Source of the DNA: Macrostomum hystrix
Lineage: Eukaryota > Animalia > Platyhelminthes
Length of the DNA stretch: 64,000 nt
Assembly: GCA_950097015.1 (NCBI GenBank)
Contig: CATNEN010000011.1
Coordinates: forward strand, 3,224,001 to 3,288,000
Reading direction: 5' to 3'
Both the position numbers and the translations under genes were made by a program. Shown here piece by piece: positions 1-64,000 of the stretch (positions are counted from its first letter, which is position 1; each line of letters opens with the position of its first letter). The notes beneath the pieces are model-generated. The model ran no database searches and had not been told where the DNA came from. It saw only the letters and a program-made list of their open reading frames with translations.

Positions 1-631
1 TAAGATCGACTTTTATCCTTATAGAACACGTCGATCCTAAACTCAATCCTAAGTTTGATCTTAAGATTGAACTCAAGTTCGTAAAACACCCCCCTGCGCA
101 CGAAATCCTACTTAGAACCAATAAGCCAACGAAATTAGTGGTCTGACACAAATCTTTTTTGCTCCGTAAGACACAATTAAGCCGCAATCTTATTGGGCAA
201 ATAAAAAGTCCAAACTAGACAATCTGAAAAGCGCCTTACGAAGGTTTTAGAACTGGTTTAATTCAGAATTGTTGACTCGGAAACAGGTGGGGTAAAGGAC
301 TAGCTCAAAGTATTGACAGTCAGACTAATAGTGTGCAAAACAATTCTAATTGATTTCCAATTGTGAGTATAAAGCTTTTTCGGCCACTAATTGGTCCTTG
401 ATCAACTTAATCAAGTGTGCTAGGTTCCTTTAAGTGAAATTAAATATAAATTCAAAGTACGAAAAGCACCGAATAAAGTTATTCGTCGTCTCATGGGTCC
501 TTTTCAAACATCCAAACATTTTTTGATTCCTAACCCATTTATAAGGCAAGTTCCTGTTTTCTTAGAACGTTTGATCGGCCTGCTACCTATTAGTTCTCTC
601 ACCTGTAAAAACATTCTATCAGCTGTTAGTC

Positions 632-915
632 AGTAGCATCAGCTTAGTCAGTTGCATCAGCTGATAGACAGTTGCATCAGCTGATAGACAGTTGCATCAG
701 CTGATAGACAGTTGTATCAGCTGATAGACAGTTGCATCAGCTGATAGACAGTTGCATCAGCTGATAGACAGTTGCATCAGCTGATAGACAGTTGCATCAG
801 CTGATAGACAGTTGCATCAGCTGATAGACAGTTGCATCAGCTGATAGACAGTAGCATCAGCTGATAGACAGTTGCATCAGCTGATAGACAGTTGCATCAG
901 CTGATAGACAGTTGC
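632..915. repeat. 20-bp minisatellite (ATCAGCTGATAGACAGTTGC), about 14 copies
   Basis: Directly visible tandem array upstream of the tetraspanin gene. Confidence 0.95.
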
Positions 916-989
916 GCTGTCTGTTAGAAAATTACTAATTGCTCAACAACTCAATCTCGGAAGCTGCAGGTAAACGGAAAGCTTCGTAC

Positions 990-2276
990 ATGGCGCACCG
1001 TCAACGCCGACGCTGCAGTCGGGCAGCTCGAGACAGCGTCCGCGGAGCCATGAAGGCAGCCGTCCTGGTTTTGAACGCCGGCGCTGTGTTCTTCTCCGTG
1101 GTGGTGCTGTCGTCAGGAGCTCTGATCGGCAGCTCGGATGCCTCCACCGTGACGGCGCACATCTGGAATCGGGTCAAACAAATGCCCAGGTGCGTGGCCT
1201 CTGATTTAAATAAGATAACTTTTTATTTATCACCGCAGGTAGTGTCAACAGGCAGTATTAACTAGTAGTGTAGCTTCCCTGTAGTCTCAACATGTAGAGT
1301 CAAATGGTAATGTCATCAGGTTAACTTTAACATATAGCTTCGAAGTTAGTGTTATATTTACTCGTGGTAATAACAGGTAGTGCCCATGGATAGTGTCAAC
1401 AGGTTATGTCAACAGGTAGTGTCAGCAGGTAGAGTGGTAAGAAGATGTAGTCAAAGGTGGAGTCATAACAGGCCTGCACTATGGGTCCTGAGTTCGTGTC
1501 CCCATCCGTGTGTGTGTGTGTGCGCTCAGGAGTCGGTCATCATTCGCATAAAATCTGCCTGTAGATACTCAGCACTCTACACTGGCATGCACTACTCTGC
1601 CGACACCGCCTATCAGACGTGCTTCACCTGGCCCGCAAACATTCTCTCCCTGATGGGTCTGGGTGGACTTCTTCTAGCCATCTCCACAATGGCAGCGGTC
1701 ACGTGCGGCAGTCGACAGGCACTGCAGGTCCAGGCCGGTGTCTCGGCCATCTGCCTGCTGTGCCTCCTGAGCCTCATGATGGCCGTGAGCTTCGGAGATC
1801 TGCAAATTAAAGCTCAGAGCAGCTTGAAAGCTCAGGTGCTCGCCTGGACAGCAGCCTACTCAGCCTCGACAGCGTCTAGCAGCGTCGGCGGTTCGACCAC
1901 CCTGAGCAGCAGCTCGACGGTTGCTTTCGGCACCGCTTTTCTCGACTATCTGCAGATGACTCGCAAGTGCTGCGGTTGGACGAACTACAGCGACTATCCG
2001 GCGGCTGTTGGCGTCCCAATCAGCTGTTGCCAGCTCGACTCCACTCTGAGCATCCCGATCAGTGTCAGCTGTCTGAGTGGCACGAATTCGACCTACGGTT
2101 GGTACAATGTCGGTTGCAGTCGTCTTTACAATGACCTGCTGGTTCGCTATATTCCGCAGGCCTCTGCGGCGGCAGTCATGCTGCTGGCATCCACGGTGCT
2201 CATCGGAGCAATGTCCTGCCTGACGGTGGCTAATCGTGACTTTGTGCGCATGCTGCGAGAGACCGCTGCTGAGTAG
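990..2276 (+). CDS. Tetraspanin-family protein, about 303 aa; join(990..1189,1565..2276)
   Basis: Four hydrophobic segments. The large extracellular loop has CCG (RKCCGW), PxSCC (VPISCC) and a distal GC. The donor AG|GTGCGT at 1190 and acceptor CCTGTAG at 1564 are phase-compatible and give QMPR-YSALY. Confidence 0.8.
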
Positions 2277-3376
2277 TGTGTCACGGTTTTTTGTCTTCAG
2301 GTGTTCCGGCAAATACTAGCCATACTTGCTTACCGGTTTTATTTCAAATTTATAACATTGTTGCTAATCTTTTAAACGAATAAATTGACTGTTTCATTTC
2401 CATCCAATTAAATCACCAATTTGCCCTAAATACTAAAAGTGTATTCTTATTCGATTCAATACAAAAGTGTTTTACGTACAGACAGCGGTGCCTGTAAAGA
2501 CAGCACAACTGACTGGAGGGCTGAGGGAATCAACTGTCCTGCTTAACAGGTCACGAATTGTTTCTCATGGGCTGAGGTTTGAGCCACTGATCTAATAGTC
2601 AGGAGTTAGAAGCTCTATGCCTCTTTAACCACAGGGATAAAAGCTCACATAGAGGAACATTGTAGTACACACAACGCAAGTCATACCCATGATCTTACTA
2701 ATTACTACCTTAATGTACGACATAATAACAACTAAGACTTTTTTAGCATTGAATAAGCTTGGTGCGACGCATATTTTAACCAGTTGGAAAATATTCTCTT
2801 TTAGTCAATTCTTGAATATCTCATTATCTACGGCCAGATTAAATTTTGCCAGGCTAAATAATTAACTAAATATTTTACTAATTCTGACAAACGCTTGAAC
2901 CTGTTGGTATACTGTTTTCTGAAGTATAACAATTAAAATGTAATACTTAGCATATGGCAAAGAAAGGCTTTAAACAATGACCGCTTAGATTTGATATACG
3001 ATTTATTAAATATCGAAAGTAAAAAACTATTATATTTCATTAACAAAAACACCGTTTATGTACTTTTGTCCAAGTATAACAAGTCGGAGAGTGCATTAGG
3101 AGTAAAATAATCATGACAAGCAACAATGTCACAGCTACAATTGAGAGCCTACAAGCCGCTTATGGGATAATTGTTCCAGCATGAAATTTACGCAAATATG
3201 CCAAGAATAATGGGAGTTAGGTGCAATGACTTGAGTGGGTACACCATAGACCACAAATTGAAGTCGGATGAGACAATGAGCATTACAATGGGTACATATA
3301 AGCGAGGGTTTGCTCACACTTGAACTCATACTTCAGTAACTGTTCAGTAACTCCTGCAGATAATTGGCACATCGAT

Positions 3377-4753
3377 TCAGGCAGTTTCTGTGACGGCCTG
3401 ATCTGTGTTCACATCCTGCTGCTTGGTGTGGTGCTGACAGCAGCCTACCTTCAGCTTCTCCTTCATGCCGCGCACCAGGGTGTCCTCCTCTTCTGTGGTC
3501 TCGTGTGTGTGCTGCACCAGCATCTCGCTGCCACGGGTGACGCCCCAGTTGTCCGGCCGGCTGAGGGCGGAAGAGTACGGCCTGCCGCTGGCGGGGTTGA
3601 TGTTCTCCCAGTACTCGCGATTGGCGCGGACTCGAACCCACGGCTTGGTGTGCATCTTCAGGCCCCCTCCCCAGACCATGTGCTTCTCGGAGCCGGCGGG
3701 TAGGCGACCTCCGCGCTCGGCGGACAGCTCCTCGGCCAGTGCCCGGATGTGGTAGGGCTCGAAGCCGCAGCAGCCGCCGATGTAGCGAACTCCCAGCTCG
3801 AAGGCGGCCCTGGCGTAGCGGTGCATGTCCCAGCGGGTGCAGATGCGGCTTTCAAGGGCGAACGGAAACTCGGGCAGGTCGATGAAGCCCTGCTTGCCAG
3901 CGTCAGGAGTCATGTAGGCCAACGGCTGGCACATGAGGTGGGCCTTGAGATTCGCTCGCTCCAGTCCCTCCTTCATCAGCTTGACAGTCTCCAGGCTGAC
4001 GAACGGGTCGAAGTGGCAGTTCACGCCGACAATCTTGGCTCCGGCGCGAACCAGACGGACGGCGCAGTCGCCAGCGGAGACTCCGTGCATGTCGCCCTGG
4101 GGTCCGATGCACATGCTGCAGGCCACGGGCACATTCATCTCCAGGCCCACCTCGATGGCCCACTCGGCCTCTTCAACATGCTCGAAGTACTCGCACAGGA
4201 TGAAGTCGACGCCCTCGTCCCTGAAGGCACGCATCTGGCCGCGGAAGATCTCCTTAGTGTCCTCCTTGGTGGCGCCGCTCAGGTAGGTCGGCGTCTGGCA
4301 CACGCCACCGAGGAACAGGGCGCCGCCCTCCTGAGCCACCTCGCGGGCCATTCGACACGCGGCAGCGTTAATGTTGGTGCACTGTTAGGAGGGCCACGGG
4401 TATCAGAGGGAAAGTGAATTCCAAGCTGAGCTAGGGAAAATCATGAATCCGATTAATGCATAATCTAAACCGCTGCTCACCCCAAACTTCTGCGAGGCCT
4501 GGTTGCCGCGGTTTGACAGCTTGTCGTCGCTAGCGTAGAAGGTAAACGCCTGCATGACGTCAGCGCCGGCGCGCAAGAATTCGCGGTGCAGCTGGCGCAC
4601 GGCCTCCGGGTGCTCGACCACTGCCTCCGGGGTCCACGGACCGGCCTTGACGTAGCCGCGCTTCTCCAGCGCGAACACGAAACCGCCATCACCGATGACA
4701 ACTTCGCCGTTGTCAAGGCGCTCCAGAATGCCGCGTCGCTCAATGGTGCCCAT
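3377..4753 (-). CDS. BHMT: Betaine-homocysteine S-methyltransferase, copy 1, 425 aa; complement(join(3377..4381,4481..4753))
   Basis: Motifs [31 protein letters not shown] and EYFEHVEEA; Zn ligands in GVNCHFDP and [11 protein letters not shown]. Single 99-nt phase-0 GT-AG intron after KFG. Confidence 0.96.
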
Positions 4754-4870
4754 TATATTGCAGTTGACGGTGGCGGAAAGTCTCCGAAATATTCCACTGG
4801 AATCCTTGTCACTATAGACTGTCTCGGAAGATTTTTAGTTGGGGGAAAGTAGGACTGGAATGGAATTTTC

Positions 4871-4879
4871 CTATTTATA
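4871..4879 (-). promoter_or_regulatory. Putative TATA box (TATAAATAG) of BHMT copy 1
   Basis: Consensus TATA about 120 nt upstream of the ATG on the minus strand. Confidence 0.5.
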
Positions 4880-6254
4880 GGCGCGGCCGTTTCCGATGAC
4901 CTTGGTACCGGCAGCCTGTTGGTCGGCCGGTTCTGCAAGGCTTCGAAACCGGAGTTGACCGAACCGGTCGCAACCGGTTTTGTTGCTTGCTCAGTGCGCC
5001 CATCGACTGTCGTCGAGTTGCGAAACTCACCAGCTCCCATTGTACGAGCGGGGTTGATGTCTGTTTTCGACTTCAGTCCGGTTTTTTCAGATTGGCCCGC
5101 TGAGCTTTTGGCCTTTGGGGCGGGACTCGGCTAAACGTCACGGGACTTCGCGCTAAGGCAGAGAGATAAGGAGAGGTCAGCCGTGTGTGGGTGTGGCGAA
5201 ATCTAGGGTACGTTTAGAGCAGAGTTCTGGAACCGGTTTTGTTTTCATTTCAATTTTTACTCCACCACCTCTTCCGATTTGTCTAAAGCCCCCCTGCCTG
5301 TCATTGTGCTGCGTTTTATCGGTAAGATTTGTCTGTCAGTCGGTCGGTGGCCTCGAGTGAGGAGGTGGGGCGCGCGTCAAGCTTATCTTAGATTATTTCA
5401 TATCACGTGACTTAGCACGCGGACCAGCCATGTACATTGCCAGTCTATTTTCTCTCTCTCAGCTGTGTTTGTGTGTATAGGACGGTAGTAGGATCAGTTT
5501 GAGTGCAACTATTTGTCAATAGCCATTTATTGAACCCGAAATCTACCTATACTTTTTACTGAAGTAAGAAACTCCACAGTATAGTTGATTATCAACAAAC
5601 CCAGTTATAACCGGTTCGTTCGCTTTGCTTCAAGTGGCGGTAGGCAAAAATTTCAAGGGCTTGTTAAGCTTGCGAATAGGCTCGTCAACAGCGGAATGAG
5701 GAATTTTCCGTTTACTAATTAACTAAATTTTTGACAAGTAGAAATTTCCAGCAAGTCAGATCTTTCCAATTTGATATTTTAAAAGCAGCTAATAGAAAAT
5801 TATGTTGACGAACTGCTTAAGGCTTCTGTCACTAGCCTCTAGGCCTCAAGTACCATCTGCTACGGGCTACTGTGGTGCATTGCGCAGACTCCCTTTGTCC
5901 GCTAGTCTACCTGTCAGGTGAGTAATTTTGAGTTTATAGCTGCTTTTGTAATCAACTTTTAAACATACAATGTCATAGAATATGATTCTCAGATAATGTT
6001 CATCGTTTCTCAGAATAATCGTACTATAATTTATAGTATAATTTAGGCAGTGCACTTTTTAAAAAAGGTCTTTTTTGTAGAACATTTAATAGTTTTTTAT
6101 CAGGAGAGCAAAATTTCCTGACGTTGGACTTTGTTATTGTTATGTAGTATTTCCTAAATGTGCCTAGGATTTCTGCTAATTTAGTATTTCGCTAGTTTAC
6201 ATAGGATTTCGGTAAATGTAGGTTTTCATTGATTCTTGATTTTTGGTAGGGCCT

Positions 6255-6480
6255 AATATACGAGCACGTAGTATTTCGGTAATGCAATATTTTAGTAATT
6301 TCAGTTTTCTGAAATGAAGGATTTGGTAATGCAGGATTTCGGTATTGCAGGATTTCGGTAATGTAGTATTTCGATAATGTAGGATTTCGGTAATGTTGGA
6401 TTTCAGTAATGTTGGATTTCAGTAATGCAGGATTTGGGTAATGCAGGATTTCGGTAATGCAGGATTTGGGATACCCAGGA
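6255..6480. repeat. Degenerate 16-bp tandem repeat (GTAATGCAGGATTTCG-like)
   Basis: Visible periodicity; explains spurious ORF 6192..6590. Confidence 0.8.
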
Positions 6481-6689
6481 TTTGGCTGGGTAGCTTTCAG
6501 GGAAAACAGAATCACGTGATTAGATTGCTCTAAATTTAGAGTAAATATAAATATTTTTGTTATCCAAATGTTTGCGAGCATTGAATTCACGTATAGGCCA
6601 CATTTTAGGAGTGAATTGAATTCACGTATAGGCCTCAGTTTAGGAGTGAATAAGGTAGCTTAATTTGGTATGGGAGTTAGGTAGAGATT

Positions 6690-7508
6690 AAGTTAGGGAG
6701 AGTTTGAGTTAGGGAGAGTTTGAGTTAGGGAGAGTTTGAGTTAGGGAGAGTTTGAGTTAGGGAGAGTTTGAGTTAGGGAGAGTTTGAGTTAGGGAGAGTT
6801 TGAGTTAGGGAGAGTTTGAGTTATGGAGAGTTTGAGTTAGGGAGAGTTTGAGTTAAGGAGAGTTTGAGTTAGGGAGGGTTTGAGTTAGGGAGAGTTTGAG
6901 TTAGGGAGAGTTTAAGTTAAGGAGAGTTTCAGTTAGGGAGAGTTTGAGTTAGGGAGAGATTGAGTTAGGGAGAGTTTGAGTTTAAGGAGAGTTTCAGTTA
7001 GGGAGAGTTTGAGTTTAAGGAGAGATTAAGTTAGGGAGAGTTTGAGTTAGGGAGGGTTTGAGTTAGGGAGAGATTGAGTTAGGGAGAGTTTGAGTTAGGG
7101 AGGGTTTGAGTTAGGGAGAGATTGAGTTAGGGAGGGTTTGAGTTAGGGAGAGATTGAGTTAGGGAGAGTTTGAGTTAGGGAGAGTTTGAGTTAAGGAGTG
7201 TTTCAGTTATGGAGAGTTTGAGTTAGGGAGAGTTTGAGTTAGGGAGAGTTTCAGTTAGGGAGAGTTTGAGTTAGGGAGAGTTTGAGTTAGGGAGAGTTTG
7301 AGTTAGGGAGAGTTTGAGTTAGGGAGAGTTTGAGTTAGGGAGAGTTTGAGTTAGGGAGAGTTTGAGTTAGGGAGAGTTTGAGTTAGGGAGAGTTTGAGTT
7401 AGGGAGAGTTTGAGTTAGGGAGAGTTTGAGTTAGGGAGAGTTTGAGTTAGGGAGAGTTTGAGTTAGGGAGAGTTTGAGTTAGGGAGAGTTTGAGTTAGGG
7501 AGAGTTCA
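6690..7508. repeat. 16-bp minisatellite (AGTTTGAGTTAGGGAG) containing TTAGGG, about 50 copies
   Basis: Directly visible; the plus strand is almost free of C. Confidence 0.95.
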
Positions 7509-7576
7509 GAAACGAAAATTTTCAAGTTTTGTTTACAGAAATGTAGCTACTTTTATCTATATACAAAAAACGGAAA

Positions 7577-7795
7577 GGAGGTTGTTGCCTAGTGGTTAGA
7601 GCGTCGGTCCTCGAGACTTAAAGGACGGGGGTTCGATTCCCGACTCCACTGGAGCAATGTGTCCTTTAGCAAGCCACTTAACTATGCACTGCTTCAGTTC
7701 ACCAGAACTAGCTGGGGTAAAAATGGAGTGTGGTTGTGCGTCCTACACTGTCCATGGACTGAACAGCCGTACGCAGCCTTCAGATGCGCCGCATT
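7577..7795 (+). mobile_element. tRNA-derived SINE with CORE-like domain (family A)
   Basis: tRNA-like head with A box (TAGTGGTTAGAGCG) and B box (GGTTCGATTCC), followed by GTGTCCTTTAGCAAGCCACTTAAC...CTTCAGTTCACC. A second copy lies at about 51790..52072 on the minus strand. Confidence 0.8.
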
Positions 7796-8566
7796 AAAAT
7801 AAAAGAAATAGTTTTTCTCTACTAAAAATGTATATTTCTACAATCTTGGTAATCCAGTGTATGTATTTTAAATCCAGGTTTGTATTTGTTGCTTTGAGCT
7901 TGAACATAAGCCTGTTTAGTGTTTCCGTGTTTTTTGCACTCTCCAGTACAGTGCAGGCGCAGCTAGAATAACAAAACTTGCTATTGCCATGCTACTGCAT
8001 TTGTTCTTTAGATAGACCCTATTAACTGTGGAACTGTGGAGCTGTTTGAGCAGACCAGATTAAGGTTTGAGAACAGAAAGAGCACGATCACAGCTAGCTA
8101 GTCAGTGACAGAATTTCAGTCCGAAAAACACATGGCAAGAAGATTAGATTAAGTTTGAGCACATTTCTTCCTATAGTTACTAAACAGTATTGTAAGAATA
8201 ATTGTGTCATGTGCAACTGGCTTGCTGTTGCTGTCTATTCACATTCATGCGATAGGCCAACAACATTTGTTTTGATAATGGCTTCGCCTTCAACCAGTTC
8301 TGCCCAGTTTGCGCGAGTTTTCTCTGGCTGCTGGGGGTGGGGGTGAATGAAAACCGGTTTCAGCCGGTTTTTATAAGTCGCGGCGCGTCAACAATTTTAG
8401 TCCTCTGCTCTGTGTGTGTGGCAGCGAGAGAAGAAAGATACAGAAGTGACCTTGACGAAGGGTGTGTAGAAGCAGAAGGGTCACAAGCGCGAGAGACAAG
8501 GCAATCAAAGCAATCTTGAATAACTTCACAGAATCACAGCTCTATATGCATGTATATAGATGCAGA

Positions 8567-11500
8567 GATATTATCAATCCTCCTGGATATTATGAATCCT
8601 CCGAGATATTATGAATCCTCCGAGATATTATGAATCCTGCGAGATATTATGAATCCTCCGAGATATTATGAATCCTCCGAGATATTATGAATCCTCCGAG
8701 ATATTATGAATCCTCCGAGATATTATCAATCCTCCTGGATATTATGAATCCTCCGAGATATTATGAATCCTCCGAGATATTATCAATCCTTCTGGATATT
8801 ATGAATCCTCCGAGATATTATGAATCCTCCGAGATATTATGAATCCCCGAGATATTATGAATCCTCCTGGATATTATGAATCCTCCGAGATATTATCAAT
8901 CCTCCTGGATATTATGAATCCTCCGAGATATTATCAATCCTTCTGGATATTATGAATCCTCCGAGATATTATCAATCCTTCTGGATATTATGAATCCTCC
9001 GAGATATTATGAATCCTCCGAGATTTTATGAATCCTCCGAGATATTATGAATCCTCCGAGATATTATGAATCCTCCTGGATATTATGAATCCTCCGAGAT
9101 ATTATGAATCCCCGAGATATTATGAATCCTCCTGGATATTATGAATCCTCCGAGATATTATGAATCCTCCGAGATCTTATGAATCCCCGAGATATTATGA
9201 ATCCTCCTGGATATTATGAATCCTCCGAGATATTATGAATCCTAAGGGACATTATGAATCCTAAGGGACATTATGAATCCGACGGGACATTATGAATCCC
9301 ACGGGACATTATGAATCCTAAGGGACATTATGAATCCTACGGGACATTATGAATCCTACGGGACATTATGAATCCTAAGGGACATTATGAATCCTACGGG
9401 ACATTATGAATCCTCCGAGATATTATGAATCCTAAGGGACATTATGAATCCTAAGGGACATTATGAATCCTAAGGGACATTATGAATCCCACGGGACATT
9501 ATGAATCCTAAGGGACATTATGAATCCTACGGGACATTATGAATCCTACGGGACATTATGAATCCTAAGGGACATTATGAATCCTACGGGACATTATGAA
9601 TCCTCCGAGATATTATGAATCCTAAGGGACATTATGAATCCTAAGGGACATTATGAATCCTAAGGGACATTATGAATCCCACGGGACATTATGAATCCTA
9701 AGGGACATTATGAATCCTAAGGGACATTATGAATCCTACGGGACATTATGAATCCTAAGGGACATTATGAATCCTAAGGGACATTATGAATCCCACGGGA
9801 CATTATGAATCCCACGGGACATTATGAATCCTAAGGGACATTATGAATCCTACGGGACATTATGAATCCTCCGAGATATTATGAATCCTAAGGGACATTA
9901 TGAATCCTAAGGGACATTATGAATCCTACGGGACATTATGAATCCTAAGGGACATTATGAATCCTACGAGATATTATGAATTCTCCGAGATATTATGAAT
10001 TCTCCGAGATATTATGAATCCCACGGGACATTATGAATCCTAAGGGACATTATGAATCCTAAGGGACATTATGAATCCTACGGGACATTATGAATCCTAA
10101 GGGACATTATGAATCCTACGGGACATTATGAATCCTCCAAGCTATTATGAATCCTCCGAGATCTTATAAATCCTGCGAAATCCTATGAATCCTCCGAGAT
10201 ATTATGAATCCTCCGAGATATTATGAATCCTCCTGGATATTATGAATCCTCCGAGATCTTATGAATCCCCGAGATATTATGAATCCTCCGAGATATTATG
10301 AATCCTCCGAGATATTATGAATCCTCCTGGATATTATGAATCCTCCGAGATATTATGAATCCTCCTGGATATTATGAATCCTCCGAGATATTATGAATCC
10401 TCCTGGATATTATGAATCCTCCTGGATATTATGAATCCTCCGAGATCTTATGAATCCCCGAGATATTATGAATCCTCCGAGATATTATGAATCCTCCGAG
10501 ATATTATGAATCCTACGGGACATTATGAATCCTACGGGACATTATGAATCCTAAGGGACATTATGAATCCTAAGGGACATTATGAATCCTATGGGACATT
10601 ATGAATCCGACGGGACATTATGAATCCTACGGGACATTATGAATCCTACGGGACATTATGAATCCCACGGGACATTATGAATCCTACGGGACATTATGAA
10701 TCCTAAGGGACATTATGAATCCTACGGGACATTATGAATCCTACGGGACATTATGAATCCTACGGGACATTATGAATCCTACGGGACATTATGAATCCTA
10801 CGGGACATTATGAATCCTACGGGACATTATGAATCCCACGGGACATTATGAATCCTAAGGGACATTATGAATCCTACGGGACATTATGAATCCTACGGGA
10901 CATTATGAATCCTACGGGACATTATGAATCCTCCAAGCTATTATGAATCCTCCGAGATCTTATAAATCCTGCGAAATCCTATGAATCCTCCGAGATATTA
11001 TGAATCCTCCGAGATATTATGAATCCTCCTGGATATTATGAATCCTCCGAGATCTTATGAATCCCCGAGATATTATGAATCCTCCGAGATATTATGAATC
11101 CTCCGAGATATTATGAATCCTCCTGGATATTATGAATCCTCCGAGATATTATGAATCCTCCTGGATATTATGAATCCTCCGAGATATTATGAATCCTCCT
11201 GGATATTATGAATCCTCCTGGATATTATGAATCCTCCGAGATCTTATGAATCCCCGAGATATTATGAATCCTCCGAGATATTATGAATCCTCCGAGATAT
11301 TATGAATCCTACGGGACATTATGAATCCTACGGGACATTATGAATCCTAAGGGACATTATGAATCCTAAGGGACATTATGAATCCTATGGGACATTATGA
11401 ATCCGACGGGACATTATGAATCCTACGGGACATTATGAATCCTACGGGACATTATGAATCCCACGGGACATTATGAATCCTACGGGACATTATGAATCCT

Positions 11501-11845
11501 AAGGGACATTATGAATCCTACGGGACATTATGAATCCTACGGGACATTATGAATCCTACGGGACATTATGAATCCTACGGGACATTATGAATCCTACGGG
11601 ACATTATGAATCCTACGGGACATTATGAATCCCACGGGACATTATGAATCCTAAGGGACATTATGAATCCTACGGGACATTATGAATCCTACGGGACATT
11701 ATGAATCCTACGGGACATTATGAATCCTACGGGACATTATGAATCCTAAGGGACATTATGAATCCTACGGGACATTATGAATCCCACGGGACATTACGAA
11801 TCCTAAGGGACATTATGAATCCTACGGGACATTATGAATCCTCCA
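8567..11845. repeat. 19-bp minisatellite with two unit types (GAGATATTATGAATCCTCC / GGGACATTATGAATCCTAC), about 170 copies, with higher-order structure
   Basis: Directly visible. A distinctive variant block (CCAAGCTATT...CTTATAAATCCTGCGAAATCC) recurs at about 10137 and 10934. Confidence 0.97.
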
Positions 11846-11952
11846 AATTCGGTTTAGTCAGATGTTTTCGTTGATTTCTCGTATCCTTCGTAAAAATCGT
11901 GTTAGAAATTCTTTGAAATTTTTCAAAAAGTAAACGTAATGAAACCCTAAAC

Positions 11953-11961
11953 GTATAAAAA
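11953..11961 (+). promoter_or_regulatory. Putative TATA box (GTATAAAAA) of DMGDH
   Basis: Consensus TATA 30-55 nt upstream of the candidate start codons. Confidence 0.45.
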
Positions 11962-12008
11962 GCATAATAAAATACTGGTCGATGTCAATGTGAACATGGT
12001 TTTTCCAA

Positions 12009-15000
12009 ATGCTCCGTTTGTTTCTTTGTCCATCAATTTGGAATTCTCACACCGTTCGTCAGGGCCCTATCCTCGCAGCAGCATCCGCTATCTAGACGCT
12101 CCAGCGATCAAGCCGAAGTTGTCATCATTGGCGGCGGCATCGTTGGCGTCAGCACCGCCTACCATCTGGCCAAGGCCGGCGTCAAAGATGTCGTCCTGCT
12201 GGAAAAGTCCGAACTCACCGCGGGCTCTACTTGGCATGCGGTGAGTAGTGTGTTTAGCGCATAACTATAGTATTTTACATTAGCAGAATGCGATAGAGAG
12301 AAAATTATATTTTACATAGGTAAATCTCAAGTATGAAAATATCCTTTTTAACTAAACAAAATTATTTTTCACAAAAGCTACGCGGTTTTTTTCTGTAAGC
12401 TTTTTCTATAATTATTTTTATATTAACTTTTGCTAATACAAACCTATCCAATGCAATCGAAACCAATCTAATCCAATCCAATCCAATCTAATCCAATCCA
12501 ATCCAATCCAATCCAATCCAATCCAATCTAATCTAATCCAATCCAATCCAATCCAATCTAATCTAATCTAATCCAATCCAATCCAAGCCAAGCAAATCCA
12601 ATCCAATCCAAGCCAAGCAAATCCAATCCAATCCAATCCAATCTAATCCAATCTAATCCAATCCAATCCAATCCAATCCAATCCAATCTAATCTAATCCA
12701 ATCCAATCCAATCCAATCCAATCCAATCCAATCCAATACAAACCAATCTAATCCAAGCAAATCCAATCCAATCCAATCCAATCCAATCCAATCCAATCCA
12801 ATCCAATCTACAGGCCGGCCTCACCACCTATTTCCACCCGGGCATCAATGTCCGGCGCATTCACTACTACAGCCTGCAGCTGTATGCCCAGCTGGAGGCT
12901 GAGACTGGCCAGCCCGTTGGACTGCACACGCCGGGCTCTCTGCGGCTGCTCACAACGCCGACCAGAATGGACGAAGCTCGCTATCAGATGTCTCGAGCCG
13001 CCTGGTGCCAAGCTGAGCAGCATCTGGTTGGACCCGATCGATGCTTTGAGCTCTGCCCTCTGCTCAACATGAGCACCGTACTTGGCGGTATTTTTACTCC
13101 GGGAGACGGACACATTGATCCCTACTCGGTGACAATGGCACTGGCAGCCGGAGCAAGAAAGTACGGCGCCGAGCTGTACCAGAACAGTCAGGTTCGAGCT
13201 ACCAGTCAGGACTCGAAGGGCATCTGGACTGTGGTCACTGATCACGGCCAGTTGAAGGCCAAGCATCTGGTGAATGCGGCAGGCTTCCACGCCAGGGATG
13301 TTGGCAAACTTTCAGGCTTGGACCTGCCAATCATTCCCGTGCATCATCAGTACGTTATCACCAAGACTGTGCCAGAGGTAGCCAAGCTGGAACGCGAATT
13401 CCCTGTATTGCGCGATCTGGAAAGCTCTTATTACCTGCGCCAGGAGAAACAGGGCCTTTTAATTGGCCCCTACGAGGCGCCAGACAAGATGATGCAGTGC
13501 ACCGACTGGTACGATAAGGGCGTCCCGGACACCTTCGGGCGAGAGCTGTTCGAGCCAGACCTGGGCAGAATCATGCCGCACCTGGAGAAGGCCATGGAGA
13601 TGGTACCGGTAATGCAAACAGCCGAGATTCAATCAGTCATTGCTGGACCAATCACTTACAATGCGGAGAATGCCGGTCTGATTGGACCAGTCCACGGGCC
13701 GCACAATTATTGGCTGCTAGGCGGTCTGGGCTACGGCATCATTCACGGAGGCGGCGTTGGCAAGTACGTCGCCGACTGGATTCGCACCGGCGAGCCGCCC
13801 TACGACCTCATCGAGCTGGACGCCAATCGCTACGGCTGGTGGGCCGATCGGTCTTACACAATGGCAAAATGCCGCGAGACCTACGGCATGAACAACGCCA
13901 TGGGCTATCCCAAGGAGGAGCGCTTCGCTGGCCGACCAACCAAGCGGGCTCAGCAGACTGCTGACCTGTACGCCGAGTTGAAGTCTGCCGGCGCCGAGTT
14001 CGGCTTCCACAATGGCTGGGAGCAGCCACACTGGTTCGGCGTGACACCCGAAGAGCGAAAATATCAGCCGTCGTTTCGTCGAACCAATTGGTTTTCGGCG
14101 ATGCGGCGAGAGTGCGAAGGAGTGCTCAATAGGGCCGGTGTTATGGACATTACACCATTTTCCAAGTTTGAAATCTCAGGTAGAATGCTAAATTTGTTGG
14201 GCGTTTATTCTGGTATTGGAATTACAAGTGCTCTGAGTCCCCCATGTTTCCTATCCCCAGGGGGGATAGACCACGGCGGTATTTCAAACACCCACGGTCT
14301 ACTTCTCGATAGCTCAGAAAAAAAGATTCTTCAGAAAAGAAGCAAAATGTCGGTATATGAAATATCCCCGTGCTATGTTGGTTCTATGGCTGTGCCACTG
14401 GCTGGTCTATCTGGCCTTACTGGTTGTGTACAATTGTTATTTTTCATTCTTGAAGATCATTTTTTAAGAGTACATCTTTTCAGAGCACTAAAAACACGGA
14501 ACAAACAAGAGTCTCCATTTTTCCCTCGACCAACTTTCACAGGTCCCCGAGCCGCTGAATTCCTAGACTTGGTGACGGCCAACCGTCTGCCGCAAACAGG
14601 CAAAACCTGCATCACCCACATGCTCACTCCCAGAGGTCGGGTGTTCTCAGAGCTCACCTTGACTCGACTGGTCGGGCATGACGGCGCGGAGAAATTCCTG
14701 GCCCTGACTGGTTCCGGTTCGGAGCTGCACGACCTCATCTGGTTGAAGAGCTGGCGACACAAGCTGGGCTTTCAGAACGACGTCCGAATTGACAATGTGA
14801 CAGACTCGGTGGCTTCCTTGGCCTTGGCTGGCCCGTTGGCTCGCCAGATTCTGCAGCCGTTGACAGCGGAGAATCTTGACGCCGAGGCGTATCCGTTCCT
14901 TCACGCCAGGCAGATCCAGATTAGCGGCATCGACTGTCTGGCGATTCGCATCTCCTACACAGGCGAGCTGGGCTGGGAGCTGTACTGCGCCACGGCCAAC

Positions 15001-17250
15001 GTTGCTAAGCTCTATCGGGCCCTGCGACACTCGGGCGACTCGCGCGGCTTGGTTAACTTCGGCTCCTACGCCATGAACTCGCTCCGACTGGAGAAGGGCT
15101 TCGCCATGTGGGGCGCCGAGATGAACTGCGACACGGGCCCGCTGGAGGCCGGACTCGGCGGTTTTGTGAGGCTCAACAAACCGGTAGACTTTATTGGCAG
15201 GGCGGCAGTGGCTGAGGCCAAGAAACAGCAACAGGAGCAGCAGCAGGGTCGCCTGTTGAGAATGCTCAAAGTGGATAGCGTCGATGTTGATCCGGAAGGA
15301 AATGAGTCAATCTGGCTGGAAGGAAAAGTGAGAATTTGTTGTTGTTGTTTTGTTAGCGCAAATTTTTTATGGATATAAAGTTTTTGTCAACTTCTGGCAT
15401 GCCAGTTCTTTGGGATATTTGCTTCAGTGATATCACCGATAATCAGCGATAATCACTGATGATTGAGTTGAGTATGTATTTGGTTCAGGGATATTTGCTT
15501 CAGGGATATTTGGTTCAGTGATAATTGGTTCAGAGATATTCGGTTCAGGGATATTTGGTTCAGGGATATTTGGTTCTGGGATATTTGGTTCAGGGATATG
15601 TGGTTCTGGGATATTTGGTTCAGGGATATGTGGCTCAGGGATAATTGGTTCAGGGATATTTGGTTCAGGGATATTTTTGGTTCTGGGATATTTGGTTCTG
15701 GGATATTTGGTTCAGGGATATTTGGTTCTGGGATATTTGGTTCAGGAATATTTCCTGCAGGGATATTTCGTGCAGGGATGTTTCGTGCATGGGATGTTTA
15801 GTTCAGGGATAATTAGCTCAAGGACATTTTGCTGGCTAAAATTTTTGGCTGAGGTTTTAACTTTAGCTAGTTATTCAAATAGTTAGGCATTAGATCATTG
15901 GTTATAAAAAGCAAATGACGTTAAAGAATATTAATGATAAATAGCAGTTAATAGCTACATTCTACTCACATTACCAAGTTATACTTTATTTTTTTAATCT
16001 AGATTATTTTTCTGTGCAAAACAATCGCTAGAGTCGGAAATCCTGCGCTAATCTGCTGAGCTTTTGTGCCCCTTTATTCATATATTCATCAATAAATTAG
16101 TGCCAGGAGCATTCTGCAGAGTATGGGGAGCTATTGATTAACTTGATATCATTTATTTGTCAGTATCTGTTTGATCAACTAACCATACTGCATGTGTGTG
16201 GCTTATAGCTTAGAAAGGCTTACATATCTTTGCAATGATTCGTTTAATATAAACCAGTTTGTTCTATGCAAACTTTCTGCGTGAAACTGCATTATCTATT
16301 GTTCCTTTGGGAGGAAATAGCGATAAATCTTTGGCTTCTAGTGTATTTCGATTTAGGGATTTAAAAGTACGTATTCAGCAGCGCAAATACATACGAGTAC
16401 ATTAAATCTGTTATACTTATGCATTCTTTTGACATTTCGCATTATAAAGAATTTTAAAGATTCTAGAAATTTAGTCAGCCCAAAATTTCTAAGAATCAAG
16501 GGATTTCTAAGAGTTTCTAAGAATCTGGGATTTGTAAGGGTTTCTAAGAATCTGGGATTTCTAAGGGTTTCTAAGAATCTGGGGTTTCTAAGGGTTTCTA
16601 AGAATCTGGGATTTCTAAGGGTTTCTAAGAATCTGGGATTTCAAAGGGTTTCTAAGAATCTGGGATTTCTAAGGGTTTCTAAGAATCTGGGATTTCTAAG
16701 GGCTTCTTAGAATCTGGGATTTCTAAGAATCTGGGATTTCTAAGAATCTGGGATTTCTAAGAATCTGGGATTTCTAAGAATCTGGGATTTCTAAGAATCT
16801 GGGATTTCTAAGAATCTGGGATTTCTTAGAATCTGGGATTAAAAAATCTAGGATTTATAAGAATCTGGGATTTTTAAGAATCTGGAGTTTCAGAAAGTTG
16901 GGATTTCGAATTTTGGGAGAGTTCAGGTCCAACAGAAAATCTGTTTAACCTTTTTGCGCATCTTCCAGTGAGTTATATCTCCGACCCAAATCGAAAAATC
17001 CGAAATACTTTAGGTTGTCGGCAACACCACATCCGGCAGCTACAGTTTCAGCGGAGGTCACGGCCTGGCATTCGCCTACGTGCCAGCCAGCCTGCCTGCC
17101 GGGTCCAGACTAGAAATCGACCTACTAGGCAGTCGGATTCCGGCTGTTATTCTGTCCAAGCCTCCGCTGGTGCCGGAGCAGGCGAGACGGAAACAGCAGC
17201 AGCAGCAGCCGACAGATGCGGCGGTTGCCTCGGCGGTTTCAAGCCAGTAG
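12009..17250 (+). CDS. DMGDH: Dimethylglycine dehydrogenase, mitochondrial, about 860 aa. Exons ?..12240, 12814..14179, 14543..15327, 17014..17250; start codon unresolved.
   Basis: FAD-binding motif [17 protein letters not shown]|[12 protein letters not shown] spans intron 1, matches vertebrate DMGDH and includes the covalent-FAD His. GCV-T-like C-terminal domain ([28 protein letters not shown]). All internal junctions are GT-AG and phase-consistent. Confidence 0.95.
12465..12810. repeat. Pentanucleotide microsatellite (ATCCA/ATCTA)n at the 3' end of DMGDH intron 1
   Basis: Directly visible; abuts the acceptor CAG at 12811-12813. Confidence 0.95.
15470..15820. repeat. 15-bp minisatellite (GGGATATTTGGTTCA) in DMGDH intron 3
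   Basis: Directly visible; generates spurious GSGIF-repeat ORFs. Confidence 0.92.
16480..16900. repeat. 18/27-bp minisatellite (TCTAAGAATCTGGGATT core) in DMGDH intron 3
   Basis: Directly visible. Confidence 0.9.
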
Positions 17251-17359
17251 TGTGACCCGAGACATCTGCTCAAACATTTCAGACCAGAACCGTTTTTATT
17301 AGAAAATAAAATACAGTCATTACTTCAGGTCAAGCGTTTGTCAACTAGAGTCAGGATTG

Positions 17360-17680
17360 TGAGTCATACTATCTATGACTCACAATATGTCATACTAGGT
17401 CATACTAGGTCAAAGAGAGTCAGGATTGTGGGTCAAGCGTAAGTCAAAGAGAGTCAAGATTGTGGGTCAAGCGTAGGTCAAAGAGAGTCAGGATTGTGGA
17501 TCAAGCGCAGGTCAAAGAGAGTCAAGATTGTGGGTCAAGCGTAGGTCAAAGAAAGTCAGGATTGTGGGTCAAGCGTAGGTCAAAGAGAGTCAAGATTGTG
17601 GGTCAAGCGTAGGTCAAAGAGAGTCAAGATTGTGGGTCAAGCGCAGGTCAACGAGAGTCAAGATTGTGGGGGAGGCTAAG
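17360..17680. repeat. 34-bp minisatellite (AGGTCAAAGAGAGTCAAGATTGTGGGTCAAGCGT) downstream of the DMGDH stop
   Basis: Directly visible, about 8 copies. Confidence 0.9.
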
Positions 17681-18729
17681 GTCACAGAAAGTTAATATTT
17701 TGGTTCAAACAGGATAAATTTTAGTTCCAATACCCTAAAAAGTGTTTCGTTTATGTCAAAACGACAATTTATGATGTTCCGTTTGCTCAGGTGTCGATGA
17801 AATGTGCAGTTTTGTTTTTTTGCTAATTGCTTTCATACATACTGTTTCATCTTTTGTATTTTACAAAAAAATTAAGTTTTTTAATTTGTTAAACGATTGG
17901 TCAAACAGCAAAGCGTGAACTCTAATGTACAGTTTTTGGTATTGGCTACATTATCATATTAAATAAAATAATTGTTTTCATAGAATAAACTTATACCGTC
18001 TCATTGTTATCGTACAGATACAAATTTAACGTTTCGTTATCAAATTTTTGGATTCATTTGTTTAAATGTATTGCTATTGCCGGTGTTATGTCATTCGACA
18101 GGTTTCTATAGAAACCACAGATTTTCCGGAATTTTTTTCTAAAATACTATTCAATAAAAGTAAAATAAAGCATCGAAGTTCCAGTGAACGATAAAAGATG
18201 GCCAGTTAGGCTTGATTCAATCAAAAAGTTCTATTTTCCATTTTATTTATGTATGATCGTAGCACTAAAACGCTGCGAGATTAATTATAATATCAAATAA
18301 TTATTAATGGGATTATTTTGAAGTTAAACTTTGAGGTCTATCAATAAAAGCCGATTGTTGCACGCCTTGAATGTCTATGGCCACAACTTGCTACATCTTT
18401 AGACTCTAGACTCTTGGGCCATAGACACTTTTGGTGTATTTTTGCACGCTTTGGCTGTCGATGTGTAAGAGCATCAACGCAATAGTAAGCTGAGTGTAAG
18501 CCATCGGTAAAAACTTGATTCTCACCTGAATCATTGCTAAGCTACAGGAAAGCTTAGCTTTAACTAAGCTACTGAAACTGAGGCTTCAAAGGCCGACATT
18601 ATAGATATGGGGGGCAAACAAGAAGCTAAAATTTACTTTTAGCTTTTCCAGTTTTTCTATCCGATGTTCATTTTGTCGTCGTAGTCTTCTAGTGTTTATG
18701 GGTTGAGAAAATAGCAATAAAGCCATAGA

Positions 18730-21341
18730 CTACTTCCTAAGCTGCTCACCCAGCTTCTTGGCCTGACTGTCCTCCTCTTCCGTGGTCTCGTGCGAGTGCT
18801 GCGCCAGCAGGTCGCTGCCGCGGGTGACGCCCCAGTTGTCCGGCCGGCTCATGGCAGCCGAGTACGGCCTGCCGCTGGACGGCTTGAGGCTCTCCCAGTA
18901 CTCGCGACTGGCTCTGGCGCGCAGCCACGGCTTCGTGCTCATCCGCATGCCGCCGCCCCACGGGATGTGCTTCTCGGAGCCGGCGGGCAGGCGACCTCCG
19001 CGCTCGGCGGACAGCTCCTCGGCCAGCGCCCGGATGTGGTAGGGCTCGAAGCCGCAGCAGCCGCCGATGTAGCGAACTCCCAGCTCGAAGGCGGCCCTGC
19101 GGCAGTGTGTTTTTATTTACATTCTCAACAGACTACTTAGGTACGGGTCGTCAGTAACAATTATCGAAAAACTAAAAAACATAGAATATGCAATATTCCT
19201 TTTAAAATGGATGGATTGCTAATCTACCCAAGTGTCTGTCATCGGATGGAATGGATTGCTAATCTATCCCAGTGTCTGTCATCGGATGGAATGGATTGCT
19301 AATCTATCCCAGTGTCTGTCATCGTATGGAATGGATTGCTAATCTATGTCAGTGTCTGATATAGGATAGAATGGATTGCTAATCTATCCCAGTGTCTGAT
19401 ATACTGGCCTTGCCATTCCGTGAGCGCAGAATGATAGGCCAGATTGTTGCTAAGCATGATTCTCGCTCTCACCTGGCGTAGCGGTGCATGTCCCAGCGGG
19501 TGCAGATGCGGCTCTCAAGGGCGAACGGAAACTCGGGCAGGTCGATGAAGCCCTGCTTGCCAGCGTCAGGAGTCATGTAGGCCAACGGCTGGCACATGAG
19601 GTGGGCCTTGAGATTCGCTCGCTCCAGTCCCTCCTTCATCAGCTTGACAGTCTCCAGGCTGACGAACGGGTCGAAGTGGCAGTTCACGCCGACAATCTTG
19701 GCTCCGGCGCGAACCAGACGGACGGCGCAGTCGCCAGCGGAGACTCCGTGCATGTCGCCCTGGGGTCCGATGCACATGCTGCAGGCCACGGGCACATTCA
19801 TCTCCAGGCCCACCTCGATGGCCCACTCGGCCTCTTCGACGTGCTCGAAGTACTCGCACAGGATGAAGTCGACGCCCTCGTCCCTGAATGTGCGCATCTG
19901 CGCCCTGAACACGGCCTGAATGGCGGCCTTGTCACCGCCGCTCAGGTAGGTCGGCGTCTGGCTGACACCGCCCAGGAACAGCGCGCCGCCTTCCTCGGCC
20001 ACCCCGCGAGCGATGTGACAGGCGGCTGAGTTGATGGCCGCGCACTGGAGATGGGATTTCGGTAGGGGATTAAGGCGATAGGGATAATAGTGTTGATAAT
20101 ATCTGCTGGGCTCTTGCAGATTATTCAGCGACACTAGACCCGCAGCCAGCGAGGAGGCAATTCTGCCCATTTCGCTGACTCCTGAGCACACACTCACACA
20201 GGTGTGTACATCTGCACCGACTTTCTCACCGTCAGGCAGTCTACACTCTCCCTATTCCTTGGAGTTTGGCCCTCTGAGCTGTGAATTGCGCGACAAGCCC
20301 CATCTTCTCTCCAGGGCTGCGTCTAAAATAAATGAATGTGGCCTCGCCGCGGAATCGAGCTCAGGGACCTTGGTGCGAGAGACCAACGAGTTAGACCGCT
20401 CTGCCACTCACCCACGCGCATTGAGTACGAGCTATACGTTATTTCAGAACTCACTGACATTGTTCTTCGGATAACTCACAATTTTTATCATATTTCTAAG
20501 AATGGATTTTAATCCTTACCTTTTGAGACTTGCAATCATTAGATCAGGTCCTTAATGAGGCACATAATTAAATAACATCCATATTTAGGTCGCTGATCAC
20601 ACCCTAGTCAGATCCGAAATCAGATCCCTATAGAGATCCCTAATCAGCTCCCTAATCAGATCCCTAATCAGATCCCTAATCAGATCCCTAATCAGCTCCC
20701 TAATCAGCTCCCTAATCAGATCCCTAATCAGATCCCTAATCAGATACCTAATCAGCTCCCTAATCAGCTTCCTAATCAGATCCCTAATCAGATCCCTAAT
20801 CAGATCCCAAACAAGATCCCAAAACAGATCCCAAACAAGATCCCAAATCAGATCCCAAACCAGATCCCAAACCAGATCCCAAATCTGATCCCAAATCAGA
20901 TCCCAAATAAGATCCCAAAACAGATCCCAAAACAGATCCGAAAATAGATCCCAAATAATATACCAAATCAAATCCCAAATCAAATCCCAAATCAAATCCC
21001 AAATCAGATCCCAAATCAGATCCCTATTCAATCAGATCCATGCAGTACACGAAGGCAATTCGCAGAATTACCCCAAACTTCTGCAGCGCCTGGTTGCCTC
21101 TATTTTCCAGTTTGTCCTCGCTGGCATAGTAAGTGAACGCCTGCATGACATCGGAGCCTGCTCGACGGAATTCTCGATGCAGCTGTTTCACAGCTTCCGG
21201 ATGTTCAACCACGGCCTCCGGAGTGAAGGGTCCGGCCGTGACGTAGCCGCGTTTCTCCAACGCAAAGACGAAGCCACCATCGCCGATGACAATTTCGCCG
21301 TTGTCAAGTCGTTCAACAATTCCTCTGCTTTTGTTGGACAT
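18730..21341 (-). CDS. BHMT: BHMT copy 2, 402 aa; complement(join(18730..19096,19473..20044,21072..21341))
   Basis: Same motifs as copy 1 with Zn ligands intact. Two GT-AG introns (phase 0 after KFG, phase 2 within RYAR); spliced frame open to the stop. Confidence 0.94.
19205..19400. repeat. 40-bp minisatellite x5 in BHMT-2 intron 2
   Basis: Unit ATGGATTGCTAATCTATCCCAGTGTCTGTCATCGGATGGA; an essentially identical array lies at about 25405..25600. Confidence 0.9.
20110..20413 (-). mobile_element. tRNA-derived SINE (family B) in BHMT-2 intron 1
   Basis: The minus strand begins GGGTGAGTGGCAGAGCGGTCTAA (A box) then GCTCGATTCC (B-box-like). Body segments match fragments at about 34825..34885 and 61452..61503. 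Confidence 0.65.
20600..21030. repeat. 12-bp minisatellite (CAGATCCCTAAT / CAGATCCCAAAT) in BHMT-2 intron 1
   Basis: Directly visible; the minus-strand unit ATTAGGGATCTG contains TTAGGG. Confidence 0.92.
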
Positions 21342-21844
21342 TTGTGTCTATTGATTGTGTCTTAAAAATAGCTACCTGTTATGCAGAGCCTGGAAAACTA
21401 TATTTATATGCAGCTTAAGTTTAGAACTGTTTTGCTTCACAGTATAAACTAGCCAGGCCATTCATGGTAATAGCGCATGAGTGGAAATTTCCTGTGAATA
21501 TATTTCTAGGCACCTCCTTCCAACTCGTGCACTCTTCTGTCTGACCGCATTTTCACTGCCTTATATTGTGTGGGCAGTGTTTGCGTGACCGAATTTGTGG
21601 CACTAATTATATAGCAGCCTATGAGAACTGAACTGCGTGCAGTTAGCTTGCTGGATATTGCGGAAAAACATGTGAGTCCTGTCACCGGTGGACTCCAGGT
21701 TAGGTTATTGGACTGCTAATGCTATTTAGTTTTTGTAATACATCAACTTTTGCACTATTTTGGCAATTGTTAAATTTGCTAGATATACCAGCTAAAACAA
21801 TAGCTTGCTCTTGTACGTTGCTTTGAATAAGAAAAAGAAAGACA

Positions 21845-24585
21845 TTGTTTGCTGTTCATTAACTATCTCAACAGCTGCAGTGTTTGCTGTTCATTAACTG
21901 TCTCAGCAGCTGCAGTGTTTGCTGTTCATTAACTGTCTCAACGGCTGCAGTGTTTGCTGTTCATTAACTGTGTCAACAGCTGCAGTGTTTGCTGTTCATT
22001 AACTGTGTCAACAGCTGCAGTGTTTGCTGTTCATTAACTGTGTCAACAGCTGCAGTGTTTGCTGTTCATTAACTATCTCAACGGCTGCAGTGTTTGCTGT
22101 TCATTAACTGCCTCAACAGCTGCAGTGTTTGCTGTTCATTAACTGTGTCAACAGCTGCAGTGTTTGCTGTTCATTAACTGCCTCAACAGCTGCAGTGTTT
22201 GCTGCTCATTAACTGTCTCAACAGCTGCAGTGTTTGCTGTTCATTAACTGCCTCAACAGCAGCAGTGTTTGCTGCTCATTAACTGTCTCAACAGCTGCAG
22301 TGTTTGCTGTTCATTAACTGTCTCAACAGCTGCAGTGTTTGCTGTTCATTAACTGCCTCAACAGCAGCAGTGTTTGCTGCTCATTAACTGTCTCAACAGC
22401 TGCAGTGTTTGCTGTTCATTAACTGTCTCAACAGCTGCAGTGTTTGCTGTTCATTAACTGTCTCAACAGCTGCAGTGTTTGCTGTTCATTAACTGTCTCA
22501 ACAGCTGCAGTGTTTGCTGTTCATTAACTGTGTCAACAGCTGCAGTGTTTGCTGTTCATTAACTGCCTCAACAGCAGCAGTGTTTGCTGTTCATTAACTG
22601 TCTCAACAGCTGCAGTGTTTGCTGTTCATTAACTGTCTCAACAGCTGCAGTGTTTGCTGTTCATTAACTGTGTCAACAGCTGCAGTGTTTGCTGTTCATT
22701 AACTGTGTCAACAGCTGCAGTGTTTGCTGTTCATTAACTGTCTCAACAGCTGCAGTGTTTGCTGTTCATTAACTGTGTCAACAGCTGCAGTGTTTGCTGT
22801 TCATTAACTGTCTCAACAGCTGCAGTGTTTGCTGTTCATTTGCTGTGTCAACAGCTGCAGTGTTTGCTGTTCATTAACTGTCTCAATAGCTGCAGTGTTT
22901 GCTGTTCATTAACTGTCTCAACAGCTGCAGTGTTTGCTGTTCATTAACTGTCTCAACGGCTGCAGTGTTTGCTGTTCATTAACTGTCTCAACAGCTGCAG
23001 TGTTTGCTGTTCATTAACTGTCTCAGCAGCTGCAGTGTTTGCTGTTCATTAACTGTCTCAACAGCTGCAGTGTTTGCTGTTCATTAACTGTCTCAGCAGC
23101 TGCAGTGTTTGCTGTTCATTAACTGCCTCAACAGCAGCAGTGTTTGCTGCTCATTAACTGTCTCAACAGCTGCAGTGTTTGCTGTTCATTAACTGTCTCA
23201 ACAGCTGCAGTGTTTGCTGTTCATTAACTGTCTCAACAGCTGCAGTGTTTGCTGTTCATTAACTGTCTCAACAGCTGCAGTGTTTGCTGTTCATTAACTG
23301 TGTCAACAGCTGCAGTGTTTGCTGTTCATTAACTGCCTCAACAGCAGCAGTGTTTGCTGTTCATTAACTGTCTCAACAGCTGCAGTGTTTGCTGTTCATT
23401 AACTGCCTCAACAGCAGCAGTGTTTGCTGTTCATTAACTGTCTCAACAGCTGCAGTGTTTGCTGTTCATTAACTGTCTCAACAGCTGCAGTGTTTGCTGT
23501 TCATTAACTGTCTCAACGGCTGCAGTGTTTGCTGTTCATTAACTGTCTCAACAGCTGCAGTGTTTGCTGTTCATTTGCTGTGTCAACAGCTGCAGTGTTT
23601 GCTGTTCATTAACTGTGTCAACAGCTGCAGTGTTTGCTGTTCATTAACTGTGTCAACAGCTGCAGTGTTTGCTGTTCATTAACTGTCTCAACAGCTGCAG
23701 TGTTTGCTGTTCATTAACTGTCTCAATAGCTGCAGTGTTTGCTGTTCATTAACTGTCTCAACAGCTGCAGTGTTTGCTGTTCATTAACTGCCTCAACAGC
23801 TGCAGTGTTTGCTGTTCATTAACTGTCTCAACAGCTGCAGTGTTTGCTGTTCATTAACTGTCTCAGCAGCTGCAGTGTTTGCTGTTCATTAACTGTGTCA
23901 ACAGCTGCAGTGTTTGCTGTTCATTAACTGTGTCAACAGCTGCAGTGTTTGCTGTTCATTAACTGTGTCAACAGCTGCAGTGTTTGCTGTTCATTAACTG
24001 TGTCAACAGCTGCAGTGTTTGCTGTTCATTAACTGTGTCAACAGCTGCAGTGTTTGCTGTTCATTAACTGTCTCAACAGCTGCAGTGTTTGCTGTTCATT
24101 AACTGTGTCAACAGCTGCAGTGTTTGCTGTTCATTAACTGTGTCAACAGCTGCAGTGTTTGCTGTTCATTAACTGTGTCAACAGCTGCAGTGTTTGCTGT
24201 TCATTAACTGTGTCAACAGCTGCAGTGTTTGCTGTTCATTAACTGTCTCAGCAGCTGCAGTGTTTGCTGTTCATTAACTGTCTCAGCAGCTGCAGTGTTT
24301 GCTGTTCATTAACTGTGTCAACAGCTGCAGTGTTTGCTGTTCATTAACTGTCTCAGCAGCTGCAGTGTTTGCTGTTCATTAACTGTCTCAGCAGCTGCAG
24401 TGTTTGCTGTTCATTAACTGTCTCAGCAGCTGCAGTGTTTGCTGTTCATTAACTGTGTCAACAGCTGCAGTGTTTGCTGTTCATTAACTGTCTCAGCAGC
24501 TGCAGTGTTTGCTGTTCATTAACTGTGTCAACAGCTGCAGTGTTTGCTGTTCATTAACTGTGTCAACAGCTGCAGTGTTTGCTTT
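21845..24585. repeat. 35-bp minisatellite (TGTTTGCTGTTCATTAACTGTCTCAACAGCTGCAG), about 78 copies, between BHMT-2 and BHMT-3
   Basis: Directly visible, highly homogeneous. Confidence 0.97.
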
Positions 24586-24925
24586 TTACAGCTCAACTTG
24601 AGCCGTCTCTTGTGTTTAACTGGCTACCTGTTAGAAAGTACAAACTCGAAAAAAGCAGCGTCAAGAGTACAAACAGCACTCAGCTTCACAATGCTGAGCT
24701 CAATGAAAATGACACCAACACGAGCGGATTGGACTTTTTCAAGCATTCCTACTGTCAAATAGGACACTTTGAATGCACTCTCAGTAGCTCGAGCATAAAT
24801 GTCAGTGATATTGGGAGTATGTCTTTTTTATACATGTCTGTTTCATCTGAAACCATCGCCTTGTAAGGTTGATATCTAATATACTCAAGCCTATTAGTTG
24901 TGTGAGCAGTCAGTGCTAAGACAGA

Positions 24926-26657
24926 CTATTTCTTGTTGAGCTGCTCGCGAAGTCGTTTAGCCTGACTGTCCTCCTCTTCCGTGGTCTCGTGCGAGTGCTG
25001 CGCCAGCAGGTCGCTGCCGCGGGTGACGCCCCAGTTGTCCGGCCGGCTCATGGCAGCCGAGTACGGCCTGCCGCTGGACGGCTTGAGGCTCTCCCAGTAC
25101 TCGCGACTGGCTCTGGCGCGCAGCCACGGCTTCGTGCTCATCCGCATGCCGCCGCCCCACGGGATGTGCTTCTCGGAGCCGGCGGGCAGGCGACCTCCGC
25201 GCTCGGCGGACAGCTCCTCGGCCAGCGCCCGGATGTGGTAGGGCTCGAAGCCGCAGCAGCCGCCGATGTAGCGAACTCCCAGCTCGAAGGCAGCCCTGCG
25301 GCAGTGTGTTTTTATTTACATTCTCAACAGACTACTTAGGTACGGGTCGTCAGTAACAATTATCGAAAAACTAAAAAACATAGAATATGCAATATTCCTT
25401 TTAAAATGGATGGATTGCTAATCTACCCAAGTGTCTGTCATCGGATGGAATGGATTGCTAATCTATCCCAGTGTCTGTCATCGGATGGAATGGATTGCTA
25501 ATCTATCCCAGTGTCTGTCATCGTATGGAATGGATTGCTAATCTATGTCAGTGTCTGATATAGGATAGAATGGATTGCTAATCTATCCCAGTGTCTGATA
25601 TACTGGCCTTGCCATTCCGTGAGCGCAGAATGATAGGCCAGATTGTTGCTAAGCATGATTCTCGCTCTCACCTGGCGTAGCGGTGCATGTCCCAGCGGGT
25701 GCAGATGCGGCTCTCAAGGGCGAACGGAAACTCGGGCAGGTCGATGAAGCCCTGCTTGCCAGCGTCAGGAGTCATGTAGGCCAACGGCTGGCACATGAGG
25801 TGGGCCTTGAGATTCGCTCGCTCCAGTCCCTCCTTCATCAGCTTGACAGTCTCCAGGCTGACGAACGGGTCGAAGTGGCAGTTCACGCCGACAATCTTGG
25901 CTCCGGCGCGAACCAGACGGACGGCGCAGTCGCCAGCGGAGACTCCGTGCATGTCGCCCTGGGGTCCGATGCACATGCTGCAGGCCACGGGCACATTCAT
26001 CTCCAGGCCCACCTCGATGGCCCACTCGGCCTCTTCGACGTGCTCGAAGTACTCGCACAGGATGAAGTCGACGCCCTCGTCCCTGAATGTGCGCATCTGC
26101 GCCCTGAACACGGCCTGAATGGTGGCCTTGTCACCGCCGCTCAGGTAGGTCGGCGTCTGGCTGACACCGCCCAGGAACAGCGCGCCGCCTTCCTCGGCCA
26201 CCTCGCGAGCGATGCGACAGGCGGCTGAGTTGATGGCCGCGCACTGGAGACGGAATCGGAGGTGATTTTCGGATGATTTTCGGAAGGTCCATGTGAGGTC
26301 GGGAGTTCGAATCCCAGACGAAAGAAAACAAAATCTGGCCCAATCGGGGCCGGTGTCATCAATCCATGGACTCAAAAATGTGCTCACCCCAAACTTCTGC
26401 AGCGCCTGGTTGCCCCTATTTTCCAGTTTGTCCTCGCTGGCATAGTAAGTGAACGCCTGCATGACATCGGAGCCAGCTCGAAGGAATTCCCGATGCAGCT
26501 GTTTCACAGCTTCCGGATGTTCAACCACGGCCTCCGGAGTCCATGGTCCCGCCTGGACGAAGCCGCGTTTCTCCAACGCGAACACGAAGCCTCCGTCGCC
26601 AATGACGATTTCGCCGTTGTCAAGGCGCTCTAGAATTCCAGGGTTCTTGTTCGACAT
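24926..26657 (-). CDS. BHMT: BHMT copy 3, 403 aa; complement(join(24926..25295,25672..26243,26388..26657))
   Basis: Begins [15 protein letters not shown]; same two intron positions as copy 2; Zn ligands intact. Confidence 0.94.
25405..25600. repeat. 40-bp minisatellite x5 in BHMT-3 intron 2
   Basis: Duplicate of 19205..19400. Confidence 0.9.
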
Positions 26658-27229
26658 TTCTCGAGTCTCAAGCGGGTTGCTTTGAAATGTAAAAAATGAG
26701 AGACAAAAAATTGGTCGTTCAGTTCTGCGCAAATGGGAGTTGAAGATTTTCCGACTCACTGTTTTATCCCATGTGGGAACAAAGCAGGTTTATTTGCGCC
26801 TGTTCCGAAGTTCATATTTGTCCTACTCTAGAAAAACTCATTCCCATTGAATGATCTTATCGTGCACCTAAAATCTACGCTTGTGCAAAGCAGCCACGCG
26901 CCCCAGACCTGATGGAAAATTCCTATTCGGCCAATAAAAATTGGGATTGGGACATTGCTGAGTGCCAAACCAGTTGCTCGCCTCTTTTTACACAAAGCAG
27001 ACTTCCAACATGTTTAGAGCGAGCATGCCCGCAGTTTAAAAAATTGTCTCCATTATATTTCTTCCCTTGTTTTTATCTCCCGAACATAAATTGGGTTTCT
27101 CGTTCGAATAATATCTCGTTTTAATAAAGTTACATTATTATACACGATAATAATCGTCCTGCACAGAGACTCTACCACAATCTTTCCGATAATGGTATCA
27201 GAGTGATACCTCTACAATCCATTCTCGAC

Positions 27230-28190
27230 TTCTCACCCTCTCTCTCAGTCTCTCCATCTCACCCTCTCTCTCTCAGTCTCTCCATCTCACCCTCTCTCTC
27301 TCAGTCTCTCCATCTCACCCTCTCCCTCCAACTCTCTCCATCTTACCCTCCATCTCACCCCCTCTCTCTCAGTCTCTCCATCTCACCCTCTCTCTCAGTC
27401 TCTCCATCTCACCCTCTCTCTCAGTCTCTCCATCTCACCCTCTCTCTCTCAGTCTCTCCATCTCACCCTCTCTCTCAGTCTCTCCATCTCACCCTCTCTC
27501 TCAGTCTCTCCATCTCACCCTCTCTCTCTCAGTCTCTCCATCTCACCCTCTCTCTCTCAGTCTCTCCATCTCACCCTCTCTCTCAGTCTCTCCATCTCAC
27601 CCTCTCTCTCTCTCAGTCTCTCCATCTCACCCTCTCTCTCTCAGTCTCTCCATCTCACCCTCTCTCTCTCAGTCTCTCCATCTCACCCTCTCTCTCAGTC
27701 TCTCCATCTCACCCTCTCTCTCAGTCTCTCCATCTCACCCTCTCTCTCAGTCTCTCCATCTCACCCTCTCTCTCTCAGTCTCTCCATCTCACCCTCTCTC
27801 TCAGTCTCTCCATCTCACCCTCTCTCTCAGTCTCTCCATCTCACCCTCTCTCTCAGTCTCTCCATCTCACCCTCTCTCTCTCAGTCTCTCCATCTCACCC
27901 TCTCTCTCTCTCAGTCTCTCCATCTCACCCTCTCTCAGTCTCTCCATCTCACCCTCTCTCTCAGTCTCTCCATCTCACCCTCTCTCTCTCAGTCTCTCCA
28001 TCTCACCCTCTCTCTCAGTCTCTCCATCTCACCCTCTCTCTCAGTCTCTCCATCTCACCCTCTCCCTCCAACTCTCTCCATCTCACCCTCTCCCTCCAAC
28101 TCTCTCCATCTCACCCTCTCCCTCCAACTCTCTCCATCTCACCCTCTCCCTCCAACTCACTCCATCTCACCCTCCTCTCCCTCCAACTCT
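27230..28190. repeat. Pyrimidine-rich minisatellite (TCTCCATCTCACCC(TC)nAGTC), variable unit about 26-32 bp
   Basis: Directly visible; source of spurious 348-aa ORF. Confidence 0.93.
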
Positions 28191-28596
28191 CTACAGCTCT
28201 CTTAAACTCTCCATCGATCTCCTATTCCATCCCTCTTTGGTCACTTTAAATTAGTCCGTACCTGGCCCACCCGTGAAAAAAAAATTGTGACGACCTTTCT
28301 TGTCTTTATTTAAATCCCACTGCATCAAGACCACACAAAGACTGTTGGCAAAGTCTATCAAACAGCATTCACGCCTTTGCCATTGCCTGTGATATTCTAA
28401 TAGTACGCGTTTTTTCTCTACCTTAAAGCCTAAATTTCACGCCTGTTTTATCGTTCAGTTTATTGGCACAAAAAGCATCTAGTCAATTCGCTTCTAAAAG
28501 CTAAATCACATTACACCAGCTGGGAGTTCTGGTTCAATTGATCTCCAAGGCGTTTTAGATCCTGTTACGATAGATATAAATTACATACAGAAAACA

Positions 28597-28890
28597 CCCT
28601 CCCCTTCTGTCACCCTCCCCTTCTCTCACCCTCCCCTTCTGTCACCCTCCCCTTCTCTCACCCTCCCCTTCTCTCACCCTCCCCTTCTCTCACCCTCCCC
28701 TTCTTTCACCCTCCCCTTCTCTCACCCTCCCCTTCTCTCACCCTCCCCTTCTCTCACCCTCCCCTTCTCTCACCCTCCCCTTCTCTCACCCTCCCCTTCT
28801 CTCACCCTCCCCTTCTCTCACCTTCCCCTTCTCTCACCCTCCCCTTCTCTCACCCTCCCCTTTCTGTCACTCCCTTTCTCTCACCCTACC
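28597..28890. repeat. 16-bp polypyrimidine minisatellite (CACCCTCCCCTTCTCT)
   Basis: Directly visible. Confidence 0.92.
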
Positions 28891-29093
28891 CTAAGTCAAA
28901 CTGATTGAATCAGCTGTATCTGGCAATACCAATTTTATTGTTGCCGCTAAAATCGTAAAAATCTCAAGTCAACAGACATTTTTACAATTTTGAAGCTTTT
29001 TCTTCCGGAAGGCCTACGCCAGTTGTGCATTGTACTATTGCAAATTGCATCAACTTCTAAGTCCACTTCAGGTTCATTTAGCCCCTGACAGCG

Positions 29094-29125
<32 letters not shown>

Positions 29126-29849
29126 GGCAGAAGCTATCAAGTATCCCTAATGAATCAAATGCATTTTACAATTATTTCTAGAGCTAAGAGCTACGCTCGT
29201 ATATTGTTTCAACCCACCAAATAACTCCCCGTTCCTGGGACTATGAGGCGCGGGACGAAGTAGTTTATTGTTTGCTTTGAATTAAATTACCCGCAGTTTT
29301 TTGTCTGCGTTAGTTGCACGTACGTGACTCACTTTAAATGAGGCTACAGTTATTGTGGCTTATTTCGTAAGAAACCCAACACATATTAAAGTTCTTTCAG
29401 CAAAGTGTCTCGATCTCGATCAGCCGATCGATCTTCTTTTTTAGTTGACTGTCTATGGTATTTATCTTCTTTAGTCCTTGTCAATATACTTTTAGCGGAG
29501 TGTCTATGGCCATAATAGATCTTCTTTTAGTGGTTTCGTCTATGAGCTCCTATCAACCTTTCTATGGAAAGTATTCCGTTGTTAAATATTTTCTTTACGT
29601 AGGATGTCTATGGCCGATATCAATATGACTTTAACAGGGTCTGCGGCCCAAAACTTGTGACTTATTTTATTGTGATGTTTTGTCTCTTGAAACTATCTAT
29701 TTACATGTGTGATAGCTCTGTTGGTAAGAATTGTCTGATACTTCAGCTTCTAATGGTTAATGGAAGAACAAGAGAAAAACCGTGTCAACCGATTATAACC
29801 TAAAAATTGCCGATTGAGTGTGCAATGCCCTGTTAGATTGTTGCGTCAC

Positions 29850-32270
29850 CTATCGAATTTTGGAATCACCTGTTAAATTGTGAAGTCACCTGTTAGATTG
29901 TGGAGTCACCTGTTAGATTTTGGAGTCACCTGTTAGATTTTGGAGTCACCTGTTAGATTTTGGAATCACCTGTTTAATTGTGGAATCCCGTGTTAGATTG
30001 TGGAATCACCTGTTAGATTGTGGAGTCACCTGTTAGATTGTGGAGTCACCTGTTAGATTGTGGAATCCCATGTTAGATTGTGGAGTCACCTGTTAGATTG
30101 TGGAGTCACCTGTTAGATTGTGGAGTCACCTGTTAGATTGTGGAGTCACCTGTTAGATTGTGGAATCACCTGTTAGATTGTGGAATCACCTGTTAGATTG
30201 TGGAGTCACCTGTTAGATTGTGGAGTCACCTGTTAGATTGTGGAATCCCGTGTTAGATTGTGGAATCCCATGTTAGATTGTGGAATCACCTGTTAGATTG
30301 TGGAATCCCATGTTAGATTGTGGAATCCCATGTTAGATTGTGGAATCCCATGTTAGATTGTGGAATCCCATGTTAGATTGTGGAATCCCATGTTAGATTG
30401 TGGAATCCCATGTTAGATTGTGGAATCCCATGTTAGATTGTGGAATCCCATGTTAGATTGTGGAGTCACCTGTTAGATTGTGGAATCCCATGTTAGATTG
30501 TGGAATCCCATGTTAGATTGTGGAGTCACCTGTTAGATTGTGGAGTCACCTGTTAGATTGTGGAGTCACCTGTTAGATTGTGGAATCCCATGTTAGATTG
30601 TGGAATCCCATGTTAGATTGTGGAATCCCATGTTAGATTGTGGAGTCACCTGTTAGATTGTGGAGTCACCTGTTAGATTGTGGAGTCACCTGTTAGATTG
30701 TGGAGTCACCTGTTAGATTGTGGAGTCACCTGTTAGATTGTGGAGTCACCTGTTAGATTGTGGAATCCCATGTTAGATTGTGGAATCCCATGTTAGATTG
30801 TGGAATCCCATGTTAGATTGTGGAATCCCATGTTAGATTGTGGAATCCCATGTTAGATTGTGGAATCCCATGTTAGATTGTGGAATCCCATGTTAGATTG
30901 TGGAATCCCATGTTAGATTGTGGAATCCCATGTTAGATTGTGGAGTCACCTGTTAGATTGTGGAATCCCGTGTTAGATTGTGGAATCCCGTGTTAGATTG
31001 TGGAATCCCATGTTAGATTGTGGAATCCCATGTTAGATTGTGGAATCCCATGTTAGATTGTGGAATCCCATGTTAGATTGTGGAATCCCATGTTAGATTG
31101 TGGAATCCCATGTTAGATTGTGGAATCCCATGTTAGATTGTGGAGTCACCTGTTAGATTGTGGAATCCCGTGTTAGATTGTGGAATCCCATGTTAGATTG
31201 TGGAATCCCATGTTAGATTGTGGAATCCCATGTTAGATTGTGGAATCCCATGTTAGATTGTGGAATCCCATGTTAGATTGTGGAATCCCATGTTAGATTG
31301 TGGAGTCACCTGTTAGATTGTGGAATCCCGTGTTAGATTGTGGAATCCCGTGTTAGATTGTGGAATCCCATGTTAGATTGTGGAATCCCATGTTAGATTG
31401 TGGAATCCCATGTTAGATTGTGGAATCCCATGTTAGATTGTGGAATCCCATGTTAGATTGTGGAATCCCATGTTAGATTGTGGAATCCCATGTTAGATTG
31501 TGGAGTCACCTGTTAGATTGTGGAATCCCGTGTTAGATTGTGGAATCCCATGTTAGATTGTGGAATCCCATGTTAGATTGTGGAATCCCATGTTAGATTG
31601 TGGAATCCCATGTTAGATTGTGGAATCCCATGTTAGATTGTGGAATCCCATGTTAGATTGTGGAATCCCATGTTAGATTGTGGAATCCCATGTTAGATTG
31701 TGGAATCCCATGTTAGATTGTGGAATCCCATGTTAGATTGTGGAGTCACCTGTTAGATTGTGGAATCCCGTGTTAGATTGTGGAATCCCATGTTAGATTG
31801 TGGAATCCCATGTTAGATTGTGGAATCCCATGTTAGATTGTGGAATCCCATGTTAGATTGTGGAATCCCATGTTAGATTGTGGAATCCCATGTTAGATTG
31901 TGGAATCCCATGTTAGATTGTGGAATCCCATGTTAGATTGTGGAATCCCATGTTAGATTGTGGAATCCCATGTTAGATTGTGGAATCCCATGTTAGATTG
32001 TGGAGTCACCTGTTAGATTGTGGAATCCCGTGTTAGATTGTGGAATCCCATGTTAGATTGTGGAATCCCATGTTAGATTGTGGAATCCCATGTTAGATTG
32101 TGGAATCCCATGTTAGATTGTGGAATCCCATGTTAGATTGTGGAATCCCGTGTTAGATTGTGGAATCCCATGTTAGATTGTGGAATCCCGTGTTAGATTG
32201 TGGAATCCCATGTTAGATTGTGGAATCCCATGTTAGACTGTGCAAGGTCACCTGTTAGATTCTGAAGTCA
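29850..32270. repeat. 20-bp minisatellite with two unit types (TGTTAGATTGTGGAATCCCA / TGTTAGATTGTGGAGTCACC), about 120 copies
   Basis: Directly visible. Confidence 0.97.
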
Positions 32271-32595
32271 CATGTTTATATCCAAAGTACAATAAGAAAA
32301 TGTCCCTTATAAATTTGTTTTTAAGGTAAAGAGTGCTAATGCTGTTTATTAAATTTTATTTTCAATTGCAGTGAATATATAATAAAATTCAATGACGCAG
32401 TTATATTAGTTTAACATCTGCAGAAATGAAATCATCTACGAGCGTAGAGGGCAAACTAAAAGTACGTTTACAAAGACCAGGAGCAAGCGATAAGCTTGAA
32501 ATGACTCAAGCATAAAAATCTTTGTTCAATTGAGAATGAAACCTTATGGTCATGTAAATTGTAGGTCAACTAGAATTCATTGGTCCAGGCATCAT

Positions 32596-33201
32596 TCACT
32601 CAGTTCCAATGCTGCTGCCAAATAGCTGGCCAAAAACGCTGTCGCGATCTTCGGTGAAGAAATAATCGTTCATGCTGACCAGGTAGCTCTTTCTGTCCAG
32701 AGTCTCTTCAAATTCGTCGCACAGCAGCTCAAACAGCGGCTCTGAGAACTCCAAAGGCACGTTGAAGGCTAGTAGGAGGGTCTGAGCTTCGTCCAGCACC
32801 AGTCGGTTGTCCTGATTGGTGTCACAGGCCGTGAACATGTCCGACCAGCAGGACAGCCAGGCTTTGCGCACCTGACCGGAGATCTTCTCGTCCTGCAGCT
32901 TGGCCTCGAAGTCTGGCACAAAGGTGTCAGCTAATATCTTGCCGTCTCTCTGCATCATCGCCAGCATGCGAGTCAGGGCGTCCTTGAACAGCGCTTTGTT
33001 CTCCTCGCTCAGCTTGTCTCGAATGAACTTTAGCCAGCCGTTGAAAGTGACCAAGATCTTCTCCTGGTCGCTTTTGGAGCCATTGTGGGTCAGCTTTTTG
33101 ACGAATTCGATACATTTTGCTTTCTGAAGCGGCCCAACTACCGGCTTTGGCAGGCTGGCAACAATCGACTCAAAGTCCTGGGGCGGCTGCTGAGAAGTCA
33201 T
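32596..33201 (-). CDS. Sarcoplasmic calcium-binding protein (SCP)/calexcitin-like EF-hand protein, about 201 aa, intronless (likely start MTSQQ at 33201)
   Basis: One canonical EF loop (DTNQDNRLVLDE), an SCP-type C-terminus (DYFFTEDRDSVFGQLFG) and SCP-like length and helix spacing. Confidence 0.65.
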   Translation of the reverse strand: MTSQQPPQDFESIVASLPKPVVGPLQKAKCIEFVKKLTHNGSKSDQEKILVTFNGWLKFIRDKLSEENKALFKDALTRMLAMMQRDGKILADTFVPDFEAKLQDEKISGQVRKAWLSCWSDMFTACDTNQDNRLVLDEAQTLLLAFNVPLEFSEPLFELLCDEFEETLDRKSYLVSMNDYFFTEDRDSVFGQLFGSSIGTE

Positions 33202-33939
33202 TGGTGAAGCAATGCAGACTGGTTTTTTACTTGAGTTAGAGCTCGACTCAAGCGTCAGATGAAATTTGTGTGCCAAATTTTCTGGGGTCTTAAAATGCTA
33301 TAGGCTGGGTGTGTCTGAGGACGGAATTGGTCCGACCACCTCTGACCAATCTTCTCCCGCCGCCTGTCTTTTTCTAGCGCTTTTTCTACTCACCCCTTTC
33401 CAGTGTACTCTCGATCGCGTGTTGCCCCCCTCCATAGCGCATAGGCTCAGGTCAGACAGCTGCTAATTGGAAGAAAAGTTATAATAATTTAAAGTGTCCA
33501 TTATTTACCGCTTTTTAATTATGACCATTAATTTTGATTTCTCTGCGAGAAGTGCACACTGACTTTCAACCACTTTACTTTCGTACAGTCGATTTCATAT
33601 CTGAGTACAGGTGTTGAGTTAGACCTGAGTAGGAGACGGAGTGAGCGGTTGCCATTGACAACTAGATTTTCAGGTACAGAGAATACACCTGCGCTACGAG
33701 TGTACTCAACCAGCTGTAACAATGGAATGCAGTGGGTTTGGTGTGAGCCAGGTGAGAGAAAAATGGACTGTGTGTGGAAGACAGTGTACACCGAATGAGT
33801 GTACTCAAATTGTAAACAACTGAGAGCTACATTTGATTTGGTAAAGGCGACTTCTTCGCACTTTCTTTCGTTGTCTTGACTATCTGAAGGTAAGACTTCC
33901 ACATTCAGCAAGGGTTCATTTGAACCGTTTCACCAAGGA

Positions 33940-34719
33940 ATGTACACGGCTTGGAAAGCGACTCCAGCAAACGGAGCTGGTGCCAGTCTTCTCATTCCTG
34001 CCTCCGTGCGTCGATGGAATCTGCCTCCGGAGCTAATCCGTCGTTCATCGACACACGAGACAACGAAACTCGAATCCGAGAAGCCGCAGCGTCAGCCCAT
34101 TTGGCCGGAGGCGGAACTAGCACAAGCTCGTCTAGCTGAAGGATTCGAACACCTACTGCAGCTGATGCTTTTCACTGGAGAGAGCCGCCGGACAGTCCTG
34201 GCTCTGAGCAGAGACGACCTGATGACCTCTGTTGAGATCTGGTCTAATCGACTTACGCTTCCTAAAATTCGTCGACGACAATTGCGTCGATTGGCAAACG
34301 AGTTCTGGACCCTGCTCGACAGTTTGACTCTGGAGCAGACGACTAAGTCGACGTCAGCAGCGGACAGTCGATGGCCATCGATAACTCCGGCAGCTCTAGC
34401 AGCCGGTCTGCGTCAGAGAATTCACAGTCGGCTGGACTTTCTGACTCTCCGACGAAGCCTGCTAAGATTTGCGGCTGACGCGTTTGCGTTGATATCGGAG
34501 GCTGGGGTTGACACCGAATGGACGCCGCGTCTCCTGCAGGCTCTGACAGCGGAGACCGCGAATGTTGGACAACTAGAAGCGCTTCGGGCCGCCCTGGCTG
34601 AAGCGAATAACAGCGTCGATCGCAACGGCCGTGGCGGTGGAGGCGTCGACAGAGGACGTGAATTTAGTCGACTAAACAGAGAAACCTGGCTGAGAATGGT
34701 ACATGCCCAGTTCTTTTGA
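33940..34719 (+). CDS. Hypothetical helical protein, 259 aa; possibly a highly degenerate SCP/EF-hand fold
   Basis: 780-nt GC-rich ORF in AT-rich surroundings; no motif recognised with certainty. Confidence 0.55.
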   Translation: MYTAWKATPANGAGASLLIPASVRRWNLPPELIRRSSTHETTKLESEKPQRQPIWPEAELAQARLAEGFEHLLQLMLFTGESRRTVLALSRDDLMTSVEIWSNRLTLPKIRRRQLRRLANEFWTLLDSLTLEQTTKSTSAADSRWPSITPAALAAGLRQRIHSRLDFLTLRRSLLRFAADAFALISEAGVDTEWTPRLLQALTAETANVGQLEALRAALAEANNSVDRNGRGGGGVDRGREFSRLNRETWLRMVHAQFF

Positions 34720-34824
34720 CGATTTATTGTTGTCTTTCAGTACCAATTCAATTTTTGATTTGTAAGTTCTCTTGTGACACACTTGTACGCTTGCATGTTT
34801 GAAGATTTAGATTCTGGAAGGCTG

Positions 34825-34885
34825 CAGTAGCACACACGCACACAGGTGTGTACACAGTCCCTGACTTTCTCATCGTCAGGCAGTG
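34825..34885 (-). mobile_element. SINE family B fragment
   Basis: CACACAGGTGTGTACA...GACTTTCTCATCGTCAGGCAGT matches about 20190..20240. Confidence 0.55.
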
Positions 34886-35194
34886 TGGCCAGGCAGTATT
34901 TTTTATGGAATTTGAGTCTACAATGTTCTGTAAAACGTAGCATAACAAAACCTTATTGCTACGGGTTCCATATTTCATGCTGGAAACGAATTTACTTTTT
35001 GAAATAATAATAAAATATACATTTTGGTCTTGCTTTTAGTCAGCTGGTTATATTTTTGTAATTCACCAGTAGCTTTTGGCGAATAAAATTCTATAAAGCT
35101 GCTGTTTTCAAAAGAAGGTTTCGATTAAGTTAAATCAAAGTTAATTACTGCATTCGCAATTTTGAAAATATGACTCTGTAGAGATTCCTTGCTA

Positions 35195-36140
35195 GTTGAT
35201 CTAACAGGTTGGTCTGACAGGTTTGTCTAACAGGTTGGTCTAACAGGTTGGTCTACCAGGTTGATCTAACATATTGGTCTAACAAGTTGGTCTAACAGGT
35301 TGGTCTAACAGGTTGGTCTACCAGGTTGATCTAACATATTGGTCCAACAAGTTGGTCTAACAGGTTGGTCTAACAATTTCATCTAACATGTTGGTCTCAC
35401 AAGTTGGTCTAACAGGTTGGTCTGACAGGTTGGTCTAACAGGTTGATCTAACATTTCGATCTAACAGGTTGGTCTAAGAGGTTGATCTAACATTTCGATC
35501 TAACAGGTTGGTCTAACAGGTTGATCTAACATTTCGATCTAACAGGTTGGTTTAACAGGTTGATCTAACATTTCGATCTAACAGGTTGGTCTAACAGGTT
35601 TGTCTAACAGGTTGATCTAACAGGTTGGTCTGACAGGTTGGTCTAACAGGTTAGTCTAACAGGTTGGTCTACCAGGTTGATCTAACAGGTTGATCTAACA
35701 TGTTGGTCTAACAGGTTGGTCTAACAGGTTGGTCTAACAGGTTGATCTAACAGGTTGATCTTCCAGGTTAGTCTAACAGGTTGGTCTAACAGGTTGGTCT
35801 AACAGGTTGGTCTAACAGGTTGGTCTAACAGGTTGGTCTAACAGGTTGGTCTAACAGGTTGGTCTAACAGGTTGGTCTAACAGGTTGGTCTAACAGGTTG
35901 GTCTAACAGGTTGGTCTAACAGGTTGGTCTTCCAGGTTAGTCTAACAGGTTGGTCTAACAGGTTGGTCTAACAGGTTGGTCTAACAGGTTGGTCTAACAG
36001 GTTGGTCTAACAGGTTGGTCTAACAGGTTGGTCTAACAGGTTGGTCTAACAGGTTGGTCTAACAGGTTGGTCTAACATGTTGGTCTAACAGGTTGGTCTA
36101 ACAGGTTGGTCTAACAAGTTGGTCTAACAAGTTGGTCTGA
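35195..36140. repeat. 13-bp minisatellite (GGTCTAACAGGTT), about 70 copies
   Basis: Directly visible; lies just past the stop of the synaptotagmin-like gene. Confidence 0.95.
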
Positions 36141-36170
36141 AGGGTTTTAAAGATTTGAAAAGTCCAACAC

Positions 36171-38543
36171 TCATTTCCAGCTGGGCGGATTGAGTTTAAC
36201 TTTCCAAATTCTGCCCGCGCCAATGTTGGTCCCAGACTCCAGCTTGTCCCAGATGTCTCGACAATCTTCCCGACTGCTCAGCCGGCCCAGCTCAATCCAG
36301 CCGACTGCTCGGCTTCGGCGCTCCCGATTGTCGACACTCTTCACAATGATCCGTATGGCGGCGTCCCTGACGTCCGCGCCCGATGGCATCGGGAATGTGA
36401 CCCGATGTCGCCAGTCCACTCTGACGGAGCCGTGAAGCTGGCCGGGGGTGTCCATTGTTTTACTAGTCTCCAGGTGTTTGTCCCTAATCATCAGGACCGC
36501 TTTGGCACGGTATTTCAGCTGATTGATCTGCTGGCCGCCAATTTGTATCCAAGGCGGTACGGGCATTTTCGAGCAGCGAATCAGGCGCAGCCGAATAAGC
36601 GCCTGGCCAGAGCACCGGTCCAGCAGGTACCGCAGGCCGAACTCGATGCGACCGTGGCTCAGGTGAAGCGACGGGTCGAACATCTTCAACGAATAACATG
36701 TAGTTTGTTTGGCTCATCACAGCACGCGAATGATATTCTGGTAATTCCCAGGGTAAAAAACACTTTTAAACATATTCAGATTTTTCAACGCAGCATAGAT
36801 TAATGTTGAAATTTATGGGTTGCGAGAAAAAATGCATGGATAGATAAAACTTTGAATAGAAAAACTTGAAAAAACTTATCTTAAAAATTAACATACGAGG
36901 ATTCGTAAGGCTAAGAAAACACAAAGTTTCAGAATTCCAGTTGCTAAAAATAGAAAGTTTTTGGAATTCCCCTAGCTAGAAATATATATTTTTTGGAATT
37001 CCCGAAGCTAAAAAAAGAATGCTTTGGAATTCCCGTAGCTAAAAATAGAATGCTTTGGAATTCCCGTAGCTAAAAATAGAATGCTTTGGAATTCCCGTAG
37101 CTAAAAATAGAATGCTTAAAAAATTCCCGTAGCTAAAGATAGAAACTTTTGTAGTTCCCGTAACTAACAATAGCTATAGAAAGGCCAGTTTGAATATTTC
37201 TAATGCATACTTTCCTATTAAAGCAGAAAATTTCTGAAGAATATCCTATCGCGAATTCTGGCAACGCCTTTACCTGCAAGCTCTTCCACATGGTGACACC
37301 GAGTTGCAGCTCTCGCTGGCTGTACTTTGACAGCAGGACAACAGTCTCGCCCAGGGTGGACCTGAAGTTAGTCACCTGATCAATGCTCAGTACGCAGAAT
37401 CTCAATCGACTAATTCGAATAGAATTTGGCGGAAAGTTTTCCACGTGAATATTTTGCAACCAAACTGGTTGGTTGCTATCCGTTACAGTTTCAGTCTCAG
37501 CGAATGGCACGGCATCTTCGTTATTGTCGGAGTTGTAATACACAGCGCACATGGGATTCGATTGCACACTGTACCTGCCGTAGTGCGTTACCAGCTGTTG
37601 CACTTTTAATTGTTCAGCCCGAATTAGGCGAATGCTGAGTCGCTGGGCTGACTCAGAGTACTGGATGCCCAGTAGCAGACGGCCATTGGGGCTCATACCT
37701 TCTGCTGGTGCGAGGTGGGCATTCGTTTATTAGTAAAAGTAACGCTACCATTGCTCTAGCAACCCGGCTTTCTCAAAAGTAACGCATTTTTTTCAAAAGT
37801 AACGCATTTTTCTCAGAAGTAACTCTACTGTCTAAAATGTTACTTTTTTGTAACCAAGTAACGCAGTTGTATAAGTAGCTACGCTTCTGTATTTAAAAGT
37901 ATACGCTATTTTTGTATTTTAGGAAGTGCTAATGTCTTAAAAAAGCTACCGCCTAAAAGTACCGCTTTTTTCTTACAGTTGACGCCGCTGTCTCATAAAT
38001 AACGCTTCTTTTTCTACTATCCTATAAGTAATTGTTATGTACCAAAAGCAACTGTCTCATAAGTAACACTAATGTCTCATAAGTAACGCTAACGTCTCAT
38101 AAGTAACGCTAATGTCTCATAAGTAACGCTAATGTCTCATAAGTAACACTAATGTCTCATAAGTAACGCTAACGTCTCATAAGTAACGCTAATGTCTCAT
38201 AAGTAACGCTAATGTCACATAAGTAACGCTAATGTCACATAAGTAACGCTAATGTCACATAAGTAACGCTCATGTCACATAAGTAACGCTTCTGTAACAT
38301 AAGCACTCATTTTTAACGCTACTGTCACTGTCCTACAAAAAACGGTACTGTCGACAAAGTAACGGAACTGACTAAAAACTAACGCTAGTTATTGTTTAAC
38401 AAGTAATGTTACTGACTAAAAATGGTCTCATTGCTTTACCGTCGCTAGTAACAAGCCTGAATTCTTCAAGCAACGCCAGGTGAAGTTTATTGCACGGGTT
38501 GAGCTTGGATCTGTCAAAATCCACGGTCAGCATTTCCTTGCCG

Positions 38544-38581
<38 letters not shown>

Positions 38582-38899
38582 ATTGTCAAATAACGACAAC
38601 TCCGGTTGAACAAATTCGGATCGTCTCTTGGACAAGGCAGGAGAATCAGACTCAAAGTTTGAGTAGACAAAAAGCAACGGCTGCTGCTGCTGCTGCTGCT
38701 TCTGAATCATATTTAGTTCGGTTCGAATTAATTTGGTTTCTAAACCAAATCGAGTTAAACAATTTCTAATGCTGAAATCGAACTTCAACAACCAGCAGGC
38801 CAGTAGAATTAAGACCAGAGAAATTAAAATGGCGCTAGTGACCGCTAGTAAAGCTGCTGCACCAACAGGTTGCGATTGCAACCATTGACCAACTGACAT
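36171..38899 (-). CDS. Synaptotagmin-like TM-C2A-C2B protein, about 466 aa; complement(join(36171..36683,37274..37701,38440..38899)), acceptors approximate
   Basis: N-terminal TM helix and polyQ linker. C2A-like GRLLLGIQYSESAQRLSIRLIRAEQL...LGETVVLL and C2B-like GRIEFGLRY...AVGWIELG. Donors GTAAAG at 38439 and 37273 are phase-consistent. Confidence 0.75.
36940..37135. repeat. 31-bp minisatellite in intron 2 of the synaptotagmin-like gene
   Basis: Unit GAATGCTTTGGAATTCCCGTAGCTAAAAATA. Confidence 0.8.
38050..38300. repeat. 20-bp minisatellite (AAGTAACGCTAATGTCTCAT) in intron 1 of the synaptotagmin-like gene
   Basis: Directly visible. Confidence 0.88.
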
Positions 38900-39439
38900 T
38901 CTCTGACAAGCCTGTGATGTATCTCTAAATTATAACTGTTTGAATTTGAGACCAACTTTTTGAGATGTTTTATAAACATATTTTATTTCCGGAATATGAT
39001 CAACCACAAGTCCAGGATTTGTGCAAGTCACTTGCTTAGACCTGAGTTTAAGTAGCAATGTGTTTTCCATTCTATATCTGTGACAATTGGACAGGCATGG
39101 CTATAAGGCCACGCCCCCACTACAAGAAGTAAAACTGACACACTCAGAAACCGAAAATAATGACAGGTTAGTCTGTTGCCAGCGCGTGTCCAACTAAACA
39201 CAAAAGTAAAAATTCACAAATATTCCAGTTTTATATCAATAAAATTTTTTACAAAACTTATCAGACCCTCTAGAATCCACTTCTAACGCAGTGAAATCCA
39301 TTAGACAGCAACATATAAGATTGACTCATGTCACTTAAGTGAAACTGCGTTTCTTTTATTTGCTTTTTGAAGACAAAAAATATAGTATACTATGCACGTT
39401 AATAGGTACCTCCAAATATTTCTATTTTACAATCGATTC

Positions 39440-41160
39440 GTATGATCTAACATACGATTCTGATGATCTAACAGACGATTCTCATGATCTAACAGACGAT
39501 TCTCATGATCTAACATACGATTCTGATGTTCTAACAGACGATTCTCATGATCGAACAGACGATTCTCATGATCTAACAGACGATTCTAGTAATCTAACAG
39601 ACGATTCTCATGATCTAACAGACGATTCTAGTAATCTAACAGACGATTCTCATGATCTAACAGACGATTCTTATGATCTAACAGACGATTCTCATTATCT
39701 AACAGACGATTCTCATTATCTAACAGACGATTCTCATTATCTAACAGACGATTCTCATGATCTAACATACGATTCTGATGTTCTAACGGACGATTCTCAT
39801 GATCTAACAGACGATTCTAATGATCTAACAGACGATTCTAGTAATCTAACAGACGATTCTCATGATCTAACAGACGATTCTTATGATCTAACAGACGATT
39901 CTAGTAATCTAACAGACGATTCTCATGATCAAACAGACGATTCTAGTGATCTAACAGACGATTCTCATGATCTAACAGACGATTCTCATGATCAAACAGA
40001 CGATTCTCATGATCTAACAGACGATTCTCATGATCTAACAGTCGATTCTCATGATCTAACAGACGATTCTCATGATCTAACATACGATTCTGATGTTCTA
40101 ACAGACGATTCTCATGATCTAACAGACGATTCTCATGATCTAACAGACGATTCTAGTAATCTAACAGACGATTCTCATGATCTAACAGACGATTCTAGTA
40201 ATCTAACAGACGATTCTCATGATCTAACAGACGATTCTTATGATCTAACAGACGATTCTCATTATCTAACAGACGATTCTCATTATCTAACAGACGATTC
40301 TCATTATCTAACAGACGATTCTCATGATCTAACAGACGATTCTGATGATCTAACAGACGATTCTCATGATCTAACAGACGATTCTCATGATCTAACATAC
40401 GATTCTGATGTTCTAACAGACGATTCTCATGATCTAACAGACGATTCTCATGATCTAACAGACGATTCTAGTAATCTAACAGACGATTCTCATGATCTAA
40501 CAGACGATTCTAGTAATCTAACAGACGATTCTCATGATCTAACAGACGATTCTTATGATCTAACAGACGATTCTCATTATCTAACAGACGATTCTCATTA
40601 TCTAACAGACGATTCTCATTATCTAACAGACGATTCTCATGATCTAACATACGATTCTGATGTTCTAACGGACGATTCTCATGATCTAACAGACGATTCT
40701 AATGATCTAACAGACGATTCTAGTAATCTAACAGACGATTCTCATGATCTAACAGACGATTCTTATGATCTAACAGACGATTCTAGTAATCTAACAGACG
40801 ATTCTCATGATCAAACAGACGATTCTAGTGATCTAACAGACGATTCTCATGATCTAACAGACGATTCTCATGATCAAACAGACGATTCTCATGATCTAAC
40901 AGACGATTCTCATGATCTAACAGTCGATTCTCATGATCTAACAGACGATTCTCATGATCTAACAGACGATTCTCATGATCTAACAGACGATTCTCATGAT
41001 CTAACAGTCGATTCTCATGATCTAAAAGACGATTCTCATGATCTAACAGACGATTCTCATGATCTAACAGTCGATTCTCATGATCTAACAGACGATTCTC
41101 ATAATCTAACAGTCGATTCTCATAATCTAACAGTTGATTCTCATGCTCTAACAGTCGATT
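39440..41160. repeat. 21-bp minisatellite (GATCTAACAGACGATTCTCAT), about 82 copies
   Basis: Directly visible; one frame is open (DDSHDLT)n. The same family lies at 43155..44245. Confidence 0.96.
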
Positions 41161-41191
41161 TCAACGCAGAAGCTTAAAAAGGTTGCTAGGT

Positions 41192-42641
41192 TCAGAATGG
41201 CGAGAGACACTGGCAAAGCACAGCTGTTGGCGCTGTGTAGTTCTCAGAAAGATCATTGAGCTCGCCCTCATACAGAGCCAGTGAGTTCTGTTTACCGTCC
41301 AGAGCATTGTTTGGCTGCTGGTTGCCCCATGGCACCCTGGACATGGACCGTTTGCAGGCGATCCAGAACCAGCCTCCTCCGGGTTCTTCGCTGCCAGGAG
41401 GCTGCGAGCCGCCCAGCCAGAAATCGGCATTAGAATTGAGGCTTCTAATCTTTAGCAGATGCTGCAGTTCTGCCAAATTGGGTGCCTCGGCCATGGAGGT
41501 CATTTGGCCGCTCTCTGATTCACACCGCTGCCGGCTTGGCCTCCAGCCGCCCGTGTTCGGATAAAACTTGTACTTTAAACCGCAAAAATCGTTGGCGTAT
41601 CCAGCTGGACAAAGAGTGCCCGGAGCTAGGCCGGGCTGATGCCGAACAAAGACTAGACCGCGATTGGTGCAATTGGCGTTGCAGTCGAGAACAAGTTGGC
41701 TGCACCTGAATAAATGGGATTCAGCCTTCAGGTGTTAGACATGGTCTTCAGGTGTTAGACATGGTCTTCAGGTGTTAGACATGGTCTTCAGGTGTTAGAC
41801 ATGGTCTTCAGGTGTTAGACATGGTCTTCAGGTGTTAGACATGGTCTTCAGGTGTTAGACATGGTCTTCAGGTGTTAGACATGGTCTTCAGGTGTTAGAC
41901 ATGGTCTTCAGGTGTTAGACATGGTCTTCAGGTGTTAGACATGGTCTTCAGGTGTTAGACATGGTCTTCAGGTGTTAGACATGGTCTTCAGGTGTTAGAC
42001 ATGGTCTTCAGGTGTTAGACATGGTCTTCAGGTGTTAGACATGGTCTTCAGGTGTTAGACATGGTCTTCAGGTGTTAGACATGGTCTTCAGGTGTTAGAC
42101 ATGGTCTTCAGGTGTTAGACATGGTCTTCAGGTGTTAGACATGGTCTTCAGGTGTTAGACATGGTCTTCAGGTGTTAGACATGGTCTTCAGGTGTTAGAC
42201 ATGGTCTTCAGGTGTTAGACATGGTCTTCAGGTGTTAGACATGGTCTTCAGGTGTTAGACATGGTCTTCAGGTGTTAGACATGGTCTTCAGGTGTTAGAC
42301 ATGGTCATAAGGTGTTAAGGCATGGTCATGAGGTGTTAACTAACTCAACTCTACCTGTCGAAGACAAACAACTGGCATGGACCATTGGCAAAGCTGAAGG
42401 CCTGGCACAAAGGATCTCGACCGCAGAGCATTCCGCATTGCAACTCGCCAATCTTCGATGCACCGGCATTTGCAGCCGCCCTGACATCGTTGAAAGTGCG
42501 AACGAATTGAGGCCGAATGCAAAGCGAAGCCTGCGGCGACGGATAATATGCAGTGCGACAGGGCGGCAACAGTTGCTGGGCCAATGCTTGGCCATCAAAC
42601 GCATTAAAAAAAAGCAAAAGCAGCAATGTTTCTGATGTCAT
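41192..42641 (-). CDS. Secreted PAN/apple + C-type lectin domain protein, about 266 aa; complement(join(41192..41705,42355..42641))
   Basis: Signal peptide MTSETLLLLLFFNAFDGQALA. PAN pattern QCGMLCGRDPLCQAFSFANGPCQL. CTLD pattern RQRCESESG...FWLGG...WFW...PWGNQQPNN...LND...VLCQ. Phase-2 intron 41706..42354 joins the two frames. Confidence 0.8.
41728..42335. repeat. Near-perfect 20-bp minisatellite (CTTCAGGTGTTAGACATGGT), about 29 copies, filling the lectin intron
   Basis: Directly visible; no variants seen except at the ends. Confidence 0.97.
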
Positions 42642-43154
42642 TTTGGGCTACAGAATTTTGTCAGGTGAAAACGTTTTCTAATCTCTCAGGCAACTCAATC
42701 CTAGGAAATATATGGCATGTGCCAGCCCACGTGTAAAAAGTGTTGCTTGTTGCTATGGCAACTAAAACTCCGAATTTGCTTTCTTCATCAGTTGGAGATA
42801 TTCCTTTCAACTGTTGCAGACTCTATCAGGCATAGAGAAGCATGGCTAATGAAGAACAAACAGGTTTCCCCATCCAGCATTTATCGCAAATTTTTTTTTC
42901 TACAGCAGCTGCGGCAAAACATTTCTTTTACATATTCAACACTAGATTCGGGTATTATTTTATAGTCGTAAAATGTTAGATCCATGTTTGCACAGGAGAT
43001 ACTGAATTCGAATATCAAGAGAGTAAATGCTTTTTCAATCGTTGAAGGCAATTATTTTTTATCGCAAACACACTAATGGAAGGTTATTTACACAGTTAAT
43101 TCACAGCCCATTTTAGAAACATCTAAATCAACTCTTTGGCTATATACTTTACAG

Positions 43155-44245
43155 CTCCTAACAGTCGATTCTCATGATCTAACAGACGATTCTCATGATC
43201 TAACCAGACGATTCTCATGATCTAACAGTCGATTCTCATGATCTAACTAGACGATTCTCATGATCTAACTAGACGATTCTCATCATATAACAGTCGATTC
43301 TCATGATCTAACTAGACGATTCTCATGATCTAACTAGACGATTCTCATGATCTAACTAGACGATTCTCATGATCTAACAGTCGATTCTCATGATCTAACA
43401 GTCGATTCTCATGATCTAACAGTCGATTCTCATGATCTAACAGTCGATTCTCATGATCTAACAGTCGATTCTCATGATCTAACTAGACGATTCTCATGAT
43501 CTAACAGTCGATTCTCATGATCTAACAGTCGATTCTCATGATCTAACAGTCGATTCTCATGACCTAACAGTCGATTCTCATAATCTAACAGTCGATTCTC
43601 ATAAAATAACAGTCGATTCTCATAAAATAACAGTCGATTCTCATAATCTAACAGTCGATTCTCATAAACTAACTGTCGATTCTCAAAATCTAAACAGTAG
43701 ATTCTCATAATCTAACAGTCGATTCTCATAAAATAACAGTCGATTCTCATAATCTAACAGTCGATTCTCATAAACTAACTGTCGATTTTCAAAATCTAAA
43801 CAGTAGATTCTCATAATATAACAGTCGATTCTCATGATCAAACAGTCGATTCTCATAATCTAACAGTATATTCTCATAAACTAACAGTAGATTCTCATAA
43901 ACTAACAGTCGATTCTCATGATCTAACAGTCGATTCTCATAATCTACCAGTCGATTCTCATGATCTAACAGTCGATTCTCATAAACTAACAGTCGATTCT
44001 CATGATGTAACAGTCGATTATCATAAACTAACAGTCGATTCTCATGATCTAACAGTCGATTCTCATAATCTACCAGTCGATTCTCATAATCTACCAGTCG
44101 ATTCTCATGATCTAACAGTCGATTCTCATAATCTACCAGTCGATTCTCATGATCTAACAGTCGATTCTCATAAACTAACAGTCGATTCTCATGATCTAAC
44201 AGTCGATTCTCATAAACTAACAGTCGATTCTCATGATGTAACCAA
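43155..44245. repeat. 21-bp minisatellite (GATCTAACAGTCGATTCTCAT), same family and orientation as 39440..41160
   Basis: Directly visible; includes some 22-bp variant units. Confidence 0.95.
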
Positions 44246-45009
44246 TTGTAACCAATCTGGCAATTTTTTATGCATGGTTTGTAATAAAATTTATAAGAAA
44301 ATTTATTTTTAAATCTACTAAAATGGAATGCATGGACTACCTAATTAAAAAAACATTTTACCACCTGTCTGTGTTACTTAAATTAGTATAAAAAGATAGT
44401 AGCCAATCTTTCAACGTTTTCAACAGACTATAAAACAGTACTGAGCAAGGTAGGTTAGAGAACAGTGCAATCACTGATAGTGGCTCAGTTGAGAAAGATA
44501 AGCTACTAGCTTAGACTGATAATAAGCAGTGACGTACGGCAAGCTGGAAATTCATGTCTGTTTAAATGGTTCTTGTCTAATTTTGGCCCTCGTTAAAGTT
44601 TAGTCTAATGGTTTACGCGAGTGGCAAGTCAGTGTATAGAAGACCTACCTGTTCTTTACCCGCAGCAATTTAAGAACTCAGTTGGAAAAAAAGATAAAAA
44701 GAAAGGAATGAAAATGTAAAACGATTCTTGTACTGCTCTAGAGTACATGAAGTGAATTAGAAGAATAGCTTGAGGGGCTAGGATGGCAAAGTCTTACTAC
44801 AGGAAAACATCCACTCTGCTTTAGGGTTCGCCTGGCAGACAGCACTAACTGAGCAAGGAATGACAGAATGCAACTCACTCCTATAAGAGGCTGCTATCAG
44901 TCCTTCTGTACACTTAAGTACATTGTTATATGCAGCTCAATTTGAAGTACAACGATGACTACCTCCTTATCTCTTTGTGGACCAGAAATGTAAAACTTTG
45001 CTTGAAAAT

Positions 45010-47165
45010 CTCATCTTTTACATCACTGAAATATTATCTTATATATATTTGAAATCTCATCCTTTACATCTAGGAAATGTCATCCTTTACATCTCGGAAA
45101 TCTCATCCTTTACATCTCGGAAATCTCATCCTTTACATCTCGGAAATCTCATCCTTTATATCTCGGAAATCTCATCCTTTACATCTCGGAAATCTCATCC
45201 TTTACATCTCAGCAATCTCATCCTTTACATCTCGGAAATCTCATCCTTTACATCTCGGAAATCTCATCCTTTATATCTCGGAAATCTCATCCTTTACATC
45301 TCGGAAATCTCATCCTTTACATATCTGAAATCTCATCCTTTACATCTCGGAAATCTCATCCTTTACATCTCAGCAATCTCATCCTTTACATCTCGGAAAT
45401 CTCATCCTTTACATCTCGGAAATCTCATCCTTTACATCTCGGAAATCTCATCCTTTATATCTCGGAAATCTCATCCTTTACATCTCGGAAATCTCATCCT
45501 TTACATCTCGGAAATCTCATCCTTTATATCTCGGAAATCTCATCCTTTACATCTAGGAAATCTCATCCTTTACATCTAGGAAATCTCATCCTTTACATCT
45601 CGGAAATCTCAACCTTTACATCTCGGAAATCTCATCCTTTACATCTCGGAAATCTCATCCTTTACATCTCGGAAATCTCATCCTTTACATCTAGGAAATC
45701 TCAACCTTTACATATCTGAAATCTCATCCTTTACATATCTGAAATCTCATCCTTTACATCTAGGAAATCTCATCCTTTACATCTAGGAAATCTCATCCTT
45801 TACATCTCGGAAATCTCATCCTTTACATCTCGGAAATCTCATCATTTACATCTCGGAAATCTCATCCTTTACATCTCGGAAATCTCATCCTTTACATCTA
45901 GGAAATCTCAACCTTTACATATCTGAAATCTCATCCTTTACATATCTGAAATCTCATCCTTTACATCTAGGAAATCTCATCCTTTACATCTCGGAAATCT
46001 CATCCTTTACATCTAGGAAATCTCATCCTTTACATCTAGGAAATCTCATCCTTTACATCTCGGAAATCTCATCCTTTACATCTCGGAAATCTCATCCTTT
46101 ACATCTCGGAAATCTCATCCTTTACATCTCGGAAATCTCATCCTTTACATCTAGGAAATCTCAACCTTTACATATCTGAAATCTCATCCTTTACATATCT
46201 GAAATCTCATCCTAAACACCTCGGAAATAACATGCTACAGACCTTCATATCCTTTAATTGTCTGAAATCCTATCCTTCAAATCTCAGATATCTCATCTTT
46301 CATATCTCGGAAATCTCATACTTCATATCTCGGAAATCTCATCTTTCATATATCAGAAATATCATCTTTCATATCTCGGAAATCCCATCTTTCACATCTC
46401 GGAAATCTCATCTTTCATATCTCGGAAATCTCATCTTTCATATCTCGGAAATTCCATCTTTCACATCTCGGAAATCTCATCTTTCATATCTCGGAAAACT
46501 CATCTTTCATATCTCGGAAATCCCATCTTTCACATCTCGGAAATCTCATCTTTCATATCTCGGAAATCCCATCTTTCACATCTCGGAAATCTCATCTTTC
46601 ATATCTCGGAAATCTCATCTTTCATATCTCGGAAATCTCATCTTTCATATCTCGGAAATCTCATCTTTCACATCTCGGAAATCTCATCTTTCATATCTCG
46701 GAAATCTCATCTTTCATATCTCGGAAATTCCATCTTTCATATCTCGGAAATCTCATCTTTCATATCTCGGAAATCTCATCTTTCATATCTCGGAAATCTC
46801 ATCGTTCATATCTCGGAAATCCCATCTTTCACATCTCGGAAATCTCATCTTTCATATCTCGGAAATCTCATCTTTCATATCTCGGAAATCTCATCTTTCA
46901 TATCTCGGAAATCTCATCTTTCACATCTCGGAAATCTCATCTTTCATATCTCGGAAATCTCATCTTTCATATCTCGGAAATTCCATCTTTCATATCTCGG
47001 AAATCTCATCTTTCATATCTCGGAAATCTCATCTTTCATATCTCGGAAATCTCATCGTTCATATCTCTGAAATTTTATATTTAATATCTCGGAAATCTCA
47101 TGTCATATCTCGGAAATCTCATATTTAATATCTTTGAAATATTATATTTGATATCTAGGAAATGT
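45010..47165. repeat. 23-bp minisatellite in two sub-arrays (TCTCGGAAATCTCATCCTTTACA to about 46210, then TCTCGGAAATCTCATCTTTCATA)
   Basis: Directly visible; source of the repetitive SRKSHLSYLGNL ORFs. Confidence 0.95.
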
Positions 47166-47761
47166 TATACTCGTAGTTAATAGCATCGCAAAATGAAATA
47201 AACAAACAAAAGCAATCAAAAATTAGTTTAACCGTGCCACAGTGCAGTTGTTGATGATGGCCAAACAGCATTACGCCAGGAAAGAAACGCTTCTGTTCGC
47301 TTCCTTTATTCAGATCATTTAGATAAGTTATTTCATCCTACCTTTACAAATATTTTATTATTGGTTCTCAACGGGACAGTAAAATCTCATATTTGGTAAG
47401 GTGCGTGTTAAAATAACGGATTGACTTATCTAGTTTTACTAAAGAAAATTAACATATGTGCATACATATACATTTAAGAATGTGCCTTTACTAAGTATAA
47501 TATTTAGAAATGGCCCTTAAAAGATGAATATTCGTAACTAGCTAGAAAACAAAATAAAAAACTAATATTACAATACGCCTAATGATAGTTTCAATCATTA
47601 TAATAACAGTAGCATGATAAACTAAATGATGAGTAAATTTTCAAAAAGTTCTGACAAACTTACATAGAACATAGTTTAGAGAAGTAAATTAGATTAGTGA
47701 GTTGAGTTGAGTTTAAACGATGAATATTAATATGTTGTTTATCGGCCAAATGTGAAATAGT

Positions 47762-50700
47762 CTACTTCTTAGCCGCCGCCACCATCTCCACGAGCTTGTC
47801 CGTTGAGAAACTCTTTGGCCGTTCGATTGGCAGGCCCAGGGCCCGGTCCCAGACTAGGGATGATAGGACGCCGAGAGCGCGGCTGACTCCAAACAGCACG
47901 GTGTAATAGTTCATCTCCTTCAAGCCGTAGAACTGCAGCAGCACGCCAGAGTGGGCGTCAACATTCGGCCAGGGATTCTTAACCTTGCCCTGCTCAAGTA
48001 GGATCTCCGGCACAATCTTGAAGATCTGGCCAACCACCTGCGAGATAGAGGGGAAGCTTTTGTTTATTTGCTTTTTATCTAATCAATTAAAAACGTTACT
48101 CCTCAGACTAATTAAACTGAGTCCTGGCTAATATAATGCCACGAACGCTACTAATATGATTATGAAAATCTATAATATACTAATCGAATTCCATTATCAA
48201 ACCCAACTCAAATCCCAATATCTTATCCTGATTGAAATCTAATCTCACATCCTACTCAGAACCAATTCTCACATTCTACTCAGAACCAGTTCTCAAATTC
48301 TACTAAAATCCCAATAATATATATCCTACAAAAAACCCAATTAAATCACATTCTTAAATCCTACTCAAACCCAAATTCTCATATTCTACTCAAATCCTAT
48401 TCTCATATCCTACTCAAATCCTATTCTCATATCCTACTCAAATCCTATTCTCATATCCTACTCAAATCCTATTCTCATATTCTACTCAAATCCTATTCTC
48501 ATATTCTACTCAAATCCTATTCTCATATCCTACTCAAATCCTATTCTCATATCCTACTCAAATCATATTCTCATATCCTACTCAAATCCTATTCTCATAT
48601 TCTACTCAAATCCTATTCTCATATCCTACTCAAATCCTATTCTCATATCCTACTCAAACCCAAATTCTCATATTCTACTCAAATCCTATTCTCATATCCT
48701 ACTCAAATCCTATTCTCATATCCTACTCAAATCCTATTCTCATATCCTACTCAAATCCTATTCTCATATTCTACTCAAATCCTATTCTCATATCCTACTC
48801 AAATCCTATTCTCATATCCTACTCAAATCCTATTCTCATATCCTACTCAAATCCTATTCTCATATTCTACTCAAATCCTATTCTCATATCCTACTCAAAT
48901 CCTATTCTCATATCCTACTCAAATCCTATTCTCATATTCTACTCAAATCCTATTCTCATATTCTACTCAAATCCTACTGAAATCCCATTCTGATATCCTA
49001 CTCAGACCAGATAATGCTCAAAGCAAACTCCGGGCCACAAACCTTGAACATGGGATCATTGGGCAGGTGTTTGAGCGCGAACTCTCGCTGGCACATGTAG
49101 CGCGGGTCAGTTTTGCGCAGTACGGCGTGACCGAAACCCGGCACAACCTGGCCGCTCTGCAGTGTCTTCCAGACGTACTCCTTGACTTTTTCATCGCTTG
49201 GCGATTGGCCAATCTCGGACACCATGCGGGTAATCCAGACCAGCACCTCCTGATTGGCCAGGCCGTGCAGTGGGCCGGCCAGGCCGCACATTCCAGCCGC
49301 CAGTGACAGGTAGGGATCCGACAGAGCGCTGCCAACCAAATGGGTCGTGTGAGCACTAACATTGCCACCCTCGTGATCCGAGTGGATGGTCAAGTATAAG
49401 CGCATGAGCTCGGTGAAGTTCTCATCCTAGATTTGGGATGAACAGGTGAGCAGTTGAAATACTTATTCTGTAAGACTATCCTCAAAGGAGGATATTTTGA
49501 GTAATAATTCTAAATGATTCAACAATTGGGATTTCATTGTGAATCTATAAATAACAATGCCTTTCATTTAAACCAACCTTGAATCCCAGCATGCGAACGA
49601 AATTAGCCGACCAGTCCAATTTGGGATCGATGGCACCAATATTAGCGCCGTCCTTGTACAGGTTCTTGTAGATGATGGCGGCCACAGTAGGCAGTTTAGC
49701 GATCAGATCCATGCTATCCTCGAACACCAGCTCCCAGTACTTGGCCTTGGGGACTCCTTCAGCGTAGGCCTGAAGAGGGGATAATGAAATCAAATGGCTA
49801 AACTCATGATATATCACGCTAGTAGGAATTATTCTGTACGATGTAGACGGGTCGGGAATTAGTTTTTTAGGATCTGATAGGATCTTTAGGATTTAGGATA
49901 TTTGAGAATAGGTATTATAATTTAGGATCTTAGAGAATTAAGAGATCATGTTTGAATATCTGAGAGGATTAGTGATTAGGCTTGTGGTTCTGAGAGGATT
50001 AGTGATTAGGCTTGAGGATCTGAGAGGATTAGTGATTAGGCTTGAGGATCTGAGAGGATTATGGATTATGCTTGTGGTTCAGAGAGGATTAGTGAATATT
50101 TTGAGGATCTGAGAGAACTAGGAATTAGGCTTGTGGTTCTGAGAGGATTAGTGATTAGGCTTGAGGATCTGAGAGGATTAGGGATTAGGCTTGTGGTTCT
50201 GAGAGGATTAGTGATTAGGCTTGAGGATCTGAGAGAACTAGGAATTAGGCTTGTGGTTCTGAGAGGATTAGTGATTAGGCTTGAGGATCTGAGAGGATTA
50301 GGGATTAGGCTTGAGGATCTGAGAGAACTAGGAATTAGGCTTGTGGTTCTGAGAGGATTAGTGATTAGGCTTGAGGATCTGAGAGAACTAGAAATAAGAT
50401 TGTGGTTCTGAGAGGATTAGTGATTAGGCTTGAGGATCTGAGAGGATTAGGGATTAGGCTTGAGGATCTGAGAGAACTAGGAATTAGGCTTGTGGTTCTG
50501 AGAGGATTAGTGATTAGGCTTGAGGATCTGAGAGAACTAGAAATAAGATTGTGGTTCTGAGAGGATTAGTGATTAGGCTTGAGGATCTGAGAGGATTAGG
50601 GATTAGGCTTGAGGATCTGAGAGAACTAGGAATTAGGCTTGTGGTTCTGAGAGGATTAGTGATTAGGCTTGAGGATCTGAGAGAACTAGGAATTAGGCTT

Positions 50701-52199
50701 GTGGTTAAGAGACAAGGAAAATTTGTTGGCTTAAAATTTTCCCCTCCACCGACCTTGGCAAAGCGGCTCTCGGTATTCATGGCGGCGATGGCACAGGCGA
50801 ATTGGCTCATTGGGTGCAGACAGCCCGGGAAATTGTTCAGCATGCTGACCACGTGACCGGGAACCGCGGCGCGCTTGGCCCACTCCTCGCTGATCCACTG
50901 GACGTGACGCTGCTCCGGCACCTGTGCGGATAATTAAAGAGATTATTTGAACTGTGAGTTCATTGATGCGAACAGGATCTATTCGCTAGATAATTCTAAT
51001 TTCCCAGATCCCGAATGCTCGACAAACCTAATTACACTGTTTGATAATTACAAACTTCCCATTCAGGACTCCCAAAATTCAAGGATCCCACTGTTCGATA
51101 ATCCTAAAATTCTAGGAACCTTACCGTTCGATAATCCTAAAATCTAAGAACCCTACTGTTCGATAATCCTAAAATTCTAGGAACCCTACTGTTCGATAAT
51201 CCCAAAGATCTAGAAACCTACTGTTCGATAATCCTAAAATTCTAGGACCCTACTGTTCGATAATCTCGAAATTCTGGGAACTCTACTGTTCGACATCCCT
51301 AAATTCCAGGATCTCACTGTTTGATAATCCCAAAATTCTAGGAACCTGCTGTTTGATGATCCTATCGTATTAGTGCGCCATAAGCGCGCCTCACTCACCT
51401 GGCCAGTAAGCAGCAGGTAAAACAGGCCCTCAGGCAGTGGCTCGCTACCATTGGGCGCCTTAGGCAGAATCTTCTGACAGTCTGGAATCGAATGCCCGCG
51501 GAATCGGATTCCCTCCTCGGCGTCTAGCACGGAGGTCTCGGTGACAAGGCCGCGCACGCCGCGCATGCCGCCGTACATCATGTCTATGGTAACTTCGCCC
51601 ATTTTGAAGTCGCCGTGAGTTTTACGAAAGTTGGCAACTCGACGCTGCTCGGCAGGCACTAGCTCGGACATAATGTCGCGAAGGTTCTGACGAAATGGAA
51701 TTTTATTACCATAATGACAGATCCCTTGACCTCGTTACCATAATAATTGCATAATTAGTATAGTTTATTTTAATTGATTACACCTGCCCCAATTAGGCCA
51801 GATGTGCAGCCAACAGCACAGCCGCAGCTATTGCGCGGCACATCTGAAGACTGCGTACGGCAGTTCAGTCCATGGACTGGGGGGGGGGACGCCACACCCA
51901 CCTTCAATTATCCCAGCTGATGCTGGTACCCATTTAACAGCTGGGTGAACTGAAGCAATGCAGAGTTAAGTGTCTTGCTAAAGGACACAAATTGTTCTAG
52001 TGGAGTCGGGAATCGAACCCCCGACCTTCAAGTCGTGAGTCCGACGCTCTAACCACTAGGCTACAACCTACCAAAATTCTAGGACTCTACTGTTCGATAA
52101 TCCCAAAATTCTAGGACCCTACTAGTATATTTTATTACTTACAGCAGAAGATGCAGCCCTGGCCCCACTTCTAGCCACAGCGGCAAAGTTGCGCAGCAT
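47762..52199 (-). CDS. CS: Citrate synthase, mitochondrial, 454 aa; complement(join(47762..48037,49043..49426,49578..49769,50754..50921,51399..51686,52143..52199))
   Basis: Targeting peptide [19 protein letters not shown] and motifs [53 protein letters not shown]. Six exons with GT-AG junctions. Confidence 0.96.
48360..48995. repeat. 24-bp minisatellite (ATCCTACTCAAATCCTATTCTCAT) in the last CS intron
   Basis: Directly visible. Confidence 0.93.
49950..50705. repeat. 30-bp minisatellite (GATTAGGCTTGAGGATCTGAGAGGATTAGT-type) in CS intron 3
   Basis: Directly visible. Confidence 0.92.
51090..51360. repeat. About 30-bp degenerate repeat (CTGTTCGATAATCCTAAAATTCTAGGAACC) in CS intron 2; further units at about 52073..52125
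   Basis: Directly visible. Confidence 0.8.
51790..52072 (-). mobile_element. tRNA-derived CORE-like SINE (family A) in CS intron 1
   Basis: Minus strand reads GGTAGGTTGTAGCCTAGTGGTTAGAGCG...GGTTCGATTCCCG, then GTGTCCTTTAGCAAGACACTTAACTCTGCATTGCTTCAGTTCACCCAGCTGTTAAATGGG. Aligns by eye with 7577..7795. Confidence 0.85.
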
Positions 52200-52921
52200 T
52201 CCAACTGAGTAAAGAGCCATTTTCTATTGTTTCAGAACCTGCACTGGCTGGAAAAAGCAACTGTTTATTAAGTAGATTTAGAGTAATTATCTTTACATAT
52301 ATACTGGTATGGCTAGAACAATATATATAATTTGTAACATTTTCACAACTGCACATGTTAGTTTAGCTAGACAAAAAATCAAAATTTAGTGCAAAATCCT
52401 TTTTAGGCTAAACTTGATGTAACCAGTAATCTCGATGTGACTCTTAAACTTGATGTGACTCTTAATACATATAACTTTTAGTCTCCAGAAGCTTAATAAA
52501 CAAGATTTCTCAACAGCTATAAGCTTTTTTTATAATTAAAATGAAAACCTTTTTTTTTATTTACTTAGCTGCAGTCTTAAAAAATGGTTGACACTTTCTT
52601 CTAAATTATAGAATAATTACCATGACTTAAAGTAATAAAAATGTTTCATTTAGAAATTAGAATATACATTTACTTTGAGTTAAGTGAATTATGCATGTAA
52701 TATTGTATTGTAAAAAAAACTGAGTAATTTATTATTTAGCTAAAAATATAAGTAAAAGTATTTTTTGTCTTGGTTCTCAGTGATAAAAATAGTCTAGCCT
52801 AGGCCAATTCAGAGAAACCTAACTAAATGATAACAAAAATTAGATAAAAAAAGCAAAAAGAAAAAAATTGTGTTTTTTAATAAGTTGTTAAGAAATAATA
52901 AACAACTTCAATATAATCATA

Positions 52922-53224
52922 CATGTGCAACCTCCCAAATCTTAGCCGGCCGTGCAACTTAGTTTTTGCTTTATTTACGACTTAGTTTGCTCTCAGTTGC
53001 AAAGTTTAGTTCGTTTCATTGCTCTATTTACGACTTAGTTTGCTCTCATTTGCTCTATTTTTCTCTCCCCTTTTTCCTCTTCTTCATGCCTTCCTTTTTT
53101 GTCCCTTGGTCCCCTCTTTGATTTTTTTGCACTTGGTTGCAAGTCGCAACTGAGAGCAAACTAAGTCATAAATAGAGCAAAAACTAAGTCGCACAGCTGG
53201 CTAAGATTTGGGAGGTTGCACATG
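52922..53224. mobile_element. MITE, 303 bp, long TIRs (CATGTGCAACCTCCCAAATCTTAGCC...), TA target-site duplication (Tc1/mariner type)
   Basis: Terminal inverted repeats of about 80 bp, flanked by TA at 52920-52921 and 53225-53226. Confidence 0.85.
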
Positions 53225-53798
53225 TATGGTAATGCTCAAGTAATAGTATTAGCCTATGTGGTTTAGTAGAATCTCTGCTGCCTATCATTGACTCATTGAG
53301 TAGTTAGTGTTGCCTAGGATGTGCTACCTAACAATGTACCATACATTTGTTGATTGCCATCTATACTTTGTTGATCCCAAATGATCCAACCCTACACACA
53401 AATACCATAGATAGCACATACAAGTGTCACATGTAAAGGTTAATTTCTGTAATCAGCATGGCACCAGTGATTACCTTTTTGACTCCCACCTCAGTCAGTT
53501 CCTCTGGTACTTTCTCTAGAAAAGTTTCGGCAAATTTCTGTTATAAGTGATTCACTACCATTTCTAATACTGTTTCTCAAATGCAATGACCTGATTTATT
53601 GCTTTAATAAACTTGCTTGTGTTTGTCTGCTTACAATTTTAGGTCAAAATATTTTAAAATGGGAAACTATGACATTGCCCTACTTTGAGGTATTTATTTA
53701 GTTACTATTGCATAAAAAATTATGAATATTCAGAGGCTTTGGCCTATTGTAAAAAACAGCAAGAAAAAAAATAAAAAGCCTCATTGTAATGGCAATAA

Positions 53799-54172
53799 GG
53801 GTTCCAGTCACTTCATCTGCCAAAATCTTGTCTGCCAACAGGCAAATTGACTAATTTGTAGGCCAATGAAATTCATGAGCAGATGATCAATTTGCACACA
53901 GCATTTGATTTAATTTAATGAGAAAGAACCTTTAAAACTAGTCCAATGTTGTTTATATGTGCTGCAGACTAAGTGACGCAGACATAAAATCACCTGATCA
54001 ATACCAACTTGTGCATTGCATAGGCATTTTATTAAATAATAGCTTTCTATTTTGTGATTATAAAGGCAGTAGGGCCCAGCAAATGACTTTGTTTCACTTT
54101 TAGTATGGCAGACAACTTTTTGTGAAGTTTCTTTAAAAAACAAATTAATAGCAGACGAGATGACTAGAAACC
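53799..54172. mobile_element. Degenerate MITE-like element with imperfect TIRs
   Basis: Left end GGTTCCAGTCACTTCATCTGC versus reverse complement of right end GGTTTCTAGTCATCTCGTCTGC; partial flanking direct repeat GCAATAA. Confidence 0.45.
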
Positions 54173-54599
54173 AAGCAATAATAGGGGCCTATTAATGCAT
54201 TATGAACTAACAATTTAAGGCAATTCATGTTAGCGAGTAAGCGAATATTTTGACACATGTAGGCTATTTCAGGATGACTAAATTTTTATGGATGAATTAC
54301 TGAAAAGCCTAGTACCCAAACTCGATTACATGGATTATATTTATTCTCGGTGCAAGAGCCAAGAATACAAACGTAGAAACATTGTCTAAACTTTAAGGCT
54401 AAAGGCATCTGAAAGGCACCTGAAAATCCAAATGTGAAATGCAGTCAGTTTGCTGAGGACATGGCCACCTGGGCCTCTGCAGACACCTTTGCTGGTCTGC
54501 GGATATGTCTCCAGAGCTACCTCAGACAAGTCTGGGAGTGGTGTGGCAAGCAAGGCATCAGACTGAATACTGACTGACAATAGCAAGGCAATCACCTTC

Positions 54600-55170
54600 A
54601 ACTACAAGCCAACACCTCGCGCCAACTTGCGACCCAAACTGCAGCTGGGACAGATGGAGGTCCCCTACTGTCAGGAAATGAAATTTTTAGGTGTCCTCCT
54701 CGATACCAATCTTTGCTTGAACAAACATGTGGACAACATGGTGAACACATGCAGGGCCATTGTCATGTCCCTTTGCCGCATCGCCAAGATCACCAAACTG
54801 AGCAGCGTCACTCTCAAGATGCTAGGCCTATACAGGGCCTATGGTGAGAGCGCTCTCACCTATGGCGCCCCAATCTTGACTGCGTCAAGATCTGATCTGC
54901 GTCACCAACCAGATCAAACTGCAAAAGATCCAGAACCTTGCTCTGTGCATCTGCTACGGTGTGCCTTCTTACCTGAGCACTGAATACCTTCAAAAACTGA
55001 GTCAAGCAGCTCAGTGGGGCTGGCTGCTTAAGATGAGAGAAGCTCGGCTGCACAGCTTCCACATTGAGCCGGAGCTGCCTCGAGCTCCGGGCCAAGTTTC
55101 CATCCTGGATGTCCTGTGGGCTGCCCTGAGGCGGGGACAAATCAACAGGCAGAACCCACTCCCAATCCAG
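54600..55170 (+). mobile_element. Degenerate non-LTR retrotransposon (LINE) reverse-transcriptase C-terminal fragment
   Basis: MKFLGVLLDTNL...HVDN...LYRAY...LTYGAPI, followed after a frameshift by KLQKIQNLALCI. This is the typical post-RT pattern of LINEs. Confidence 0.75.
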
Positions 55171-57094
55171 GGCTGAGCAGTCTCTGAGACCCATGGCCCT
55201 GAAAGTAAACTAAAATGAAATTTAAATAGCTGCCTGAGCTCAAGAGGGCTGGTGAGCAGTGCTCAGCTGCTCTAATATTCCAGTCTCTATCTTATGCTCT
55301 TTTGCAACTGACTAGGCCTAAATGCTTCTATTGCCTATGAGTATTTATGGCTTTATTGTTTTTTGGCCTTTATTCACAAACTGCTAGCTTTAGGCCCTAG
55401 GCCTATATCATTTATTTTATTATTTATAAAATCTATAAATCTATAATGTATTTATTATTTACTAATTTTATGCTCAATATCCGTATAAAAGATTCTAAAT
55501 CGAATCGCTTGTAAATTTTTAATAAATTCGGTAAATTTATTTAAAATTCAGCGGTGTAGTTCCTCGGAACTGATCCGCGCCCCAGTCCGTCGGGGAATTC
55601 GTTTCAACAACAAAGCTAAAGGCATCCGAAAGTTTAGATATTCTTAGAAAAGAGGGGAAGCGATTGACTCATTTAGAAATTCGTCCATAGTGCGTTAATG
55701 CATTTAATTTGACAAAAATGTTTACTCCTAAATCGTAAAAAATTAATAATTAAAATCCTAAATCATTCAACACAGCAGAAGCTGTGAAATTAAAAGGCGA
55801 AAGGGTTGTAAACTTGTTAACTTACTTACTAATTCCGTGAAAAGAACTAATCAGACAAAATTTATACAAACGCGGTGGTAAAGAAGTATAATTAGTGCTA
55901 GGCCCTATTTGAACCAAGGCATTTCAGAGGATTTTGGGCGTCTTATCAGAGCACTATAATGTTTTTGGGTTGCGATTTTGTATTTAGGGCATCGGATTGT
56001 GGCCGTCATCCCGGACCCTTGCATCTATGCGCCTAAGCTGTCACATTCTCAATTGGTAAAATATTGCTCGAAGAAAACATACAATGAAACTAAACGAAAT
56101 GTTATTGTCATTTTTTTGGAAAGTTTCTAAACAGTAAAATAAGCATGACACACGACGAGCAGCTTTCTGTCATGAGCATTCTTTGAACCTAATTTTTACG
56201 TAAGGAAGTCTTCTAAAAATTATTACAAAAGGACATTGAAAAGTTAGTGGTGTTTATAAAAAATCTGATACTCGAGTTTTAGGGCGCTGATTTTCCAAAA
56301 AATAATGAAAACGTTGTTTACTTTTGCTACTTATTTCTCTAGCACGAATTTGAAGTTACCGTTATAGATCGATTTCTTGGTATGGTAAATATATTTTGTC
56401 TTGCCTGTAATACTGTATTAGACTCTAATTGTAGTCTTCTGTCGGTCTAATGCTTGTCCTTGTCTTATATCATATTACTTGTTTTTAAAACTTTCACTTT
56501 TTAGATGGTAGGCTCCCCTATTATAGTTTTTTATATTAAAACTTATAGTATTGGTGCATATGACTGGGAGGAAGTGATTAGGGCCTATTAACTGAATTTT
56601 TAATATCTCATAGGCCTAGGCCTATCTGTATCAACTGGGGCCTATTATATAAATTATAATATATAAATAGGGCCTACATAACATTCCACTTTTTTAATTC
56701 CAATTGACATTTACCAAAAAAAGGCATATGCCTATCTTTCTATTAAAGAAACAGTTGCCTTCTTTTTCATTCTAAACTACATTTTTTTACTTTTTTAACT
56801 TTTCTACATTTGTAGTCATAATTTTTTCTGGCCTTTGTAACACTTTTATAGGCCCTATAACACAAATTTAGTGAATAATTATTCATGACTTCAGGATAGT
56901 AAATATTGTTTTCACTTTTTCTTCTGTTTGTTAATGTTTGTTTAAACTTTTCTTTTGACAAATGGCTATATAGCTTGATCATTACTGTGTCTGTGCTTTT
57001 GGTGCCTGATCTTGCTTTTTAGGTACCTTTCAGTTCATTTGGTTAAAAATGCATTCTGGTTCCCACATTATGGCACATATACATGAAATATAAG

Positions 57095-57595
57095 GAATCA
57101 GTCCATTTCGGCAACATACCATTTCGGCGACAACCATTTCGGCGACAATACTTTTGAAGTTGTGGAACAAATTTATTTTGCACAAGAAAAGTGCAGAGAA
57201 TGAAAGAGTGAATAGAGAACAAGGCAGAGACGAAAGTCGCGACAGAACTTCTACCTGTGTAGAATAACGAAGTTGATAACAAACATGTTAGTTATAAAAT
57301 ATTGATGATGGCAAATGATGCTACTTATAAGTAAGACAGGTGAGGTTGACGCACATAGAGCGCGGACCAAACTGATCCAAACTCGCTATTTATATTATAT
57401 GTTAAAACAAATACTATAACAGGAATACATTAACCAGTAGAAGAATCAAATACATTACATACTCAATAAGCAAACACTATCAGATCCATTATTACTGCGG
57501 TTTTGATGTTTGTCGCCAAAGTGGTTGTCACCGAAATGACTTGTCGCCAAAATGGTTGTCGCCGAAATGACTTGTCGCCAAAATGGACCGGATTC
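57095..57595. mobile_element. 501-bp non-autonomous DNA transposon with subterminal repeats and a perfect 9-bp TSD (Mutator-like MITE)
   Basis: AAATATAAG at 57086..57094 and 57596..57604. Inverted ends GAATCAGTCCATTTCGGC / GCCAAAATGGACCGGATTC. Inverted arrays of CCATTTCGGCGACAA. Confidence 0.85.
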
Positions 57596-59358
57596 AAATA
57601 TAAGACACTGTTTAACATTACAATATATTATTAGCAGTGTGTCTATCCAGTTTTTTTTCAATTCATCAAAATGTTTGTTGTAAATGCTTATAGCTGTTGT
57701 ATTTAAAATCGTTTTACTAATACAATAGCAAGCTTTTAATAGGGCCTAGTATGTTACATGAATGGACATACATTTATATATACATGAAAAGTAGCATATC
57801 TTTAAATTAAAGTGTATAAAGCTCACATGTTATTAAAAAATATCTAACCAGGCCCATCACATTAGGCAGGATTTAATCAAAGATCACTAAAATAATGGTA
57901 AAAATAATGGGACACTTTTTCAGAAAATCTGACAATAGGACAGATTTTCATGAAAAAAATCCGCTTGCAAGATATGAACTAGTGGATAAGAAGCAGATAA
58001 AATGCTATTGTTTTAACATAACTTGCAAAACATGTTGCTTCAACAAATTAAAAAAAGTGTTTTTCATGAATATGTTATCTGATCTTTATTCTATTTTTTA
58101 TCTATCTATGCAGGTGCAATTAAGGCTTCACATCAAGTTTTATGTCTTATAACTTTTTCATGTCTTATGGAAACCAAAGTGTATCAAAACAGTACTGAAA
58201 AGCAAGACCAGGTACCAAAATGCCTAGCAACCAGCTAGAATATATTGTTTTGTGTAGCTTTTTGCTAAGCATAGTTCAATTTCAACATATAATAGACTTT
58301 TTGTTTGATAAACTATTATTTACATTTAAGACTATAACCCATTCATAATAAAAAAAATCATGGCTAAAATCATAGTGCAAAAAGAAACCTCATTTGTGTT
58401 ATTTTTTAGTTGGATATATTAAATAAGTCTATAAAATGTGCTAGAAAAGATATACATTGCTAGATATTATTTGCATTGCTCTCCAACTGCTATCTCAAAA
58501 CAGGTTTTTTTATTTTCTACTGATGCAAAAATTTAGCTTTGTTTTTTTGGGTCCTAATTTTTCCAAAATTCTTAAAACTTCTAATGTAAAGGTTTTTTGA
58601 TAATTTATTACTGCCTACATTAGTGTATAAAAACACTGTCATAGAACCATATTTATTGCACTTCATTTGTTTTTTTGATGATGCACAGTTTGCAAACATC
58701 AAACATTGTATCATCAACAAGTTTTTTTTTCAGGATTTGGCTAGTACTTTTCTATATTTTTAAGTAGTAAGACAATCTGTACTGATTATAAATAAAGTAC
58801 AATGCTTTATTTGTAAATCTGGTAAAGGAAATTATACAATGTTTTTCCACAATCATGAAAAACATCTGAATGTTAGAAAGACCAAAGAAAGATCTTGAGG
58901 AATATACTTCATGTATTAATAGTGTTAAAAAAGTTTTATACACTTATACTCTATATGAATACATATATTATAATTTTATATATGTTTAAGTTCTGTATTG
59001 TATGTGTGGCCCTCTAAAGCCTATTTTCTAGTATTTTTCATATATAGCAACAAATAATACATAAGCTATTCATGTTTTTTCTAACTGCACTGTTTGGTTT
59101 TTGATGTTTTACCCTCTTCTGTTTAAATCAGTAGGCTTTCTGTTTAATTCCACATTACAGTTAAATTATAGTTTCTATATGCAATTTACAAGTGGCACAT
59201 GTGGGACTGCAATACAAATATGCATCCAAAAACTGCTCAATTTTCTTTCCAGTTTCTAAATGAGCATTTCATCTCTGCGCCAATCAACTCAAGGCTTATT
59301 ATTTGCAAAAGCACAATTATTTCGCATCAACCTTGTTCAGAGTCTATTTTCAAGAAGC

Positions 59359-61177
59359 ATGAGCTCACAGAAGAAGGTTGCTGTGGTGAGTTATCTTATA
59401 ATTAGCTTTTGTGACTTTTTAAAAAGTTTTTTTAAATAATGTTTTTAACCTATAAAAATTTAAATAAAAAATGTTATCTCTTAGCTAAATTGATTGATAT
59501 TTTTTGTTAGGTTCTCTCTGGCTGCGGTGTCTATGATGGCAGTGAGGTGCACGAAGCTTCTTCGTAAGTATATTTTTATATCCCCCTTTAACTAGCCTGC
59601 CAAAAATGTATACAATGTCATCACACACTCACTCAATTCTTCAGTTGCCTGATTCATCTAAGTAGAGAGGGCTCAGCTGTTTCTATATTTGCCCCGGACA
59701 TTGATCAGATGCATGTCATCAATCATCTTAAGGGCGAGGAAATGCAGGAAAAACGGTAAGTACAAGTAGCACTACTTTTATTTAGCAATGGGTCATCGTG
59801 TACAGCGATGTTTACTATTAACCGAGCTGTTTGTTTTTGCATTCAGTTTAAGTAAGGTTCATCAGGGCTGAGACTATCGGGTTCAGCGGGGTGGAGATTA
59901 TCTGTTCTGCAGGGTTGGGATTATCGGATTGTACAGGGTTATGATTATCGTGTTATGCAAGGTTGGGATTATCGGATTGTACAGGGTTATGATTATCGTG
60001 TTATGCAAGGTTGGGATTATTGTGTTATGCAAGGTTGGGATTATTGTGTTTTGCAGGGCTGGGATTATCGTGTTATGCAGGGTTGGGATTATCGTGTTAT
60101 GCAGGGTTGGGATTATCGTGTTATGCAGGGTTGGGATTATCGTGTTATGCAGGGTTGGGATTATCGTGTTATGCAGGGTTGGGATTATCGGGTTCAGCAG
60201 GGTTGGGGATTATCGGGTTCAGCAGGGTTGGGGATTATCGGGTTCAGCAGGGTTTGGATTATCGTGTTATGCAGGTTTGGATTATCGTGTTATGCAGGGT
60301 TGGGATTATCGGGTTCAGCAAGGTTGGGGATTATAGGGCTGTGAGGATTAGCTTTCTAATAAATCTAGCCCAGATAATTCCTTGACTACCCCGCAGCAAT
60401 GTCCTGATTGAGTCGGGTCGCATCGCACGCGGCAAAGCGTCGCCATTGTCTGAGCTTCGCGCCGCGGACTTTGACGCCGTTATCTTCCCCGGCGGTTTCG
60501 GGGCCGCCAAAAATCTGTCCAACTTCGCCGTCAAAGGCAAAGACTGCTCCCTGCTGCCCGACGCCGAAAGAGTGCTGACTGAGTTCAACAAAGCCGGCAA
60601 ACCGATCGGTCTGTGCTGCATTGCACCCGTGCTAGCTGCCAAAGCCTTGCCCGGTTGTCAGGTCAGAAGGCTTTTTATATCTCTAATCTCACCCTCTGTT
60701 GTCTTTATGTGTCTCTAATCTTACCGTCGATGTCTATGTGTGTCTCTAATCTCACTTTCTGCTGTCCATTTTCCTCTCTAATCTCACCATCTAACGTCCA
60801 TTTATATCTCTAATCTCTCCTTCTAACGTCCATTTATATCTCTAATCTCTCCCTCTAACGCCAGTTTTCATCTCTAATCTCATCCTCTAACGCCAGTTTT
60901 CATCTCTAATCTCATCCTCTAACGCCAGTTTTCCAACTATCCAACCCAGGTGACAATGGGCTCAGAGTCTGAGGAAGGCGGCAGGTGGCCCCACGCAGGC
61001 GCCACCCAGGCCGTGGGACCGCTGGGCGGGCAGCACATTGCTCGCGGAGTCACTGAGTGTCACGTCGACGCGGCCAAGAAGGTTGTGACAACGCCGGCGT
61101 TTATGTGCGAAGCTCCGCTGCATCAGATCTATGAGGGCATTGGAGCCATGATTCGCGAGGTCCTTCGCCTGGCTTGA
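59359..61177 (+). CDS. GATD3: ES1/GATD3 (C21orf33/ElbB-like, DJ-1/PfpI class I glutamine amidotransferase-like) protein, at least 227 aa; join(59359..59385,59511..59563,59645..59755,60397..60661,60950..61177)
   Basis: Motifs KKVAV|[58 protein letters not shown]. All junctions GT-AG and phase-consistent. An N-terminal extension is possible. Confidence 0.92.
59860..60345. repeat. 24-bp minisatellite (GGGATTATCGTGTTATGCAGGGTT) in GATD3 intron 3
   Basis: Directly visible. Confidence 0.9.
60680..60940. repeat. About 30-bp degenerate repeat (TCTCTAATCTCATCCTCTAACGCCAGTTTT) filling GATD3 intron 4
   Basis: Directly visible. Confidence 0.8.
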
Positions 61178-61451
61178 TGCAACATTAATTAATTTATTTA
61201 TTAAATGATATCACGTGTGTTTTAGGTCTAAAGAACCTAGAAAATTGCGAACCGGTTTACATAGTTTATAGTCGTTATTTATTATTTATTAGAAAACATT
61301 TTTTTGCTTGAAGAAAGCTTTCCTTAATTATGAAGTCAAATAAATTGATTAAATATCTCTTTGTTATAACCATTTTAGTCTTGTTTTTTGGAGTATAGTA
61401 ATGTATTTATGCTCTTTGCTCAATCGTAGCTTTATCCCATTAGATTATCTC

Positions 61452-61503
61452 AGTGTGCTCAGGAGTCAGCGAAATGGGCAGGATTGCCTCCTCGCTGGCT
61501 GCA
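61452..61503 (+). mobile_element. SINE family B fragment
   Basis: GTGTGCTCAGGAGTCAGCGAAATGGGCAGGATTGCCTCCTCGCTGGCTGC matches the reverse complement of about 20140..20195. Confidence 0.6.
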
Positions 61504-61859
61504 GGACGAGTGTTACCTTATTGTGTGCCACTGCCCGCAGCCCTCCTGCAAGTATTTGTGTTTACTATATGATAGCTAGACCTGAAATACACCTGATGTA
61601 CAGATATTGCTCTGATTTTCTAAAAACTATGTACAACTTTTCAGTCCGTGGACTTTTGGTTTGGGTCCTCAGCCAATGCTGATACGTACTCTACTGCTGT
61701 TAGTTTATTGAAGCAATTATTAATTAAGTAATTTAGTAATTAACTATTCGGCTACAACCAAACTTTTATTTCATTAAACGATTCATAGTTTTAATATATT
61801 CACTTTTAATTTCAGAAATTCAAAAATCTAGATAAAAAGAGAACGCACACACTAACACA

Positions 61860-63685
61860 ATGTTGAGCCGCGTTCTCATGCTCAGCCTAGTTGCTCTAGC
61901 TGCTCAAGCATTGTCAAGCGACCCTAGTCCCATAGCAGCCAGTTCTCAAACGTCAGCAACAGCTCAGCCGCTTTGGTGCCTATGCAACGATCACACACAC
62001 TGTCAGAATCCGCCAATAAATTTGAGAATACCAACTGCTTCTAATAACAGCATTGATGATAATCAAACGATAGCTAGCAATAGCTTATTATTGAATCCTT
62101 TGTTAGTTTGCGAAGCTCGGGGTTTGAGACCATTCTGCTACGCTTCGAAGCATCGAATAGACAGCAGTCGAGTTATTGTACAATACGGCTGCCTAGCTAG
62201 GGAGAGTAACGTGCTGCAGTGTATTGGCACGTCGGCTAGTTTGCATCACGTGCCGAAAGCCTTGGAGTGTTGCAACAGTAGTCAGTTGTGCAATCTGCTG
62301 TTGAAACCGCAGCTGCCAATGTCAACCCAAACTTCGTCATCATCAGCTGATCTATCGTCTTCTCCTTCTTCGTCGGGAGATAATCAGCAGACTCCATCGT
62401 CCACTCTGACTCTGATTGCTCTGGTATCAGTGAGTACAGTATTCGGTCTAGTGCTCATCATTGCCGCCGTGTACTTCATCGCTAAAAGATTATTAAATAA
62501 AGGTGGTTTGCGCGGTAGGGGCGGGAAATCCCTGCCACCAAGAGACGCGCTTGAGTTGAGACCCCTTGGCTTTGATCAGCACACTGTCACCACTCCGCTG
62601 ACCAATGTGGATAGTCAGCAGGAGCCGATGACGCAGAGTTTGTGCAGTCCGCAGTGCGTCGACTTCAGCAGCGGCAGCGGCAGCGGCGTGCCTAAAATTG
62701 TACAGAGAACCATCGCCAAGGAGGTGGGGCTTATTCAGAATATTTTCAGTTTCATTTTGTCACAGAATTTCTGAAGGATTTTCTCACACAGTCACACACC
62801 AAGCTCAGTTTATCTCACATTTCTCACCCACCAAGCTCAGTTTATCTCACACTTTCTCACCCACCAAGCTCAGTTTATCTCAAATTTTCTCACCCAACAA
62901 GCTCAGTTTATCTCAAATTTTCTCACCCAACAAGCTCAGTTTATCTCACATTTTCTCACCCTCCAAGCTCAGTTTATCTCACATTTCTCACCCACCAAGC
63001 TCAGTTTATCTCACACTTTCTCACCCACCAAGCTCAGTTTATCTCAAATTTTCTCACCCAACAAGCTCAGTTTATCTCAAATTTTCTCACCCAACAAGCT
63101 CAGTTTATCTCAAATTTTCTCACCCAACAAGCTCAGTTTATCTCAAATTTTCTTACACAGCCACACACTAATTTCAGCTTTTCTCACATTTATTCTCACC
63201 CAATTCGTCTCCCAGGTGTCCCACCTACACGCTGTCGGTCGTGGCCGCTTCGGCGAGGTTTGGCGCGGCGAATGGCGTCACGAAGACGTAGCCGTGAAGG
63301 TGTTTTATTCCACAGAGGAGGCTAGCTGGGCCAGGGAGTCATCAATCTATGAGCAGTGCCTCATGCGGCATGAGAACATCCTGGCATTCTTGGCCTCAGA
63401 TATTAGCGGCACAGGCGGTTGGACTCAAATGGTGCTCATCACCGAATATCATCCCTTGGGATCTTTGCACGATTTTTTAAGCCAACAGCCGATGCTAACG
63501 CTCAACGACACTTTGCGCTTGATTTTCTCGGCCGCCAAAGGCGTGGCATTTTTGCACACCGAAATCTGTGGCAATCCCGGCAAGCCCGCCCTAGCACATC
63601 GCGACATAAAGAGTAGAAATATTCTGCTCAAGTCTGGCGGAGTCTGCTGCATCGCCGATCTGGGATTGGCTGTGCGATATTCCAG
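61860..63685 (+). CDS. TGF-beta family type I receptor kinase, BMPR1/thickveins-like, 5' partial; join(61860..62723,63216..63685), continues beyond the window
   Basis: Signal peptide, Cys box [12 protein letters not shown] helix, GS box [27 protein letters not shown] and HRDIKSRN. The L45-loop region [12 protein letters not shown] resembles BMPR1 (ADIKGTGSWTQ) rather than ALK2 or ALK5. Confidence 0.9.
62790..63170. repeat. 33-bp minisatellite in receptor intron 1
   Basis: Unit CAAATTTTCTCACCCAACAAGCTCAGTTTATCT. Confidence 0.9.
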
Positions 63686-63744
63686 GTGAGTGACTGTCGA
63701 TTCTTCTGCTGCCAACTGCTTCGGTTTTTCCCGACTCTTTTATG

Positions 63745-64000
63745 GGAGTTTTGAGGATTTTGTTCCCAGCTCTGACAGAGAGGGAGTTCTGAGGATTTTA
63801 TTACCAACTCTCACAGAGAGGGAGTTTTGAGGATTTTGTTCCCAGCTCACTCAGAGAGGGAGTATTGAGGATTTTATTCCCAACTCTGACAGAGAGGGAG
63901 TTCTGAGGATTTTATTACCAACTCTGACAAAGAGGGAGTTTTGAGGATTTTATTCCCAACTCTGACAGAGAGGGAGTACTGAGGATTTTATTCCCAACTC
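63745..64000. repeat. 38-bp minisatellite in receptor intron 2
   Basis: Unit AGGGAGTTCTGAGGATTTTATTACCAACTCTGACAGAG. Confidence 0.88.

Follow-up and report, generated by a model that had tools for sequence, protein, structure and literature searches.

BHMT, which is cytosolic, converts betaine and homocysteine to dimethylglycine and methionine, while mitochondrial DMGDH oxidizes dimethylglycine, a product inhibitor of BHMT, to sarcosine. The two enzymes catalyse successive steps of betaine breakdown, and the occurrence of their genes side by side in the flatworm Macrostomum hystrix raises the question of how old this arrangement is and what has kept it. The window, a 64,000-nucleotide stretch of contig CATNEN010000011.1, carries three BHMT genes on its minus strand and a single DMGDH gene on its plus strand, all four of them intact. 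BHMT-1 and DMGDH point away from each other, the 3′ end of DMGDH faces that of the convergent BHMT-2, and BHMT-3 lies in tandem behind BHMT-2. This gene content and these orientations had been proposed in an initial annotation and are borne out by intact frames, domains, and matches to sequences of solved structures. The locus is a well-preserved case of a known class, ancient conserved gene pairing, rather than a new type of system.

Gene structures and identities

All three BHMT genes have open frames and canonical GT..AG introns. BHMT-1 starts at an ATG at 4753 and comprises two minus-strand exons (4481..4753 and 3377..4381, including the stop at 3377-3379) separated by a 99-nt GT..AG intron (4382-4480); it has no intron at the site of intron 2 in BHMT-2 and BHMT-3. 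BHMT-2 (18730..21341, minus strand; 402 codons) has exons at 21341-21072, 20044-19473, and 19096-18730, and BHMT-3 (24926..26657, minus strand; 403 codons) has exons at 26657-26388, 26243-25672, and 25295-24926. Searches and trees throughout used single exons as queries, not joined protein models. The large exon of BHMT-1 is near-colinear with, and highly similar to, human BHMT (PDB 4m3p; 448 bits) over 288 residues, and human and rat BHMT structures align to it across chain residues 107-393 or 401 at 448 bits, whereas the next-best structure after BHMT is MetH at only 29 bits. BHMT-1 matches the TIM-barrel homocysteine S-methyltransferase domain PF02574 over profile positions 1-67 and 72-283, as do the corresponding exons of BHMT-2 and BHMT-3, and the named matches in the BHMT listing are BHMT or BHMT1-like. 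Zinc-binding motifs are present in all three copies, one being GVNCH (in GVNCHFDP) and the other containing GGCCGF; the zinc-binding cysteines of human BHMT are Cys217, Cys299, and Cys300. The alignment to characterised BHMT also covers the C-terminal oligomerisation region, a part missing from BHMT2 and from the HMTs of plants or yeast. By domain, zinc cysteines, and closest match, the three copies classify as BHMT, with betaine as the predicted methyl donor.

DMGDH is encoded by five plus-strand exons. Exon 1 (5483..5917) holds the 5′UTR and an ATG at 5802 and is followed by a GT donor at 5918; its limit at 5483 assumes a collinear transcript contig, the direct match being to its last 30 nt only. 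Intron 1 (5918..12062) spans 6.1 kb and consists mostly of minisatellites (6273-7506 and 8570-11842). Exon 2 (12063..12240) encodes the FAD-binding GxGxxG and the covalent-FAD histidine motif STWHA, exon 3 (12814..14179) the DAO and FAO_M domains and the start of GCV_T, exon 4 (14543..15327) GCV_T, and the coding part of exon 5 (17014..17250) GCV_T_C, ending in a stop at 17248-17250. Spliced transcript contigs, compared for DMGDH among the four genes, come from three runs, show zero differing letters over ~3.2 kb, join 5883-5917 directly to 12063, and extend to at least 17498, past the stop. The 363-nt intron before exon 4 is in frame, so that the raw open reading frame reads through it. The initial annotation had DMGDH right in identity and strand and missed its first exon, whose ATG the contigs place at 5802. 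They also rule out a start near 12000, where there is no in-frame ATG, and a one-base homopolymer error at 12000-12004. With the first exon at 5483-5917, what had looked like 7 kb of intergenic DNA separating BHMT-1 from DMGDH turns out to be intron 1.

The exon-wise Pfam scan gives the domain order DAO, FAO_M, GCV_T, and GCV_T_C, and the match to human DMGDH (5l46) scores 784 bits. All named proteins among the 120 matches listed are dimethylglycine dehydrogenases, at 55-60% identity, or 89% in Macrostomum lignano. On these best hits the gene is a predicted ortholog of DMGDH rather than SARDH or PDPR. The exon 1 product starts MLTNCLRLL, MLTNCLRLLSLASRPQ..., and this basic stretch with zero acidic residues is a putative mitochondrial presequence.

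A divergent promoter region and its recurrence across animals

The BHMT-1 and DMGDH start codons are 1,048 bp apart (4754..5801, intergenic DNA plus 5′UTRs), which upholds the proposal of a head-to-head pair as in human and makes this interval a putative shared or bidirectional promoter. Within it, a non-coding block on the minus strand (4861..4905), ~110–150 bp upstream of the BHMT-1 ATG, is 91% identical to M. lignano and includes CCAAGGTCA and CTATAAATAGG (TATA-like). This TATA-containing block is found upstream of BHMT-1 only; the DNA upstream of BHMT-2 and BHMT-3 is unrelated. A palindromic E-box (5404..5409) lies within AGTCACGTGA, ~75 bp before the outermost 5′ end of the DMGDH transcript contigs, and M. 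lignano has two copies of the extended motif between its genes; as a regulatory element it is a lead only.

Transcription of BHMT-1 must start upstream of 4753, probably just downstream of the TATA-like block at ~4875. DMGDH contigs reach ~5483 if collinear, contig ends not marking true RNA ends. The start-site spacing implied by these two positions is ~600 bp, which would fall within the 1 kb that defines a bidirectional promoter pair, and the TATA block and the DMGDH 5′ end could also belong to independent promoters. We consider it probable that the promoter region of the two genes is shared or interlocked.

The head-to-head pair recurs across seven phyla. Beyond M. hystrix, the survey showed it in M. 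lignano, Capitella, Lingula, Priapulus, Patiria, and Branchiostoma, with annotated gaps of 0.12–4.1 kb (~4 kb in Capitella and Patiria, 0.12–0.93 kb in the other four). Comparison with Lingula DMGDH confirmed the neighbouring gene of Capitella, Branchiostoma, Priapulus, and Patiria, at ~55–85% identity over most exons and less in certain segments, Capitella and C-terminal ones; for M. lignano and Lingula, the identification as DMGDH comes from the source name. The human DMGDH-BHMT2 pair appears as a potential bidirectional promoter in Table S5 of PMC2871058, the human and mouse pair is listed with a gap of <1 kb, and SNP annotation puts variants in DMGDH introns no more than 2 kb upstream of BHMT2 (PMC12389381). 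The orientation is thus head-to-head in seven of the eight groups with adjacency, Cephalochordata and Mammalia being counted separately (the others are Platyhelminthes, Annelida, Brachiopoda, Priapulida, and Echinodermata); in the eighth, Mollusca, the chiton Liolophura has DMGDH and BHMT adjacent yet co-oriented.

Linkage was not seen in every genome. In the sea anemone Actinia, the 10 kb around BHMT contain no DMGDH, a single data point that fits a bilaterian age of the pair. Diadema shows no adjacency within 10 kb and is uninformative, its upstream 10 kb being free of called genes, and the Glandiceps representatives of the two genes lie on separate chromosomes. Look-ups of BHMT in Limulus and of DMGDH in Takifugu returned nothing. 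CACGTG, the sole motif compared across phyla, is present in the gaps of M. hystrix, M. lignano, and Patiria and absent from those of Capitella, Lingula, Branchiostoma, and Priapulus, and was rejected as a pan-bilaterian intergenic motif since four of the species' gaps lack it.

That the adjacency arose by chance or convergence instead of common descent is a reading that we regard as having almost no probability, the survey having effectively refuted it already. Selection is able to assemble such clusters, as bacterial analogues indicate: homocysteine-S-methyltransferase-domain genes lie beside DMGDH, SARDH, DAO, or GCV_T genes in bacterial betaine/dimethylglycine clusters such as that of Roseobacter (PMC3141670), and our scan of prokaryote genomes found BHMT-like genes beside DAO and GCV_T genes in three loci of Acidobacteria MAGs (L015-L017). 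Unlike the animal pair, these clusters are co-oriented and operon-like, with ~25–45% identity to the animal proteins; the scan returned distant analogues of this kind only, along with several BHMTs of animal type on MAG contigs whose origin is doubtful, and lends no support to descent of the animal pair from a bacterial operon. Against chance stand the identical two orthologues in identical divergent orientation in seven groups, at a per-lineage probability of adjacency that we roughly estimate to be of order 10^-4 (~10^4 genes per genome). Common descent from an ancestral bilaterian BHMT-DMGDH linkage is well supported by these comparisons of gene order, in line with the ancient microsynteny originally suggested for the locus.

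BHMT-2, BHMT-3, and gene conversion

The two further BHMT genes are highly alike, which raises the possibility that one of them is an assembly artefact, a falsely duplicated haplotype, and that the locus holds only two BHMT genes. BHMT-2 and BHMT-3 are 98.6% identical across 1,332 bp, intron 2 included; the interval between them is a 2.7-kb satellite of 35-mers, hard to assemble; and M. lignano has only one complete BHMT copy at this position. However, exon 1 differs by 10% between the two genes, their C-terminal residues differ, and their first introns are unrelated (about 1 kb with a 12-mer array vs. 144 nt). M. lignano also has two complete exon-1 copies at the BHMT-2/BHMT-3 position, so that two units are ancestral. 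We therefore consider an artefact improbable and treat BHMT-2 and BHMT-3 as separate genes.

In exon-wise trees, all Macrostomum BHMT copies group together, with BHMT-2 and BHMT-3 beside M. lignano P0003 and BHMT-1 nearest P0001. The M. lignano layout matches, P0001 being divergent from and P0003 convergent with DMGDH. A BHMT expansion specific to the flatworm (Macrostomum) lineage is supported by these trees and, given that the BHMT2 duplication is mammal-specific (PMC4516251), the local expansion appears independent of the mammalian BHMT/BHMT2 one, as had been anticipated. Its dating is blurred by gene conversion: a conversion tract in BHMT-1 (3678..4225, minus strand) has 5 mismatches in 548 nt against BHMT-2, whereas the flanking coding sequence has 20–27% mismatch (binomial P about 2e-17), and concerted evolution among the copies weakens tree-based dating of the duplications.

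Known systems and the persistence of the pair

The closest counterpart is the human 5q14.1 locus, DMGDH-BHMT2-BHMT(-JMY), where DMGDH and a BHMT-family gene are likewise divergent across a gap of <1 kb and extra BHMT genes are local duplicates. In Lingula, a JMY gene lies downstream of BHMT, as at the human locus. Both BHMT-family genes are 5′ of DMGDH in human and other mammals, whereas M. hystrix has one 5′ and two 3′. The gene abutting DMGDH also differs, being BHMT2 in mammals, a mammal-specific paralogue that uses S-methylmethionine (PMC4516251), while the three M. hystrix genes are BHMT-like with full C-terminal regions.

More broadly, the pair resembles the conserved ancient microsyntenic pairs (CAMPs) described by Irimia et al. 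2012 (PMC3514665), which are non-homologous, functionally linked neighbours kept across bilaterian phyla, mostly head-to-head with short gaps, including the co-regulated 5′-5′ pairs HSPD1-HSPE1 and HADHA-HADHB. BHMT and DMGDH share with them adjacency in distant bilaterians, 5′-5′ orientation, and a short gap, but are consecutive soluble enzymes of different compartments and not subunits of one complex. The main text on CAMPs makes no mention of BHMT-DMGDH (PMC3514665). A literature search found no paper on deep BHMT-DMGDH synteny; the pair fits the CAMP class and may already figure in supplementary lists of such pairs.

We consider it likely that this locus represents, in a flatworm, a head-to-head pair inherited from the bilaterian ancestor. 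BHMT-1 and DMGDH, starting ~1 kb apart on opposite strands, would be served by promoters that are shared or interlocked; BHMT-2 and BHMT-3 would be Macrostomum-lineage additions 3′ of DMGDH with their own upstream regions, kept similar to BHMT-1 by gene conversion. The pairing would persist because co-regulation matches dimethylglycine removal to its production, and co-regulated DMGDH clearing the inhibitory dimethylglycine is the functional reason that we infer.

Passive retention would account for the pair differently: a gap of <1 kb between two essential promoters tolerates almost no breakpoints, so that an ancestral pair is kept with no selection for co-regulation. The very short gaps in most lineages speak for this, as does the absence of CACGTG outside Macrostomum and Patiria, and 5′-5′ pairs are the most conserved orientation class generally (PMC3514665). 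The pair is nevertheless kept at annotated gaps of ~4 kb in Capitella and Patiria, adjacency survives a change of orientation in Liolophura, and random neighbours would be unlikely to encode successive enzymes coupled through product inhibition. We hold passive retention to be the less probable course, though a serious one. Co-regulation remains our preferred explanation. Its most far-reaching form, which we hold to be less likely than not, is that the divergent DMGDH/BHMT pair, extended to JMY in human and Lingula, goes back to the bilaterian ancestor as a pathway-coupled unit, never singled out in the literature and selected for co-regulation because dimethylglycine inhibits BHMT. If so, it would be among very few operon-like pairs of consecutive-enzyme genes conserved across animals, and Macrostomum, for which transgenesis exists, would be a tractable system for its dissection.

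To our knowledge, animals have few conserved gene clusters for successive metabolic enzymes. The BHMT-DMGDH pair couples dimethylglycine production to removal, and its head-to-head order is shared by flatworm, annelid, brachiopod, priapulid, sea star, amphioxus, and human; in human, GWAS signals for the levels of betaine and dimethylglycine have a hotspot at this locus (PMC12389381). It offers a testable case of whether ancient microsynteny reflects shared cis-regulation or breakpoint intolerance, and the flatworm version, compact with ~1 kb between start codons and one conserved promoter block, would be a small target for reporter and deletion work.

Gene content of the locus

Three homocysteine-S-methyltransferase genes, all minus-strand, and a single plus-strand DAO/FAO_M/GCV_T gene were identified in the window from open reading frame listings and Pfam and PDB searches. 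In BHMT-1, the large exon matches human BHMT structures at 448 bits, near-colinear and highly similar over 288 residues, with MetH as the next-best structure in the PDB search at only 29 bits. Among the matches listed, the closest BHMT proteins are P0001 (85%) and P0003 (78%) from Macrostomum lignano. Models for all four genes were built from tblastn with M. lignano proteins, splice-site inspection, and exon-wise Pfam searches; single exons were used for all searches and trees. On the minus strand, coding exons lie at 4753-4481 and 4381-3377 for BHMT-1 (425 codons; one 99-nt intron), at 21341-21072, 20044-19473, and 19096-18730 for BHMT-2 (402 codons), and at 26657-26388, 26243-25672, and 25295-24926 for BHMT-3 (403 codons). 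Every BHMT intron is GT..AG, every frame is open, and all three copies contain the GVNCH and GGCCGF zinc-ligand motifs. The plus-strand gene matches human DMGDH at 784 bits, and all named matches among the 120 listed are dimethylglycine dehydrogenases, with identities among the matches listed of 89% to M. lignano and 55-60% to echinoderms, annelids, brachiopods, and vertebrates. By these identities, the window derives from a Macrostomum-like flatworm and is distinct from the deposited M. lignano assembly. Pfam, PDB, and open exon models agree with the initial annotation, which placed three BHMT genes with DMGDH in one locus.

An in-frame DMGDH ATG was sought between 11845 and 12063, and none was found. 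An assembly error, first suspected, was ruled out by spliced transcript contigs reaching an upstream exon. Logan contigs from three small runs of one study (X3-X5) were placed on 11850-17800; each run yielded one spliced DMGDH contig of ~3.2 kb with zero differing letters (pieces 12058-12241, 12817-14176, 14540-15327, and 17014-17472 or beyond, with GT..AG joints), and the window's own species is evidently the source of these transcriptome runs. Every contig extends 378-430 letters further upstream of 12058, and a 30-nt loose contig end matches 5883-5912 exactly and uniquely. This exon has an ATG at 5802, a protein start MLTNCLRLLSLASRPQ... (compare MLNCSK... in M. lignano), and a GTGAGT donor at 5918. 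On the plus strand, transcript contigs and exon models give DMGDH coding exons at 5802-5917, 12063-12240, 12814-14179, 14543-15327, and 17014-17250, and since the ATG lies in the contig-joined exon, the BHMT-1 and DMGDH start codons are 1,048 bp apart. The contigs are blind to RNA ends and expression levels; assuming collinearity between contigs and genome, the start of the DMGDH transcript lies at or before ~5483, 730 bp from the BHMT-1 ATG. Raw ORFs run through the 14180-14542 intron, which keeps the frame and has no stop codons.

Different minisatellites fill introns and spacers (5918-12062, 15328-17013, 20045-21071, and 21846-24583), with 16-mer, 19-mer (173 copies), 15-mer, 27-mer, 12-mer, and 35-mer (78 copies) units; 16-mer and 19-mer repeats make up most of DMGDH intron 1 (5918-12062). 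A plus-strand tetraspanin gene (1380-2276) lies downstream of BHMT-1; a cNMP-binding gene and no tetraspanin is found downstream of the M. lignano orthologue. Further right are a C2-domain ORF (about 37133-37696, minus), a DPAGT1-like ORF (46232-47128, plus), and, at the right end, a TGF-beta type I receptor with GS motif and kinase (61860-63689, plus).

Expansion and concerted evolution of the BHMT copies

The M. lignano layout is that of the window: P0001 and DMGDH are divergent, and P0003 converges on the 3' end of DMGDH. Trees were built exon-wise from exon 1 and the unconverted C-terminus, unjoined. In both, BHMT-2 and BHMT-3 group together (support 99/96 and 99/98) and then join P0003 (87/95 and 100/97); BHMT-1 sits closest to P0001. 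Together, layout and trees place the split between BHMT-1 and BHMT-2/3 before the M. lignano divergence and confine it to the flatworm lineage. In line with the local expansion proposed initially, all Macrostomum copies form a single group (93/80) in the C-terminus tree; in the exon-1 tree, the smallest well-supported group containing them (96/94) also takes in the chiton Liolophura. The expansion is independent of the mammalian BHMT/BHMT2 duplication, as first claimed, Ganu et al. (PMC4516251) having placed the latter within mammals.

The dating is soft because the Macrostomum copies evolve in concert, as judged from sequence identity. Between BHMT-1 3678-4225 and BHMT-2, 5 of 548 sites differ, compared with 20-27% in the coding sequence on either side (binomial P about 2e-17). 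BHMT-2 and BHMT-3 share 98.6% identity over a stretch that starts 24 nt upstream of exon 2, takes in intron 2, and ends just past the stop, against only 90% in exon 1; their first introns are unrelated. In M. lignano, exon 1 is 87-92% alike between paralogues versus 76-84% between orthologues across species.

The near-identical tract pairs 3678-4225 with 19473-19888, 18964-19096, and their BHMT-3 equivalents; it spans the site of intron 2 (19097-19472 in BHMT-2), where BHMT-1 has no intron. From tblastn boundaries only, an intron near the same site is apparent in P0003 and absent from P0001, so the intron difference seems to predate the conversion. Intron 2 falls at about residue 325 (Lingula numbering) versus ~309/310 and 386 in other phyla, and therefore looks lineage-specific. 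Diagnostic residues in the tract, compared by eye, are mostly BHMT-1/P0001-like, which hints at BHMT-1 as donor. Where the window species has two complete BHMT genes, the P0003 region of M. lignano (NIVC01000293.1) has two complete exon-1 copies (10001-10270 and 12860-13129 of the extracted locus; 92% identical), both with ATG and GT donor, and one set of downstream exons; one reading is a pair of alternative first exons, the other a leftover from a BHMT-3-like copy.

BHMT/DMGDH pairing across animals

In other phyla, the genomic neighbourhoods (10 kb flanks) of BHMT or DMGDH proteins were surveyed, with gaps taken between annotated genes. The pair is head-to-head in M. lignano (0.8 kb), the annelid Capitella teleta (3.8 kb), the brachiopod Lingula anatina (0.57 kb), two haplotigs of the cephalochordate Branchiostoma belcheri (0.12 kb), Priapulus caudatus (0.93 kb), and the echinoderm Patiria miniata (4.1 kb). 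In tblastn with Lingula DMGDH, most exons of the BHMT neighbour in Capitella, Branchiostoma, Priapulus, and Patiria are DMGDH-like at ~55-85% identity, lower in some Capitella and some C-terminal segments. Among the matches listed, Limulus, Owenia, and Tubulanus have both genes on a common scaffold or chromosome; the representatives listed for Glandiceps do not share one. In mammals, human M2GD/BHMT2 is among the divergent pairs <1 kb apart in Table S5 of Davila Lopez et al. 2010 (PMC2871058), with conservation recorded in mouse only, and SNPs in a 2025 GWAS (PMC12389381) bear the annotation 'DMGDH intron; BHMT2 2 kb upstream', several others being labelled jointly 'BHMT JMY'.

The ancient bilaterian linkage put forward by the initial annotation is well supported from flatworm to mammals. 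In Liolophura the genes are adjacent and co-oriented (9.4 kb), the neighbour, a DAO/GCV_T gene with only its last exons in view, probably being DMGDH. In Actinia, the only cnidarian surveyed, other genes flank BHMT and no DMGDH exon lies within 10 kb, which fits a bilaterian age. The sea urchin Diadema, with no gene called <10 kb upstream, is uninformative. A rough estimate puts the odds of chance adjacency at ~10^-4 per lineage; finding the pair in one and the same orientation in seven phyla therefore reflects common descent. Two genes downstream of BHMT, Lingula carries a JMY gene (WHAMM-JMY_N/JMY; 17146-20832 of the locus), echoing the human order DMGDH-BHMT2-BHMT-JMY, and the conserved block may therefore be larger than the pair.

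Analogous bacterial clusters differ in being co-oriented. Two contigs filed as bacterial MAGs, an uncultured bacterium and a Chlamydiales bin (L012, 3325-4437 and 7696-10149; L013, 2921-4132), have BHMT genes that lack introns and share 57-72% identity with the animal proteins; L012 also has a convergent DMGDH/SARDH-family gene (30% identity) 3.3 kb away. Either the bins are contaminated with eukaryotic DNA or the genes were transferred horizontally.

Among the conserved ancient microsyntenic pairs set out by Irimia et al. 2012 (PMC3514665), BHMT/DMGDH fits the co-regulated 5'-5' class. A literature search found no text naming the pair beyond human and mouse, although published supplementary lists might contain it.

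A putative shared promoter region

A block about 110-150 bp upstream of the BHMT-1 ATG is 91% identical to M. lignano and contains CCAAGGTCA, which we take to resemble a nuclear-receptor half-site, followed by CTATAAATAGG. A AGTCACGTGA E-box sits about 75 bp upstream of the 5' end of the DMGDH transcript contigs, and this motif recurs in M. lignano. Upstream DNA of BHMT-2 and BHMT-3 is unrelated.

The main rival to a functional reason for the pairing is passive retention, whereby breakpoints between two needed promoters <1 kb apart are not tolerated; the pair has outlasted an inversion in the chiton and is kept in species whose gap is about 4 kb, which argues mildly against this rival. We favor a compact divergent promoter region that would co-regulate BHMT-1 and DMGDH. 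Dimethylglycine is an established product inhibitor of BHMT, and through such co-regulation its removal by DMGDH would keep pace with its production by BHMT.
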